A stretch of DNA of 64,000 nt from an uncultured Gemmatimonadales bacterium (GTDB lineage: Bacteria; Gemmatimonadota; Gemmatimonadetes; Gemmatimonadales; Gemmatimonadaceae): the NCBI GenBank assembly GCA_963851265.1, contig CAWKNZ010000012.1, positions 32,001 to 96,000 on the forward strand, given 5' to 3'. The notes under the pieces were generated by a model. The model searched no databases. It saw only the letters and a list, made by a program, of their open reading frames with translations, and was not told where the DNA came from. Both the position numbers and the translations under genes were made by a program. This document shows positions 1-64,000 of this stretch, piece after piece (the first letter of the stretch is position 1; each line of letters begins with the position of its first letter).

Positions 1-1187
1 CGGCCGTCCGCCTCGTACGCCGCGAGCTCGACCGGCGACCCCGGCGGCGCGTACTTGTTCGCGTTCTCGACCAGATTCCCCAGCACGCGCAGCGTCGCCA
101 CGAAATCGAACGTTCCCGCGAGCGGCGGATCGTCGTCGGGCAACTCCACCGCGAGCACGCGCGCCGGGACGGTCTCGTGTCCGGCGCCGAGCACGCCCGC
201 CACGTGCCGCCGCAGGGCGCCGACCACGTCCTCCGCCGTGTTCAGCTCGGGGTGCACCACCACGCCGCCGGCGCGCGCGCGCGAGAGGTCCAGCAGGTCC
301 GTCACCATGCGCGCCAGCCGGTCGGCCTGCTCCTCGACCATGGCCGCGTTCGCGTCGCCGCGGCGCGCACTCTCGTGGGCGAGCGCCTTGATCGTCGTGA
401 GCGGGGTGCGCAGGTCGTGCGACACGGCCGCGAGCAGCTGGTCCTTCATCCGGTCGGCCTCGCGCAGCGCCTCGGCGTGTTCCGCCGCGGCCACGAGGCG
501 CACGCGCTCGACCGCGAGCGCGGCGTAGTGCGCGAGCGCTTCGAGGAACGCCGCCCGCGACGCGTCGAGTCGGATGCCGCCCGGCCGCGCGAGGCGCAGC
601 GTGCCCACCGGCCGCCCCGAGATCCGCAGTGGCACGACCGTGTCGTCGGGCGCGCGGTCCGCGGCAGTGCCTAACGTGGCGAGCGGGGCGCCCGCCGCGT
701 CGTAGATCGCGCAGCCGTCGAGCGCGAGCGTGCGCGCGAGCACCGCGGCCACCGCGCCGACCGCCGCCTCGGCCCGCCCGGCGCTCAACGCCTCGGCCCC
801 CACGGCGGCCAGCTCGCCCACCTCGCTCGCCCGCCGCCGAGCCGCCAGCGCTTCGCGGCGCGCGGCCTCCAGCAGCTGCGTGGCGACGCCGGCCGTGACG
901 AAGAACGCCACGAGCACCACCCAGTCGAGCGGCTTCGCGACGGTCAGCGTGTCGAACGGCGGCTGGAAGAAGTAGTCGACCAGCGCCGCCGCCTCGGCCG
1001 CGAGCACGAGGCCGAGCGCGCGCCCCTCGGTCGCGCTGCCCGCGAGGACCACGAGCAGCAGCGGCAGCACCACGTGCACCTGGTCGATGTGCCCGCGGCG
1101 CACGGTGAGCGCGACCGACATGATCGCCGGCACGCTCGTCCACCCCGCCCAGATGCCGAGCCGCCGCGCGGCGCGGCCGGGCCGCAC
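1..1187 (-). CDS. KdpD-like membrane sensor histidine kinase (DUF4118 TM domain, GAF-like region, HisKA, HATPase); 3' end runs off the window
   Basis: Manual translation of the minus strand from GTG 1187: TM segment with VDYFFQPPFDTLTVAKPLDWVVLVAFFV (DUF4118-like), H-box LLAAVSHDLRTPLTTIKA, N-box RVLGNLVENANKYAP. Starts immediately after the response regulator stop. Absent from the ORF track because it is open-ended. Confidence 0.85.
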   Translation of the reverse strand, partial: MRPGRAARRLGIWAGWTSVPAIMSVALTVRRGHIDQVHVVLPLLLVVLAGSATEGRALGLVLAAEAAALVDYFFQPPFDTLTVAKPLDWVVLVAFFVTAGVATQLLEAARREALAARRRASEVGELAAVGAEALSAGRAEAAVGAVAAVLARTLALDGCAIYDAAGAPLATLGTAADRAPDDTVVPLRISGRPVGTLRLARPGGIRLDASRAAFLEALAHYAALAVERVRLVAAAEHAEALREADRMKDQLLAAVSHDLRTPLTTIKALAHESARRGDANAAMVEEQADRLARMVTDLLDLSRARAGGVVVHPELNTAEDVVGALRRHVAGVLGAGHETVPARVLAVELPDDDPPLAGTFDFVATLRVLGNLVENANKYAPPGSPVELAAYEADG

Positions 1188-1188
1188 G

Positions 1189-1971
1189 CTACGCGGACCG
1201 CGGCGGTTCGAACCGGTAGCCCACGCCGGGCTCGGTCACGATCAGCTCGGGCGACGACGGCACCCGCTCGATCTTGCGCCGCAGGTTGGTCACGTGCACG
1301 CGCAGGTACTGCGCGGCGTTCCCGAACTGCCGCGCCCACACGGCGTCGAAGATCTGCTTGTGCGTCAGCGTGCGCCCGGCTTCCGCGGCGAGCGTGCGGA
1401 GGATCCCCCACTCGATGGGCGTGAGCCCCAGCGATTGCCCGCCGCGCGTGGCCACGCGCCGGTGGAAGTCGATCACGAGGTCGCCCACGCGCAGCGGCGT
1501 GAGTTCGCTCGCGCCCGCGGCGCGCATGTTGGCCCGGCGCAGCTGCGCGCGCACGCGGGCCGCGAGTTCGCCCGGGCCGAACGGCTTCGTGAGGTAGTCG
1601 TCCGCGCCGGCGTCGAGCAATCGGATCTTCTCCTGCTCGGAATGCCGGGCCGACAACACGAGAACCGGGGCGGGCGACCAGCTCCGCAGCTCGCGGCACA
1701 CCGTGATGCCGTCCATGTCGGGGAGCCCGAGGTCGAGCACGACGAGGTCGGGCCCGCGCGCCGCGGCGGTGTCGAGCGCGTCGCGGCCGGTGGCCGCCTC
1801 GAACACCGTCGCGCCGAGCTCCTCGAGCACGTGGCGCACGGCGTGGCGGATCTGCGGCTCGTCGTCGACGACCAGCACGGTCGGCGGAACCGGCACCGCG
1901 CCGGCGGGGCTGGCGGCCGCGACGGCCGCCGACACGGGACCCGAGGAAGCGAGGAGCGACGAATCGGTCAC
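1189..1971 (-). CDS. kdpE: KdpE-like OmpR-family response regulator
   Basis: VLVVDDEPQIR, DLVVLDLGLPDMDG, GADDYLTKPFG, YLRVHVTNLRRKIE..P.LIVTEPGVGYRF. Start GTG 1971 is a guess; the upstream part of ORF 1189..2364 is probably non-coding. Confidence 0.9.
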   Translation of the reverse strand: MTDSSLLASSGPVSAAVAAASPAGAVPVPPTVLVVDDEPQIRHAVRHVLEELGATVFEAATGRDALDTAAARGPDLVVLDLGLPDMDGITVCRELRSWSPAPVLVLSARHSEQEKIRLLDAGADDYLTKPFGPGELAARVRAQLRRANMRAAGASELTPLRVGDLVIDFHRRVATRGGQSLGLTPIEWGILRTLAAEAGRTLTHKQIFDAVWARQFGNAAQYLRVHVTNLRRKIERVPSSPELIVTEPGVGYRFEPPRSA

Positions 1972-2078
1972 GGCGTCAGGGGCAAGAGGACACGCAGGAA
2001 TCTGGCGATCCGAAGGGCAGGTGCCAGTCCCGGCGCCCGCAAGGTTCCCAAGCGGGCGCCGCCGTCCGTGACGAAACG

Positions 2079-2162
2079 CGTGCGGGGTGCCGCTCCCGTG
2101 TTGGAGCGGCACCCCGCACGGCACCCGTGCAACGCGGCGCGTGTCGCGCGCCGCGTTGCACG
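2079..2162 (-). terminator. Two adjacent perfect stem-loops (18-bp and 16-bp stems) downstream of the lipoprotein gene; probable terminator or RNA-stability element
   Basis: cgtgcggggtgccgctcc (2079-2096) / ggagcggcaccccgcacg (2103-2120); cgtgcaacgcggcgcg (2126-2141) / cgcgccgcgttgcacg (2147-2162). Confidence 0.6.
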
Positions 2163-2170
2163 CGCCGGGG

Positions 2171-2599
2171 TCACGGCGTGCGCGTGCCGCCCGAACCGCC
2201 CGAGCCCGAGCCGGCCGTCCCGGCACCTGCCGCCCCGGATCCGCCCGTACCGCCCGCGCCGCTCGTCCCGGCGGTGCCGCCCGTGCCGCCGCTCGTCGCG
2301 CCAGCGCCCATGCCCGCTCCGGCGCCGCTCGTCCCGGCGCCCGCTGCCCCGGCCCCGGCCGCACCCGCGCCGGTCGAGCCCGACATGCCGGCGCCGCCGT
2401 TCATGCCGCGCATGCTCGTATCAGCGCCGGCACCGCCGGCGGCACCGCCCGCCGCACCCGTGCTGCTGGAGCTGCTCGCGCCGCCGGCCGAGCCGCCCAT
2501 CGCGGCGCTGTCGCCGGCGGCGCCCTTGTTCCCGCCGCAGGCAGCGGCCGCGACGACCGCGGCGCCCAGGGCGAATGTCGTGAGATAGCGCTTGGTCAT
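2171..2599 (-). CDS. Gly/Ala/Ser-rich low-complexity lipoprotein
   Basis: Signal peptide MTKRYLTTFALGAAVVAAAA-C (lipobox-like) followed by a G/A/S/T-rich tail; GGAGA RBS upstream. Confidence 0.75.
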   Translation of the reverse strand: MTKRYLTTFALGAAVVAAAACGGNKGAAGDSAAMGGSAGGASSSSSTGAAGGAAGGAGADTSMRGMNGGAGMSGSTGAGAAGAGAAGAGTSGAGAGMGAGATSGGTGGTAGTSGAGGTGGSGAAGAGTAGSGSGGSGGTRTP

Positions 2600-2636
2600 C
2601 TGTGGATCTCCACGTGGTGAGGGGTGGTAATCGTCG

Positions 2637-3653
2637 TCAATCGCGCCCGTGCCCGCGACCGCGGGCGGCGAGTGCGACGCCGACGCCGAGCGCCGCGGCG
2701 CCGAGCACCGTGACGAACGGGTTGAGCGCGGCCGCCGTGAACGCGCTCGACTGCATGACGTGCCCGGAATACCGGCCGCGCTCGCGGCCGCTGCCGCTGC
2801 GCGGCGCGTAGAGCGTGGCGTCGTCGCGGGCCGGGCGGTCGGTCTGCTGGCCGCTGAACGCGGTCGCCCGCTTCATCCGGTCGACGATCCGCGGCGCGAA
2901 CGTCTCGAGGGTGGTGTAGAGCTTGGCGCTGCCGCCGACCTTGATGTCGCGGTAGGGCACCTCTGCCGCCGCCAGGATCGCGCGCGCGACGACCATCGGC
3001 GCGTACACCGGCGCCTGGTGCGTCGGCTCGACGCCCATCTGGTTGCCCGCGTGCTGCGGGTACGGCGTGTCGACGGCGGCCGGCTTCACGAGTGTGACCG
3101 AGACGGGCACGCCGTCGTGCTCCAACTCCACGCGCAGCGCGTCGGTGAAGCCCTTGACCGCGTGCTTGCTCGCCGAGTAGTGCCCCTGCAACGGCATCGC
3201 CGTGTCGGAGAGCACCGAGCCGACGTTGATGAGCGCGCCGCCACCACGGCGTTTGAGGTACGGCACCGCGACGAGCGAGCCGTGCACGACTCCCCAATAG
3301 TTGGTCTCGAACAGGCGCCGCGCGTCGGCCAGCGGCACGTCGCCCACACGCCCGTAGATCGAGACGCCGGCGTTGTTCACCCAGGTGTCGATGCCCCCGA
3401 ACGCGGCCGCCGCGCGCTCCGCGACCGCGGCCACGGCGTCGAAATCCGCGACGTCGGCGACGACGTACTCGGCGCGCCCGCCCTCGGCCCGGATGGCGTC
3501 GACCGCGACCGACAGATCGTCCTCGTCGCGCGACGCGAGCACGACCTTCGCGCCGCGCCGTGCCGCCTCGCGCGCCGTTACCAGCCCGATGCCGCTCGAT
3601 GCGCCGGTGATCACGATGACCTGCTGGCCCAACTGCTTGAGCGTCACGCCCAT
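2637..3653 (-). CDS. Short-chain dehydrogenase/reductase (SDR)
   Basis: VITGASSGIG, WVNNAG, YSASK catalytic motif; C-terminal hydrophobic tail. Confidence 0.93.
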   Translation of the reverse strand: MGVTLKQLGQQVIVITGASSGIGLVTAREAARRGAKVVLASRDEDDLSVAVDAIRAEGGRAEYVVADVADFDAVAAVAERAAAAFGGIDTWVNNAGVSIYGRVGDVPLADARRLFETNYWGVVHGSLVAVPYLKRRGGGALINVGSVLSDTAMPLQGHYSASKHAVKGFTDALRVELEHDGVPVSVTLVKPAAVDTPYPQHAGNQMGVEPTHQAPVYAPMVVARAILAAAEVPYRDIKVGGSAKLYTTLETFAPRIVDRMKRATAFSGQQTDRPARDDATLYAPRSGSGRERGRYSGHVMQSSAFTAAALNPFVTVLGAAALGVGVALAARGRGHGRD

Positions 3654-3870
3654 GCCGGATCTACATGTAGAGCCTGCCGCCGACCCGTCATCATCCTCCG
3701 CCGCACCCGATCACGTTCTACTCGACTGTGGAGCGTTCGTGCTCCCACACGCCGGCTCCGAGCAATGCGCGTACCGCGATGTCGATCGGTGCCAAATTAT
3801 CGGCGGGCTCCGCCACAGGCTCCGTCCAACGTCTTCGTTACCGGGCGCTTCCGTCCTTCACCGCCGCCGC

Positions 3871-5358
3871 ATGTCCCGCAATCCCGCCGAGTCCGCGCTC
3901 CTCACCGACCTCTACCAGCTCACGATGGCGCTCGGCTACTGGCGCGCGGGGCGCGAAGCGCGCGAGGCGGCGTTCCACCTCTACTTCCGCACGGCCCCGT
4001 TCGGCGGCGGATACACGGTCGCCTGCGGGCTCGATGCCGCCGCCGACTACCTCGACGGCTTCCGCTTCGCGTCCGACGAGCTCACCTACCTCGGCACGCT
4101 CGAGGACGCCGACGGCCGCCCGCTCTTCCCCGCCGCCTTCCTCGACCACCTCGGCGCGGTCCGCCTCGCGCTCGACGTCGACATGGTCGCCGAGGGCGCG
4201 GTCGTGTTCGCCAACGAGCCGCTCGTGCGCGTGCGCGGCCCCATCCTCCACGCCCAGCTCGTCGAGACCGCGCTGCTCGCGCACGTCGGGTTTTCGACGC
4301 TGGTCGCGACAAAGGGCGCGCGCGTCGCGCTCGCCGCCGGCGGCGACGAGGTGCTCGAGTTCGGGCTGCGCCGCGCCCAGGGCCCCGACGGCGGCCTCGC
4401 GGCCAGCCGCGCCGCGTACGTCGGCGGGTGCGGCGCCACGAGCAACGTGCTCGCGGGCATGAAGTTCGGCATCCCCGTGCGCGGAACCCACGCCCACAGC
4501 TGGGTGATGAGCTTCGACAGCGAGGCCGAAAGCTTCGCCGCCTACGCCGACGCGCTCCCCGGCAACTGCGTCTTCCTCGTCGACACGTACGACACGCTCG
4601 AAGGCGTACGCCACGCGGTCGAGGCGGGCCGCGCCCTCCGCGCCCGCGGCCACCAGCTGTTAGGCATCCGCCTCGACTCCGGCGACCTCGCCTACCTGAG
4701 CCGGGCCGCGCGCCGCCTGCTCGACGACGCCGGCTTCGCCGACGCGCGCATCCTCGCCTCCAACGACCTCGACGAGCACCTGATCGAGAGCCTCAAGCGC
4801 CAGGGCGCCGCGATCGCCGTGTGGGGCGTCGGCACGCGCCTCGTCACGGCCTACGACCACCCCGCGCTCGGCTGCGTCTACAAGCTCACCGCGATGCGGG
4901 ACGCCGACGGCGCATGGCAGCCGCGCGTGAAGGTGAGCGAGCAGACGGCGAAGACGACCACGCCCGGCGTCCTCCAGGTGCGGCGCTACCGCGACGGCGC
5001 GTCGCCCGGTGGGGCGTCCTTTACCGGCGACATGCTCTACGACGAACTCGGCCCGCCCGCACCGGGCGCGGCGACGATGGTCGACCCGCTCGACCCGACG
5101 CGCCGCAAGCGCTTCGCGGCCGACGCACCGTACGACGAGTTGCTCCAGCCGGTGTTCGCGCGGGGCGTGCGCGTGCGCGACGCGGTGCCGCTCGCGGCGG
5201 CGCGCGAGCGGGCGCGGGGCGAGCTCGCGGCGTTGCCGGAGGGGACCACCCGGCTCGCCAACCCGCACCGCTACCCGGTCGGGCTGGAGCGCGGGCTGTA
5301 CGAGCGCAAGACGGCGCTGGTGCTCGCGGCGCGCGGCGTGGACGCGCCGGCAGGCTGA
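3871..5358 (+). CDS. pncB: Nicotinate phosphoribosyltransferase
   Basis: LLTDLYQLTM, LEFGLRRAQG, GTHAHSWVM, LVDTYDT, GIRLDSGDL, ASNDLDE, VYKL. Confidence 0.95.
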   Translation: MSRNPAESALLTDLYQLTMALGYWRAGREAREAAFHLYFRTAPFGGGYTVACGLDAAADYLDGFRFASDELTYLGTLEDADGRPLFPAAFLDHLGAVRLALDVDMVAEGAVVFANEPLVRVRGPILHAQLVETALLAHVGFSTLVATKGARVALAAGGDEVLEFGLRRAQGPDGGLAASRAAYVGGCGATSNVLAGMKFGIPVRGTHAHSWVMSFDSEAESFAAYADALPGNCVFLVDTYDTLEGVRHAVEAGRALRARGHQLLGIRLDSGDLAYLSRAARRLLDDAGFADARILASNDLDEHLIESLKRQGAAIAVWGVGTRLVTAYDHPALGCVYKLTAMRDADGAWQPRVKVSEQTAKTTTPGVLQVRRYRDGASPGGASFTGDMLYDELGPPAPGAATMVDPLDPTRRKRFAADAPYDELLQPVFARGVRVRDAVPLAAARERARGELAALPEGTTRLANPHRYPVGLERGLYERKTALVLAARGVDAPAG

Positions 5359-5382
5359 GTGCCGCGCGCTGACGGCCGCGCG

Positions 5383-5565
5383 CTACGCCGCCGGCGCGCG
5401 CCACACGAGCCGCGCCGCCCAGGCGCTGAACGCGGCCGCGAGGAGCGTGATCACCACGTACGCCGGGTCCGACGCCAGGCGCGGCGACTCGGCGACGACG
5501 CGCCACACGTGCACGACCACGAGCAGGCCGAAGATGAGACCGGTCGTCATCACGTACGCCTTCAT
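5383..5565 (-). CDS. Small two-TM membrane protein
   Basis: 60 aa with two hydrophobic helices; ATG with upstream GGAG RBS. Confidence 0.65.
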   Translation of the reverse strand: MKAYVMTTGLIFGLLVVVHVWRVVAESPRLASDPAYVVITLLAAAFSAWAARLVWRAPAA

Positions 5566-5662
5566 GGGCAGTCTCCGGGGAGGGGAAATGGCGAGGGGGC
5601 GGGCCGGCGCGGCGGCAGGCGCGGCCCGGACCGGCGAATGTAGGGCGCGCCGCGCGGCCCGC

Positions 5663-6742
5663 TCACACGCCGCGCAGCCGCACCACCGCCCCCTCGCGCG
5701 CCGACCGCAGCGCAGCCTCGATCACCTCGAGCCCGGCGGCCGCGTCGTCCACCGACACCGGCGGCGGGGCCCCGTCCCGGATCGCATCGCGTACCCCGGC
5801 GTAGAACTCGCCGTACGCCCCGGCCTCCGTCCGCACCGCGCGCACGACGTCCCCCGCGCCGAGCGTCCCCCACGCCGTGTCGGGCTCCTCGCCCCACCCC
5901 GCGCCGCCCGGCCGGCCGCCGCGCGCGAGCGCGTCCTCCTGCGGATCGAGCCCGAATTTGACGTACGCCCCGCGGCTGCCTAACACGCGGAACCGCGCCC
6001 CCGGCTGCCCCGCGAGCGCGCTCGCCATGAGGTGCGACCGCACCCCCGACGCGTGCGTGAGCGCGACGAACACGTCGTCGTCCACCGCCGCACCCTCCGC
6101 CCCGCCCGGCCGCCGCCGGTCCCGCTCGGCGTACACCTCGCGCGCCGCCCCGAAGAGCACGATCGCCTGGTCGACGAGGTGCGTGCCGAGGTCGAAGAGC
6201 AGACCCGTCGCGGCCCCCTCGCCCCCCACCTCCTTCCACCCCGCGCGCGGCACCGGCCGCCACCGGTCGAAGCGCGACTCCAGGCGGTGCACGTCGCCTA
6301 ACGCGCCCGCCGCGACGAGCGCGCGCACCGTGCGGAAGTCGCCGTCCCACCGCCGGTTGTGGAACGGCACCAGCACCACCCCGCGCGCCCGCGCCTCCGC
6401 CCCGAGCAGCCGCGCCTCGCCCGCCGTCGGCGCCAGCGGCTTGTCGATCACCGCGTGCCTCCCCGCCGCGACCGCCGCCCGGGCCAGCGGCACGTGCGTC
6501 GCGTTCGGCGTCGTCACCACGACGAGGTCGACCGGCGCGAGCCCCTCGCTCCCGTCCCACAGCGCCTCGGGCCGTGCGACCACGCGCACGCCGGGGTACG
6601 CGGCCTCCGCCTTCGCGCGCCGCTCGGCGTCGCGGGTGACCACCGCCGTCAGCTGCATGCCCGGCGTGGCCGCGACGAGCGGCGCGTGAAAGACCGACCC
6701 GCCGAGGCCGAAGCCGACCACGCCGACGCGCAGGGTGTTCAT
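5663..6742 (-). CDS. Gfo/Idh/MocA family oxidoreductase (YdgJ/IolW-like)
   Basis: RVGVVGFGLGGSVFHAP, TPNATH, VIDKP, PFHNRRWDGDF, LFDLGTHLVDQA; ATG overlaps the upstream stop (ATGA). Confidence 0.92.
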   Translation of the reverse strand: MNTLRVGVVGFGLGGSVFHAPLVAATPGMQLTAVVTRDAERRAKAEAAYPGVRVVARPEALWDGSEGLAPVDLVVVTTPNATHVPLARAAVAAGRHAVIDKPLAPTAGEARLLGAEARARGVVLVPFHNRRWDGDFRTVRALVAAGALGDVHRLESRFDRWRPVPRAGWKEVGGEGAATGLLFDLGTHLVDQAIVLFGAAREVYAERDRRRPGGAEGAAVDDDVFVALTHASGVRSHLMASALAGQPGARFRVLGSRGAYVKFGLDPQEDALARGGRPGGAGWGEEPDTAWGTLGAGDVVRAVRTEAGAYGEFYAGVRDAIRDGAPPPVSVDDAAAGLEVIEAALRSAREGAVVRLRGV

Positions 6743-9186
6743 CGTGGAACGGGGTTGGGAACGGGAACATGGCGCGCCGCGTCCGCCGCGCCGTCGGACA
6801 CGATGACCTCGGCCGCGGCGACCTCGGCCGCGGCGACGCGCGCCGCGCGACCACGCGCGTCGGCCAGCCGGGCGGCGGCCGCGCGCACGCCCACCGCGTG
6901 CCGCGCGACGCGCACGAGCGCCGCCCACGCGGGCACCTCCGGCACGCGCCGTTCCGCCGTCTCGAGCACGGCACGCGTGACCCCGCCCGAGTTCCCCAGC
7001 AGCGCCGCGAGCGCGGGGGGCAGTGAGGCCGGCGCCCGTTCTTCGCGCACCGCGGCCGCCGCGTCGGCGAGCACCGCGTCCACGTCCGCGCCGAGTGCCG
7101 CGAGGCGGTCGCGGCCGCCCGGAGCCGGGCCGAGCGCCGCGAGCGCCGTCGCGGCGCTGTTCACGCGCCGCACCCGCGCCAGCAGCGCGAGCGTCGCCTC
7201 CGCCCGCGCCCCGCGCCCGCCCGGCTCCGCCATGAAGCGGCCGAGCGCGTCCTCGCCCGCGGTTGCCGCGAGCCCCGCGCGGCGCCGCGCCGCGGCCACC
7301 GACTCGGGCGACGGCACCGCGGTCGCGCCGTCGGCGTCGGCCCCATCGTCCCCCACCGCGCGCGCCGCCCGCCGCGCCGCGAGCGCGGCGTAGGCCCGCG
7401 CCGCCTCGGCCGCCGCGGCCAGCGTCCCCGGCAGCGAACGCGCCTCCCACGTCGGCCACAGCACGAGACTCGCGACCACCGCCACCAGACCGCCCACCAC
7501 GGTGTCGGCCGCGCGCACCCCCGCGAGTGCCCAGTTGCCGGGCGCGGGCTGCGCGATGAGCACGAATACCGGGGTGAGGAAGAACGTGAACACGCCGTAG
7601 TGCACCGCCCGCAATGCCACCGCCGCCGCGGCGAGCGGGAACACCACGGCCGCGATCAGCCGCGGGTCACGCAATGCGGCCGCGAGCACCGCCGCGACCA
7701 CCCCGCCCAACACCGTCCCGAGCACGCGCGCCGTCGACCGCCGGAGCGTCATCCCGGCCGAGGGCTGGAGCACGATGAGCGTGGTGATCGTGAGCCACGG
7801 CCCGCGCGCGATGTGCAGCCCCGCGCCGAGCGCGTGCGCCCCCGCCGCCGCCGTCCCGACCCGGAGCGCGTGGCGCAGCGTCGGCGTGTCGACGTCGCCT
7901 AACGCGCGGCGCCAGCGCGCCAGCCCGCGCAGCCGCCGCGTCGCGGGCGCGGCGCGGCGCTCCCGCCGCCCGCGCGCCACCGCCCGCACCCCCGCCAGCA
8001 GCGTGTCTTCGCCACCGCTCGCGAGCGTCGCCGCCACCTCGGCCGCGCGCTCGACCTCGCCGGCAAGCTGCTCGACGAGTGCGGCCGCGTGCCCCAGGGC
8101 GTCGGACGCCCCGGCCACGACGGCAGCCTCCGCCTCGAGCGCGGCCAGCGCGGGCGGACGGCGCCCCGCCCGCGGCCCGGGCACGATCGCGAGTGCCAGC
8201 TCGTCGAGCGCCGCCGACGCCTGCCCCAGTGCGGCGCCCAGTGCGGCGCCCAGCGCGGCGCCGAGCGCGGCGGCCGCGCCGTTCGGCACGGGCGCGGCGT
8301 CGGCCACCTCCGCCGCTTCCGCGAGCACGAGCAGCGTGCCGAACACGAGGTCGGCGCCGTCGAGCAGCAGGGCGAGATCGTCGCCGCGCGGCGCGGCACC
8401 CAAGCGCCCGCGGCGCGTGGCGAGCAGCACCGAGCGCCCGGCCTCGATCACGGCACGCACCCGCGGGTGCTCGCGTCGGGCGAGCGCGGTGTAGCGGTCG
8501 GCCGCGGGCCCACCACCGCCGACCGCCGCGGCGATCTCGCCGGCGAAGTGCGCGAGTGCGTGGTAGGCGTCGGCCACCCCGTGCCGCGCCGCGCCGTACG
8601 GGCGCACCGGCCATATGGCGAGCGCGAGGAGCATCGTCCACAGCCCGCCGCCCGCGATCATCACCCCGCCGTGGATCGCGGCGTCCGCCTGCGCCGCGGG
8701 GCTCGCGAGCGCGGCCACGAAGGTGGCCGCAACGAGAATGCCGAGCGTCGTTCCCGCGTCGCCGAGCACGCGCAACAGCGCGGTGCCGGCCGCCCAGCAG
8801 AAGACGAGTGTGGCGACGACCAGGACGGCGGCCCACGTCGCGTCCGCCGCACGCAGCGCCACCGCCACCCCCGCGGCCCGCGCCCCCGCGGCGTAGGCGA
8901 CCCCGCCGAGCAGCACGTACGCGCCCATCGTGCGGGCGCGCGTGCGCGTGACGCCGCCGACGTCGGCCATCGCGGCAAACCACCCCCCCACGGCCGCCAG
9001 CACGTACCCGCGGTTGCCGGTCGTGTAGGCGAGCGCCAGCGGTGCGGCCGTGCCCGTGGCCGCGCGGAGGCCCGCGTGCACCGCCGTGAGGGTGACGTCG
9101 CGGCGGAGGCGCGCCGAGACCGCTCGCACCGAAGCACGCAACACCGGAGCGCGCCCCGGCCGGGGCACCCGCACGGGCGACGACAT
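6739..9186 (-). CDS. FUSC/YccS-family inner membrane protein
   Basis: N-terminal TM bundle, then LRHALRVG..WLTITTLIVLQPS..RVLGTVLGG..RAADTVVGG..LWPTWE. Confidence 0.88.
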   Translation of the reverse strand: MSSPVRVPRPGRAPVLRASVRAVSARLRRDVTLTAVHAGLRAATGTAAPLALAYTTGNRGYVLAAVGGWFAAMADVGGVTRTRARTMGAYVLLGGVAYAAGARAAGVAVALRAADATWAAVLVVATLVFCWAAGTALLRVLGDAGTTLGILVAATFVAALASPAAQADAAIHGGVMIAGGGLWTMLLALAIWPVRPYGAARHGVADAYHALAHFAGEIAAAVGGGGPAADRYTALARREHPRVRAVIEAGRSVLLATRRGRLGAAPRGDDLALLLDGADLVFGTLLVLAEAAEVADAAPVPNGAAAALGAALGAALGAALGQASAALDELALAIVPGPRAGRRPPALAALEAEAAVVAGASDALGHAAALVEQLAGEVERAAEVAATLASGGEDTLLAGVRAVARGRRERRAAPATRRLRGLARWRRALGDVDTPTLRHALRVGTAAAGAHALGAGLHIARGPWLTITTLIVLQPSAGMTLRRSTARVLGTVLGGVVAAVLAAALRDPRLIAAVVFPLAAAAVALRAVHYGVFTFFLTPVFVLIAQPAPGNWALAGVRAADTVVGGLVAVVASLVLWPTWEARSLPGTLAAAAEAARAYAALAARRAARAVGDDGADADGATAVPSPESVAAARRRAGLAATAGEDALGRFMAEPGGRGARAEATLALLARVRRVNSAATALAALGPAPGGRDRLAALGADVDAVLADAAAAVREERAPASLPPALAALLGNSGGVTRAVLETAERRVPEVPAWAALVRVARHAVGVRAAAARLADARGRAARVAAAEVAAAEVIVSDGAADAARHVPVPNPVPR

Positions 9187-9201
9187 CGCGCCCGGCTTCC
9201 G

Positions 9202-9810
9202 CTAGTCGGGCCGGACGTCGAGGCCGAGCGCGGCGGCGATCGCGAGCGCCTGCTCGAAGGAGACGATCGCGCCCGAGAGGTCGACGTGCGCGGGTTCGAG
9301 GGCGCTGAGGTCGCTGCCCCGCAGGTCGCAGCGCGCCAGCGTCGCGCCCCGGAGCGCGGCACCCGACAGGTCGGCGTCGCGGATGGCCGCGCCGTCGCAG
9401 CGGGCGCCCGTCAGGTCCGCCTCACGCAGCCGGGTGCCGCGGAACGACGCGGTCCGCAGGTCCGCGCCCGACAGGCCGACGTGCGACCAGTTGCCCCCGA
9501 CCACCTTGAGCAGGTCGTACGTGCAGCGCTTGAACGAGCTCCCCACGAGTTTGCAGTCGGTGAAGCGCGCGTCGAAGAACGCGCAGCTCGCGAACGTGCA
9601 GTTGACGAACGCGGCGTCGGTGTGCGCCGAGCCGTTGAAGCGCGCGTTGCGGAAGGTGCAGTCGGTGAAGACCGCGCCCGCGTTGGTCACGTCGGTCAGG
9701 TCGAGGTCGACGAACGTGACACCGGTGTGCTGCTGCCCCGAGATGTCCTGTCCGTCCCAGTCGGCGCCCTCGACGGTCGTCGTGGGCACCGGCGCGCGGC
9801 GCGAACTCAA
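9202..9810 (-). CDS. Pentapeptide-repeat protein (MfpA/Qnr-like fold)
   Basis: Continuous pentapeptide repeats (AVFTD CTFRN ARFNG; ADLRT ASFRG TRLRE ADLTG); TTG start overlaps the upstream stop, alternative GTG at 9789. Confidence 0.9.
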   Translation of the reverse strand: MSSRRAPVPTTTVEGADWDGQDISGQQHTGVTFVDLDLTDVTNAGAVFTDCTFRNARFNGSAHTDAAFVNCTFASCAFFDARFTDCKLVGSSFKRCTYDLLKVVGGNWSHVGLSGADLRTASFRGTRLREADLTGARCDGAAIRDADLSGAALRGATLARCDLRGSDLSALEPAHVDLSGAIVSFEQALAIAAALGLDVRPD

Positions 9811-10856
9811 GGGCCGGCGGCCGGGGGCGCGGGCTCGAGCGTGACGATGAGCCGCCCGCTCGTCGCGTCGAGGCGCATCCCTGCGACGCGGGTGCCCGGG
9901 ATCGCCACCGACAACTCGGCCTGCGCGGGCAGCTCGATTCGCTGGCCGGCGTACTCGAGGAGCGTTCCCGCCGACGGACGCGCGACCGGCACGACCTGCG
10001 GCACTCCCGGGGGCGCCACGGACGGGGGAACCGGCGCCACCGGCGCATCTGCTGCTCCGGCACCCGGGACCGGCACGGCGACGGCGAGCGGCGTGAGCGA
10101 CGCGGCATCGCCGGCGAGCACCGCGGGTGCCGAAGTTGGTGCCACGCCGACGAGCACGGCGTCAGCGAGAAGCAGCTGCTTCGCGCGCCCGGCCTGTGCC
10201 TGCTCCACCACCAGCCCGCGCTGCACGAGCGTGCGCGCGCCGCGCCGCGCCTGATCCTCGCTCAGGCCGAGTTGCTCCTGCACCACCGAGGCCGGGAGCG
10301 TGACCGGCGCACGCGGGTGCGCGAGGCGGTCGAGCAGCAGCCGAAAGAGCCCGATCGCGGCGAGCGCGCCCTCGCCGCGTCGGTCGAGCAGCTGGTCGGC
10401 CACCGTCCCCCACCGCACGGCGTACGCGAGCGGCGTGGGCGCGAGCAGCTCGTCCGAGAAGCGCGTGGTGCCCGCGTCGCTCCCGGCGCGCAGCACGTCG
10501 GCCACCCAGAGCGCACGCAGCGCTTCCTCGATCGCCGCCGCCGGCAGCGCGATCCGCGTGGTGAGGGCATCGACGTCCAGCGGAAGGTCGACGGCGGCCA
10601 GCGATCCGCCCCCTGCGTCGGGCAGCGCGAGCAGGTTGAGCGCGAACGCGACGACGCGCGCATTCCGCCGCAGGGTCGCGTCGCGCACCGGCAGCACCGG
10701 ATGGCCGGCGAGCCGCGACGCCACGAGCGCGTCCGACACGAGCCACGGCCGCTCGCGAACCACCTGCGGCGTCGCTGCGCCGGCCGCGGAGGACGATCCG
10801 GCGACCGGCGGCAACGCCCCGCCGACGACCCGGAGTGACGCGCGTCGCGCCGTCAT
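9807..10856 (-). CDS. Hypothetical protein with two predicted winged-helix HTH segments, Pro/Ala linker and small C-terminal beta domain
   Basis: LDVDALTTRIALPAAAIEEALRALWVADVL and VTLPASVVQEQLGLSEDQARRGARTLVQRGLV resemble wHTH motifs; divergent from the rep-like gene. Confidence 0.6.
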   Translation of the reverse strand: MTARRASLRVVGGALPPVAGSSSAAGAATPQVVRERPWLVSDALVASRLAGHPVLPVRDATLRRNARVVAFALNLLALPDAGGGSLAAVDLPLDVDALTTRIALPAAAIEEALRALWVADVLRAGSDAGTTRFSDELLAPTPLAYAVRWGTVADQLLDRRGEGALAAIGLFRLLLDRLAHPRAPVTLPASVVQEQLGLSEDQARRGARTLVQRGLVVEQAQAGRAKQLLLADAVLVGVAPTSAPAVLAGDAASLTPLAVAVPVPGAGAADAPVAPVPPSVAPPGVPQVVPVARPSAGTLLEYAGQRIELPAQAELSVAIPGTRVAGMRLDATSGRLIVTLEPAPPAAGP

Positions 10857-11607
10857 ACGGACTCGGCGCCCCCTGGGCACAGCCACGACGGTACGCGGAT
10901 CGGCACGGGAGCCAAGTTCGGGGGCGAGCACGCCAGATGTCAACACCTCGCGCTACCCCCCGCGCCCCCTCTCGCGCCTGCCTCGCCCCTCCCTGCCGCC
11001 ACTCGGCGTTCGAGAGGTGTGCAGGCACTGCGCGACGCCGCGGCCCGGACGGTATCCACGACCCGACGGACCCGCCGCGCCACCCCCAGCGTCAGGGCCG
11101 GGACGGTACGCAGTGCCGCCCGTTCCGCACCGCCTCCCTGCCGACGCGTCACGCGCAACCGCCTGTCGTACCGCGAGTTACACGACTCGCTGCCCGGCGA
11201 CGGTCCGAGCGGTAGCCGACCGGTGCGTACCGTCCCGGCCGGCGTCCCTCCGTGCCCGATCCGCGTACCGTCCGGGCCCAGGATGCGGACTGTCCACCCC
11301 CGCGTCGCGATGCGTCGCGTACCGCCCCCGCCCCGTCGCAACGTGCGAACCTGCGGCATCTCAACCACTTGCCTGCTTTCTCCACATCCGGTTCGCTGCC
11401 GAACCCCTGCGTTGTGGTGGTGGATTTGTGTTTGAAGAGCGAAGCGAAAGAACCCCCCCGATCCGGTGCGCGGCTCGCGATCAGGACCAGCCGACCTGCA
11501 GTGCGGCCGGAGCGGTGGCGAGCCGAACCTTGAACCGCGTGGCCCCTTGCCTGCATTCACGAGGTCCTTGCCCGCCCGACGCCCCACGACGAGATTGGTC
11601 GCGATCC
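10857..11607. promoter_or_regulatory. Putative replication origin / iteron region
   Basis: Core GCGTACCGTC or near-matches: reverse copies at 10887-10896, 11048-11057, 11102-11111; forward copies at 11166-11174, 11225-11234, 11263-11272, 11317-11326. TTCTCCACA at 11378-11386; AT-richer stretch ~11360-11452; lies directly upstream of the rep-like gene. Confidence 0.6.
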
Positions 11608-13407
11608 ATGACCCGCCCTGCTGCATCCTCCCCGTCCACCGCCGACGCGGTCCTCTGGACCGCGCTCGACCAGGGAGTTCGGGCGCTACCGCTCCCCGCG
11701 CCCGCGGGCCTCTGCGAACTGCCGCTCGCCCGGCTTTCGCGCTACGAGCCCAAGCCCGACCCCGCGACCGGCCGGCTGGCGGAAGAAGAGTGGCTGCATG
11801 TCCACCGCGTGCGCGCGCTCAGCGGCCAGTGGTTCGCCGTCCGTATCGCCGGTGATGCGGCGCTCGGCCTTCCCCGCGCCGGCGACTGGCCGGTCCTGAT
11901 GGCCGTCGTGCGCCTGTTCGACGAGGCCGGATGGGCGAGCAACACCCTCTCCGACGTCAGCATCCGCCGCCTCAACGCGACGATGGGCGTCACCGGCGGC
12001 GGGAAGATGATCCGCCGCGTCCGCGACGCCCTCCTCCGCTTCGCCCAGGTCCGCGTGCTGCTCGCGCCGATGGCGGCGACCGCCGACCCGGCCACCGCCC
12101 TCTCCGAACTGCTCGCGTCCGACGAGGCGAACGCGGCGTCCGCCGACGCCCCCGCCCCGGCCCTCTGGGCCCCCGCCGCGCTCGACCGCACGGCGGCCCG
12201 CGGAGCCCGCGCCCGCCGTGCCGGCGCCGACCCCGCGTCGGGCCCGGCGATGGGGCGTGGCACCGCGACCGGCGTGCTCGACGTGGCGTGGCGCGACGAC
12301 ACGCTCGACCGCATCACGCTCGCCGACGTCTGGCGTCCGCGGGCCGGCACCACGGCGACCACGTGGATGGACTACGAGCGCTACTTCGCGCTGGTCGATC
12401 CGGTCGCGCAGCGTCTCTACCAGCTCTACGCCGGCGCCGCCGCGCGCGGCGAGCCGCTCCCGTTCGAGCACGACCTCGAATGGCTCCGCTCCGCGCTCGG
12501 CCTCTCCCCGCGCTTCAAGCGCAGTCGGGTGCTCGAGTACCTCGCCGGAGCGACCGCCGAGCTGCGTGAGGCGGGCATCCTCGGCGACGTGCTCATCGAG
12601 CCGCCTGGGCGCGCCGCCGACCGCCTCGTCGCGATGCCGGGGCCGGTGCTCGAGGCCGCCCGCCTCTTCGCCGGGCTCTCGCTCGAAGTGCCGCGCGACG
12701 CGCGCGTGCAGCTCGCCGCGCTGCAGGCGTTAGGCGTCCACCGCGCCGAGGCCGAGCGGCTGCTGCGCGCCGACCCGGCGCAGGTGTACGAGGTGCTGTG
12801 CTACGTGCTCTACGCGCGCCGGCACGAGCCCGACGCCATCCGCGACCCGGGCGCGTACGTCCGCCGCGCGGTGACCGAGGGCTACCGCTTCGCGAAGCCC
12901 GGCTACCAGACGTGGCGCGCCGGCGTCCAGCGCCGCTCGCTCGACCTCGTGCGCGCCCGTGCCGACCGCCCCGGCGCTGACCGCCCCGGCGCCGACCGCC
13001 CGGTGCCGGCCGGAGCGTCCGCCGCCCCCGACGTGCCATCCCCGAGCGCGCCCGCATCCGTTCCAGCGCCCGAGCCCGCGGTTCCCGTCGCGCCGTCGCC
13101 GGCGGGCGCGGAGGCCGACGCGGCCGCCCTGTGGCGTGGCGTGGCCGACGAGGTGCGCCGGCGTGTGGGCCCGCGCGAGTTGCGGCTGCTCTGGGTCACG
13201 ACCCAGCTGCACCGCGTGGCCGGCGTCCGGCTCGAGGGGGCGGCGCTCGTCTGCGCCGTGCCCGACCTGGAGCTACGCGCCTGGGCCGCGAACGATGCGG
13301 GCCGCGCCCTGCTCGGCGACGCGGTCGCCGCGCTCACGGGCGGCAGCGTGACGCGCGTGATCGCCCGGGTGCCGGGCGACGTGGATCGGAGCGTCGACGA
13401 CGGCTGA
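11608..13407 (+). CDS. Plasmid/chromid-type replication initiator protein (RepA/RPA-like) with C-terminal DnaA N-terminal-like domain
   Basis: GLCELPLARLS (cf. NLxEFP), GLPRAGDWPVLMAV, IRRLNATMGVTGGGKMIRRVRDALLRF, MDYERYFALVDPVAQRLYQLY, DLEWLRSALGLS, IRDPGAYVRRAVTEGY; C-terminal LWRGVADEVRRRV..RLEGAALVCAVPD..RAWA. Confidence 0.72.
   Translation: MTRPAASSPSTADAVLWTALDQGVRALPLPAPAGLCELPLARLSRYEPKPDPATGRLAEEEWLHVHRVRALSGQWFAVRIAGDAALGLPRAGDWPVLMAVVRLFDEAGWASNTLSDVSIRRLNATMGVTGGGKMIRRVRDALLRFAQVRVLLAPMAATADPATALSELLASDEANAASADAPAPALWAPAALDRTAARGARARRAGADPASGPAMGRGTATGVLDVAWRDDTLDRITLADVWRPRAGTTATTWMDYERYFALVDPVAQRLYQLYAGAAARGEPLPFEHDLEWLRSALGLSPRFKRSRVLEYLAGATAELREAGILGDVLIEPPGRAADRLVAMPGPVLEAARLFAGLSLEVPRDARVQLAALQALGVHRAEAERLLRADPAQVYEVLCYVLYARRHEPDAIRDPGAYVRRAVTEGYRFAKPGYQTWRAGVQRRSLDLVRARADRPGADRPGADRPVPAGASAAPDVPSPSAPASVPAPEPAVPVAPSPAGAEADAAALWRGVADEVRRRVGPRELRLLWVTTQLHRVAGVRLEGAALVCAVPDLELRAWAANDAGRALLGDAVAALTGGSVTRVIARVPGDVDRSVDDG
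12961..13002 (+). repeat. In-frame 15-bp tandem repeat (ADRPG x~3) in the Rep linker
   Basis: gccgaccgccccggc gctgaccgccccggc gccgaccgcccg. Confidence 0.8.
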
Positions 13408-13471
13408 CGCCGCCGTGTCGGCGCGCCGAGCGCGTGCGGCGGCAACTCCGCCGGGGACGTAGCTTTGCGCG

Positions 13472-14965
<1,494 letters not shown>

Positions 14966-14973
14966 CGTCACGC

Positions 14974-16044
14974 ATGCCCGCAACCGTCACCACCACCGCG
15001 TTCGGCGCCGCGCCCGACGGGCGCGCCGTCGCCCTCCACACGCTCGACGCCGGCCCCGTCCGGGTCGGCGTGACGCCGTACGGCGCCCACCTCACCTCCA
15101 TCGCGGTCCCCGACCGCGACGGCCGCCCCGCCGACGTCGCGCTCGGCTACGACGACCTCGCCGGCTACGTCGCCGACACCGCCTACTTCGGCGCGCTCGT
15201 CGGGCGGTACGCCAACCGCATCGCGCGCGGCCGCTTCACGCTCGACGGCGCCGCGTACACGCTCGCGATCAACAACCCGCCTAACGCGCTGCACGGCGGC
15301 GTGGTCGGCTTCAACCGCGTGCTGTGGGACGCCGAGCCCTTCACGGCGGGCGGCGCGGCGGGCGTGGTACTCCGGCACACGAGCCCGGCGGGCGACCAGG
15401 GGTACCCGGGCGCGCTCGACGTGCGCGTGACGTACACGGTCACCGCCGACGCGCTCGCGATCGACTACCACGCGGCGGCCGACGCGCCCACCCCGGTGAA
15501 CCTCACGCAGCACACGTACTGGAACCTCGCCGGCCACGCCGCGGGCTCGGTGCTGGAGCACGAGGTCACCCTCGGCGCGTCGCGCTTCACGCCGGTCGAC
15601 GACACGCTGATCCCGACCGGCGAGCTGCGGGGGGTGGCCGGCACCCCCTTCGACTTCCGGCGGCCGCACCCGATCGGCGCGCGCATCGACGCCGACGACG
15701 CGCAGCTCCGCGCCGGCGGGGGCTACGACCACAACTTCGTGGTCGACGCGCCGTCGCCCGGCGCGTTCGCCTTCGCGGCGCGCGTGTACGAGCCGCGCAG
15801 CGGGCGGGTCCTGGAAGTGCACACCACCGAGCCCGGCGTGCAGTTCTATTCGGGCAACATGATCCCCGACGGGCTCGCCGGAAAGGGCGGCGCGCGCTAC
15901 GCCCGGCGCGGCGGCTTCGCCCTCGAGACGCAGCACTACCCGGACTCGCCCAACGAGCCCGCGTTCCCGTCGACGATCGTCCGCCCGGGCGCGCCGTACG
16001 CCTCGCGGACCGTGTACCGCTTCTCGAGTCAGCCGGCGGGATGA
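14974..16044 (+). CDS. galM: Aldose 1-epimerase (galactose mutarotase)
   Basis: GRYANRI, NALHGG, NLTQHTYWNL, GYDHNF, PGVQFYSGN, FALETQHYPDSPN. Confidence 0.95.
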   Translation: MPATVTTTAFGAAPDGRAVALHTLDAGPVRVGVTPYGAHLTSIAVPDRDGRPADVALGYDDLAGYVADTAYFGALVGRYANRIARGRFTLDGAAYTLAINNPPNALHGGVVGFNRVLWDAEPFTAGGAAGVVLRHTSPAGDQGYPGALDVRVTYTVTADALAIDYHAAADAPTPVNLTQHTYWNLAGHAAGSVLEHEVTLGASRFTPVDDTLIPTGELRGVAGTPFDFRRPHPIGARIDADDAQLRAGGGYDHNFVVDAPSPGAFAFAARVYEPRSGRVLEVHTTEPGVQFYSGNMIPDGLAGKGGARYARRGGFALETQHYPDSPNEPAFPSTIVRPGAPYASRTVYRFSSQPAG

Positions 16045-17717
16045 CCGCCGCCCTCGACGCCGACGTGATCGTCGTCGGCGCCGGGCTGGCGGGCCTCGTC
16101 GCGGCCGCGGAACTCGCCGACGCCGGGCGCCGCGTGCTCGTCGTCGAGCAGGAGGGCGAGCAGAGCCTCGGCGGGCAGGCGTTCTGGTCGTTGGGCGGCC
16201 TCTTCCTCGTCGACACGCCCGAGCAGCGCCGCCTGGGCATCCGCGACTCGCGCGAGCTGGCCGCGCAGGACTGGATGGGCACGGCGGGCTTCGACCGCCC
16301 CGAGGACCACTGGCCGCGTCGGTGGGCCGAGGCGTACCTCGACTTCGCGGCCGGCGAAAAGCGCGCGTGGCTGCGCGCGCAGGGCCTCCGCCTCTTTCCC
16401 GTCGTCGGCTGGGCCGAGCGCGGCGGCTACGGCGCGGTCGGCCACGGCAACTCGGTGCCCCGCTTCCACGTCACCTGGGGCACGGGCCCCGGCGTCGTCG
16501 AGCCGTTCGCGCGCCGGGCGCGGGCCCACGCGGCGCGCGGTCGCGTCCGCTTCGCGTTCCGCCACCGCGTCGACGCGATGGTCACCACCAACGGCGCGGT
16601 CGACGGCGTGCGCGGCGCCGTGCTCGCCCCGAGCCGCGTGCCCCGCGGCGTGACCAGCTCGCGCGAGGTCGCGGGCGAGTTCGCCTTCCGCGCGCAGGCC
16701 GTCGTGGTCGCCTCGGGCGGGATCGGAGGCGACCACGCGCTCGTGCGCCGCAACTGGCCCGAGCGCCTGGGCCCTCCGCCCACGCGCATGGTCGCGGGCG
16801 TGCCCGCGCACGTCGACGGGCGGATGATCGGCATCGCCGAGGCCGCGGGCGTGCGCGTCGTGAACTCCGACCGGATGTGGCACTACGTGGAGGGGCTCGA
16901 GAACTGGGACCCGATCTGGCCCAACCACGGGATCCGCGTCCTCCCGGGCCCGTCGTCGCTCTGGCTCGACGCCGAGGGGCGCCGCCTGCCGGTCCCGCTC
17001 TTCCCCGGCTTCGACACGCTCGGCACGCTGGCCCACCTGCGGCGCACCGGGCACGACTACTCGTGGTTCGTGCTCACGCAGTCCATCATCCGCAAGGAGT
17101 TCGCGCTCTCGGGCTCCGAGCAGAATCCCGACCTCACCGGGCGCTCGTGGCGGCAGGTCGCGCGCCGCGCCTACGGCGACGAGGCCCCGGGGCCGGTGGA
17201 GGCGTTCAAGCGACACGGGGCCGATTTCGTCGTCCGCCGCACGCTCGCGGAGCTGGTCGAGGGGATGAACGCGCTCGCCGCCGCCACGCCGGGCGCCCCG
17301 CGCATCGACCCCGCCGCAGTCGAGCGCGAGATCGTCGCCCGCGACCGCGAGCTGGCCAACCCGTTCGCCAAGGACCTGCAGATCACCGCGCTCCGCGGTG
17401 CGCGCGCCTACCTCGGCGACCGGCTCATTCGCACGGCGAGGCCACACCGACTGCTCGACCCGGCGCACGGGCCACTCATCGCGGTGCGCCTGCACGTGCT
17501 CACCCGCAAGACGCTCGGCGGTCTCGAAACCGACCTGCGCGGCCAGGCGCTCGCGCCCGACGGCTCGGCAATCCCCGGGCTCTTCGCCGCGGGCGAAGCG
17601 GCCGGATTCGGCGGCGGCGGGATGCACGGCTACCGGTCGCTCGAGGGGACCTTCCTCGGCGGGTGTCTCTTTTCGGGGCGCGTGGTCGGGCGCGAGCTCG
17701 CGCGCGCCGTCGCGTGA
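16041..17717 (+). CDS. FAD-binding dehydrogenase (KsdD-like, COG3573-type)
   Basis: DVIVVGAGLAGLVAA, GGQAFWSLGGLF, RFHVTWGTGPG, RKTLGGLETD, GYRSLEGTFLGGC; ATGA overlap with galM. Confidence 0.9.
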   Translation: MTAALDADVIVVGAGLAGLVAAAELADAGRRVLVVEQEGEQSLGGQAFWSLGGLFLVDTPEQRRLGIRDSRELAAQDWMGTAGFDRPEDHWPRRWAEAYLDFAAGEKRAWLRAQGLRLFPVVGWAERGGYGAVGHGNSVPRFHVTWGTGPGVVEPFARRARAHAARGRVRFAFRHRVDAMVTTNGAVDGVRGAVLAPSRVPRGVTSSREVAGEFAFRAQAVVVASGGIGGDHALVRRNWPERLGPPPTRMVAGVPAHVDGRMIGIAEAAGVRVVNSDRMWHYVEGLENWDPIWPNHGIRVLPGPSSLWLDAEGRRLPVPLFPGFDTLGTLAHLRRTGHDYSWFVLTQSIIRKEFALSGSEQNPDLTGRSWRQVARRAYGDEAPGPVEAFKRHGADFVVRRTLAELVEGMNALAAATPGAPRIDPAAVEREIVARDRELANPFAKDLQITALRGARAYLGDRLIRTARPHRLLDPAHGPLIAVRLHVLTRKTLGGLETDLRGQALAPDGSAIPGLFAAGEAAGFGGGGMHGYRSLEGTFLGGCLFSGRVVGRELARAVA

Positions 17718-17981
17718 GTCCGGGACGGCCGCTCACGGCCGACCACGCCTTCCCTCGCGACGGTGCAGACTGCTACGCTCCGAATGCCGGAGCGCACGCG
17801 CGTTGTGCTGCCCCGGCCCACCATTCCGCACGTAGCAGGCTGCATCTGCGTCACATACTGTCATACAGTGGTTCCCGGTCGAATCGCGGCCGCGGCGCGC
17901 TCGCCGTCGTTCCGAGGCGAGTTGAGGGGCCCGACGCGGCCGGCGGCGTGCCCGCGCACGTGACGTGCACGTGACGCCGGC

Positions 17982-20108
<2,127 letters not shown>

Positions 20109-20163
20109 GCCGGCGGACGCTCCGTCGCGCGCGCTGCCTGCCCCGCCCTACGCGCACGTCGCG

Positions 20164-20832
20164 TCACGTCCCCTTCAGCGCGCGCAGCCGTGCGTCCAGG
20201 TGGGCGCGGTCGGCCACCGCGTCGGCCATCGGTCCGTGCCGCCCGAACTCGATCACGCTCACCGACGCCGTCGGGCACGCGAACCGAAAGCGGAACCGGC
20301 CCACGTCCACGCCCAACAGCCCGCAGAGCGCGACGCGGATGGCCGCCTTGTGCGACACGACGAGCACGTCGCCTTCGGCGTCGTGACTGCCGTCCTCGCT
20401 GCCGCCCTGTTCCGCGACGATCGTCTCGACGGCGCCGAGCACGCGGCGCGCGAGGGCGACCGCGGTCTCGCCGCCCGTCGGCGCGTTCCAGGCCGGGTCG
20501 GCCGTCCAGCGCACGTAGTCGTCGTGGAACGCGTGGTCGACGTCGTCGGCGGTGCGCCCGTCCCACTTGCCGTAATCGATCTCGGCCAGGCCGTCGAGCG
20601 GGCGGACGGTGAGCCCGGCCAGCTCGGCGGTGGGGCGCGCGGTGGCGAGCGCGCGGCGCAGCGGGCTCGCGTAGATGGCGCGCCAGCGCATGTCGCGGTA
20701 GAACTCGGCGAACGCCTGCGCCATCGCGAGGCCGTCGGGCGTGAGGTCGATGTCGAGGCCTCGGCCGCAGAACACGTTGTCCCGGCTGCCGGAGGTCTGG
20801 CCGTGGCGCAGAAAGTGGAGGCGTAAGGGCAT
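20164..20832 (-). CDS. Histidine phosphatase (phosphoglycerate mutase family)
   Basis: FLRHGQT, YASPLRRALATA, LAEIDYGKWDG, VLVVSHKA. Confidence 0.92.
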   Translation of the reverse strand: MPLRLHFLRHGQTSGSRDNVFCGRGLDIDLTPDGLAMAQAFAEFYRDMRWRAIYASPLRRALATARPTAELAGLTVRPLDGLAEIDYGKWDGRTADDVDHAFHDDYVRWTADPAWNAPTGGETAVALARRVLGAVETIVAEQGGSEDGSHDAEGDVLVVSHKAAIRVALCGLLGVDVGRFRFRFACPTASVSVIEFGRHGPMADAVADRAHLDARLRALKGT

Positions 20833-21580
20833 GCCGCAAAGAAGCGAGGTTCTCGTCGTCCAGCAGGTCGCAAACGAGCCGCCGGGCACCCTCCTCCGCG
20901 CCCTCGCGGCGTCGGGGCTGGCCGCGCGCGTGCTGCACCCGTACGCGGGCGAGCCCGTTCCGGCCGACGCGTCCGGGTTGGGCGGGCTGGTCCTGCTCGG
21001 CGGCCCGCAGGCGGTGTACGAGCAGGACGCGCACCCGTTCCTCGCCGACGAGCTGCGCCTCGTGGACCGCGCCCTCGCGCGCGGCACGCCCGTGCTCGGC
21101 ATCTGCCTCGGCGCGCAGCTGCTCGCGCACGCGTTAGGCGCCGCGGTGCGGCCGGGGGGCGCGGTCGAGATGGGGTGGCTGCCCGTGACGCTCACCGCGG
21201 CCGGACGCGCGGATCCGGTGTTGGGCCCGCTCGCGGCCGACGGCGGTCCGTCGGGCGGCGAGCCGTTCGTCCCCTTTCATCAGCACGGCGACGTGTTCGA
21301 CCTGCCCGCGGGCGCGACGCTGCTGGCGCACTCCGAGCGTACGGCGCACCAGGCGTTCCTCGCGCGCGGCGCGGGCGGGGCCGCGGCGTACGGCGTGCTG
21401 TTCCATCCGGAGGTGGACGGCCCGCTGGTCGAGACCATGCTGGCCGAGTTCGGCGCGGCGGCGGCGGCGGCGGGGTGGGACGTGGACGCGATGCGGCGTG
21501 ACGCGCCGGCCCGGCTGGCCGCGCTCGCGCCGCGCGCGGCCGGCCTGTTCGCGCGATGGGCCGCGCTCGGCACACGTTAG
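20831..21580 (+). CDS. Class I glutamine amidotransferase (GMP-synthase GAT-like)
   Basis: LVLLGGP, PVLGICLGAQLLA (nucleophile Cys), QHGDVF, FHPE. Confidence 0.9.
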   Translation: MPQRSEVLVVQQVANEPPGTLLRALAASGLAARVLHPYAGEPVPADASGLGGLVLLGGPQAVYEQDAHPFLADELRLVDRALARGTPVLGICLGAQLLAHALGAAVRPGGAVEMGWLPVTLTAAGRADPVLGPLAADGGPSGGEPFVPFHQHGDVFDLPAGATLLAHSERTAHQAFLARGAGGAAAYGVLFHPEVDGPLVETMLAEFGAAAAAAGWDVDAMRRDAPARLAALAPRAAGLFARWAALGTR

Positions 21581-21731
21581 GCGTCGGCCCATGTCGAGCC
21601 CGCCGCCGCGGGCGCGCGTCGCCCAACCGCCACGAAATCGTCGCGCCGCGCGGCCGGCCGAGGCACCGATTCTGCCGTCCCCGCCGGCGCGCGGGCGAGG
21701 GCGCCCGCATCACACCGGGAGGAACGGGACC

Positions 21732-22220
21732 ATGGCGATCAACGGACTTCAGGAACTCTTCGTGCAGGGCATGCAGGCGGTGTACGACGCGGAGCAGCAG
21801 GGCATCAACGCCGCGCCCGCCATCGCCGACCGGGCGACGCACCCCGAGCTCAAGCAGAAGCTGCAGGAGCGCACCGACAAGGGGCGCCAGCAGGTGCAGC
21901 GGCTGGAGCAGGCCATCCAGCAGGCCGGCGGCACGCCGCGGGGCGAGCCTAACGAGATCGCGAAGGGCATCCTCGCGGTCGGCAACAAGATCATGAACGA
22001 GACGCAGGACCCCGACGCGCGCGACGCGGGCATCATCGCCGCGGCGCAGATCGCCCTGCACTACCACATGGCGGCGTACGGCACGCTGCGGTCGTACGCG
22101 GACGCGCTCGGCAACCAGCAGGCCTCACAGCTCCTGCAGCAGACGCTCGACGAGCGGAAGCGGCAGGACCAGGACATGTCGCGCCTGGCCGAGCAGGTGA
22201 TCAACCCCAAGGCCGCGTAA
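21732..22220 (+). CDS. Ferritin-like YciE/YciF (DUF892) stress protein
   Basis: LQELFVQGMQAVYDAEQQ, RDAGIIAAAQIALHYHMAAYGTL..LLQQTLDE; GGAGG RBS. Confidence 0.88.
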   Translation: MAINGLQELFVQGMQAVYDAEQQGINAAPAIADRATHPELKQKLQERTDKGRQQVQRLEQAIQQAGGTPRGEPNEIAKGILAVGNKIMNETQDPDARDAGIIAAAQIALHYHMAAYGTLRSYADALGNQQASQLLQQTLDERKRQDQDMSRLAEQVINPKAA

Positions 22221-22257
22221 GGCGGGCCGCCCGGGGCCGTGCGGCGGCGCGGGGTCG

Positions 22258-23373
22258 TCAGTAGGCGACGTCGCGCCGCTCGGCCGCGCACCGGCTGCAC
22301 AGCGTGGCGCTGTGCAGCCACTCCGGCGGGTTCCGCTCGCCGCACTCCGCGCACGTGCGGAAGCGCGCGACGCGCTCCGCACGCGCGGCGAGCACGGCCT
22401 CGATGAACGGCGCCTCGCCGCCGAAGCGCGTCACCGCCTCGCGCGGGAAGCTCGCGCGGCGCTCGCCGGTGAGCACCGGGGTGTGCCCACGCCACTCGAC
22501 CACGGGCACCTCGACGTGCACCGCGTGCGGGTCGGCGCGCACCAGCACCTCGACCGGGTCGCCGTACGAGAGGAGCGTCGACGCGGTCGCCTCGATGGCG
22601 CCGCCGAGAATGGCACCGAGCAGGTCGCGCAGGGTCTCGTCCGGCGACGGCGGGTCGGCGGGCGGGGTCGCGCCCTGGGCCCAGCCGAAATGCAGCCGGC
22701 GCCCGTCCGCGCGCTCGATGGTGGCGAGCGCGCCCACACGCGCCGTGGCGCCGAAGAGTCGCACGAACGCCGCGTAGTCGGCGAATTCCGCGGGCGCAGG
22801 CGGCGGCGCGGCGTCGTCCGCCTCGCCGGGGGCCGGCTCGAACGCGTGCACCAGGACGACGGCGTGCCGCGCCGCGAACGCGTCGGCGTCGAGCAGCGCG
22901 GCGGCCGTGCGCTGGAGCAGCGCGTACCGCACCTCGTCCGGCACCGCGCGCAGCCCGAGCACCGCGAGCACGCGGGCGAGCCGCGCCTGCTCGACCGGCG
23001 ACGCGTCCGCCCGCCACTCGCCGACCGTGAGGCCGAACGCCTCGCCCGCCCTGCCCTCGACCGCGATCACGGCGAGGCCGTCGGCCGTGCGGGCGAGAAC
23101 GAGCGCGTCGGTGCGCGACCCCACCACCGCGTCGGGCAGAGGCGAGGCGTGCTCGGGGATGACCAGCAGCGCCTCCGCGCTCGCCAGCGCGGGATCCCCG
23201 GCGAATACCGCGCGCACCTCGGACGGCAGCCCGTCCGGGGCGGCGTCGGCCGCGCGCTGCCACGCGTGGGCGAGCGCGTGCGCCGACCCGCCCTCGCCCC
23301 ACCGCCCCTCGGGCTCGGCGAGCAACGGGCGCCAGTCAGTGGCGGTGCGGGCGGGCAGCGAAACGCGGGGCAT
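22258..23373 (-). CDS. DUF6946-like (restriction-endonuclease-like fold) protein with C-terminal C4 zinc-finger-like domain
   Basis: DWRPLLAEPEGRW..SAHALAHAW, LLVIPEHASPLP, RTDALVLAR..IAVEGR, RYALLQRTAAA..AVVLVHAF; C-terminal CAEC..CSRC. Confidence 0.7.
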   Translation of the reverse strand: MPRVSLPARTATDWRPLLAEPEGRWGEGGSAHALAHAWQRAADAAPDGLPSEVRAVFAGDPALASAEALLVIPEHASPLPDAVVGSRTDALVLARTADGLAVIAVEGRAGEAFGLTVGEWRADASPVEQARLARVLAVLGLRAVPDEVRYALLQRTAAALLDADAFAARHAVVLVHAFEPAPGEADDAAPPPAPAEFADYAAFVRLFGATARVGALATIERADGRRLHFGWAQGATPPADPPSPDETLRDLLGAILGGAIEATASTLLSYGDPVEVLVRADPHAVHVEVPVVEWRGHTPVLTGERRASFPREAVTRFGGEAPFIEAVLAARAERVARFRTCAECGERNPPEWLHSATLCSRCAAERRDVAY

Positions 23374-23485
23374 CGGCAAAGGGAAGTCTGGCGGTCGCGC
23401 AAGTTACGGCGGATTGCCGCACGACCTGAATCGTACTGCCTCGGGCTCGAGCGCCGCGGCCTTGAGTCTGCATTCGCGTCCTTGC

Positions 23486-25486
23486 ATGGCGAACGAACCA
23501 CCCACCGACTCCGTCCCGCACCCGGAGCCCGACTCGCCCGAGGCGCGGGAACGTGCGGCCGCATTCCGACGTGGCGCAGCGCGCGAGCACGAGCGGTCCG
23601 GGGGTGCCCCGGCGCCGGGCCACGCGCCGGAGCCGGCCCGCGACGCCGTGGCCGGGCGCGCGCGCGGGGCCGTCGCCGCGCGCGCGTTCGCCGCGCTCGC
23701 CGACAACGTGCGCGACTACGCGATCTTCCTCCTCGACCCCGCGGGCGTGATCACCTTCTGGGGTGAGGGCGCGCGGTACATCAAGTGGTGGACCAAGGAC
23801 CAGGCCGAGGGCGCGCACCTCCGCCTGCTCTACCCGTCGGGCGGGGCGGAGGACGGGTCGGCGGAGGCGCACCTGCAGACGGCCGCGGAGCGCGGCGAGT
23901 ACACCGGCGAGGGCCACCGCGTTCGCAGCGACGGGTCGACGTTCTGGGCGGGGGTCACGCTGACCGCGCTCTGGGACGAGGACGGCACCCTGCTCGGCTT
24001 CGCGAAGGTGACGCGCGACCTCACCGCTCGGCGCGCCGCCGACAACCTCCTGCAAGCCGCGGCCGAAGCGTCCGAGACGGCGCGGAACGAGGCGGTGGCG
24101 GCGAGCAATGCCAAGAGCGGGTTCCTGGCGACGATGAGCCACGAGATCCGCACGCCCGTCAACGCGATCCTCGGCTACCACGAGTTGCTCGATCTCGAGA
24201 TCGACGGGCCGCTCACGCCCGGACAGCGCCGCTCCCTCGCGCGCGCGGGCGCGAGCGCGCGACACCTCCTCGCGCTCATCTCGGAGGTGCTCGACTTCTC
24301 GCGCATCGAGGCCGAGCAGGTATCGGTCGAGCGGACGGCGTTTCGCATCGGCGACGCCGTCGGCGGCGCGCTCTCGCTCGTCACGCCCCAGGCGCGCGAG
24401 CGTGGACTCGAGCTCAACAATGAGGTGGGCGGGTACGCGGCCGGACTCTCGGCCTGGGGCGACGAGGCGCGCGTCCGCCAGATCCTCGTCAACCTGCTGA
24501 GCAACGCGATCGCGTTCACCACGGCCCGGTCGGACGAGCCCGGCCGCATCGCGGTGAGCGCGGGCACGGCGACGCAGGCGTCGCCCGACGCCGAACTCGA
24601 TGGTGACGGGCCGTGGGTGTACGTGCGCGTGGAGGACAACGGCGCGGGCATTCCGGCCGACCGGCTGCGCCCGATTTTCGAGGCGTTCGTGCAGGCGGAC
24701 ATGACGCTCACGCGCCGGCACGGCGGCACCGGCCTGGGCCTCGCGATCTGCCGCCGCCTCGCGCGCCTCATGGGCGGCGACGTGACGGTGCGGAGCGAGG
24801 TCGGGGTCGGCTCGACGTTCATCCTCTGGATCCCGGCGGCTCCGGTCGAGTCGCTCGGCACGGGCGGGCTGGCCGGGCACGGGCCCGGGGGGGAGCTCGG
24901 CGCCGCCGGCGACGCGAGCCCGCCCGCGGCCCCACGATCCGAAGCCGCGACGCGCCCGCTGCGCGCCACCGCCGACGCGGTGCTCGCGGAGCTCGAGCGC
25001 GTGCTGCACGCCTACGTCGCGCGCCTGCGGAGCGATCCCGCCACGCCGAGCGCGCACGCCAGGCCCGAGTCGGAGATCGAGGACCACCTCGCGAGCTTCC
25101 TCGCCGACATGGCGGGCATGCTCTATCAGCTCGACCTGACGCTCACCGACCCCCAGAGCGAGGCCGCCGCGGAGGTGCAGGACGGGACGGCGATCCAGCG
25201 CGTCGTGGCCGAACGCCACGGGGCGCAGCGGGCGCGCCTCGGGTGGGCGGAGGACGAGATCCGACGCGAGTTCGTGATCCTGAACGAGGAACTCGCCGCG
25301 GCGGTGCGGCGCGGCGTGGTGGACCGTCTCGCCGGCCCCACACGCGAAGCGCGCGAGCGCGAGGCCGAACGGTGCCTCGTGCTACTCGCGCGCTTCACGG
25401 CGGTCTCCGAACGGTTGAGCGTGGCGGCGTACCGGGCCGCGAGCGCCGGTGGGATGGCGGAGCGCTCCGCCGGAAGCACCGTCTGA
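23486..25486 (+). CDS. PAS sensor histidine kinase with extra C-terminal helical domain
   Basis: DYAIFLLDPAG PAS, FLATMSHEIRTPVNAI, NLLSNAIAFT, DNGAGIP, GTGLGLAI; ~200 aa after the HATPase domain. Confidence 0.9.
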   Translation: MANEPPTDSVPHPEPDSPEARERAAAFRRGAAREHERSGGAPAPGHAPEPARDAVAGRARGAVAARAFAALADNVRDYAIFLLDPAGVITFWGEGARYIKWWTKDQAEGAHLRLLYPSGGAEDGSAEAHLQTAAERGEYTGEGHRVRSDGSTFWAGVTLTALWDEDGTLLGFAKVTRDLTARRAADNLLQAAAEASETARNEAVAASNAKSGFLATMSHEIRTPVNAILGYHELLDLEIDGPLTPGQRRSLARAGASARHLLALISEVLDFSRIEAEQVSVERTAFRIGDAVGGALSLVTPQARERGLELNNEVGGYAAGLSAWGDEARVRQILVNLLSNAIAFTTARSDEPGRIAVSAGTATQASPDAELDGDGPWVYVRVEDNGAGIPADRLRPIFEAFVQADMTLTRRHGGTGLGLAICRRLARLMGGDVTVRSEVGVGSTFILWIPAAPVESLGTGGLAGHGPGGELGAAGDASPPAAPRSEAATRPLRATADAVLAELERVLHAYVARLRSDPATPSAHARPESEIEDHLASFLADMAGMLYQLDLTLTDPQSEAAAEVQDGTAIQRVVAERHGAQRARLGWAEDEIRREFVILNEELAAAVRRGVVDRLAGPTREAREREAERCLVLLARFTAVSERLSVAAYRAASAGGMAERSAGSTV

Positions 25487-25516
25487 CCCGCGGGACGGCC
25501 TGGCCCGCGGGACCGC

Positions 25517-27778
25517 CTAACTCGCGAGCGCGCGTGCCCGCCGACGTCCGGCGGCAGCGCGCACGACCTCTGCCCGCTCCGCCGGGGCCGACACCGTGCC
25601 CGCGATCGAGCCCGACAGGTGGAACCGCTCGACCATGGCGCTGAGTGCCGCCGACTGCCGGACGAGCACGCCGGCCGCGTTCGCGGCGTCGTCGGCGCCC
25701 GCCGCCGTGCGCTCGGTGACGCGGTGCACCTGGGCGACCTCGGTGCTGATGTGGGCGACGTCGTCGGCCTGGGCGCTGCTCGCGGCCGTGATCTCCCCGA
25801 CGCGACCGGCCATCTGGTCCACGTCGGCGTTGATCTCGCGCAGGCTGCCGACCACCTCCGCGTTCAGCGCCACGCTCCGGACCGCGGTCTCGGTCCCCTG
25901 GGCGATCAGCGTCGCGACCTGCCGGGCCGCTTCGGCCGATCGCTGAGCGAGGGCGCGCACCTCTCCGGCGACGACCGCGAAGCCACGCCCCGCGTCGCCC
26001 GCGCGCGCGGCCTCGACCGCCGCGTTCAGCGCCAGGAGGTTGGTCTGCAGCGCGATCTCGTCGATCGTGCGGACGATCTGCGCCGTCGCTTCGCTCGAGC
26101 GGCGCATCTCGGCCATCGACTCGGAGAGGCGCTCCATACGGACCACGCCCCCCGCGGCCCGCTCCCGTGCCTGCTCCGCGAGGTTGCGCGCGTCGCCCGC
26201 GCTCGCCGCGCTGCTGCGCGCGGCGGCGGTCACGCGCTCGATACGCCCGGCGACCGTCTGGAGACTCGACGCCTGCGCGCTCGAGCCCTGGGCGAGGGTG
26301 CGGCTGCCCGCCGTGATCTGCTCGCCCGCCGTCGCGACCTCGCCCGCCGCCGCGCGCACCTGGGCGAGTGCGCCGTCGAGCGTCCCGACCGCCCCGTTGA
26401 GCGCGGTCTGGATGGAGCCGTACGCGCCGTGGTACTCACCCGTCATGCGGGCCGAGAGGTCGCGGTCGGCGACGCGCTCGAGCACCGCGCGCGTGGCCTG
26501 CACCGGCGACTCGACCGCGCTGAGGGCGCGGTTCATCCCGGCCACGAGCTCTGCGAACGCGCCCTCGTAGCGCGTCGCGTCGGCGCGCTCGCTCAGGCGC
26601 CCGGCTTCCGCGGCGGTCGCCAGCGACGACACGTCGCTGGCGAGTCGCTGCAGCGTCGCGCCGAGCGACGCGAACCCTGCGCCGAGCCGGTCGTTGGCGC
26701 TGCGCGCCACGCACGCGACCGAGGTGTCTCCGGCGGCGAGACGCGTGGCCACGTCGGCGAACGCCCGCTCGGCCGCGGTGACGGCCGCGAAGGCCGCGGA
26801 CACCTGCCCGACCTCGTCGTCGCGCTCGAGGGTCGGCACGCTCGCGTCGAGGTCGCCGACGGCGACGCGCCTGGCGACCGTGCTCAGCGCGGTCAGCGGG
26901 CCGAGCGCCCGGCGGGTGAAGCCCCACAGGAGCGCACAGCCGAGGACCGCGCAGAGCGCGGCGGCCGCGACGACGACGTTGGCCGCGTGACCGGCCGCAT
27001 TCCGCGCGCTGGCTGCATACGGCGCGAACGGAAAGCCCGCGTAGATGATGCCGATCACGGCGCCGGAGGCGTCGGTGATGGGCAGATACTGCGTGAACTC
27101 GTCGACACCCGCGACCGTGGCCCGGCCGTGGTACGCGCGGCCCGACGCGAAGGCCGCGCCGGCACCGGCCGGGCGGTGCGTCGCCGTGTCCTGCGCCGGC
27201 ATCACCGTGAACACCGCACGCGTGGGGCGCCCGTGCGCGTCGGGGCGCGTGACCGTCGTCGCGAGGCGGAGCGCGCGCCCCATGGGCGCGGACCCGACCG
27301 TCGGGTCGGCGGACGGCGTCGCCGACGCACGCGGCGGCAGGCGGACGGCGACCGTGAACTCCGCGCCGGTGATCTCGGTGGCGCGGTCGAGCGCGTGCTG
27401 CACCACCGCGCGGCCGATCACGGGCGTGGTGCCCTTCGCGAGCAGGGCCGACACCGACTCGGTGGTCCGGTACGGGTCCTTGCGGCCGTTGCCGTTGTAG
27501 AAGGCGAGCGCCGTGTCCCCGCCGGCGGGGCGCACGAGCGTCCAGGCGCCCGGCGCCGCGTCGTCGAGCAGCGCGCGCGCGGTACTGAGCGCGAACGAGA
27601 GGCGGTCGTCCGCCTGGGTGAGCTGTGCGCGGAGCGTCGCGTCGGCGATCTGCGAACGGGCGAAGAAGCCGACGACGGCGATGGTGAGGACGAGCGTCGC
27701 GGCGCTGATGCCGGCGATCCGTGTGCTGAGGCGGATGCGGAGCAATTGCCGCCGCAGCGCGGCAATGGTAGGAGGCAC
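25517..27778 (-). CDS. Methyl-accepting chemotaxis protein (TM, Cache-like sensor, TM, HAMPs, MCP signal domain)
   Basis: [55 protein letters not shown]; start uncertain. Confidence 0.92.
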
Positions 27779-28037
27779 TCGGCGGGGGGTGGCAGGGGAG
27801 GTATCGCACCGAGACGATCGTGATCGCCGGAAGTCCCGTCTGCGCCACTCGGTTGGACGTAGGGAAGGGCGGATTTCGCTGCCCAGGGCGATCCGGTTGG
27901 CGCGACGACGTGGGGGCCCGGCCCGGCCGCACGCGCGCGGGGCTGGACGCCGCGCCGGGCACGGGACGCATATTCGTTCGGGCCGTCGCGGCGCCGTCCC
28001 GTGCGACCGTCCGGCCCGGTTCCCCTCCCCGCACCGC

Positions 28038-29270
28038 ATGCTCATGCCCCGTCGCCGTCCCGCCCTCGTCGCCCTGCTCGGCGCCGTCCTTGCCGCACCC
28101 GCCGCGTCCGCTCGTGCGCAGACCCCGGCCGGGCCAGCCGCTGTGCCTGCCGCCGACGACCCCATCAAGGGCCTCGTCGGCCGCCTCGACCTGGAGCGGT
28201 ACAAGGCGACGATCAAGGGCCTCACGCAGTTCGGCGACCGGCGCCAGGGCACCGACCGCAATCGCGCCGCCGTGGACTGGATCGAGGCCCAGCTCAAGAG
28301 CTACGGCTGCACCAACACCGAGCGGATCACGTACGACTACCAGCCGCCCCCGCCGCGGCCCGGGTCGGAGAACGCGTACCGTGCGCGTGTCGCGACGTCG
28401 GCGCCGGGCGGCGCGCGTCTCCGGGGCAGCCAGCTGCCGATCGGCGTGAACAGCGACTCGCTCGCGCAGCCCGACGCGCGGCTCCGCGCGCTGAACGCGC
28501 AGGCGAGCGCGCCGGGGCGGCGGCAGGAGGTGTACTGCACCAAGGTGGGGAGCACGCACCCGGGCGAGATGTACATCGTGGGCGCGCACATGGACGGCAT
28601 CGGCTGGGGCGAGGCCGCAAACGACGACGGGTCGGGCACCGCGCTCGTGATGGAGCTCGCGCGCGTGTTGTCCGCGCCCGACGTGCAGACGGACCGCTCG
28701 ATCCGCTTCGTCCTGTGGAACAACGAGGAGACGGGGCTCAACGGCGCGCGCGCGTACGTGGAGCAGCGGCAGGCGTTGCAGGGCAAGGAGTCGCCCGCCG
28801 GGTCTGGGCGGTACCCCGAGCCGCGGTGGTTAGGCATGATCCAGCACGACATGATGCTCTTCGACCACGGCATGCCCCGCCCCGACGGGACGATGAGCCG
28901 CGAGCAGCGCCCGGAAGCCGACGTGAACGTCGAGTTCCAGAGCGCCTCGAAGATGGCCGCCGGGGCGCAGCAGCTGGCGTGGGCGCTCGCGAACGCGAAC
29001 GAGGCGTACGCGACCGACTACCCGGCGACGGTGGGGCAGCACATGACCAACACGGACTCCGGGCCGTTCCAGGACCTCGTCCCGGCGGTCAGCCTGCGCG
29101 AGAACGAGCGCGGGTCGCAGATCGGCGCCGGGTGGGATCCGCAGTGGCACCAGCCGACGGACCTGTACGCGACCTACAACGACAGGGACTTCCGGCTGGG
29201 CCTCAACGCGGCGCAGACGACGTTAGGCGGGGTGGCGCGGCTGGCCGGGGCGACGATGCGGGGCCGGTGA
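28038..29270 (+). CDS. Secreted M28 family metallopeptidase
   Basis: Signal peptide; [36 protein letters not shown]. Confidence 0.88.
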
Positions 29271-29272
29271 GC

Positions 29273-31141
29273 ATGAACACCCGCCGCCAGTTTCTCGTCC
29301 GCGCGCCGCTCGGCGTCGCCGGCGCGCTCGCCGCCTGCCGCCACGCGCCCGCGTCCGAGTCCCAGCCGCCCGTACCCGGCCCGGGCGGTACCCCGACCGG
29401 AGCCCCCGCCGCCGCGCCCGCCGCCGCGCCCGCCGGGGCGCCGGCAGGCGCGCCGCCCGCGTTCAACACCGCGCCCCCGGTCGGGCCCGAGGTGTCGACG
29501 GCCACGTTCGCGGAGGCGGAGAAGCTGATGCAGGTGCAGCTCACCCCCGCGCAGCGGCGCATGGCCGCCGACAGCTGGCGCACGTCGATGGCGCCTCTGG
29601 TGGAGCGGCGCACCGGCCCCAAGAAGCTCGCGCTCCCCGACGGGCTCGCGCCCGCGACCCGCTGGACGCCCGGCGTCGGCGGGGAGCCGATGGGGGCGGC
29701 GCGCGACCGCTTCGTGCGCACCCCGGCCGACTCCGCTCCGCTCCCGACGAGCGATGCCGACATCGCCTACGCGCCGGTGACGCGCCTCTCGCGCTGGATC
29801 GAGTCGCGCCAGCTCACCTCCGAGCGCCTCACGCGCATCTACCTCGAGCGCATCCGGCGCTACGACCCGAAGCTGCGCTGCGTCATCACCCTGGTCGCCG
29901 ACGCGGCGATGGTCGAGGCGCGGCGTGCGGACGCCGAGATCGCCGCCGGGCGCTACCGCGGGCCGCTGCATGGTGTGCCGTACGGCGTGAAGGACCTGCT
30001 CGACACCGCGGGCGTTCGCACGACTTGGGGTGCGGAGCCGTTCCGCGACCGGGTGCCGAACGCGGACGCGGCCGTCGTGGCGCGGCTGCGCGCCGCGGGG
30101 GCGGTGCTCGTCGCCAAGCTCAGCCTCGGCGCGCTCGCACTCAACGACATCTGGTTCGGCGGGCAGACGATGAACCCGTGGCTCCTGGAGGAAGGCGCGT
30201 CGGGGTCGAGCGCGGGGCCCGGCGCGGCGACCGCGGCTGCGCTCGTCGGGTTCTCGGTGGGGAGCGAGACGGGCGGCAGCATCATCAGCCCGAGCATGCG
30301 TTGTGGCGTGACGGGACTCCGCCCGACGTACGGCCGCGTCGCGCGCACGGGCGCGATGACGCTCGCCTGGTCGCTCGACAAGCTCGGGCCGATGACGCGG
30401 AGCGTGGAGGACGCGATGCTGGTGCTGCAGGCGATCACCGGCCCCGACGCGGGCGACGTGGCGAGCGTGCCGAGCCGGCTCGACTACGACGCGACCGCGG
30501 GAGTGCGGGGGCTGCGCGTGGGGTACGTGCCGGCGTGGATGCGGGAGGCGCCCGCCACCGACGTCGACCGCGCCGCGCTCGACGCGGTGCGCGCGTTAGG
30601 CATGACCGCGGTCCCGGTCACCTTCCCCGACTGGCCCTACGACTCGCTCAACCTGGTGCTCTTCGCGGAGGCCGCGGCGGCGTTCGAGGAGTTGACGCTG
30701 AGCGGGCGCGCGGACCAGCTGCGCGCGCAGGTGCCCGACGCGTGGCCCAACCTGTTCCGCGAGGCGCGCTTCCTCTCGGCCGTGGACTTCGTGCAGACCG
30801 ACCGCCTGCGGCGTCGCGTCGCGGAGGAGATGGGGCGCGTCATGTCGCAGGTCGACCTGCTGCTCGTGCCTTCGCTGCGCGACGAGATGCTCGTGATCTC
30901 GAACAACACCGGGCACCCGTCGCTCACGCTCCGCACGGGGTTCGTGCGCGTGGCCGAGGCGCGCAGCGACTGGGCGCCCGACCCGGCCCACCCGCTGCCC
31001 AGGTTCGACCCGCCGCGGCGCGTGCCGCACGGCGTGACGCTCATCGGGCGGCTGTTCGACGAGGGGACGATCGCGCGCGCGGGGCTGGCGCTCGAGCGCG
31101 CGTCGGGGGTGGTCGCCGAACGGCCCCCGCAGTTCGCCTGA
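29273..31141 (+). CDS. Amidase-signature family protein with Tat-like signal
   Basis: MNTRRQFL; GPLHGVPYGVKDLL, SGSSAGPG, GSETGGSIISPS. Confidence 0.92.
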   Translation: MNTRRQFLVRAPLGVAGALAACRHAPASESQPPVPGPGGTPTGAPAAAPAAAPAGAPAGAPPAFNTAPPVGPEVSTATFAEAEKLMQVQLTPAQRRMAADSWRTSMAPLVERRTGPKKLALPDGLAPATRWTPGVGGEPMGAARDRFVRTPADSAPLPTSDADIAYAPVTRLSRWIESRQLTSERLTRIYLERIRRYDPKLRCVITLVADAAMVEARRADAEIAAGRYRGPLHGVPYGVKDLLDTAGVRTTWGAEPFRDRVPNADAAVVARLRAAGAVLVAKLSLGALALNDIWFGGQTMNPWLLEEGASGSSAGPGAATAAALVGFSVGSETGGSIISPSMRCGVTGLRPTYGRVARTGAMTLAWSLDKLGPMTRSVEDAMLVLQAITGPDAGDVASVPSRLDYDATAGVRGLRVGYVPAWMREAPATDVDRAALDAVRALGMTAVPVTFPDWPYDSLNLVLFAEAAAAFEELTLSGRADQLRAQVPDAWPNLFREARFLSAVDFVQTDRLRRRVAEEMGRVMSQVDLLLVPSLRDEMLVISNNTGHPSLTLRTGFVRVAEARSDWAPDPAHPLPRFDPPRRVPHGVTLIGRLFDEGTIARAGLALERASGVVAERPPQFA

Positions 31142-31208
31142 CAGGCGGGGCGGGGGTGACCGGCGCGCGCCTCACGGCCGTGCGCTTCGTCGCGCACGCG
31201 GCGGCGAT

Positions 31209-31685
31209 CTACGGCGTCACCCGGGCGCGCTGCGGATCGTCGGCCGGATGCACGTAGGTCATCGCGAACGGCCCCGTCGCGCTCACCGCGACGACCGTCG
31301 CTCCCTGCGCGGCGGCATAATGGTGCATCCGCGCCGGTACGTCCCCCGCCTGCCCGCTCGTCATCGGGCGCGCGGTCGCGAGGTTGAGCGAGTCGCCCAT
31401 CCCGACGAGGAAGGTGCCGCGCCGCACGACCACGTGCTCGCTCGTCGGATGCGAGTGGGGCGGGATCCGGTAGCCGTCGGGAAGCGAGAGTTCGATGGTG
31501 AACGGGCCAGACTTGCTGGGATCACCTTTCAGGACGGCCATCTGCGCGCCGGCGGGGAACACCGGGGGGGCCGGTGTCCAGTGTCGGACGGGCATGCTGT
31601 CCTGCTTCGCCGCGGAGGGCTGCTGCGCTTGGACCGCCGACGCGGCGGCCAGTCCGACTACAGTGGTGACGAGTACCGGTCGCAT
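31209..31685 (-). CDS. Secreted cupin-domain protein (DUF4437-like)
   Basis: Signal peptide; GAQMAVLKGDP, IPPHSHPTSEHVVV, MHHYA. Confidence 0.85.
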   Translation of the reverse strand: MRPVLVTTVVGLAAASAVQAQQPSAAKQDSMPVRHWTPAPPVFPAGAQMAVLKGDPSKSGPFTIELSLPDGYRIPPHSHPTSEHVVVRRGTFLVGMGDSLNLATARPMTSGQAGDVPARMHHYAAAQGATVVAVSATGPFAMTYVHPADDPQRARVTP

Positions 31686-31906
31686 ACGCCGATCTCCATG
31701 AGTGGCGAGGCGCATAGGGAGCAACTGCGCCGGCCGAACATGGGGGCCCCATCCGCGGTTGGACAGGTCGCCAGACGTTGCGACGACGACTCGGGCGATC
31801 GGACGACGCTCGCGCGACGCGGTGTACCAGAGACTGCGCGTCAGATCGGGGCATTCAGCACGTATGCGCTGGTGACGGCGTCCGGTGTTCGACCGGCCGT
31901 GGCTCG

Positions 31907-32584
31907 TCAGACGCCGACAGGAGACGCCTGCTCGGTCGAGACATCGCGCGCGAACGAGCCGGTCCGGACGTCCCCGGCGCGTTCGTAGGTCGCGAGGATC
32001 ACGCCGGTCGGCGCGACCACGGAATGCGACAGCCGATACGCGGCCGGCCGGATCCCCTCGCCGAAGAGCCGCTTGCCAGAGCCGAGCGCCACCGGGAAGA
32101 TCAGCAGCCGGAGCTCGTCGACCAGGTCTGTCGCGAGGAGCGTCTGCGCGAAGTCGCCGGAGCCCTGGGTCAGCAGGTCCGGCCCGTCGCCCCGCTTCAG
32201 CTCACGCACCGCGGCCACGGCGTCGGGCCCGAGCCACCGGCTGTTCTCCCAGGCGAGCGCCGGGCGGGAGCGCGACGCGACGTACTTCGTGGCCCGGTTG
32301 AAGGTGTTGGCGAGCTCCGCCCCCCCGGCCGAGTAGGTCGGTGAGCCGGGATCGACGGCGACGTGCGGCCAGTAGCCGGCGAAGATGTCGTACGTGCGGC
32401 GGCCGAGGAGCAGGTCGAAGGGCCGGCCGGCGTTCTCCGCCGTCCCCTTCCCGATCGCGGGGTCGGCGTACGGCACGACCCACCCGCCGTAGCGGAAGCC
32501 GCCGGACGGGTCCTCACCGGGCCCGCCCGGGGCCTGCATGACGCCGTCGAGGCTCACGAAGGCGGCGGTCACGAGCTTGCGCAT
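31907..32584 (-). CDS. Dihydrofolate reductase / RibD C-terminal family protein
   Basis: FVSLDGVMQAPGGP, LLLGRRTYDIFA, QGSGDFAQTL, LVDELRLLIFPVALGSGKRLF. Confidence 0.92.
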   Translation of the reverse strand: MRKLVTAAFVSLDGVMQAPGGPGEDPSGGFRYGGWVVPYADPAIGKGTAENAGRPFDLLLGRRTYDIFAGYWPHVAVDPGSPTYSAGGAELANTFNRATKYVASRSRPALAWENSRWLGPDAVAAVRELKRGDGPDLLTQGSGDFAQTLLATDLVDELRLLIFPVALGSGKRLFGEGIRPAAYRLSHSVVAPTGVILATYERAGDVRTGSFARDVSTEQASPVGV

Positions 32585-32658
32585 CACGGTCCTCTCTCGA
32601 GTGTTGGGGGGGACGGAGCGACGCGATGCGCCCGGACGTGGCTCCCGTCACACACGGC

Positions 32659-33540
32659 CTAACGCAGCCGGCGCAGCTCGACCTCTGACATGAGGAACCC
32701 GAACGCCGGCCACCCGCCGGCCCGAACGGAGCGCGTGAACCAGGTGCGCGCGGACGCGGTGTCGCCGCGCACCAAATACCAGTTCCCCACGCCGTAGCTC
32801 AGCGTCGACGCCGCGACGGCCCCGGTGTCGGCGGCCGTGATCACCGAGTCGGGGGCGGTCTGACCGCGGTACAGCCGGAGCCGCTGCGCGTACGCGTTCG
32901 CGACCGGGAGTGAGTCGGGGTGGCGGTCGAGCATCGCCCGCGCATCGGCCGCGCGCCCGGCCCGCGACAGCGACATCCAGCGCCAGTCGGTGGAGCCGGC
33001 CAGCTCGCCCGCGTCGGGCGCGCGCGGCTGGGCGTGTCCGAACGCGTCGGCCGCGCCGGCGAAGTCGCCCGCCGCGTAGCGCGAAATGCCGAGGTGGTAC
33101 CAGATCCCGTAGTTGGTGCTGTCGAGGCGGTTGCCGCGCGTGAGGTCGGCGAGCGCGGGGCCGAACTCGCCGACCGAGATGTGGCGGTGGCCGCGCCAGC
33201 GGTAGAGCACCGCGTCGTCGGGCGCGACCGCGAGGCCGCGCGTGAACGTCGCGATCGCCTCGCGGTACTGGCGCGCGCCGGCCTGGGCGAGGCCGAGCGC
33301 GAGGAGGAGGTCGACGTTTCGCGGGTTGGACGCGAGTGCGGCCGTGGCGCGCGCGACGGGCCCCGTGTCGGCATCGGCGCGAAACACCACGCCCTGCACG
33401 GAGCGGTACTCGACGGGCGGCTCGGCGGCCGGCGCCGCGGTCTGGGCCGCGGCGGGGGCGACGGCGGGAGCGGCGGGCGAGGCGGCGAGCGCCGCCGCGC
33501 CCGCCATGAGCGTGACGGTCCAACGTCGGCGAACTCGCAT
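32659..33540 (-). CDS. Secreted tetratricopeptide-repeat protein
   Basis: Signal peptide followed by TPR-like helices (LLLALGLAQAGARQYREAIATFTRGL; IWYHLGISRYAAGDFAGAADAF). Confidence 0.82.
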   Translation of the reverse strand: MRVRRRWTVTLMAGAAALAASPAAPAVAPAAAQTAAPAAEPPVEYRSVQGVVFRADADTGPVARATAALASNPRNVDLLLALGLAQAGARQYREAIATFTRGLAVAPDDAVLYRWRGHRHISVGEFGPALADLTRGNRLDSTNYGIWYHLGISRYAAGDFAGAADAFGHAQPRAPDAGELAGSTDWRWMSLSRAGRAADARAMLDRHPDSLPVANAYAQRLRLYRGQTAPDSVITAADTGAVAASTLSYGVGNWYLVRGDTASARTWFTRSVRAGGWPAFGFLMSEVELRRLR

Positions 33541-33566
33541 CGGGGTGTTCCTCGGGGTTGGGGGCG

Positions 33567-33899
33567 TCACCACGACACCGGGTGCGCCGCGTGGGGCGCG
33601 CGCCCGTCGTGCAGCGCGACCGCGCGCACGAGCAGCTCGCGCGCCGCGCGCCAGAGGTCGGCGTTCTCCCCCGGCTCGACATGCTGGAGATCGTATTCGA
33701 CCGACTCGAGCGCCTGCCGCGGGGTCGAGCACGCGATCAACCGCTGGCCGGCGTACTCCTCGGGCGTGTCGGCTACGGGGACGTACGTCTCGCCCCCGGT
33801 CCGCCGGGCGTGCTCCAGCGCGGCGTTGGCGCGGGCGAGGTAGTCCGCGCCGATGCGCGTGAGGTCGTGGACGGTGAGCGGCGGACGAACGTCGGACAT
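33567..33899 (-). CDS. Hypothetical protein
   Basis: 110-aa ORF with ATG, typical codon pattern and non-shadow composition. Confidence 0.55.
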   Translation of the reverse strand: MSDVRPPLTVHDLTRIGADYLARANAALEHARRTGGETYVPVADTPEEYAGQRLIACSTPRQALESVEYDLQHVEPGENADLWRAARELLVRAVALHDGRAPHAAHPVSW

Positions 33900-34006
33900 G
33901 AGCGGGTGGGCGGAGACGGGCGCGTGGTGTGGGCGGCGCGAGGGTGGCGCCCGAATATGCGACGCCGTTCAGGCGCCGCGAGAGGGTCGGTCGCGGTCGG
34001 CGCCCC

Positions 34007-35911
34007 TCACGGCCCCGGGTCCGGATGCGCCGCCCGCTGCGCCTCGTAATGACGCCGCAGCACCTCGAACGCCTGCTTGCGCTCCCCGCGCTCCGAGACC
34101 AGCCCCTTCCGGTTGAAATAGTCCTGCAGCCCCGGCAGCGGGCGCCGCGGCGAGCGGAAGTCCTTCAGGATCCACGGCGTCATCCCCGCGAGGAACGGGA
34201 TCCGTGCGAGCATCGCCACCTGATGCTCGTAGAGGCGGGCCTGGTACTCCTCCGTCCACCGACCGGCCGCCGCTCCGTGCCGCCCCTGCAGCGCGCCGCC
34301 GCCCAGCTCGCTCATCACGAGCGGCTTGTCGAACGCGCTCGTCCACCGGACGCTGTCGGCCTTCTCGATCGGGCCGTCGTACCAGCCGAGGTACTCGTTG
34401 TTGCCGACCACGTCGAGGTAGTTGCCTAACGGGTCGTCGATCGCGATGGTGTGCGGGTCCGCGTAGCGGTGCTCCAGCGCGGCCGTGACCAGGCGCGTCG
34501 AGTCGAGCAGCCGCGCCCGGTCGACGAGCGCCTTGAGGAAGGTGATGCGCGGCCCCGCGGCGGGGTTCGAGTCGCGCGGCGTCTCGTTGGCCACCGACCA
34601 GAGCGCGACGGCGGCGCGGTTGCGGTCGCGCGTGATCATCTCGCCGAGCTGCTGGCGGGCGAGCGCCAGCGTCGCCGGGTTCTCCCACGCGATGGTCCAG
34701 TACACCGGGATCTCGGCCCACACGAGGACGCCCATCTCGTCGGCCGCGCGCAGCATCGCCTCGTCGTGCGGGTAGTGCGCGAGGCGCACGAAGTTGCCAC
34801 CGAGGTCGTGCACCCAGCCCAGCAGCGTGCGCGCGTCGTCGCGGCTGAAGGCGCGCCGCGCCTCGTAGGGCGCCTCCTCGTGCACCGCGATGCCGCGCAG
34901 GAAGATCGGGCGCCCGTTGAGCAGGATCTGCGTGCCGCGCACGCCGACGGTGCGGAAGCCGATGCGGTCGCGCACCGTCTCGCCCGCGGTCGCCACCTCG
35001 ACGTCGTAGAGCGTCGGGCGCCCGGTCGACCAGCGCGCGAGGCGCGTCGCGTCGAGCGAGAGCGCGGCGCGCCCGTCGGCGTCGGGCGTCACGGTCTGGC
35101 TGAGGCCCGCGGACGGGATGCGCACCGTGACCGGCGTCGTCGCGGCCGCGGCGCCGTCGAGCTGCACCCAGCCCCGCGCGCGCTCGGGGTGCCGGGGGTC
35201 CAGCTGCAGCGTGTAATCGCGCACGAACGTGGCCGGCGCCTCGACGAGCGTCACCTCGCGCGTGAGCCCGCCGTAGTTCCACCAGTCCGAGTTGACGGTC
35301 GGCACGGCCTCGGGGCGCCGGCGGTTGTCGACCTTGACGACGAGATCGTTAGGCCCCGGCCGCAGCAGGCGCGTCACCTCGAAGTCGAACGGCGTGAAGC
35401 CGCCCTCGTGCACGCCGAGCTCGCTGCCGTTGAGCCACACGCGGGCCTCGTAGTTGGCCGCGCCGAAATGCACGAACAGCCGGCGCCCGGGCGCGAGGGC
35501 GCGCGTGAAGCTCGTCTTGTACCAGACCGTGCCCTCGTACCAGAGCAGGTCCGCGCGCTGGGTGTTCCAGTCGCCCGGCACGGCGAGCTGCGGCGAGCGG
35601 TCGAAGTCGTACTCGACGAGCTCGTTGCCCTCGGGCCTGCGGTTGCGGAAGTAGCCGTTGGGGTCGGGGCGGTGCCGGTAGTTGTAGTAGCCGTTCTCGA
35701 ACGGGTCGACGATCGTCGACCAGCGGCCGTCGAGCGTCGTGGTCAGGCGTCCGGCGACGTTCGTGATGAGCGGCGCCGTCACGCCCGGCGTGGCCGCGCC
35801 CGGCGTGGCCGCGCCCGGCATAACCGCGTCCTGCGCCGCGGCGGGGCGCGGCGACACGGCCAACACCATGGCGGCGAACGCCGCGGCGGCCGCCGGCGTC
35901 GCCGCCCTCAC
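34007..35911 (-). CDS. GH2 beta-glucuronidase-like glycoside hydrolase, secreted
   Basis: VPGDWN, HEGGFTPF, DWWNYGG, NFVRLAHYPH, WSVANE (acid/base), VMSELGG (nucleophile), KDFRSPRR..NRKGLV; GTGA overlap with the AraC stop. Confidence 0.92.
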   Translation of the reverse strand: MRAATPAAAAAFAAMVLAVSPRPAAAQDAVMPGAATPGAATPGVTAPLITNVAGRLTTTLDGRWSTIVDPFENGYYNYRHRPDPNGYFRNRRPEGNELVEYDFDRSPQLAVPGDWNTQRADLLWYEGTVWYKTSFTRALAPGRRLFVHFGAANYEARVWLNGSELGVHEGGFTPFDFEVTRLLRPGPNDLVVKVDNRRRPEAVPTVNSDWWNYGGLTREVTLVEAPATFVRDYTLQLDPRHPERARGWVQLDGAAAATTPVTVRIPSAGLSQTVTPDADGRAALSLDATRLARWSTGRPTLYDVEVATAGETVRDRIGFRTVGVRGTQILLNGRPIFLRGIAVHEEAPYEARRAFSRDDARTLLGWVHDLGGNFVRLAHYPHDEAMLRAADEMGVLVWAEIPVYWTIAWENPATLALARQQLGEMITRDRNRAAVALWSVANETPRDSNPAAGPRITFLKALVDRARLLDSTRLVTAALEHRYADPHTIAIDDPLGNYLDVVGNNEYLGWYDGPIEKADSVRWTSAFDKPLVMSELGGGALQGRHGAAAGRWTEEYQARLYEHQVAMLARIPFLAGMTPWILKDFRSPRRPLPGLQDYFNRKGLVSERGERKQAFEVLRRHYEAQRAAHPDPGP

Positions 35912-36819
35912 GCGACGCCCCCCGCCTCGCGCGCCGCCTGCGCGCCCCGCAGCCGCTCGATGTCGCGCAGTGGCGGGGACCCGAACAGCCGTCGGTACTC
36001 GCGGCTGAACTGCGACGCGCTCTCGTAGCCCACGCGCTGGCTCGCCGTGGCCGCGTCCGCGCCCTCGGTGAGCAGGATGCGCCGCGCCTCCTGCAGCCGC
36101 AGCTGCTTCTGGAACTGCAGGGGGCTCATGCTCGTCACCGCCTTGAACCACGCGTGCATCGTCGAGGGGCTCATGTTGACCTCGCGCGCCAGCTCCTCCA
36201 TCCGGATCGGCCGCGTCGCGTTCCGTTTCAGCCACTCCAGCCCGGCCGCGATGCGCTGCACCTGCCCGTTGTCGGCGCGCAAGCGGCGCAGCAGCCCGCT
36301 CCGCTCCCCGAGCAGCAGGCGGTAGAAGATCTCGCGGCGGACGAGTGGGGCGAGGATCGGGATCTGCGCCGGCGTGCGCAGCAGCCGCACGTAGCGGATG
36401 ACGGCGTCCAACAGCTCGGCGTCGAGCGGACTCGCGAACACGCTCTGCTGGTGGCGCGATTCCGCCTCCAGCGGCATCCCCGACTCGAGAATCAGCGCGC
36501 CGATCTCGGCGAAGTCGAGCTCGATCGCGACGCCGAGGCAGGGCGTCTCGGGTGTCGCCTCGACGATCTGGCCGAGTAGCGGCAGGTCGAGCGAGAGGAC
36601 GAGGTACGTGTTGGGGTCGTACAGGTAGCGCGCGTCTTTCACGAGCACGCTCTTCACGCCCTGGGCGACGACGCAGAGTACGGCGCGGTCGACCGTGTGC
36701 CGCGGTGCGGTGGTCGTGGTGAACCGCGACAGGTGCAGTCCCGGCAGCGCCGTCGCGGTGAAGCCTTCCCGCGCGCTGAGCTCCGTGACGAGCGCCGCGA
36801 GCTGCTCGATCTGTGGCAC
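35908..36819 (-). CDS. AraC family transcriptional regulator
   Basis: LCVVAQGVK N-domain; ELAREVNMSPS..FKAVTSMSPLQFQKQLRLQEAR..VGYESASQFSREYRRLFG. Confidence 0.93.
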   Translation of the reverse strand: MPQIEQLAALVTELSAREGFTATALPGLHLSRFTTTTAPRHTVDRAVLCVVAQGVKSVLVKDARYLYDPNTYLVLSLDLPLLGQIVEATPETPCLGVAIELDFAEIGALILESGMPLEAESRHQQSVFASPLDAELLDAVIRYVRLLRTPAQIPILAPLVRREIFYRLLLGERSGLLRRLRADNGQVQRIAAGLEWLKRNATRPIRMEELAREVNMSPSTMHAWFKAVTSMSPLQFQKQLRLQEARRILLTEGADAATASQRVGYESASQFSREYRRLFGSPPLRDIERLRGAQAAREAGGVA

Positions 36820-37006
36820 CTGCCTCCGTTGCTGTCGTCGTGTGGGCCGCGACGGAACGTACGCGTGCGCGCGCCGCGGAGACAGGAACGTCGGAGCATC
36901 GGGCAAGTATTCCCGAGGATCGGTCAACGTGTTCCCGCGCCGCTGCCAGCGAACCTTGGGCAGGCACTCGGCGCCGACCATCACGCGACCTCGGGGGGAT
37001 CGACAC

Positions 37007-38047
37007 ATGCGGTACAATCGATTGGGCACGACGGGGCTCTTCGTCTCGGAGCTGTGCCTCGGCACGATGACCTTCGGCGCGAGCGACCAGTACGCGTTCA
37101 TGGGCGCGGTGGCGCAGGCCGACGCCGACGCGATGGTGCGCCGTGCGATCGAGGCGGGCGTCAATGTCTTCGACACGGCCGACACCTACTCCGGCGGCAA
37201 CTCCGAACGGATCACCGGGCAGGCGCTGAAGAATCTGGGCGTCGCGCGCGACGAGGTCGTCGTCGCGACCAAGGTGTTCGGCGAGACCGGCCCGGGTCCT
37301 AACGGCCGCGGCTCGTCGCGCGCGCACATCATCGCCGGCGCGCACGCGAGCCTCGAACGGCTGCAGCTGGACCACATCGACCTCTACCAGCTGCACGGCT
37401 TCGATCCGGCCACGCCGATCGAGGAGAGCCTCGGCGCGCTCACGGACCTCGTGCGACAGGGCCTCGTCCGCTACGTGGGGGTGTCCAACTGGGCGGCGTG
37501 GCAGATCGCCAGGGCGGTCGGCGTCGCGGAGCGCCTCGGGCTCACGAAGCCCGCCTCGCTGCAGGCGTACTACACCATCGCCGGACGCGACGTCGAGCGC
37601 GAGATCGTCCCGATGCTCGCGAGCGAGGGGTTGGGCATGCTCGTCTGGAGCCCGCTCGCCGGCGGGCTGCTGAGCGGCAAGATCGGGCGCGAGCAACCGA
37701 GTGCGGAGGGGACGCGCCGCGCCGCGTTCGCGTTCCCGCCGGTCGCGATGGACCGCGCGTACGACGTGCTCGACGCGCTGCGCCCGATGGCCGAGCAGAA
37801 GGGCGTCTCGGTCGCCCAGCTCGCCCTCGCGTGGCTCCTCCACCAACCGGCCGTGACGAGCGTGATCCTCGGCGCCAAGCGCCTCGACCAGCTGAACGAC
37901 AATCTCGGCGCGGCGGACGTCACGTTCACGGCCGAGGAGCTGGCGGCGCTCGACGAGGTCAGCCGGCTACCCGCGGAGTACCCCGGCTGGATGTTGGGCA
38001 TGTGGGGCCAGGAGCGCGCCGCGCAGCTCGCGGGCTCGCGGAGCTGA
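37007..38047 (+). CDS. Aldo/keto reductase
   Basis: LCLGTMTFG, FDTADTYS, ATKV, DLYQLHG, WSPLAGGLLSGK. Confidence 0.94.
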   Translation: MRYNRLGTTGLFVSELCLGTMTFGASDQYAFMGAVAQADADAMVRRAIEAGVNVFDTADTYSGGNSERITGQALKNLGVARDEVVVATKVFGETGPGPNGRGSSRAHIIAGAHASLERLQLDHIDLYQLHGFDPATPIEESLGALTDLVRQGLVRYVGVSNWAAWQIARAVGVAERLGLTKPASLQAYYTIAGRDVEREIVPMLASEGLGMLVWSPLAGGLLSGKIGREQPSAEGTRRAAFAFPPVAMDRAYDVLDALRPMAEQKGVSVAQLALAWLLHQPAVTSVILGAKRLDQLNDNLGAADVTFTAEELAALDEVSRLPAEYPGWMLGMWGQERAAQLAGSRS

Positions 38048-38054
38048 CCGTCAC

Positions 38055-39125
38055 ATGAGCCTCACAAGCTTCCGCACCCTCGGCCGCTCCGGCCTCGTCG
38101 TCAGCCCGCTCGCCCTCGGCACGATGACCTTCGGCGCCGCGCGCTGGGGCTCCCCCGACGACGTGTCGCGCGCGGTGTTCGATGCCTACGTCGACGCGGG
38201 CGGCAACTTCGTCGACACCGCCGACGTGTACGCGAGGGGGCACAGCGAGGAGTTGGTCGGGCGGTACATCGCCGAGCGTGGGTTGCGCGACCAGATCGTC
38301 CTCGCGACCAAGTTCGGGTTCAACGCCGCCGCGCCCGACCCGCACGCCGGCGGCAACGGCCGCAAGCACGTCTACCGCGCGCTCGAGGGGTCGCTCCGGC
38401 GCCTCGAGACCGACCACGTCGACCTGTACTGGCTGCACGTGTGGGACACGGTCACGCCCGCCGAGGAGGTGCTGCAGACGTTGGGCGACCTCGTGCGCTC
38501 GGGGAAGGTCCGATACTTCGGCCTCTCCGACATGCCGGCGTGGTACGCGGCCAAGATGGCGACGCTGGCCGCGTCGCACGGCGTGCCGGGCCCGGTCGCG
38601 ATGCAGCTCGAGTACTCGCTCGTCGAGCGAACGATCGAGCGTGAGTACGTGCCCGCCGCGCGCGACCTCGGGCTCGGCGTCGTGCCGTGGAGCCCGCTCG
38701 CGGGCGGGTTCCTCGCGGGCAAGTACCGGCGGGCTGAAGCGGCGGAGGTGGGCGATCCGGCGCCGGACGGAGGGCGGCTCGCGGGGCCCAACCCGTTCGG
38801 CAACACGAAGTTCACCGACCGCAACTGGCGCGTGCTCGACGCGCTCCGGGCGGTGGCGGCGGAACTCGGCCGGCCGCCCGCGCAGGTGGCGCTCGCGTGG
38901 ACCGCGGGGCGGCCCGGGGTCACCGCGCCCATCATCGGCGCGAGCCGGCTGGAGCAGCTGCACGACAACGTCGCGTCGCTCGAGGTGGCGCTCACCGCCG
39001 AGCAGCGGCGCGCGCTCGACGAGGCGAGCGCGCCGGAGCCGACGTTCCCGTACCCCATCTTCGAGCCCGCGGTGAACCGCATGATCTTCGGCGGGCACGA
39101 CGTGGCGGGGTTCCCCCTGCGGTAG
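38055..39125 (+). CDS. Aldo/keto reductase
   Basis: LALGTMTFG, VDTADVYA, LATKF, DLYWLH, WSPLAGGFLAGK. Confidence 0.94.
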   Translation: MSLTSFRTLGRSGLVVSPLALGTMTFGAARWGSPDDVSRAVFDAYVDAGGNFVDTADVYARGHSEELVGRYIAERGLRDQIVLATKFGFNAAAPDPHAGGNGRKHVYRALEGSLRRLETDHVDLYWLHVWDTVTPAEEVLQTLGDLVRSGKVRYFGLSDMPAWYAAKMATLAASHGVPGPVAMQLEYSLVERTIEREYVPAARDLGLGVVPWSPLAGGFLAGKYRRAEAAEVGDPAPDGGRLAGPNPFGNTKFTDRNWRVLDALRAVAAELGRPPAQVALAWTAGRPGVTAPIIGASRLEQLHDNVASLEVALTAEQRRALDEASAPEPTFPYPIFEPAVNRMIFGGHDVAGFPLR

Positions 39126-39316
39126 GGGAGCCGGGGCCGGCGCGGGGAACTGGCGCGGGAACGCGGACGTACGCCGTAGGCCGCTGTGCAGGCGGTGACG
39201 GCCCCGCGTGGCCCCGTTGCTGCTCCTGCCGTGGGCCGGCGTGTTGATTACGGTGGTACCGAAAACTGGCCGCAGGCGGGCGTTCGCCCGTCCGATCCGC
39301 AGACGTGAGGCGTACG

Positions 39317-41941
39317 ATGAGCGATACCGGTAGGGTCGATCCGCAGGAGCGCGGGGATCTCGAAGCGCGCAACAGCGTGGAGCACGAACACGGCGCGATC
39401 CGCGGCGACGACCGCGGTCGCCAGCAGCCCAACGCGTGGGAGGCGGCGAAGATCGACCTCGCCTCGGAGGAGGACATGCGCGAGCAGCTCGTCGCCCAGG
39501 GCCGGCCGACGGCGAGCGCGGCCGACGAGGCGTTCCACGGCGACGTGACCGTGCACCCGCCCGAGACGTTCGAGAAGCTCAAGCGCAAGGACATCATGAA
39601 GACCGCCGCCGGGCTCGAGGCGGTCAAGGTGGCGCTGCAGTACGCGGTGGACGAGATGGGCGCGGTCGACTCGACGCGCATGCTCGTCAAGCTCAACCAA
39701 GTGGGTGGGATCGACTGTCAGAGCTGCGCGTGGCCCGACCCCAAGCCCGGGCACCGCTCACCTTTCGCCGAGTACTGCGAGAACGGCGCGAAGGTCACGG
39801 CCGAGGAGAACACGCGCCGGCTCATCTCGCCCGAGTTCTTCCGCCAGCACAGCGTGCAGGAGCTGTCGGAGAAGAGCGACTACTGGCTGGCCAAGCAGGG
39901 GCGCATCGCGCACCCGATGGTGCTGCGCGAGGGCGCCACGCACTACGAGCCGATCGCGTGGGACGACGCGTTCCGGCTGATCGCGCAGGAGCTGAACGCG
40001 CTCGAGTCGCCCGACGAGGCGGCGTTCTACACCTCGGGGCGGACGAGCAACGAGGCCGCCTTCATGTACCAGGTGTTCGTCCGGCAGTTCGGGACCAACA
40101 ACCTGCCCGACTGCTCCAACATGTGCCACGAGTCGAGCGGGGCCGCGCTCACCGACGCGATCGGGATCGGCAAGGGCACGGTCACGCTCGAGGACATCGA
40201 GACCACCGACCTGCTCATCGACATCGGGCACAACCCGGGCAGCTGCCACCCGCGCATGCTGAGCGCGCTGCAGCTGCTCAAGGAGAACGGGGGCAAGGTC
40301 ATCGGCATCAACCCCCTGCCCGAGACGGGGCTCAACCACTTCCACAACCCGCAGAACCTGCGGCACCCGACGCGCGCGCTGCAGGTGTTCGTGGGCTCGG
40401 GCACGAAGATCTCGGACCTGTTCGTGCACCCGCGCATCGCCGGCGACCTCGCGCTGCTCAAGGGCGTGGCGAAGGAGATCGTCGAGGCCGAGGACCGGCG
40501 CCCGGGTACCGTGTTCGACCACGACTTCATCCGCGCGCACACGCACGGGCTCGACGAGTTCGTGGCCGACACGCGCGCGGAGTCGTGGGACGTGATCCTC
40601 GAGGAGAGCGGCGTGTCGCGCGCGCAGATCCGCGAGATCGCCGACATGATCGTGCGGCACCGCAACGTGATCATCTGCTGGGGGATGGGGCTCACGCAGC
40701 AGCCGCAGGCGGTGGCGACCATCCAGCAGGTGGTGAACATCCTGCTGCTGCGCGGCAGCATCGGCAAGCCGGGCGCGGGCGTGTGCCCGGTGCGCGGGCA
40801 CAGCAACGTGCAGGGCGACCGCACGGTGGGCGTGTGGGAGCGCATGCCCGACGAGTTCCTCGACAAGATCGGCGCGGAGTTCCGCTTCGAGCCGCCGCGC
40901 AAGCACGGCCACGACGTGGTCGAGACGCTCAAGGCGATGCACGCGGGCGCGGTGAAGGTGTTCTTCGGCATGGGCGGCAACTTCCTCTCGGCCGGCCCCG
41001 ACACCGAGTACGCCGGCCAGGCGATGCGCCGCTGCCGCCTCACCGCGCAGGTCTCGATCAAGCTCAACCGCGGGCACCTCGTCACCGGCGCGCAGGCGCT
41101 CATCCTGCCGACGTTAGGCCGCGCCGAGCACGACGAGCAGGCGTCGGGGCAGCAGTTCGTCTCGGTCGAGAACTCGATGGGCGTGGTGTCGATGTCCAAG
41201 GGCACGCTCAAGCCGGCGTCGGACGACCTGCTGAGCGAGGTGGCGATCGTCTGCCGGATGGCGAAGGCCACGCTCGGCGCGCGCAGCTCGACCGACTGGG
41301 ACGCGGAGGCCGCGGACTACGACCGCATCCGCGACCACATCGCGCGCGTGGTGCCCGGCTTCGACGACTACAACCGCCGCGTGCGCGAGCCGGGCGGGTT
41401 CTACCTGCCCAACGCGCCGCGAGACAAGCGCGAGTTCACGACGGAGACGGGCAAGGCCAACTTCACCGTGCACCCGATCCACGCGGTGCGGCTGGAGCCC
41501 GGCCAGCTGCTGATGATGTCGATGCGCAGCCACGACCAGTTCAACACCACGGTCTACGGCCTGCACGACCGCTACCGCGGCATCCACAACGAGCGCCGCG
41601 TGATCTTCATGAACGAGGCCGACGTGCGCGAGCGGGGGCTCAGGGAGGGGCAGGTCGTCGACCTCACGAGCCACTGGAACGGCACCGAGCGCGTGGCGCG
41701 GCAGTTCATCGTGGTCACCTACCCCATCCCGCGGCGCTGCACGGCGACGTACTACCCCGAGGCCAACCCGCTCGTGCCGATCGACTCGGTGGCCGAGCGG
41801 AGCAACACGCCGACGTCGAAGTTCGTCGTGCTCACCGTGGCGCCGTCGGCGCGCGCGGGGCGGTTCGACTACGACCGCGTGGAGGCGGCGCAGGGGTCTA
41901 ACGGGAACGGGGCGGCGCGCCGGGCGGTGGCGACGGCGTAG
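39317..41941 (+). CDS. FdhF/YdeP family molybdopterin oxidoreductase
   Basis: GGIDCQSCAWPDP, EYCENGAK, FYTSGRTSNEAAF, NNLPDCSNMCHESSG, RGHSNVQGDRTVG, RSHDQFNTTVYG. Confidence 0.94.
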   Translation: MSDTGRVDPQERGDLEARNSVEHEHGAIRGDDRGRQQPNAWEAAKIDLASEEDMREQLVAQGRPTASAADEAFHGDVTVHPPETFEKLKRKDIMKTAAGLEAVKVALQYAVDEMGAVDSTRMLVKLNQVGGIDCQSCAWPDPKPGHRSPFAEYCENGAKVTAEENTRRLISPEFFRQHSVQELSEKSDYWLAKQGRIAHPMVLREGATHYEPIAWDDAFRLIAQELNALESPDEAAFYTSGRTSNEAAFMYQVFVRQFGTNNLPDCSNMCHESSGAALTDAIGIGKGTVTLEDIETTDLLIDIGHNPGSCHPRMLSALQLLKENGGKVIGINPLPETGLNHFHNPQNLRHPTRALQVFVGSGTKISDLFVHPRIAGDLALLKGVAKEIVEAEDRRPGTVFDHDFIRAHTHGLDEFVADTRAESWDVILEESGVSRAQIREIADMIVRHRNVIICWGMGLTQQPQAVATIQQVVNILLLRGSIGKPGAGVCPVRGHSNVQGDRTVGVWERMPDEFLDKIGAEFRFEPPRKHGHDVVETLKAMHAGAVKVFFGMGGNFLSAGPDTEYAGQAMRRCRLTAQVSIKLNRGHLVTGAQALILPTLGRAEHDEQASGQQFVSVENSMGVVSMSKGTLKPASDDLLSEVAIVCRMAKATLGARSSTDWDAEAADYDRIRDHIARVVPGFDDYNRRVREPGGFYLPNAPRDKREFTTETGKANFTVHPIHAVRLEPGQLLMMSMRSHDQFNTTVYGLHDRYRGIHNERRVIFMNEADVRERGLREGQVVDLTSHWNGTERVARQFIVVTYPIPRRCTATYYPEANPLVPIDSVAERSNTPTSKFVVLTVAPSARAGRFDYDRVEAAQGSNGNGAARRAVATA

Positions 41942-42779
41942 CGGAGTCCCGGACGCCCGCCGCCGTGTCGCCGAGCACGTAGGCCACGGCGGCGAGCACC
42001 ACCGGGCCGGCCCGGCCGAGGTTCAGGAGCGAGTGCCCCTGCCCCTCGACCACGAACCGGCGCGCCCCGGCCGCCACGATCCCCGAATCGGCCCGCCGGA
42101 AGTCGTCGCGCGTGCCGCGCACGAGCGCGACCCGCACCCGCGGGGCGAGCCGCGCCACCTCGGAGTCGACGGCGAAGCTCTCCGCCCCGTGCGGCTCGCG
42201 GCCCAACATGTCGGACAACCCGGTGCGCAGGTGCCCGCGCGCACCCGGGCTCATCGTGACCACGCCCGCGAGTCCCGGCTCGAGCGCCGGAGCGCGCAGG
42301 CGTACCGCCGTCCACACCGCCAGCTCGCCACCGATCGAGTGGCCCGCGATCACGAGCGGCGCCGCGGCCGCGCCGAGCGCGTCGCGCGCGCCCGCGACGA
42401 GCGAGTCGACGTAGGCCAGGTAGACCGCCGTGCGCGTCGGCCCGTTCGGCAACCGCCCGAGCACGCGACGCACGTCGAAGCCGACCACCGCGTACCCGTG
42501 CGCGCTCAACAGTTCGGCCAGCCGCTGGTGGGCGCGCCAGAACCCGACGTCGTTGCCGAAGAAGAACACGACCGCGCGCGGCGGCCCCGGGGCGCGCGCC
42601 GCGCCGCCGTCGGCCGGTCGCGCCGGGTAGAAGTAGAGCGGCGCGCGCCGGAGATCCGGCGCGGCGGGATGGAACGGAGCGTGGGCGCGCGGCAGGACGA
42701 GCGCGGGCACGCCACAGCCGGCGAGCAGCGCTGCCGCGACCGCGACGCTGAGAGCGTGACGGGCCATGGCGTACGGCAT
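41898..42779 (-). CDS. AcvB/VirJ-like alpha/beta hydrolase, probable lipoprotein
   Basis: LLAGC lipobox; VFFFGNDVGFW, GYAVVGFD, IAGHSIGG nucleophile elbow. Confidence 0.7.
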   Translation of the reverse strand: MPYAMARHALSVAVAAALLAGCGVPALVLPRAHAPFHPAAPDLRRAPLYFYPARPADGGAARAPGPPRAVVFFFGNDVGFWRAHQRLAELLSAHGYAVVGFDVRRVLGRLPNGPTRTAVYLAYVDSLVAGARDALGAAAAPLVIAGHSIGGELAVWTAVRLRAPALEPGLAGVVTMSPGARGHLRTGLSDMLGREPHGAESFAVDSEVARLAPRVRVALVRGTRDDFRRADSGIVAAGARRFVVEGQGHSLLNLGRAGPVVLAAVAYVLGDTAAGVRDSATPSPPPGAPPRSR

Positions 42780-42853
42780 CGGGGAATGCGAACACTACTT
42801 CGCCCGGATTCACCGAGCGCCGTCACCGCGCTAAGGAGTCGCTGCGGCGGGCG

Positions 42854-43942
42854 CTAATCGTTCTGCGCGACCGGCCGCGAACGCCGCCGCCCTTGCCGTT
42901 CCTGCTCCTCCGTCGGCACCGTGGGGCGGGCCACCGTCGGCGGCGCGCCGGCCGGTGGCGCGCCCGTCAGCGGCGCGCCCGTCAGCGGGTCAGCCGTCGC
43001 ACGGTCGGCGGTCCGCCGGTCGATCGTCAGTCGGTCGGCCGCGGCCATGGCGGACGGCCTCGACGTCGCGGGCGGCGCGAGCCGCTTCCCCGACATCGGC
43101 CGGTGGGTCGCGGTCTCGGCACGCGACATGGGACGCGAGGCGACCCGTGACGTGACGCGCAGCGTGGCGCTTGGCGAGACGCGCGGCGCCATGTGCGCCG
43201 GCGTCGGTGCGGGCGTCGGTGCCGGCGTGCGCGGGGCGCCATCGCCGTCCGAATGGTGCGCGACGCCGACCGCGACGGGTGCCACGGTCGGCACCAGGCG
43301 CGGCTCGCCGGGTCGCGCTCCCACATGCCGTCCGTCCGCAGCCCGCGCCGTGACGCCGGCCCTGGCTCTCCGTGCCGTGTTCGCCACGCCGAGCCCGGCG
43401 AGAACGGCCGCCCCCGCGACGAGGGCGGTGACGGTGCGCGTCGGGCGCCGGCGGCGCGCGCGCGCACGGGCGACGGGCAGGGCGGGTCGGTCGCGCGCCG
43501 CGAGGTCGCCGATACGGCGGAGCGTGACGCCCTCGACCAGCACCTGCGCGGTGATCGGGTAGAGGCGCACGTTCCCGATCGGCAGGAGCGTGCGCGCCGC
43601 GGCGCGCGTGGCGGCCGCGGCGCCGCGAACCCGTCCGGCGGGCGTGGCAGGGGGCGCGACCTCGAGGTACCGAACGCACCGCGCGTCCAGGTCGACGATG
43701 AGGTCGACGACGGTACCGACCGCCTTCCCGTCCGGCGTTCGCACGTCCCACCCGCGCACGTCGGACTGCCCGTCCACGACCCGCCACGCGCGCGCACGGC
43801 TCAGCCGTTCCAGCGTCGGGTGCTCCGACGACGTGCGCCCGAGCAACGACGCCGGCAACGGCAGACGTCGTGACGGCAGATCTTCGACCGAGGGTCGGGA
43901 ACTCGCGGGCGCGACCTCTACCGACTCCGACGTCTCAGGCAT
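42854..43942 (-). CDS. PRC-barrel domain protein with TM segment and low-complexity tail
   Basis: DVRGWDVRTPDGKAVGTVVDLIVDLDARCVRYLEV..LLPIGNVRL. Confidence 0.7.
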   Translation of the reverse strand: MPETSESVEVAPASSRPSVEDLPSRRLPLPASLLGRTSSEHPTLERLSRARAWRVVDGQSDVRGWDVRTPDGKAVGTVVDLIVDLDARCVRYLEVAPPATPAGRVRGAAAATRAAARTLLPIGNVRLYPITAQVLVEGVTLRRIGDLAARDRPALPVARARARRRRPTRTVTALVAGAAVLAGLGVANTARRARAGVTARAADGRHVGARPGEPRLVPTVAPVAVGVAHHSDGDGAPRTPAPTPAPTPAHMAPRVSPSATLRVTSRVASRPMSRAETATHRPMSGKRLAPPATSRPSAMAAADRLTIDRRTADRATADPLTGAPLTGAPPAGAPPTVARPTVPTEEQERQGRRRSRPVAQND

Positions 43943-44171
43943 GGGACGCTGGGTGACGGGTGCGTCGTCGCACCGCGATCTGCGACGAGATGGGGTGAAT
44001 GTAGCGTCATCGTTGCGCCCCCGTGTGGTGCCGAGCCCAGGTGCTGTGCGCTGCGACACCACGGCATGCGCGCCGCCGCTCTCGCTCGCCCCGCGCCGAT
44101 GACTTGCCCCGCCCCGGTACCTCGGACATCATCGGCAGGTCGTCCACGACTTTCCTCCGCCCCGCCCCGTC

Positions 44172-45683
44172 ATGCGCGGCTGTTCCCCCGCCCTCTCGCG
44201 CCGCACGTTCCTGCAAACGTCGGCGCTCGCCGCCGCCGGCGCGGTCCTTCCCGCGCGCGCGTGGGGCTCCGTGCTCGGCGCCAACGGCGACGTCCGCGTG
44301 GCCGTCATCGGGCTCAACGGCCGCGGCCAGAACCATCTCGCGACCCTCTCGCGCATCCCCGGTGTGCGCGTGGTGGCGCTCTGCGACGTCGACACCGCCG
44401 TCCTCGACCGCACGAACGCCGCGCTGGGCGGGCGCCCCCTGAAAACGTACGTCGACGTCCGCGAACTGCTCGCCGACCCCGACGTCGACGCGGTGACGAT
44501 CGCCACGCCCAACCACTGGCACTCGCTCGGCGCGATCTGGGCGATGCAGGCGGGGAAGGACGTGTACGTCGAGAAGCCCGTGTCGCACGACGTCTGGGAG
44601 GGGCGCCAGCTCGTCGCGGCCGCGGCGCGGTACCGGCGCGTCGTCCAGGCGGGGATGCAGATCCGCTCGGGCGAGGGGCTGCGCGAGGCGGTCGACTGGG
44701 TGCGCGCCGGCAACCTCGGCCGGATCACGGCGGCCCGCGGCTTCTGCTACAAGCGCCGCGACAGCATCGGGCGCTGCGGCGGCCCGCAGCCCGTGCCGGC
44801 GACCATCGACTACGACCTGTGGAGCGGGCCCGCGCCGCTCGTCCCGCCGCACCGCAACACGCGCAACGGGACGGTGCACTACGACTGGCACTGGGTCTAC
44901 CTGTACGGCAACGGCGACGTCGGCAACCAGGGCATCCACCAGATGGACGTGGCCCGCTGGTTCCTCGGTGAGCCCGGCCTGCCGCGCCACACGCTGAGCG
45001 TCGGCGGGCGCCTGGGCTACGTCGACGACGGCGAGACGCCCAACACCCAGGTGGTCGTGCACGACTACGCGACCGCGCCGCTGGTGTTCGAGGTGCGCGG
45101 CCTTCCGTCGCGCGCGGGCCTCGCGAAAGCCGTCACCGACCCGCGCCTCGTCCAGGGTGGCGGGGGCGGCGACATGGACGCGTACCGCGACGTCAGCATC
45201 GGCAACGTGATCGACTGCGAGGGCGGCAGCGTCATCGTCCCGACCTACACCACCGCGCGGGCGGTCGACCGCACCGGACGCGTGGTGAAGGAGTTCGCCG
45301 GCACCGACCGCCACATGCAGAACTTCATCGACGTGGTGCGCAGCCGGCGGACCGCCGACCTCTACGGCCCCGTCGGCGAGGGCCACGTGTCGAGCGCGCT
45401 CTGCCACCTCGGCAACATCTCGCACCGGCTCGGCCGCGCCACGCCCGACGGCGCACTGCGCGAGGCGGTGCGCGGCGACGCCGCGCTCGCCGAGGCGCAC
45501 GGGCGCATGGTCGAGCACCTCCGCGCCAACCGCGTCGACCTCGGCGCGACGCCGCTCACGTTAGGCGTCCCGCTCGCCGTCGAGTCGGGCGCCGAGCACT
45601 TCACGGGGGCGAACGCGGCGGCCGCGAACGCGATGCTCAGGCGCGAGTACCGGGCCCCGTTCGCGGTGCCGGCGTTGGCCTAA
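44172..45683 (+). CDS. Tat-exported Gfo/Idh/MocA oxidoreductase
   Basis: LSRRTFLQ twin-arginine signal; IATPNHWH, DVYVEKP, DYDLWSGPAP, HYDWHW, GNQGIHQMD. Confidence 0.92.
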   Translation: MRGCSPALSRRTFLQTSALAAAGAVLPARAWGSVLGANGDVRVAVIGLNGRGQNHLATLSRIPGVRVVALCDVDTAVLDRTNAALGGRPLKTYVDVRELLADPDVDAVTIATPNHWHSLGAIWAMQAGKDVYVEKPVSHDVWEGRQLVAAAARYRRVVQAGMQIRSGEGLREAVDWVRAGNLGRITAARGFCYKRRDSIGRCGGPQPVPATIDYDLWSGPAPLVPPHRNTRNGTVHYDWHWVYLYGNGDVGNQGIHQMDVARWFLGEPGLPRHTLSVGGRLGYVDDGETPNTQVVVHDYATAPLVFEVRGLPSRAGLAKAVTDPRLVQGGGGGDMDAYRDVSIGNVIDCEGGSVIVPTYTTARAVDRTGRVVKEFAGTDRHMQNFIDVVRSRRTADLYGPVGEGHVSSALCHLGNISHRLGRATPDGALREAVRGDAALAEAHGRMVEHLRANRVDLGATPLTLGVPLAVESGAEHFTGANAAAANAMLRREYRAPFAVPALA

Positions 45684-45696
45684 CGGTCTGTCCCGC

Positions 45697-46779
45697 TCAC
45701 CGCGCGAATTCCCGAAACTCCTCCTCCACCCGCGCCGCGGTCGTCGCGCCGCTGAACACCACGACGCGGTGCCGGAACGTGGTCGACGTCCCCGCCGCGA
45801 GCGTGAAGTCGTCGACGACCCTGCCCCCGGTGAAGTCCTTCGCGCCGAGCGGGTTGGCCGCGAAGAGCCCGTACCCGCGGGCGTGCCAGTACGTCGGGAA
45901 GTTGTAGTTCCGCGGGTGGTCGATGATCGCGATCGTCACCGGCTCGCCGCCGACCGTGCCGCCGAGGGTCGTCCACCGCGCCCGCGTGCCCCACACGGCG
46001 TCGCCCTCGCGGCCCTCCGCGCTCCGGTAGCGTCCCGTCACCCCCGCGTTGTCGAGCACGGGCACCGCGGTGGCCCGCCCGCCGGCGTCGGTGAACACCT
46101 CGGCGCGGTCGGACGGCTGCTCCAGCTCGCGCCGCACACGCAGCCCGAGCGTGCCGTCCTTGTTGTCGCGGAACGTGACCGGCGCGCCGAGCGCGGTGAG
46201 TGTGGTGACGCGGTCGACGCCGCGCAGGCGGTCGGCGGCGCGGAAGACGTAGCGGGTCGTCTCGTGCAGGAGCGGCGTGCCGTCGGGGCGCACCCAGTCG
46301 CTCCGCACCACGAGCACGCCCTCCCCCGCCCCGCTCCGCACCGTGTCGATGCCGCGGAACACGATCCGTCCCATCTGGCTCGCCTTCGACGCGGGAATCG
46401 CGTCCGAGTTGTTCCAGAAGTCGAGGCCGTTGACGTCGGCGTGGTTGAACCACAGGCCGATGTGGTGCGGGTGGTCGACGCGCTCCCCCGGCCGCGGGTC
46501 GAGCGGCCAGCCGCGCGTGATCACCGTGCCCGATGCGGCGCGGAGCGGGTAGAGCACCTGCTTGGGGAGCTCCGCCGGAAACAGGTACGACGTGAACGGG
46601 CGGCCGTCCACGAGCACGTCCACGCGGTGGTCGGACCGCCGGTCGACGAGTTCAACCCGCGGCGGCCCGTCGTGCGGGCGCGGGGGCGCCGACTGCGCCG
46701 CGGCGCCCCCGCCGGGCGTGGCTGACGAAACGGCGAGCGCGGCGAGCGCCGCGCCGAAGTGCACGGGAGGCCGGCGCAC
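45697..46779 (-). CDS. DUF6807 / 'PmoA'-family secreted beta-sandwich protein
   Basis: KQVLYPL, ITRGWPL, DHPHHIGLWF, DFWNN, DHPRN..TYWHARGYGLFAANP. Confidence 0.8.
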   Translation of the reverse strand: MRRPPVHFGAALAALAVSSATPGGGAAAQSAPPRPHDGPPRVELVDRRSDHRVDVLVDGRPFTSYLFPAELPKQVLYPLRAASGTVITRGWPLDPRPGERVDHPHHIGLWFNHADVNGLDFWNNSDAIPASKASQMGRIVFRGIDTVRSGAGEGVLVVRSDWVRPDGTPLLHETTRYVFRAADRLRGVDRVTTLTALGAPVTFRDNKDGTLGLRVRRELEQPSDRAEVFTDAGGRATAVPVLDNAGVTGRYRSAEGREGDAVWGTRARWTTLGGTVGGEPVTIAIIDHPRNYNFPTYWHARGYGLFAANPLGAKDFTGGRVVDDFTLAAGTSTTFRHRVVVFSGATTAARVEEEFREFAR

Positions 46780-46783
46780 CGCG

Positions 46784-47656
46784 CTACCGCCCGGCCACCC
46801 CGAACTCGCGGATCTTGATGCCCCGGAAGTACACCTCGTCGCCGTGGTCCTGCAGCACGATCGGCCCCTTGCGACGCTCGGCGAACCACGGGATCCCGCG
46901 GAACTTGCTCGCGGCCAGCGCCGAATCCATGCGCGGCGTGCCGAGGTCGTACTGGACCACCTTCTCGCCGTTGAGCCAGTGCTCGCCGTGATTTCCGCGG
47001 AACACGATTCGCGACTCGTTCCACTCGCCCACGGGCCGCACGCGCTTGCGGTCGTTCGACGCGATCAGGTCGTAGAGGTCGCCCGTCTTGTGCCGCACCA
47101 GCTTCCCGTCCGGATGCCGGTCGTCGTCGATCATCTGATACTCGAAGCCCTTCGCCGCGTGCGCGGGCGGAATCGTCGTCGACAGCGCTTCCGACACGTT
47201 GTACTTCACGCCGCTGTTCGCGCCCGGCGTGACCTTCCACTGCCACGCCAGCTCGAAGTCCGCGAACGTCGCCTCCGTCATCAGGTCGCCGCCTTCGAGC
47301 GGCTGACCGTCGGCCTGCGTGGGGACGCGGCCGCTCGCGACCTTCCGGATCGCGCCGTCGGCGACGGTCCAGTGACCGGGCGGCACGCGGTCGTAGCCGA
47401 GTCCGCGCCAGCCCCGCAGCGTGTTGCCGTCGAACAGCAGCCGCCAGCCTGCCGCGCGCTCGGCCGCGGTCAGCTGGTTGGGGTCGACCGCCGCGGCCGG
47501 CGCCCCCACCACGGGCGCGCTCGCCGCGACCGCGCGGGTCTGGCTCGGGGCCGTGAGCGGCCCGCCGCCGGCGATCGCGCGCGGCCCGGTGCCGGCGAGG
47601 AGCAGTGCACCCGCAGTGGCGGCGGCGCTCGCGCACCGCGTCGTACGATCGGTCAT
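46784..47656 (-). CDS. DUF1080 (3-keto-disaccharide hydrolase family) protein
   Basis: GWRLLFDGNTLRGW, GANSGVKY, EYQMIDD, GDLYDLI, GEWNESRI, EHWLNG, LQDHG.EVYFR.IKIR. Confidence 0.9.
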   Translation of the reverse strand: MTDRTTRCASAAATAGALLLAGTGPRAIAGGGPLTAPSQTRAVAASAPVVGAPAAAVDPNQLTAAERAAGWRLLFDGNTLRGWRGLGYDRVPPGHWTVADGAIRKVASGRVPTQADGQPLEGGDLMTEATFADFELAWQWKVTPGANSGVKYNVSEALSTTIPPAHAAKGFEYQMIDDDRHPDGKLVRHKTGDLYDLIASNDRKRVRPVGEWNESRIVFRGNHGEHWLNGEKVVQYDLGTPRMDSALAASKFRGIPWFAERRKGPIVLQDHGDEVYFRGIKIREFGVAGR

Positions 47657-47760
47657 GGTCCGGTTCGGTCGCGACGAGGTCGCCCCGTCGTGGTGGAATG
47701 CGCCGCGCGGGCGGCGCGCGCGAGACGTGGTGTGCTGCGTCGGTGCGCTACGTCGGTTCG

Positions 47761-48210
47761 CTACTTCATCGGCGAGAAGTCCGTCGGGTCGAGGAACACC
47801 GACTCGACCTTCTCGACGATCTTCCCGCCCGCCTCCGACTCGGTGCGGACCTTCTGCCATTCGGGGTCGGCGTTGAACGCGGCCCAACTCGCGCGCCCCG
47901 CCTCCCGGCTCGGGTAGGCGAGCAGGTAGACGAGGGTGTTGCCGGCGCGCGTCGAGTCTTCGGGCGTCCAGTAGCCGACGTTGGTCATCCCGTGCCGCGC
48001 GAAGAGCGCCATCGTGTGCTCGCGGAAGCGCCGCTGCAGCGCGGGCAGCTTGCCCGCCGGCGTGGTGTAGGTGCGCATCTCGAACACGCGCGACGCCTGC
48101 TCCCCGCGCGTCCCGGCGTCGGGCGTGAGGCGGCTCCGGCCGACGACCGTGCCGGCGGTGAACGTGGCGAGCAGCAGCACGGGCAGCGCGGTCAGGCGCA
48201 TGGCAATCAT
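47761..48210 (-). CDS. NIPSNAP family protein with signal peptide
   Basis: VFEMRTYT..GKLPALQRRFREHT, GMTNVGYW, WAAFNADPEW, FLDPTDFSP. Confidence 0.9.
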   Translation of the reverse strand: MIAMRLTALPVLLLATFTAGTVVGRSRLTPDAGTRGEQASRVFEMRTYTTPAGKLPALQRRFREHTMALFARHGMTNVGYWTPEDSTRAGNTLVYLLAYPSREAGRASWAAFNADPEWQKVRTESEAGGKIVEKVESVFLDPTDFSPMK

Positions 48211-48339
48211 CCGGGGGCGGGAGGGCGTGGGACCGCGCGGCGCGCGACGGCGGGCGCGGGGCACCGCAAGGTACTCGCACGCGCGAATCCGGTGACCCGC
48301 GTAGAATCCATCGGCCGCCCCGTCCCCGTCCGCGCCCCC

Positions 48340-49953
48340 ATGCTCCACACCCGCCGCGAAGCGCTCGCGCAGCTCGCCGCCCTCGTCACGTTCCCGGTCG
48401 CGATGCCGGGCGTGCGGCCGGTCGGTGTGTGGCGCGCGCCCGGCCGCGACCCGCTCGACGGCACGATCGCCGACTACCAGGCCGGCCGCCGCGCCGGCGC
48501 GTGGACCGCGGCGGAGGTCACCGCGCGCGCGCTCGACCGCTGCCGCGCGGCGGGGGCGGCCTGGCACGCCATCGACGCCCTCGCGAGCACCGCGCCCGCG
48601 GAGGCCCGCGCGGCCGACGCACGTCTGCGCGCCGGCCGCGTGCGCGGGCCGCTCGACGGCGTGCCGGTGTTCGCCAAGGCCATCTACGACGTGGTCGGCC
48701 TGCCCACCACCGGGTCCAACGCCGAGTGGGCGCGCCTCTTCCCCGACCCCGTCGGGCGCGACGCGATCGAGGTCGCCCGGCTGCGCGCGGCCGGCGCCGT
48801 CGTCCTCGGCAAGACCGCGGCGGACGACTTCGCCTACCACGGCAACGGCACGAGCAGCCTCACGGGCCAGGTGCGCAACCCGCACGACCCCACCGGCGCC
48901 CGCACGCCCGGCGGGTCGAGCGCCGGCTCGGCCGTCGCGGTCGCCGCCGGACTGGCCTTCGCGGCGTTAGGCACCGACGACGGCGGATCCAACCGCATCC
49001 CCGCGCAGTTCACGGGCGTCGTGGGGATGAAGCCGACGTTCGGCCTCGTGCCGCGCACGGGCGTGATCCCCACCTGGCCCTACCTCGACACGCACGGCCC
49101 GCTCGCGCGCACCGTGGCCGACGCCGCGCTCCTCCTCGCCGCGGTCGCCGGCGCCGACGCGTCGGACCCGCTCTCGGCGGGCGCGCTCGCCGACGGCGCG
49201 ACCGCCGGGTTCCGCGACGACGCGCTCGCCGGCGTGCGGCTCGGGATCGTCGAGGCGCACGTGCCGCGCGCGCAGATGACCGCCGGGGCGCTCGAGGCGT
49301 GGGACCGCGCGTTAGGCGACCTGCGCGCCGCCGGGGCGGCGGTCGCGCCCTTCGCCCCCGCGGTCACGCGCGTGGACTACCGCGACGCGTTTGCCGCCGC
49401 GGCGCGCGCCCGCGGCGACGTCGCCGTCGACGCGAACGCGCCCGCGCCCACGGCCAACGCCCTGCTGCGCTACTTCGCCGGACGCACGGCCGACCCGGAC
49501 CTCGCCGACCCGCGCGCGGCCGTGCGCCGCGGATACCCCGCGTACCGCGCCTTCTACGACGTGCTTCCCGCCACGTTCGAGGCCTGCGAGCCGCTGCTCG
49601 ACCGCCCGATGGCCGGGGACCCCGCGGGGCACGCCTTCGCCCGCTCGCGCGCCGAGGTGGTCGCGGCGCTCGCGGCGTCGATGCGCGCGGCCGGCGTCGC
49701 GGCGATGGTCTACCCGACGATGCCCTTCAACGCGCCCCGCGCCGTCGACCACTGGCCGGACGTCCGCACCGCGCTCGGCTACGGCAACTGGCTCGGCCTG
49801 CCCGAGGTGTCGGTGCCGGCCGGACTCGGGGCCGACGGCATGCCCGCGCTCAACGTCTCGGTCGTCGGGCTCCCGGGCGACGACGCCCGCGTGCTCGCGC
49901 TGGCCCACGCGTACGAGCGGCAGTCCCGGCGGTTCGTCGCGCCGCCGCGGTGA
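48340..49953 (+). CDS. Amidase-signature family protein (Tat-like N-terminus)
   Basis: MLHTRREAL; GPLDGVPVFAK, PGGSSAGS, GTDDGGSNRIPA, GMKPTFG. Confidence 0.9.
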   Translation: MLHTRREALAQLAALVTFPVAMPGVRPVGVWRAPGRDPLDGTIADYQAGRRAGAWTAAEVTARALDRCRAAGAAWHAIDALASTAPAEARAADARLRAGRVRGPLDGVPVFAKAIYDVVGLPTTGSNAEWARLFPDPVGRDAIEVARLRAAGAVVLGKTAADDFAYHGNGTSSLTGQVRNPHDPTGARTPGGSSAGSAVAVAAGLAFAALGTDDGGSNRIPAQFTGVVGMKPTFGLVPRTGVIPTWPYLDTHGPLARTVADAALLLAAVAGADASDPLSAGALADGATAGFRDDALAGVRLGIVEAHVPRAQMTAGALEAWDRALGDLRAAGAAVAPFAPAVTRVDYRDAFAAAARARGDVAVDANAPAPTANALLRYFAGRTADPDLADPRAAVRRGYPAYRAFYDVLPATFEACEPLLDRPMAGDPAGHAFARSRAEVVAALAASMRAAGVAAMVYPTMPFNAPRAVDHWPDVRTALGYGNWLGLPEVSVPAGLGADGMPALNVSVVGLPGDDARVLALAHAYERQSRRFVAPPR

Positions 49954-49999
49954 CCGGCCGACGCGATCCCGTCCACCCCCACTCCACAGGAGGCCAGGA

Positions 50000-50464
50000 A
50001 TGCCCGATGGAAGCCCCGGCGGCGCGGCCGACGACCCGTACGACCTCGACCGCTTCGTGCGCGCCCAGGAGGGCGACTACGACCGTGCGCTCGCCGAGAT
50101 CACGGCCGGCCGCAAGCGCTCGCACTGGATGTGGTACGTGTTCCCGCAGTTCCGCGGCCTCGGGCGGAGCGGAACGGCCGAGCGCTACGCCATCCGCAGC
50201 GTGGCGGAGGCGGAGGCGTACCTACGTCACCCCGTGCTCGGCCCGCGGCTGGTCGCGTGCGCCGAGGCCGCACTCGGCGTCGCGGGTCGGTCCGCGTACG
50301 ACGTGTTCGGGTCGCCCGACGACCTGAAGCTGCGCTCGTCGATGACGCTGTTCGCGCACGTGTCGCCGGCGGGCTCTGTGTTCGAGCGGGTGCTCGACCG
50401 TTACTACGCGGGGCAGCCCGACGCGGCGACACTCGGCCTCGTCGGCGCGCGGGTCGCGTCGTGA
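50000..50464 (+). CDS. DUF1810 family protein
   Basis: DLDRFVRAQ..ALAEITAGRKRSHWMWYVFPQ..YLRHPVLGPRL..DDLKLRSSMTLF. Confidence 0.92.
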   Translation: MPDGSPGGAADDPYDLDRFVRAQEGDYDRALAEITAGRKRSHWMWYVFPQFRGLGRSGTAERYAIRSVAEAEAYLRHPVLGPRLVACAEAALGVAGRSAYDVFGSPDDLKLRSSMTLFAHVSPAGSVFERVLDRYYAGQPDAATLGLVGARVAS

Positions 50465-50476
50465 CCGGCCCGCGGG

Positions 50477-51964
50477 TCACCGCGGACGTGCACCGCCGCG
50501 TGAACGCGCCTGGCGCATGAGCGCCTCGATCTCGCCGACCTCGCGCGGGGCGGTGCTGAGCCGCTCCAGCCCCGCCTGTGTGATCGCGTAATCGTCCTCG
50601 ATGCGGACGCCCGTGCCCGAGTAGCGGTCGACGACCGGACGCACGCGGGCGATCCACGCCCGGTTCCGGGGCGTGTCGGGGAGCGCGTCGAGAAACGCGC
50701 GGCTCACGTACAGACCGGGTTCGATGGTGAACGCGTCGCCGACGCGGAACGTGCGGTCGCCGGTGTAGTACTGGGCGGGGTCGTGGACCGCGAGGCCCAG
50801 CCCGTGGCTGATGCCGTGGATCATCCAGAGCTGCGACTGCCGGCACTGCTGCGGCGTGCGCGCGCAGTCGGCGGCCCACGGCGGGTCCATGGTCGCGTTG
50901 ACGCTGTCGATGAGCCCGAGTCGCGCGAGACCGGCCGCGCGCACGGCGACCGAGGAGTCCTGCGCCGCCACGGCCGACCGCCCGGGGCGCGAGTTGCGCT
51001 CCGCGGCGGCCTGCGCGTCGCGCACGAGCTGGTAGATGGTGCGCTGTGCGGCGGTGAAGGCGCCGCTCACCGGGATGGTGCGCGTGACGTCGGCGGCGTA
51101 CCCCTCGTACTCGGTCGCCGCGTCCATCACGACCAGCTCCCCGGGGCGGAGCGGGCCGCGGTCGCGCATGTAGTGCAGCTGCGTGCCGCGCTCGCCGCTA
51201 CCGACGATCGACCCGTACGCGGGGCGCGCGCCGCCGAGCCGCAGGAAGGTGGACTCGAGCGCGGCCTGCAGATCGTACTCGTACTTCGCGTCCGTCAGGC
51301 GCAGCACGGCGCGGTGCCCCGCGCTCGACACCTCGGCGGCGCGGCGCAGCAACGCCAGCTCGGCCGGACTCTTGTGCGCCCGCAGCGCGTCGACCACGGG
51401 GTGCGCGTCGCGCACGACGAGCCCCGGGTGTCGGGCGACGAGCCCTGCGACGAACGCGCGCCCGCGCGTGAGCGAGTCCTGCTGGGCGAAGTCGGCGTCG
51501 CCGTAATCGGCCAGCTGGTAGACGGGACCGCCGGCCGCGACGAGCGAGTCGACCACGGCGGCGAGAGCGGCGAAGGGGCGCGACGTGAGGCCGAGGGTGC
51601 GGGCGACCGCCGCCGAGTCGGGGCGGCGGCCGTAGTACATCGCGCGGCGCGGCTCGATGGGCGTGACGAACAGAGTGGCCGCCGGGCGCCCGCCGCGCAC
51701 GACGACCACGAGCGCGGCGTCGGGCTCCGGATAATCGGTGAGATAGCGGAACGCGGGGAGCTGGTAGAACGGGCCGAAGTCGGTGACCGGCGTGCGGCCG
51801 CCGAACGCGATCACGACGCCGCTGTCGAGGTGCGCGGCGACCGAGTCGCGGCGGGCGGCGAACTCGCTCGCGGGGATCTGGGCGCGCAGGGCGGTCGCAC
51901 GCGCGGCAAGCGCGAGCAGGGCGAGGGCGACGCGCCACCCGCGGCGGCGTACGTGGGTCTTCAT
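50477..51964 (-). CDS. Xaa-Pro aminopeptidase (M24B), secreted
   Basis: FYQLPAFRYLT, LHY, VMDAA..YAADVTRT, HGISHGLGLAVHD, TIEPGLY, GVRIEDD. Confidence 0.92.
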   Translation of the reverse strand: MKTHVRRRGWRVALALLALAARATALRAQIPASEFAARRDSVAAHLDSGVVIAFGGRTPVTDFGPFYQLPAFRYLTDYPEPDAALVVVVRGGRPAATLFVTPIEPRRAMYYGRRPDSAAVARTLGLTSRPFAALAAVVDSLVAAGGPVYQLADYGDADFAQQDSLTRGRAFVAGLVARHPGLVVRDAHPVVDALRAHKSPAELALLRRAAEVSSAGHRAVLRLTDAKYEYDLQAALESTFLRLGGARPAYGSIVGSGERGTQLHYMRDRGPLRPGELVVMDAATEYEGYAADVTRTIPVSGAFTAAQRTIYQLVRDAQAAAERNSRPGRSAVAAQDSSVAVRAAGLARLGLIDSVNATMDPPWAADCARTPQQCRQSQLWMIHGISHGLGLAVHDPAQYYTGDRTFRVGDAFTIEPGLYVSRAFLDALPDTPRNRAWIARVRPVVDRYSGTGVRIEDDYAITQAGLERLSTAPREVGEIEALMRQARSRGGARPR

Positions 51965-51975
51965 CGGCACGCGGC

Positions 51976-52395
51976 TCAAGGTAGCCGCATGGCGGCCACC
52001 TCCGCGTCCGTCGGCGGCCGGACCTTGAGCACCGTCTCCTTGCGGATCTCCACCGTCCCCGGCTTCGCGCCGCGCGGTTTGGTGACGTGTCGTCCCTCGG
52101 TCATCGACACCGCCACGGCGCCGCCCGCGCGCGCCTTGCTGTGGTACGCCGCGAGTCCGGCCGCGCGCTCGAGCGTGGCGCGGTCCGGCTCGCGGTCCCC
52201 CGGCACGCGCAGCACGACGTGCCCGCCCGGCATGCCGCGGACGTGGAACCAGCGGTCGCGCGGGCGCGCGAGCTTGACGCTGACGAAATCGTTCGCCGCG
52301 TCGGTCTTGCCGGCGAACGCCTGCCAGCCTTCGGGGAGCGCGTACTCCAGCACGCCGGGCGGGACGCGGAGTGCGGGTCGCTCGGATTCGCTCAT
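51976..52395 (-). CDS. Stand-alone NFACT RNA-binding domain protein (DUF814)
   Basis: AGKTDAAND, DRWFHVRGMPGGHVVL, AAGLAAYHSKAR, VTKPRGAKPGTV. Confidence 0.88.
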   Translation of the reverse strand: MSESERPALRVPPGVLEYALPEGWQAFAGKTDAANDFVSVKLARPRDRWFHVRGMPGGHVVLRVPGDREPDRATLERAAGLAAYHSKARAGGAVAVSMTEGRHVTKPRGAKPGTVEIRKETVLKVRPPTDAEVAAMRLP

Positions 52396-52419
52396 GCGCG
52401 TGTTAGGCTGTCTGCCGGG

Positions 52420-53868
52420 TCACCCGGACGTCGGCACCGCGCGGAGCACCGGCACCGCCGGGTCGCCGGCGCCCACGCCGGCGCCCACGCCGGCGCCCAC
52501 GCCGGGGCCGCCGCCGGGCCGCGCGGCGCCGAACGGCCAGCCGCCGGTGCGCCACGCCCAGGCGAGGAACGCCACGCACCCCAATCCCAGCACGCCGACG
52601 CCGAACCCGATCACCCGAGGCTGCGTGGTGGCGAACACGAACCCCCACCCCAGGAGCGCGACCAGCGCGGGGACCGGGTACAGCCACATGCGGTAGGGCC
52701 GCGGCATCGCGGGCGCGCGCCGGCGCAGCAGCATCAGTCCGCACGCCTGTCCGACGAACTGCACGAGGATGCGCGTGACGATGAGCGCGTCGATCACCGT
52801 GCCGAGCGGAAAGCACGCCGCGATGATCGAGATGGCGCCGAGGACGAGCAGGGAGACGTGCGGAAATCCGTGCGCCGCGTGACGCCGCGCGAAGACGCGG
52901 AAGAAGTACCCGTCGTCCGCCGCGGCCGCCGGCACCCGCGAGTACCCGAGGAGCAGCGCGAACACCGACCCGAAGGTGGTCCAGAGCACGAGCATCGTGA
53001 ACGCCGTCGCCACGCGTGCGCCGTAGATCTTCTGCATGAACGCCGAGACCACGAACGCCGACATCGCGTGCGACTCGGCGGGCACGAACTCCCGCCACGG
53101 CACGACCCCGACGATCGAGAGGTTGATGCCCAGGTAGATCACCGCGACGGCCGCGGTGCTGATGAGGATCGACCGCGGGATCACGCGACCCGGATCGCGC
53201 ACCTCGTCGCCGATGTAGCAGACGTCGGAGTAGCCGAGGTAGTCGTAGATCCCCACGCGCGACGCGGCGCCCAGCCCCAGGAAGAAGCCGAGCGAGAACG
53301 TGAACGCTTTGGGCGGCAGGTCGAACGCGACGCGCGGGTCGAAGTGCCTGGCGCCCGTCGCGATCACCGCGAGGACGGTGACCAGCGTGCCGGCCCAGAG
53401 GAGCACCGTCACCCGCGCGATCGAGTGGATGCGCCGGTAGAGCAGCGCCACGTTGAGCAGCCCCACCGCCGTGACGAGCGCAACGGTCCCGGCGCGCGTG
53501 AGCCCCGTCCACACGTAGCCCGCGTAGTCGGCGAATCCGATGTACCCGGAGGCGATCTCGAGCGGCCCGCTGAGCACGAACTGCCACACGAAGAGGAACG
53601 CCATCAGGCGCCCCACGCGCTCGCGCCCGAAGGCCTCGCGCAGGTACTGGAACGACCCGCCCGAGCCGGGCATGGCGGCGCCCAACTCGCTCCACACCAT
53701 CCCGTCGCAGACCACCACGACCAGCGCGACGAGCCAGCCGAGCATGGCCTGAGGCCCGCCGAGGGCCGACATGAGCAGCGGGATCGTGATGAACGGTCCG
53801 ACGCCGATCATGTTGGTCATGTTCAGCGCCGTGGCCGCGAGGAGGCCGAACCGGTTTCCGCGGTCCAA
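52420..53868 (-). CDS. APC family amino acid permease
   Basis: NMTNMIGVGPFITIP, SELGAAMPGSGG, YDYLGY, IGDEVRDPGRVIPRSI; ~12 TM segments. Confidence 0.92.
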   Translation of the reverse strand: MDRGNRFGLLAATALNMTNMIGVGPFITIPLLMSALGGPQAMLGWLVALVVVVCDGMVWSELGAAMPGSGGSFQYLREAFGRERVGRLMAFLFVWQFVLSGPLEIASGYIGFADYAGYVWTGLTRAGTVALVTAVGLLNVALLYRRIHSIARVTVLLWAGTLVTVLAVIATGARHFDPRVAFDLPPKAFTFSLGFFLGLGAASRVGIYDYLGYSDVCYIGDEVRDPGRVIPRSILISTAAVAVIYLGINLSIVGVVPWREFVPAESHAMSAFVVSAFMQKIYGARVATAFTMLVLWTTFGSVFALLLGYSRVPAAAADDGYFFRVFARRHAAHGFPHVSLLVLGAISIIAACFPLGTVIDALIVTRILVQFVGQACGLMLLRRRAPAMPRPYRMWLYPVPALVALLGWGFVFATTQPRVIGFGVGVLGLGCVAFLAWAWRTGGWPFGAARPGGGPGVGAGVGAGVGAGDPAVPVLRAVPTSG

Positions 53869-53880
53869 CGTGCGGCGCGC

Positions 53881-55272
53881 TCAGAGGCGGTTGAAGCCCG
53901 CGAGCGCCGCCACCTTGTACGCTTCGGCCAGCGTGGGGTAGTTGAACACGGTGTCGCGGAAGTACTCGATCGTGCCGCCGAGGGCGAGCACCGCCTGCCC
54001 GATGTGGATCAGCTCCGTGGCCCCGTCGCCGATCGCGTGCACGCCGAGCAGGCGCAGCGTGTCGGGGTCGAAGAGCAGCTTGAGCATCCCCGTCTCGTCG
54101 CCGAGGATCTGCCCCTTCGCGAGCTCCTCGTACTTGGCGATCCCCACCTCGTACGGCACCCGCGCCTCGGTGAGCTGCTCCTCCGTCTGCCCGACCATCG
54201 ACATCTCGGGCACGGAGTAGATGCCGTAGGGCAGCAGCTCCCGCGCGGCGACCGTCGCCGGCGCGCCGAACATGTGGGCACCCGCGAGCCGCCCCTGCTC
54301 GTTGGACGACGAGGCGAGCGACGGGAAGCCGATCACGTCGCCCGCGGCGTAGACGTGGGGCACCGCGGTCCGGCCCCACGCGTCCACGGCGAGCTTGCCG
54401 CGCGCGTCGGGCGTTAGGCCGGCCGCGCCGAGGTTCAGCAGGTCGGTGTTCGCCTGACGCCCGACGGTGTAGAGCAGCGCGTCGCTGTGCACGCGTTTCC
54501 CGCTCTCGAGCAGCGCCTCCACGCGGCCCCGCTCGTCGAGGCGGACCGACGCGACCGTCTCGCCGAGGCGGAACGTGGAGCCGCGCCGCCGCATGTGGTA
54601 GAGCAGGCCGTCGATCAGCTCGCGGTCGACGAAGTCGAGCAGGGTCGGGCGCTGATCGATGATCGTGACCTTGATGTCGAGCGCGGTGAACATCGACGCG
54701 TACTCCAGCCCGATCACCCCCGCGCCGACGACGATGAGCTCGCGCGGGAGATCGGTCACGCCGGGCAGCTGGTCGGCGTCGAAGATGCGCTCGCCGTCGA
54801 GCGGGATCTGGGTGCTGCGGGCGGCGCGCGTGCCGCACGCGATGAGCACGTGGGCCGCGCGCACCAGGCTCGCGGCCCCGGCCGACGAGAGCACCTCGAT
54901 CGTGTGCGGGTCGACGAAGCGCGCGGTGCCCGCGAGCGTCGTGATCCCGTTGCGCCGGAGCTGGTTGCGCACCACCTCGGTTTGCCGGCCCACCACCGCG
55001 TTCACCCGGTGGGCGAGATCCTTGGCGGAGATGCTGCTGCTGACGACGTAGTCCTTGCCGTAGAACGTGCGCTGCCGGAACCCGCTGAGGTAGAGAATCG
55101 CCTCGCGCATCGTCTTGCTCGGGATGGTGCCCGTGTGGATGCACACGCCGCCGACCATCTCCTGCCGGTCGATGATCGCGACGCGCCGCCCGAGCTTGGC
55201 CGCGGCGATGGCGCCCTTCTGCCCCGCCGGGCCGCTGCCGATCACGACGAGATCATAGTCGTACGTGTCCAT
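53881..55272 (-). CDS. sthA: Soluble pyridine nucleotide transhydrogenase (Si-specific)
   Basis: VIGSGPAGQKGA, GGVCIHTGTIPSKT (CxxxxT), GAGVIGLEYAS, GDVIGFPSLAS, ELIHIGQ, FNYPTLAEAYKVAA. Confidence 0.93.
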   Translation of the reverse strand: MDTYDYDLVVIGSGPAGQKGAIAAAKLGRRVAIIDRQEMVGGVCIHTGTIPSKTMREAILYLSGFRQRTFYGKDYVVSSSISAKDLAHRVNAVVGRQTEVVRNQLRRNGITTLAGTARFVDPHTIEVLSSAGAASLVRAAHVLIACGTRAARSTQIPLDGERIFDADQLPGVTDLPRELIVVGAGVIGLEYASMFTALDIKVTIIDQRPTLLDFVDRELIDGLLYHMRRRGSTFRLGETVASVRLDERGRVEALLESGKRVHSDALLYTVGRQANTDLLNLGAAGLTPDARGKLAVDAWGRTAVPHVYAAGDVIGFPSLASSSNEQGRLAGAHMFGAPATVAARELLPYGIYSVPEMSMVGQTEEQLTEARVPYEVGIAKYEELAKGQILGDETGMLKLLFDPDTLRLLGVHAIGDGATELIHIGQAVLALGGTIEYFRDTVFNYPTLAEAYKVAALAGFNRL

Positions 55273-55363
55273 CGCCTCTCCACGGTGGGGTGCTCGACGC
55301 GCGGGGCGCGGCCGACGCAGAAAGTAGGATGGCTCCCCACGGCCGGACAGGTGAGCCGCTCCG

Positions 55364-58285
55364 CTACACGGCCCGATCCGGCGACGTCGCGGTCGGCGGG
55401 GCGTCGGTCGTCGGGGCGGCGCTCGGCGGGGTGGCACTCGGCGGGGTGGCACTCGGCAGGGTGAGCGTGAACGTCGAGCCGACGCCGACGACGCTCTCGG
55501 CCGTGACGTCGCCGCCCATGCCGCGCGCCAGCTCGCGACTGATCGCGAGGCCGAGTCCGACACCCTGTTGCGAGGCGTGGGTCAGATTGCGGTCGACCTG
55601 GACGAACGGTTCGAAGACGTGCGGCAGCTGGTCCGCCGGGATGCCGCGGCCCGTGTCGGTGACCCGCACGCGGACGACCCGCGCCGCGACGTCGTCCTCG
55701 CAGACGACGCTCACGCGGCCGCCAGCCGGGGTGAACTTGCCCGCGTTCGTCACCAGGTTGAGCAGCACCTGCCGCACCTTGTCGGGGTCGGCCCGCGCCA
55801 CGCAGGGCCGCTCGGGGTCATCCGGCTCGCACGCGTCGTGGACGTACGTGAGGCCCTTGGCCGTCAGTTGTGGCCCCACCAGCGTCTCGAGGTCCGCCAC
55901 GAGGGGACCGAGGCGCACGACCTCCGCGCGGTACTCGACCCGCGCCGCGTCGAGGCGGGCGAAGTTGAGCACGTCGGTCACGAGCGTCGTCAGGTGGTCG
56001 TTGGCGCGGCGCAACCGCTCCAGGTCCGCGGACTGTGCCGGCGTGACCGGCCCGCGTACGCCGAGGGCCAGCAGCTCCGCGTAGCCCGCGATGGCGTTGA
56101 GCGGCGTGCGCAACTCGTGACTCATGGTGGCCAGGAACTGCGACTTCGCCCGGTTCGCGGCTTCCGCCTCGGCCCGGGCCGCACGCTCGGCCGCGAACAG
56201 GCGGGCGCGCTCGAGCGCCTGCGCGCACTGGCGCGCGACCGCCTCGAGGAACGCGCGCGCCGCGGGGTCGAAACGCCGGGGCTCGCCGTAGTTGAACGCC
56301 AGCGCCCCGATCACCTGCCCGACGCCGTCGGTGAGCGGGAGCGCGGCCGACGCCCGCGCCCCGGTGGCCGCATACACGGGTGGCAGGTCCGCGTACGCCC
56401 GCCCTCCGGCTTCGGGGTCCTCGATCCACACGGACCGCTGCTCCCGGACCACGGCCGCGACGGGGAGCGGCGCGTCGAGTGGCAGGTTCGCGAAACGGGC
56501 GTCCGCGCCGGGCGGGTACCCGTACGCCCCCGCGAGGGTGAGGCGTGCCCCGTCCGCGCTCGTGAGCAGCACGAGCCCGGTGATCGCCCCGAGTGCCGGG
56601 ACGCCACGCTCGAGCAGCACGTGAACCACGGCCTCGGGGGTGAGCGCCGCGCTGAACGCCGCCGTGAGCGCCTGCAGCAGTTGCGCGCGCCCGACGGCCA
56701 CGCGTTCGGCCGTGAGCAGCTGCTCGCGCTCCGTCACGTCGGTAGAAGTCACCACGCCGCCGACCACGGCGCCGTCGGCGTCCCGCACGGGGGCCGCCGA
56801 GAGACTCACGAGCACGCGCGATCCGTCGCCGCGCGCGACCTCGACCACCTCGTCCTCGACCACCTCGCCGTGGGCCAGCGCCCGCGCGAGCGGCCACTCG
56901 TGGCTCGCGATCGGCTGGCCCGCGCGCGGACCGTCCCGGTGCGTCGCGACGTAATCGGCGCTGTAGTCCTCGACGCTGGCCGAGGCCGGCGCGCCGCCCC
57001 AGATCCGGCGCACGGCGGCGTTCCCCATCACGAGGCGCCCCGTCGGGGCTTCGGCGATGTGCACGCCCAGCGGGAGCTGCTCCAGCGTGGCCGCGAGCCG
57101 GCGACGCTCCAGATCGACCTCGGCGCGCGCCGCCTCGCTCTCGGCCAGCAGTCGGGCGCGCTCGCCCTCGGCGCGCACGCGCTCGGTGACGTCCCGCCAG
57201 AACAGGGCGACGCCCCCCGGGGTGTCACCGGTCGGGGCCGGGTACGCGTCCACCTCGACCACGAACGCGAGCCGGCCGTCCGAATGGTCGTGCGTGAAGT
57301 GGGCGGAGACGCCCGCGGCCGCCCTCCGGCAGTGGTCCTCGAACGCGGTGCCCACCGCGCCCGGGAACACGTCCCAGAAGTCGCGCCCGAGAAGCTCCCC
57401 GCGTGGCAGGCCCCGCCCGCGCTCCATCGCCCGGTTGACTTCCACGATCCGGAAATCCGCGTCCAGAGCGACGTACGCATCGGCGGTCGCCTCGAGGACG
57501 GCCACCGTGCGCGCCCGCTCCGCCTCCGCCAGGTCACGCGCGGCCCCGAGGGCTTCGGTCCGCTCCTCGAGTTCGACCGCGGTCGCTTCGAGCTCGTCGG
57601 CCTGCGCTTCGAGTTCCGCCGCCTGCGCCTGCAGCAGGCGGTTCGATTCCTCCAGGTCGGCCTGCTGGGCCAGCAGCTGCGCCGTGGAGGTCGCGGCGGC
57701 GGCGGCGGCGGTCCGGAAGTCCAGTTCGCGCTGGGTGGCCGCGGCGAGTTCGGTGAGCACCTCGATCTCGTCCGCCGTCCACGCGCGCGGCCGCGTGTCG
57801 ATGGCGCAGAACGCGCCCACCGTCTGGCCGCCGGCCACGAGGGGGAGGCCGACGTAGGCGGCCACGCCGAGCGTCCGCACCGTCGGCACGTCGCGGTACG
57901 CCGGGTCGGCCGCCGTATCCGGGATGACGAGCGGCGTGGTGCGCTGCACCGCGTCGTGGCAGAACGTCGGGCCGGTCAGTTCGCGGGCCGTGGCGAGCGG
58001 CTCGCCGAACCCGCACGCCGACTTGTAGAAGTCGCGGTTGGCGTCGACGAGCGAGACGAAGGCGGCCGGTACGCCGACCAGCCGGACGGCGAGGCGCGTC
58101 AGGCGGTCGAACGTCTCCTCGACGTCGGTGTCGAGGAGCCCGGTCGCGTGCACGGCTGCCACGCGCCGCGGGTCGGTCACACCGGCGGGGGGGGCGACCG
58201 CGCGCGGATCGGCCGCGGTCGCGTCTCCGCCGCTATCGTCCGCGCTCGCCGCGGCCGCGGTGGGCGTTGTCGGGGAAGCCGTCAT
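55364..58285 (-). CDS. GAF-PAS-PAS-GAF sensor histidine kinase
   Basis: DPRRVAAVHATGLLDT GAF, PAS domains, second GAF, FLATMSHELRTPLNAI, NLVTNAGKFT, GVGLGLAIS. Confidence 0.93.
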   Translation of the reverse strand: MTASPTTPTAAAASADDSGGDATAADPRAVAPPAGVTDPRRVAAVHATGLLDTDVEETFDRLTRLAVRLVGVPAAFVSLVDANRDFYKSACGFGEPLATARELTGPTFCHDAVQRTTPLVIPDTAADPAYRDVPTVRTLGVAAYVGLPLVAGGQTVGAFCAIDTRPRAWTADEIEVLTELAAATQRELDFRTAAAAAATSTAQLLAQQADLEESNRLLQAQAAELEAQADELEATAVELEERTEALGAARDLAEAERARTVAVLEATADAYVALDADFRIVEVNRAMERGRGLPRGELLGRDFWDVFPGAVGTAFEDHCRRAAAGVSAHFTHDHSDGRLAFVVEVDAYPAPTGDTPGGVALFWRDVTERVRAEGERARLLAESEAARAEVDLERRRLAATLEQLPLGVHIAEAPTGRLVMGNAAVRRIWGGAPASASVEDYSADYVATHRDGPRAGQPIASHEWPLARALAHGEVVEDEVVEVARGDGSRVLVSLSAAPVRDADGAVVGGVVTSTDVTEREQLLTAERVAVGRAQLLQALTAAFSAALTPEAVVHVLLERGVPALGAITGLVLLTSADGARLTLAGAYGYPPGADARFANLPLDAPLPVAAVVREQRSVWIEDPEAGGRAYADLPPVYAATGARASAALPLTDGVGQVIGALAFNYGEPRRFDPAARAFLEAVARQCAQALERARLFAAERAARAEAEAANRAKSQFLATMSHELRTPLNAIAGYAELLALGVRGPVTPAQSADLERLRRANDHLTTLVTDVLNFARLDAARVEYRAEVVRLGPLVADLETLVGPQLTAKGLTYVHDACEPDDPERPCVARADPDKVRQVLLNLVTNAGKFTPAGGRVSVVCEDDVAARVVRVRVTDTGRGIPADQLPHVFEPFVQVDRNLTHASQQGVGLGLAISRELARGMGGDVTAESVVGVGSTFTLTLPSATPPSATPPSAAPTTDAPPTATSPDRAV

Positions 58286-58455
58286 GGGCGCGTCCCGTAT
58301 GCAAGCGCCACGCGCGGCGCGTCGAGACGTGCGGCGCTCGGTCATTCGGCGGCGCGGCGCGCGCCTTCCACAGCGGCAGGTTCACCTTCGCCCGTGGTAC
58401 TGGCCGCGGAGCGTCGGATGGCGGAGGATATCGCGACCCGTCCGGTCGCGCGCGT

Positions 58456-58800
58456 TCACGATGGCGAGGCGGACCCGGAGCCGGTCGTGCCCGCGAGCGC
58501 GACCACGTCGTAGTGCGCCGCCTCGGCATCGTAGCGGGCGAGCAGGGCCTGCGCCGCCGCGGGCACGACGCACCGCTCGTACGGCATCCCCGCGAACCCC
58601 ACGACCGCGTCGATCGAGCTGAAGAACATCGTCGTCACGAACTCGACGCCATCGGGCACGTCGCGCCGGTCGACCCGCATCCCGTGATACCCGTCGATCT
58701 GCCGCGCGGAGATCCCGGGAACGACGGTCGTGAGCAACAGGTGCTGATACGCGTCGGCGTTCTCGGGGGTCGTCCAACCGTGCCAGATGCGGCTGACCAT
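58456..58800 (-). CDS. ABM-like (dimeric alpha/beta barrel) protein
   Basis: MVSRIWHGWTTPENADAY..GYHGMRVDRRD..VEFVTTMFFSSIDAVVGFAG..YE..VVP. Confidence 0.85.
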   Translation of the reverse strand: MVSRIWHGWTTPENADAYQHLLLTTVVPGISARQIDGYHGMRVDRRDVPDGVEFVTTMFFSSIDAVVGFAGMPYERCVVPAAAQALLARYDAEAAHYDVVALAGTTGSGSASPS

Positions 58801-59204
58801 GGGCACCAACGGGAGAGGGGTGAGCGTCGGACGGTCCGCGGCCACGCACCGCCTCCGACGCAGGATGTACGCAGGATGTACGGTGGTGTCGAACCGGGAG
58901 GGCAGCGGCGCGAGCCGGCGTCGAACACGACGATGCCGGAACGACCGGGCGCGATCGGCGGCGCAGACTCGTGCACCATCATACGTGATGCGCGTCCGGG
59001 GAGGATCGGTGCGCACGACGGAACCACTTCCGGCGGACCGGACGGTGCCAATCGCGTCATCCCGGGGGCGGGCATTGCCCGCCGCCGGGCGTCGACGTAC
59101 ATACGGACCAGTCCCCCTGCGCGAAGCGCCTAACACGATCGCATCGCATGCACACCGCCGGTCCGTCATCCCCGCCCGCGCCGCCGATCGCCCGCGACGT
59201 CCGT

Positions 59205-59383
59205 AACCGGGAGCTGGTGCTCCGGCTGCGGGCGTCGGGGGTCGCCCCGTCCACACCACCGTGCTCGGCGAGCGGTTCGTGATCCACGTCGCGATCACGA
59301 ACCACCGCACGCGCCGCCCCGGCCTCGGTCGCTTCACGGGCGCGGCGCGCGCGACCGGCGGCGAGCTCCGGCGCTTCGCCTAA
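59205..59383 (+). pseudogene. Frameshifted C-terminal remnant of a group II PLP-dependent (aromatic amino acid-type) decarboxylase
   Basis: NRELVLRLRASGVAPS, then frameshift, then TTVLGERFVIHVAITNHRTRR..GGELRRFA*; no start codon or upstream body. Confidence 0.6.
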
Positions 59384-59406
59384 CGGAACCGCTCCCCGCC
59401 CCGGCG

Positions 59407-60306
59407 ATGCGCATCGTTCCGTACACCGCGGCGCACCGCGCCGCCTTCCGCGATCTCAACCTCGCGTGGCTGCGCGAGCACTTCACCGTCGAGCCGCGCG
59501 ACGCACGCGACCTCGGCGACCCGGAGACCTACATCCTCGGCGACGGCGGCTTCATTTTCGTCGCCGAGCGGGACGGAACGGCCGTCGGGACCTGCGCGCT
59601 GCTACGCGCGCACGACGCCGGCGACGGCACGTACGAGCTGGCCAAGATGGCCGTGGCCGAAGACGCACGCGGGCAGGGCGTCGGCCGCGCGCTCGCCGAG
59701 GCCGCGATCGCCCACGCGCGGGCCCTCGGCGCCTCGCGCGTCGAGCTGTTCACGAATCCGCGCCTCGCGCCCGCCGTCCACCTGTACCGACGCCTGGGAT
59801 TCCACGAGGTGCCGATGACCGCGGCACCGTACGGCCGTGCGGCCCTCAAGATGGCCCTCGACCTGCCGCGGGGTGGGGGCGAATCCGACGTTCCCGCGGC
59901 GTTCGCGTCGGCCGCGTACGCGGTCAGCGTGCGCGAGCGGGCAGATGGCACCGCGGTGCGCGTGGAGCCGGCGACGCACTACGAGTGGGGCGCGGGGTGC
60001 GACGGGTGGCACCTGCTCCGGCACCCTGCCCTCGCGGTGATCGCCGAACGCATGCCCCACGGGACCGCCGAGGTGCGGCACCGGCACGTCATGGCTCGCC
60101 AGTACTTCCTCGTCCTGGCCGGCGAATTACAGGTCGAGTGCGACGGTGCACGCCACGTGCTGCGTGCGCGCCAGGGCCTGCACGTTCCGCCCGGCGTCGC
60201 ACACCAGGTCCTGAACGCGTCGGGTGTCCCGGCCGACTTCCTCGTGATCTCGGCGCCGCCCAGTCACGGCGACCGCGTCGCCGCGCCGCACCCGGCCGAT
60301 GCCTGA
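59407..60306 (+). CDS. GNAT acetyltransferase - cupin fusion protein
   Basis: FRDLNLAWLREHF, YELAKMAV..ARGQGVGRAL, AVHLYRRLGF; C-terminal HYEWGAGCDGWHL..ERMP..EVRHRH..QYF..HQV..PPSHGDR. Confidence 0.85.
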   Translation: MRIVPYTAAHRAAFRDLNLAWLREHFTVEPRDARDLGDPETYILGDGGFIFVAERDGTAVGTCALLRAHDAGDGTYELAKMAVAEDARGQGVGRALAEAAIAHARALGASRVELFTNPRLAPAVHLYRRLGFHEVPMTAAPYGRAALKMALDLPRGGGESDVPAAFASAAYAVSVRERADGTAVRVEPATHYEWGAGCDGWHLLRHPALAVIAERMPHGTAEVRHRHVMARQYFLVLAGELQVECDGARHVLRARQGLHVPPGVAHQVLNASGVPADFLVISAPPSHGDRVAAPHPADA

Positions 60307-60334
60307 CGATTCCGTCGTTCCCCATTCCCGTCCC

Positions 60335-61231
60335 ATGTCGCCAACACCCTCGCAGCCCTCCGGCCACCTCCGACGCGTGGCGGTCTTCACGACCGATCCT
60401 GAGGGCGGCAATCCCGCCGGCGTCTGGGTCGGCGACACCCTGCCGGATGCAGCCGCGATGCAGCGCATCGCCGCCGACGTCGGGTACTCCGAGACCGCGT
60501 TCGTGGCCCCGGCAGGCGGCACGCAGCGCGAGGTGCGGTACTTCAGCCCCGAGGCGGAGGTCCCGTTCTGCGGTCACGCCACGGTGGGTGCCGGAGCCGT
60601 GCTCGGCGAGGCGAACGGGAACGGGACGTATCACCTGTCGACGTCGGTCGGTGTCGTTCCGGTCGTCGTGCGCACGCGTGACGGCGTGCGGGAGGCGTCG
60701 CTCACGTCCGTCGTCCCCCGACACACGGCCGCCGACTCCGTACTCGTCGGCGACATCCTCGACGCGCTCGGCTGGGACGCCAGCGAGCTCGATCCTGCCA
60801 TCCCGCCTGCGCGCGCGTACGCCGGGGCCTGGCACCTCGTCCTCGCCGCCGCGGCGTCGGAGCGGCTGGCGCGACTGACCTACGACTTCGACCGCGTCAA
60901 GCGGCTCATGCTCGACGCCGGGCTCACGACCCTGCAGCTCGTCTGGCGCGAGTCGCCGACGGTGTACCACGCGCGGAACCCGTTCCCCGTCGGCGGCGTG
61001 GTCGAGGACCCTGCCACCGGCGCGGCGGCCGCGGCGCTCGCGGGCTACCTCCGCGACAGCGGACTCCTCGCCGTGCCGGCGCGGGTGCACGTGCGCCAGG
61101 GAGAGGCGATGGGGCGGCCGAGTCACCTCGTCGTCGACGTCCCGGCGCAAGGCGGGATCGTCGTCACCGGTGCCGTGGTCCCCATGCCGGACCCGCATGA
61201 GCCCGCCCGTGCGGCCTCGGACGGCCGTTAG
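60335..61231 (+). CDS. PhzF family isomerase
   Basis: GGNPAGV, GYSETAF, RYFSPEAEVPFCGHAT, VVEDPATGAAA, QGEAMGRPS. Confidence 0.93.
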   Translation: MSPTPSQPSGHLRRVAVFTTDPEGGNPAGVWVGDTLPDAAAMQRIAADVGYSETAFVAPAGGTQREVRYFSPEAEVPFCGHATVGAGAVLGEANGNGTYHLSTSVGVVPVVVRTRDGVREASLTSVVPRHTAADSVLVGDILDALGWDASELDPAIPPARAYAGAWHLVLAAAASERLARLTYDFDRVKRLMLDAGLTTLQLVWRESPTVYHARNPFPVGGVVEDPATGAAAAALAGYLRDSGLLAVPARVHVRQGEAMGRPSHLVVDVPAQGGIVVTGAVVPMPDPHEPARAASDGR

Positions 61232-61317
61232 GCATTCGACGTTGGCTGCGACTCGGCGCGTGCATCGGACTCCACCGACGACCGCGGTTGCGGGCGCCCC
61301 ACTCACCCGTTCTCACC

Positions 61318-61881
61318 ATGGACCGACTTCCGCCTGACGCCGCGCTCGTCCCCATCGACGTGCAGCAAGCGTTCGACGACCCGCGCTGGGGCCAACGGAA
61401 CAACCCCGGTGCGGAAGCGAGGGGCGCCGATCTCCTGCGGGCGTGGCGGGCGAGCGGCCGCCCGGTCGTTCACGTGCGGCACGTGAATCCGCGACCCGGC
61501 AGCCTGTTCAATCCGGACGGGCCCGGCGTGCCGCCCAAGCCCGAGGCGAGGCCGGAAGCCGGGGAGCCGGTGATCACGAAAGACGTGAACAGTGCGTTCA
61601 TCGGGACCGATCTGGAGGCCCGCCTCCGGTCCGCGGGGATCACCACGCTCGTGCTGTTCGGGTTGACCACCGATCACTGCGTCTCGACGACGGCGCGCAT
61701 GGCCGGCAATCTCGGGTTCGACACCTACGTCGTGGCCGACGCGACGGCCACGTTCGAGCGCACCGCGCCCGGTGGGCGCCACTACACCGCCGACGAGATG
61801 CACGACACCGCGCTCACCAGCCTGAGCGGCGAGTTCGCCACCGTGGTCGACACCGCGGACGTTCTCGCCGCGTTGCGCTGA
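61318..61881 (+). CDS. Isochorismatase-family cysteine hydrolase
   Basis: PIDVQQAF, VVHVRH, KDVNSAFIGTDL, GLTTDHCVSTTAR, VVADATATF. Confidence 0.92.
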   Translation: MDRLPPDAALVPIDVQQAFDDPRWGQRNNPGAEARGADLLRAWRASGRPVVHVRHVNPRPGSLFNPDGPGVPPKPEARPEAGEPVITKDVNSAFIGTDLEARLRSAGITTLVLFGLTTDHCVSTTARMAGNLGFDTYVVADATATFERTAPGGRHYTADEMHDTALTSLSGEFATVVDTADVLAALR

Positions 61882-61933
61882 GCGCGCCGCTCGGACCGTC
61901 CGATCGTCCGTACCGAACCTCGGCTCTGCCGAG

Positions 61934-62284
61934 TCACACGTCGGCGTCGGCGGCCGCGGCGCGGATCCCGTCGACGAGGGCGAGGGGCGCCCCGCTCGGT
62001 TCGACCGCCACGGAGACGTGACCGCCGCGGACCGGAACGACGAGTTGAAAGAAGTATCCGTACCGAACGAGCACGAACTCGAGCCCCCCACAGTCGATGC
62101 GCCCGCGCTGACCGGCGAGCGTGAGGAGCGTCGGATTCACGATCAGCTCCTCGTAGCGATCGGACTCCGCAGCGCTCGCGTTCGGCGCGGCACGCGCGGC
62201 AAGATCGAGCTGGCCGTCGACGTACGTCGCGACGTAGCGCACGTCGGGCGACAGCGCGAACACGCGGGCGGCGAGCGGGGTCAT
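61934..62284 (-). CDS. Hypothetical protein (possible roadblock/profilin-like fold)
   Basis: C-terminal 116 aa of ORF 61934..63304, from ATG 62284: DVRYVATY..SDRYEELIVNPTLLTLA.QRGRIDCGGLEFVLVRYGYFFQLVVP..HVSVAVE. Confidence 0.65.
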   Translation of the reverse strand: MTPLAARVFALSPDVRYVATYVDGQLDLAARAAPNASAAESDRYEELIVNPTLLTLAGQRGRIDCGGLEFVLVRYGYFFQLVVPVRGGHVSVAVEPSGAPLALVDGIRAAAADADV

Positions 62285-62355
62285 CGGTGTGGCGAGAGGG
62301 GCAAGTAGGGGTGGCGCGCACGCGGCCCGGACGCTCCGCGTACGCGATCCGTGCG

Positions 62356-63483
62356 TCACGCGGCGGCGAGCGCCCGCCCGATGTCCTCGATCAGATCGGC
62401 GGCATCTTCCAGTCCCGCGCTCATGCGAACGAATCCGGGCGGCACGGCATCGCCGCCCCACCGTGCGCGCCGTTCCGCCGTCGTGTGCGTTCCCCCGAAG
62501 CTCGTCGCCTCGCGAACGATCCGGCACGACGCGAGGAACCGCTCCGCGGCCGCGCGATCGGCCAGCGTGAAGCTGACCACCGGGCCGAAATACTGCATCT
62601 GCCGCGCGGCGGTCACGTGGGCGGGATCGGCCGCGAGCCCCGGATAGCGCACCTGCTGCACCGCCGGATGCGACTCCAGGAACTCCGCGATCGCCTGCGC
62701 GTTCGCGCAGCTCCGCTGCAGTCGCACGTCGAGCGTGGCCAGCGAGCGGTGCGCGAGCCACACTTCCATCGGGCCGGGCACCGCCCCCGTCCGCGTCCGC
62801 CACTCGCGGAGCGTGTCGGCCCACGCGGCGTCGCGCACCGCGACGTGACCGAGGAGGAGGTCGCCGTGGCCGGTCAGCGCCTTCGTGTCCGAGGCGACCG
62901 AGAAGTCCGCGCCGAGCGCGAGTGGCACCTGCCCGAGCGGCGTCGCCGTGGTGTTGTCCAGGGCCACGAGTGCCCCCGCCTCGTGGGCCGCCGCGGCGAC
63001 GGCCTGGACGTCGCACACGTCCAGCGTCGGATTCACCGGGCTTTCGATCCACACGAGGCGCGCGCCGCGGACGTTCCCGGCCGCGGCGGCAGCCGTCGGG
63101 ATTTCGCGCACCTCCACCCCGTTGGGCGCGAGGTGCTCGCGAACGAGCGCGCGAATGGTGTAGTAGCCGTCGCTTGGAAGGACCAACACATCCCCGGGGC
63201 GCAGCACGACGCCGAGCACGGCGGCCGCGGCGGCCATCCCCGATGCGAAGGCAACGGCCGATCCGCCTTCGAGGTCGCCGAGCGCGGCCTCGAATCGGGT
63301 CCACGTCGGATTGTGGTATCGGCCGTACGTGTACGCCGTCTCGGCCGGGTCGCCCGCGGCGTGGTACACGGCGGCGAAGGTCGGTCCGGGGAGGAACGGC
63401 ATCCCCTGCTCGGGCGCGGGCACGCCCGCGTGGACCACACGCGTGGCGGGCCGGGGCCGAGGCGGTACGGGTGGTTCCGACAT
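62356..63483 (-). CDS. Cystathionine gamma-lyase / Cys-Met metabolism PLP enzyme
   Basis: YGRYHNPTW, FASGMAA, WIESPVNP, LDNTTATP, SDTKALTGHGD (PLP Lys), ATSFGG, RMSAGLED. Confidence 0.9.
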   Translation of the reverse strand: MSEPPVPPRPRPATRVVHAGVPAPEQGMPFLPGPTFAAVYHAAGDPAETAYTYGRYHNPTWTRFEAALGDLEGGSAVAFASGMAAAAAVLGVVLRPGDVLVLPSDGYYTIRALVREHLAPNGVEVREIPTAAAAAGNVRGARLVWIESPVNPTLDVCDVQAVAAAAHEAGALVALDNTTATPLGQVPLALGADFSVASDTKALTGHGDLLLGHVAVRDAAWADTLREWRTRTGAVPGPMEVWLAHRSLATLDVRLQRSCANAQAIAEFLESHPAVQQVRYPGLAADPAHVTAARQMQYFGPVVSFTLADRAAAERFLASCRIVREATSFGGTHTTAERRARWGGDAVPPGFVRMSAGLEDAADLIEDIGRALAAA

Positions 63484-63584
63484 GAGACGTCCGGTCTGCG
63501 GGAGGAATCGTTGCCGAGTGGTGAGACGCGCCGGGTGCGCGACCGCCTCGCGCGATGCCTGCACGCGGAACGCGGCGGTGACCG

Positions 63585-64000
63585 TCAAGCGCCTAACACG
63601 TCGCGCAGGACGTCGACGCCCTGCCGCAGGGCGACCTCGTCGAGCGGCGCGTATCCCAGCAGCAGCGCGCCGTCGGCCGCGCGCGGCGCGACGTGGTACA
63701 TCGAGAGCGGCGGCGCTTCCACGCCGCGCGCGGCGAGCGCCGCCGACACCGCCGCGTCGCTCCGCCCCGCGGGAAGCCAGCCGAGGAGATGCAGGCCGGC
63801 CGCCGCGGGACGGAGGGTGACCCGGCCCCGCAACTCGCGTTCGGCGAGCGCCACGAGCGCCGCCTGGCGGGCCGCGTACAGCGTCCGCATCCGCCGGACG
63901 TGCCGCGCGAAGTGCCCGTCGATGATGAAATCCGCGAGCACCGCCTGCTCGAGCGGCGACGCGGAACCGGCCGCGAACGCGCGCGCGCGTGCGAACGGTT
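63585..64000 (-). CDS. MocR/GabR-family regulator (PLP aminotransferase domain), C-terminal part; 5' end beyond the window
   Basis: EQAVLADFIIDGHFARHVRRMRTLYAARQ, AGLHLLGWL, LLLGYA. Confidence 0.88.
   Translation of the reverse strand, partial: PFARARAFAAGSASPLEQAVLADFIIDGHFARHVRRMRTLYAARQAALVALAERELRGRVTLRPAAAGLHLLGWLPAGRSDAAVSAALAARGVEAPPLSMYHVAPRAADGALLLGYAPLDEVALRQGVDVLRDVLGA

Follow-up and report, generated by a model that had tools for sequence, protein, structure and literature searches.

Why does the genome of a soil bacterium of the Gemmatimonadaceae (G000; 4.6 Mb, 73.5 % GC) carry one short word, GTTAGGC or its complement GCCTAAC, over and over in genes and spacers alike? Within the window, that is, the whole stretch of 64,000 nt that was analysed, exact matching bore out the 29 exact copies reported by the first-pass annotation, with fifteen on the plus and fourteen on the minus strand, while 100 dinucleotide-preserving shuffles of the window gave a mean of 1.98 and a maximum of 5 copies and never reached 29 (0/100). 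The tetramers TTAG and CTAA occur 33 times, 29 of them inside the word (about 30 of about 33 by the earlier estimate), and the preceding base is C in 22/29 and T in 5/29 copies, where a pyrimidine had been noted earlier at 28 of 30 sites. Two one-off variants, GTTAGAC at 41896 (-) and GTTAGGA at 37297 (-), retain TTAG. Across the genome 1,762 copies are present where an order-3 Markov model predicts 126.5, a 13.9-fold excess; a ratio near one would mark an ordinary word. No 7-mer of the genome ranks higher, and the highest-ranked 8-mer is CGTTAGGC (observed/expected 24). The observation of a dispersed word is confirmed.

The copies in the window are read in several frames, as assigned from crude GC3-based gene calls made for this analysis. 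Thirteen are read as xxG-TTA-GGC. These occur in minus-strand ORFs at 669..675 (-) and 63591..63597 (-), a nicotinate phosphoribosyltransferase-like gene (4659..4665, +), a GFO/IDH/MocA oxidoreductase gene with two copies 318 bp apart (5978..5984 and 6296..6302, both -), a FUSC_2 transporter gene (7897..7903, -), a gene without Pfam match (12729..12735, +), an amidase gene (30595..30601, +), a family-2 glycosyl hydrolase gene (34424..34430, -), a molybdopterin oxidoreductase gene (41113..41119, +), a further GFO/IDH/MocA oxidoreductase gene (45560..45566, +) and a second amidase gene, again with two copies, the latter 345 bp further on (48966..48972 and 49311..49317, both +). The frame xxG-CCT-AAC accounts for five copies, in an aldose 1-epimerase gene (15279..15285, -), a DUF892 gene (21947..21953, -) and, on the coding (minus) strand, a histidine phosphatase gene (21133..21139, +), a gene without Pfam match (28829..28835, +; preceded by G) and the glycosyl hydrolase gene already named (35348..35354, +). 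Single copies are read as xGC-CTA-ACx (54413..54419, +), in a pyridine-nucleotide disulphide oxidoreductase gene whose coding strand is minus, and as GTT-AGG-C (21576..21582, +), in the DUF892 gene just named, whose start is uncertain. Five copies lie over a stop codon: TAA, as GCC-TAA-C on the plus strand, in a histidine kinase gene (14960..14966, -) and the GFO/IDH/MocA gene that holds the 45560 copy (45678..45684, -), and TAG, as GT-TAG-GC, in genes for a chemoreceptor (25515..25521, -), a TPR protein (32657..32663, -) and a PhzF-like protein (61227..61233, +). The remaining four are intergenic, at 52402..52408 (+), 59128..59134 (-) and, by the present gene calls, 29222..29228 (+; upstream of the first amidase gene) and 59378..59384 (-). 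The earlier tally of sixteen TTA-GGC, four CCT-AAC, one CTA-centred, seven stop-codon and two intergenic copies differs at 21576, 29222 and 59378, three sites with doubtful gene starts or small ORFs; its stops at 14963, 25517, 32659, 45681 and 61229 stand, while that at 21578 becomes GTT-AGG-C and that at 59381, ascribed to a small ORF, becomes intergenic.

Genome-wide, all four open frames exceed twenty within-gene codon shuffles by 6- to 23-fold, with 971 copies against 42.7 for TTA-GGC, 229 against 24.2 for CCT-AAC, 79 against 12.6 for GC-CTA-AC and 32 against 2.0 for GTT-AGG-C, and GGC follows 980 of the 1,310 TTA codons, a marked preference for this context. The word also contains 122 of 438 TAA stops (28 %) and 83 of 927 TAG stops, and is denser in spacers than in genes, with 263 copies in the non-coding 9.6 % of the genome. 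The genes that carry it are mutually unrelated. Because the enrichment extends to all four open frames, to either orientation, to stop codons and to spacers, the earlier attribution to a signal at the level of DNA, rather than of protein or tRNA, is upheld. The excess of one orientation on coding strands, however, reflects coding opportunity and not orientation, a point missed by the first-pass annotation: it arises because Leu-Gly is far commoner than Pro-Asn, since the word is carried by 9.1 % of available xLG and 14.6 % of available xPN contexts. With rising gene GC3, word density climbs from 1.5 to 5.0 per 10 kb and its use in xLG contexts from 3.0 to 12.9 %.

The recognition sequence is fixed as Y-GTTAGGC-R. 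In the host the word is preceded by C (.79) or T (.14) and followed by G (.54), A (.22), C (.19) or T (.05), and the same sequence is found in a relative of 60 % GC (G012; C.80 and T.18 before, G.54 and A.22 after). Each of the seven core positions is tightly constrained: G precedes 1,762 of 1,794 TTAGGC hexamers in the host, and one-off variants are not enriched, with the exception of GTTGGGC (2.0-fold) and GTAAGGC (2.8-fold). Word copies avoid proximity below 300 bp whatever their orientation. Gaps of 50-300 bp number 59 against 158 expected, and the 190 genes with at least two words contain 21 pairs closer than 300 bp against 64.1 simulated (0/1,000 simulations as low), with mixed-orientation pairs also depleted (5 against 14.4). 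Of nineteen close pairs (60 bp or less), seventeen lie between genes or at gene ends and six are inverted, some forming hairpins between convergent genes.

Sites are gained and lost by point substitution within the genus. The congeners G004 and G001 retain 13/23 and 14/30 of the host's sites, where background identical 7-mers reach 0.35 and 0.32, but in the reverse direction the host shares only 13/51 and 14/51 of theirs. The most frequent alternative states are GCTCGGC, GTTGGGC and GTTCGGC. In the window, the copies at 21133, 21576 and 35348 are retained in the genome G003 and those at 30595 (despite differing flanks) and 34424 in both G003 and G004, while that at 21947 reads GCCCAAC in G003, and those at 34424 and 35348 read GCCGAGC and ATTAGGC in G001.

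At a wider scale, word-rich genomes form scattered genera within one order, with most relatives at baseline and none word-rich among 62 genomes of other families of the phylum; where counts are raised, CGTTAGGC occurs about 170 to 6,360 times on both strands. Samples of 200-400 kb from each of three word-poor relatives yielded no alternative word, and thus no dialects. Forty-one genomes (13 word-rich, 2 intermediate and 26 word-poor) were compared for genes, and neither integron integrase, Vsr, four methylase families, ComEC, PilQ, VirB4 nor one pilin lead tracks word richness. The suggested comparison with methyltransferase genes therefore produced no methylase family that follows the word. 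ComEC and the PilQ type are each present in 40/41 genomes, word-poor relatives included, and VirB4 in 2/41. The pilin lead was a long form of a minor pilin, bearing a solenoid-like C-terminal domain and present in 8/8 rich pil loci against 4/11 others; it failed in an independent sample, where the domain occurred in 4/7 rich and 139/194 other genomes. The host encodes ComEC, DprA, a PilQ-type secretin with pilMNO and three PilT-family ATPases, and a ComEA-like HHH_3 gene immediately precedes pilB-pilT-pilC; a search of the host for ComP_DUS, run with no positive control, gave no match.

Several explanations compete. An origin of the word in codon usage, tRNA supply, mutation bias or assembly error is scarcely credible, even though three quarters of TTA codons lie within the word, and is refuted by the Markov count, the codon shuffles and the TTA context; enrichment in four frames, stop codons and spacers, the two substitutions needed to derive the word from the usual CTC-GGC, the identical word and flanks at 60 % GC, its presence in assemblies of 1 to 960 contigs and a tRNA-Leu(UAA) gene in the genome all argue against it. 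A 292-nt soil-metagenome contig is likewise identical across the 21947..21953 copy, and the word copies within 20501-30500 show no listed variant letters, although the metagenome runs may be the source sample and so are not independent. It is very improbable, too, that the word serves as a polar signal for recombination repair or chromosome segregation. Chi (RecBCD/AddAB) and KOPS (FtsK) are likewise over-represented 8-mers throughout genes, the 8-mer here has a Chi-like abundance, and the orientation of the word switches over long stretches of contig C2. These switches, however, track gene-strand bias, and the strong leading-strand skew of Chi and KOPS is not shared: with replication direction inferred solely from gene-strand bias, the word is used in 209/2,777 Leu-Gly contexts of leading-type genes against 85/1,290 of lagging-type genes (7.5 against 6.6 %; p 0.30) and in 45/401 against 21/217 Pro-Asn contexts (11.2 against 9.7 %; p 0.59). 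Both orientations are thus slightly and non-significantly higher in leading-type genes, where a polar signal would drive them oppositely, and the earlier argument from lack of polarity remains sound after correction for gene strand. An asymmetric exact 7-mer is what type IIG and type III methylases typically target, and the word could be the site of a modification enzyme (methylation or phosphorothioation), with methylation-linked repair raising its frequency, as proposed for HIP1. The model for HIP outlined in part of PMC4390886 couples iterated words to methylases, and the host encodes one intact 1,141-aa Eco57I/MmeI-type methylase-domain protein. This protein is nevertheless found in 40/41 genomes, rich and poor, and its identity to that of the host is unsorted by richness (52-53 % in the rich G008 and G012, 50-54 % in the poor G006, G011 and G020). 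Furthermore, Vsr occurs in 0/13 word-rich genomes, the host contains no C5 (PF00145) or Dam-type (PF02086) match and no DndC, N6_N4 is unmatched in G000, G001 and G002, and N6_Mtase is represented by broken pieces only in the host and unmatched in G001, G002, G008, G017 and G018, which leaves modification improbable.

Two further explanations carry more weight. In its spelling the word equals the canonical core of integrons, a match that the first-pass annotation missed: R' reads GTTRRRY and R'' reads RYYYAAC, and an excerpt of PMC12901181 gives GCCTAAC as the R'' of attC(aadB). The integron machinery, whether IntI itself, a derivative of IntI or a partner protein, might therefore read the copies as genome-wide R-box sites, for example attG- or attI-like landing or titration sites. 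C-GTTAGGC occurs in 54 R' boxes in cassette arrays of the same order (G025, G027 and G029), with flanks (C.94 before; G.50, A.28, C.17 and T.06 after) close to those of the dispersed word, attC sites of this kind also occur in cassettes of the host (C6:925, C6:1592 and six in C10:188936-211190), and double-stranded genome sites can receive cassettes by IntI, according to part of a preprint (10.1101/2022.09.11.507474). The dispersed copies, however, lack the attC fold partner, L boxes and cassette boundaries and lie in frame within ordinary genes. RYYTAAC stands 40-140 nt upstream of the word in only 21 matches genome-wide (about thirteen distinct places, both strands being counted), and those beside the split intI (C6:925 and 1592) and in C10:188936-211190 fall in cassette regions. 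The attC sites also fix T at -3, C at -2, G at +8 and C at +9, which the dispersed word does not, and published attG sites require GWT only. The word does not follow the presence of intI: IntI above the family cut-off occurs in 8/13 rich, 0/2 intermediate and 17/26 poor genomes, the host gene is split by a serine-recombinase gene, G001 has a degraded piece only and the G012 copy is frameshifted. We know of no mechanism that multiplies integrase sites inside genes, and an integron reader is accordingly doubtful. Somewhat less unlikely is that the word is kept site by site for use by a chromosomal protein, which might organise the nucleoid or chromosome domains, mark strands or self DNA for repair or defence, or serve a function like that of HIP1. 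Selection for one site per stretch of DNA would space the sites out, and the orientation-independent repulsion between copies, the retention of host sites by congeners above background 7-mers and the sharp specification of the core are consistent with this; for HIP1, maintenance by selection with a nucleoid-type role is argued in part of PMC5861425. Against it stand the fast turnover, with about a quarter of G004 and G001 sites common to the host, and the wide range of CGTTAGGC counts over a mostly baseline background, which would be unexpected of a housekeeping function. The analysis turned up no candidate protein, and methylase families do not track the word. The largest word-free stretch of the host, 45 kb around gidA-parAB, contains words in G004 and G012, and the lack of a conserved exclusion zone gives no support to a role in chromosome architecture.

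Among the three candidates proposed earlier, an uptake or self-recognition tag appears to fit best and modification has lost support. The analysis establishes that the word is hyper-abundant, independent of frame, non-polar, spaced out and subject to turnover, that its recognition sequence is extended, that it is patchily distributed among genera and that uptake genes are present. The DUS of Neisseriaceae and the USS of Pasteurellaceae, as described in parts of PMC2817400, PMC2397512, PMC3630211 and PMC7811141, are likewise single exact short words with hundreds to thousands of copies per genome, equally frequent on both strands, present in all frames against codon habits and denser outside genes, with some inverted pairs at gene ends, common occurrence within a genus and site turnover by point mutation. 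They differ in length (9-12 bp against 7-9 bp), and the present word occurs in a phylum with no known competence, in a host where no ComP-type receptor was found, in rich genera that are scattered rather than filling a family, without dialects in the three poor relatives and with uptake genes that do not separate rich from poor relatives. USS are evenly spaced. HIP1 (GCGATCGC) of cyanobacteria is also a hyper-abundant exact octamer in genes, conserved above background and non-randomly spaced, and its function, long unknown, is now suspected to lie in gene transfer (parts of PMC5861425, PMC13756078 and PMC4390886). HIP1 is palindromic, however; two orphan methylases recognise it, and it correlates with a type IV secretion system, whereas the present word is asymmetric, no methylase tracks it and VirB4 occurs in only two of the 41 genomes.

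We therefore tentatively favour a DUS/USS-like word that may have accumulated through biased DNA transfer and recombination and that a putative reader would recognise. Transfer bias is possibly the force, and uptake possibly the route. Against uptake, no gene tracks the word, uptake genes are equally present in word-poor relatives, a word of 7-9 bp would separate self from foreign DNA much more poorly than one of 9-12 bp, and the literature searched did not describe natural competence in the phylum; the exact integron-core match would then be a coincidence or an unexplained link. In favour, HIP1, a comparable word, has lately been tied to transformation (parts of PMC13756078 and of the preprint 10.1101/2024.09.10.611283). 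Under uptake, a putative protein of the DNA-transfer route, most likely natural transformation via a type IV pilus, ComEA and ComEC, would prefer double-stranded DNA bearing the exact word, and word-bearing alleles would enter cells and recombine into the genome more frequently than wordless ones. Point mutations that create the word would spread over time in ordinary genes wherever the protein tolerates them, while a second copy near the first would add little, so that the copies would space themselves out.

The heptamer GTTAGGC/GCCTAAC (the word) constitutes a real and strong signal. Within the window, which has a GC content of about 75 %, 29 exact copies were counted, fifteen on the plus and fourteen on the minus strand, where dinucleotide shuffles of the window yield approximately two and at most five. 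The 29 exact copies listed in the first-pass annotation are thus correct, while its fifteen copies per orientation, which included one variant, become 15 and 14 on the two strands. Similarly, a pyrimidine had been placed before 28 of 30 copies, and the count gives C before 22 and T before five of the 29; the estimate that about 30 of some 33 TTAG/CTAA tetramers fall within the word is borne out at 29/33. The source genome assembly (4.60 Mb; 12 contigs; 73.5 % GC) incorporates 1,762 copies (885 + 877), which make up 71 % of its total TTAG/CTAA. Under a third-order Markov model 126.5 copies are expected, so that the word is by far the top 7-mer (observed/expected 13.9; z 145), a genome-wide ratio which is not near 1 and upholds the enrichment proposed at first pass. 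No second over-abundant word was found in this ranking. Among the forms of the word (CGTTAGGC, GCCTAACG and CGTTAGGCG), CGTTAGGC is the top 8-mer of the source genome, with an observed/expected ratio of 24. The core is exact, with G preceding TTAGGC in 1,762 of 1,794 occurrences, and variants differing at one position occur at background level, with the exception of GTTGGGC (2.0x) and GTAAGGC (2.8x). Outside the core, only positions -1 (C.79, T.14) and +7 (G.54, A.22, C.19, T.05) are informative. The same flanks are found in relative G012 (60 % GC; -1 C.80/T.18; +7 G.54/A.22), and therefore belong to the recognised sequence. The recognised unit thus comprises an exact 7-bp core and two soft flanking positions.

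Frame, stop-codon and spacing-in-gene figures are based on the authors' GC3-based gene caller (3,856 genes; 90 % coverage of the source genome) rather than on annotation. Using these gene calls, 971 copies read xxG-TTA-GGC, 229 xxG-CCT-AAC, 79 xGC-CTA-ACx and 31 GTT-AGG-C, while 189 span a gene end and 263 are intergenic. Twenty within-gene synonymous-codon shuffles give expectations of 42.7, 24.2, 12.6 and 2.0 for the TTA-GGC, CCT-AAC, CTA-AC and GTT-AGG-C readings, respectively, and all four open frames exceed the shuffles by 6-23x. GGC follows 980 of the 1,310 TTA codons, as the supposed TTA context preference implied, and the genome encodes a tRNA-Leu(UAA). The word fills 9.1 % of the 10,677 Leu-Gly contexts able to hold TTA-GGC and 14.6 % of the 1,569 Pro-Asn contexts able to hold CCT-AAC; since the latter fill is the higher, the coding-strand preference is only apparent and reflects opportunity. 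The word also covers 205 stop codons, with 122/438 TAA stops reading GCC-TAA-C and 83/927 TAG stops reading GT-TAG-GC. Copies are evenly distributed along gene length, and the genes carrying them in the window are mutually unrelated, including amidases, oxidoreductases, histidine kinases, a chemoreceptor and a glycosidase, among others. The density is higher in non-coding DNA (9.6 % of the genome, holding the intergenic copies) at approximately one per 1.7 kb, compared with one per 3.2 kb in genes. The word acts at the DNA level, and the frame-independent signal described at first pass holds across four frames, stop codons and spacers.

The copies are also spaced. Only 59 gaps of 50-300 bp occur, where an exponential distribution predicts 158, while those of 500-3,000 bp are over-represented. 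When copies were re-dealt among the Leu-Gly and Pro-Asn contexts of their own gene (1,000 runs), the 190 genes with at least two in-frame copies held 21 pairs closer than 300 bp against 64.1 ± 6.0 simulated, with none of the 1,000 simulations reaching so few. Both same-type (16 vs 49.3 simulated) and mixed-orientation close pairs (5 vs 14.4) are depleted. The depletion of the latter shows that the spacing is not avoidance of adjacent rare codons, and rare-codon clustering or avoidance was rejected as its source. Nineteen pairs lie within 60 bp, 17 of them in the spacers between genes or at the ends of genes; six have inverted orientation, and several of these can fold into perfect hairpins where convergent genes meet.

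Chi- and KOPS-like signals are skewed in orientation with replication direction, for which local gene-strand bias served as a stand-in. On contig C2 the orientation of the word switches across hundreds of kilobases, and the switches track gene-strand bias. A polar signal is expected to shift the TTA-GGC and CCT-AAC forms in opposite ways. With replication direction taken from gene-strand bias, however, no such skew is seen: TTA-GGC fills 7.5 % of its contexts in leading-type and 6.6 % in lagging-type genes (p 0.30), and CCT-AAC 11.2 and 9.7 %, respectively (p 0.59). As the two orientations are not shifted oppositely, Chi- or KOPS-like roles are unlikely, in agreement with the lack of strand polarity noted at first pass.

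Word density rises from 1.50 to 5.00 per 10 kb across gene GC3 quintiles, and the use of Leu-Gly contexts from 3.0 to 12.9 %. This gradient runs opposite to the prediction from composition and would fit accumulation of the word in long-resident or much-recombining genes. The largest word-free gaps in the source genome are not islands. The longest, 45 kb on contig C1 (C1:182876-227962; loci L074-L076), has no copies where about eight in-frame copies are expected for its GC3 class, and encodes gidA, parA, parB and mnmE in an origin-type neighbourhood; a 22 kb gap holds infC-rplT-pheST-zapA-rny. The gidA-parAB gap is not word-free in relatives G004 or G012 and is partly mirrored in relative G001, where the 35 kb counterpart has only three copies, and a conserved exclusion zone at the origin region was thus rejected. 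A further 21 kb without the word (C8:248137-269544; L079) encodes a ParA-like protein and two large proteins with no Pfam match save a weak DnaA_N hit on one, and may represent the partition module of an integrated element. In the window itself, the sign of the GC skew switches near 18-20 kb, where the cumulative skew is at its minimum (1-20000 vs 20001-64000), and the minus strand carries most genes left of approximately 11 kb. Comparison with sequencing runs covered soil-metagenome contigs, which span this DNA patchily, and no run of RNA is listed for it.

Approximately 70 kb of each of the congeners G004 and G001 was aligned to the source genome (76-89 % identity). These retain 13/23 and 14/30 of its copies, respectively, compared with fractions of 0.35 and 0.32 for all 7-mers, while only 13/51 and 14/51 of their own copies are retained in the source genome. 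Among the alternative states, GCTCGGC (the usual CTC-GGC), GTTGGGC and GTTCGGC predominate; substitution, often in two steps, therefore both creates and removes word sites. Where a genome counts as rich if the word exceeds the reversed-word control more than twofold on both strands, all five genomes of the source genus are rich, and 41 relatives comprise thirteen rich, two intermediate and 26 poor genomes. The richest is G012, in which the 8-mer occurs 6,360 times over 5.1 Mb; at 60 % GC, its richness led to the rejection of TTA/CTA scarcity, through primase or similar, as the cause. In an even sample of the phylum, 7/201 genomes are rich, five in the family of the window and two in g71, one genus from a second family that is poor in its remaining genera; no rich genome occurs among 62 from nine other families. 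The 41-genome tallies (richness, IntI, ComEC, N6_N4_Mtase, Eco57I-like and PilQ) include one unpublished word-poor genome (G011), and the 201-genome tallies (richness and solenoid domain) include this and three further unpublished word-poor genomes (G084, G123 and G202), each counting as one genome, with no claim depending on any one alone. No alternative over-abundant word was found in the word-poor G006 (400 kb) and G021 (200 kb), and word dialects in these poor relatives were rejected. The word-poor G035, of another family, has an unrelated tandem heptamer: clusters of (GGTAAGA/GGTGAGA)n occur about once per 10 kb (G035:C4:100001-300000; L063-L072), often as inverted pairs 70-150 bp apart, and form a repeat family distinct from the word.

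The search for a reader of the word covered approximately a dozen hand-picked gene families, either across the 41 relatives or in the source genome alone, and none of those tried tracks the word. The cyanobacterial HIP1 is a palindrome with cognate orphan methylases, whereas the word is asymmetric and no methylase family follows it: neither N6_Mtase nor N6_N4_Mtase is linked with it, and an Eco57I-like protein occurs in 40/41 genomes. The latter, an Eco57I/MmeI-type methylase-domain protein of 1,141 aa (C7:582089-585511; L073), shares 38-82 % identity with its matches in these genomes of the order, many of which contain one in-frame TGA or TAG; enzymes of this type are usually patchy in distribution. 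C5 methylase (PF00145), Dam-type methylase and DndC have no match in the source genome. A footprint of very-short-patch repair involves a Vsr and C5 methylase pair, while here PF00145 is unmatched and Vsr is found in four of the 41 genomes, all poor, and in none of the thirteen rich ones. VirB4 (2/41) was likewise rejected. Of the modification, uptake and nucleoid roles offered at first pass, modification loses support, and uptake is the closest likeness. Like the uptake words of Neisseriaceae (DUS) and Pasteurellaceae (USS), one exact word is hyper-abundant on both strands, appears in every frame in spite of codon usage, and reaches a higher density outside genes. DUS and USS hosts have transformation machinery, as does the source genome, where competence, with a preference for DNA carrying the word, is putative: it encodes ComEC, DprA, a PilQ-type protein with pilMNO, three PilT proteins and a ComEA-like protein. 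The ComEA-like HHH_3 gene immediately precedes pilB (MshEN domain), pilT and pilC (C7:759615-764498; L100), which places a DNA-receptor gene in a row with pilus motor genes. However, this tool-kit is also found in word-poor relatives, with ComEC and the PilQ type each in 40/41 genomes, giving no rich/poor contrast for ComEC, and the word is shorter than the 9-12 bp by which DUS and USS mark self. The word appears to behave most like a DNA uptake sequence, yet is not classed as one, on account of its length and of a tool-kit which fails to separate rich from poor genomes.

In Neisseria, the minor pilin ComP is the dedicated DUS receptor. ComP_DUS (PF16732) has no match in the source genome, although the search gave none in control genomes either. 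A minor-pilin-like gene lies directly upstream of pilM (C5:28224-29351; L101), and a second member of its family at C9:35636-36394. The family combines an N-terminal helix of pilin type with a C-terminal domain that is rich in glycine, looks like a solenoid and has no Pfam match; in relatives, both long forms and short forms lacking this domain occur. Among 19 informative pil loci (one short contig excluded), the long form occurs in 8/8 rich loci vs 4/11 others. Across the 201 genomes, however, the solenoid-domain profile matches 4/7 rich and 139/194 other genomes (143/201 in total) and is unmatched in all of the five g71 genomes and in G130, and the minor pilin was rejected as reader on the basis of these counts.

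One account of the integron core gives R' as GTTRRRY and R'' as RYYYAAC, with crossover after the G (PMC12901181). The word fits this core of the att sites exactly. In the word-poor G027, 40 of the 65 CGTTAGGC copies lie inside three cassette arrays. Across G027 and two further genomes of the order (G025 and G029), 54 attC R' boxes have the sequence C-GTTAGGC, and their +7 composition (G.50/A.28/C.17/T.06) is near that of the dispersed word. These attC sites additionally fix positions -3, -2, +8 and +9. In the dispersed word these four are not fixed, and in the source genome its flanks are conserved only at -1 and +7. Furthermore, attC forms an imperfect inverted repeat (R''-L''...L'-R') bounding a cassette, an architecture which the dispersed word lacks: GCCTAAC...GTTAGGC pairs at 50-200 bp are not in excess in the source genome, and only about 13 attC-like pair places occur genome-wide, most in cassette regions. 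Its chromosomal integron is located at C6:1-6300 (L077) and C10:188936-211190, with attC-like sites at C6:925 and C6:1592, and six more (96-121 nt) in the latter region near the end of contig C10. The intI pieces (C6:5244-6044 and C6:3005-3166, minus strand) are split by a large serine-recombinase gene from approximately C6:3558 onward, and the C6 cassette-like small ORFs include one with a BrnT-type toxin domain. IntI exceeds the cut-off in 8/13 rich and 17/26 poor genomes but in neither of the two intermediate ones, and is broken in the source genome, G001 and G012; the integrase was thus rejected as a correlate of the word.

The word and its flanks match the integron core exactly, a feature missing from the known cases; either this is a coincidence of approximately 1 in 1,000, or integrons are connected in a new way with a process acting genome-wide. 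It is conceivable, albeit improbable, that the reader is a DNA-uptake or transfer receptor with a specificity adapted to the integron core Y-GTTAGGC-R. With two occurrences of the word in each attC, gene cassettes would then be captured preferentially by transformation, and the flood of copies in the core genome would be a by-product of receptor bias on own-kind DNA. Such a receptor would fit a report on the chromosomal integron of Vibrio cholerae, in which transformation is described as supplying cassettes (PMC12614218), and, if real, would join natural transformation and integrons at the level of DNA recognition.

Within the literature collection searched, no paper gives CGTTAGGC, GCCTAACG or YGTTAGGC, and none links Gemmatimonadota with DNA uptake sequences. 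The closest named record to the MnmG of the source genome is that of a Gemmatirosa MAG (85 % identity), with 61-72 % identity to other Gemmatimonadaceae and Gemmatimonadales MAGs. As Gemmatirosa includes a cultured species, uptake, pull-down and modification tests look feasible. Because the word is either on or off from one genus to the next, it is unusually well suited to a search for its reader through phylogenetic correlation. In these genomes the word also provides a marker with which to bin contigs and recognise foreign DNA, and accounts for the odd TTA and stop-codon usage of word-rich genomes. To our knowledge, such words are known from very few groups, namely Neisseriaceae, Pasteurellaceae and cyanobacteria, and the word described here adds a fourth case, in a widespread soil phylum.
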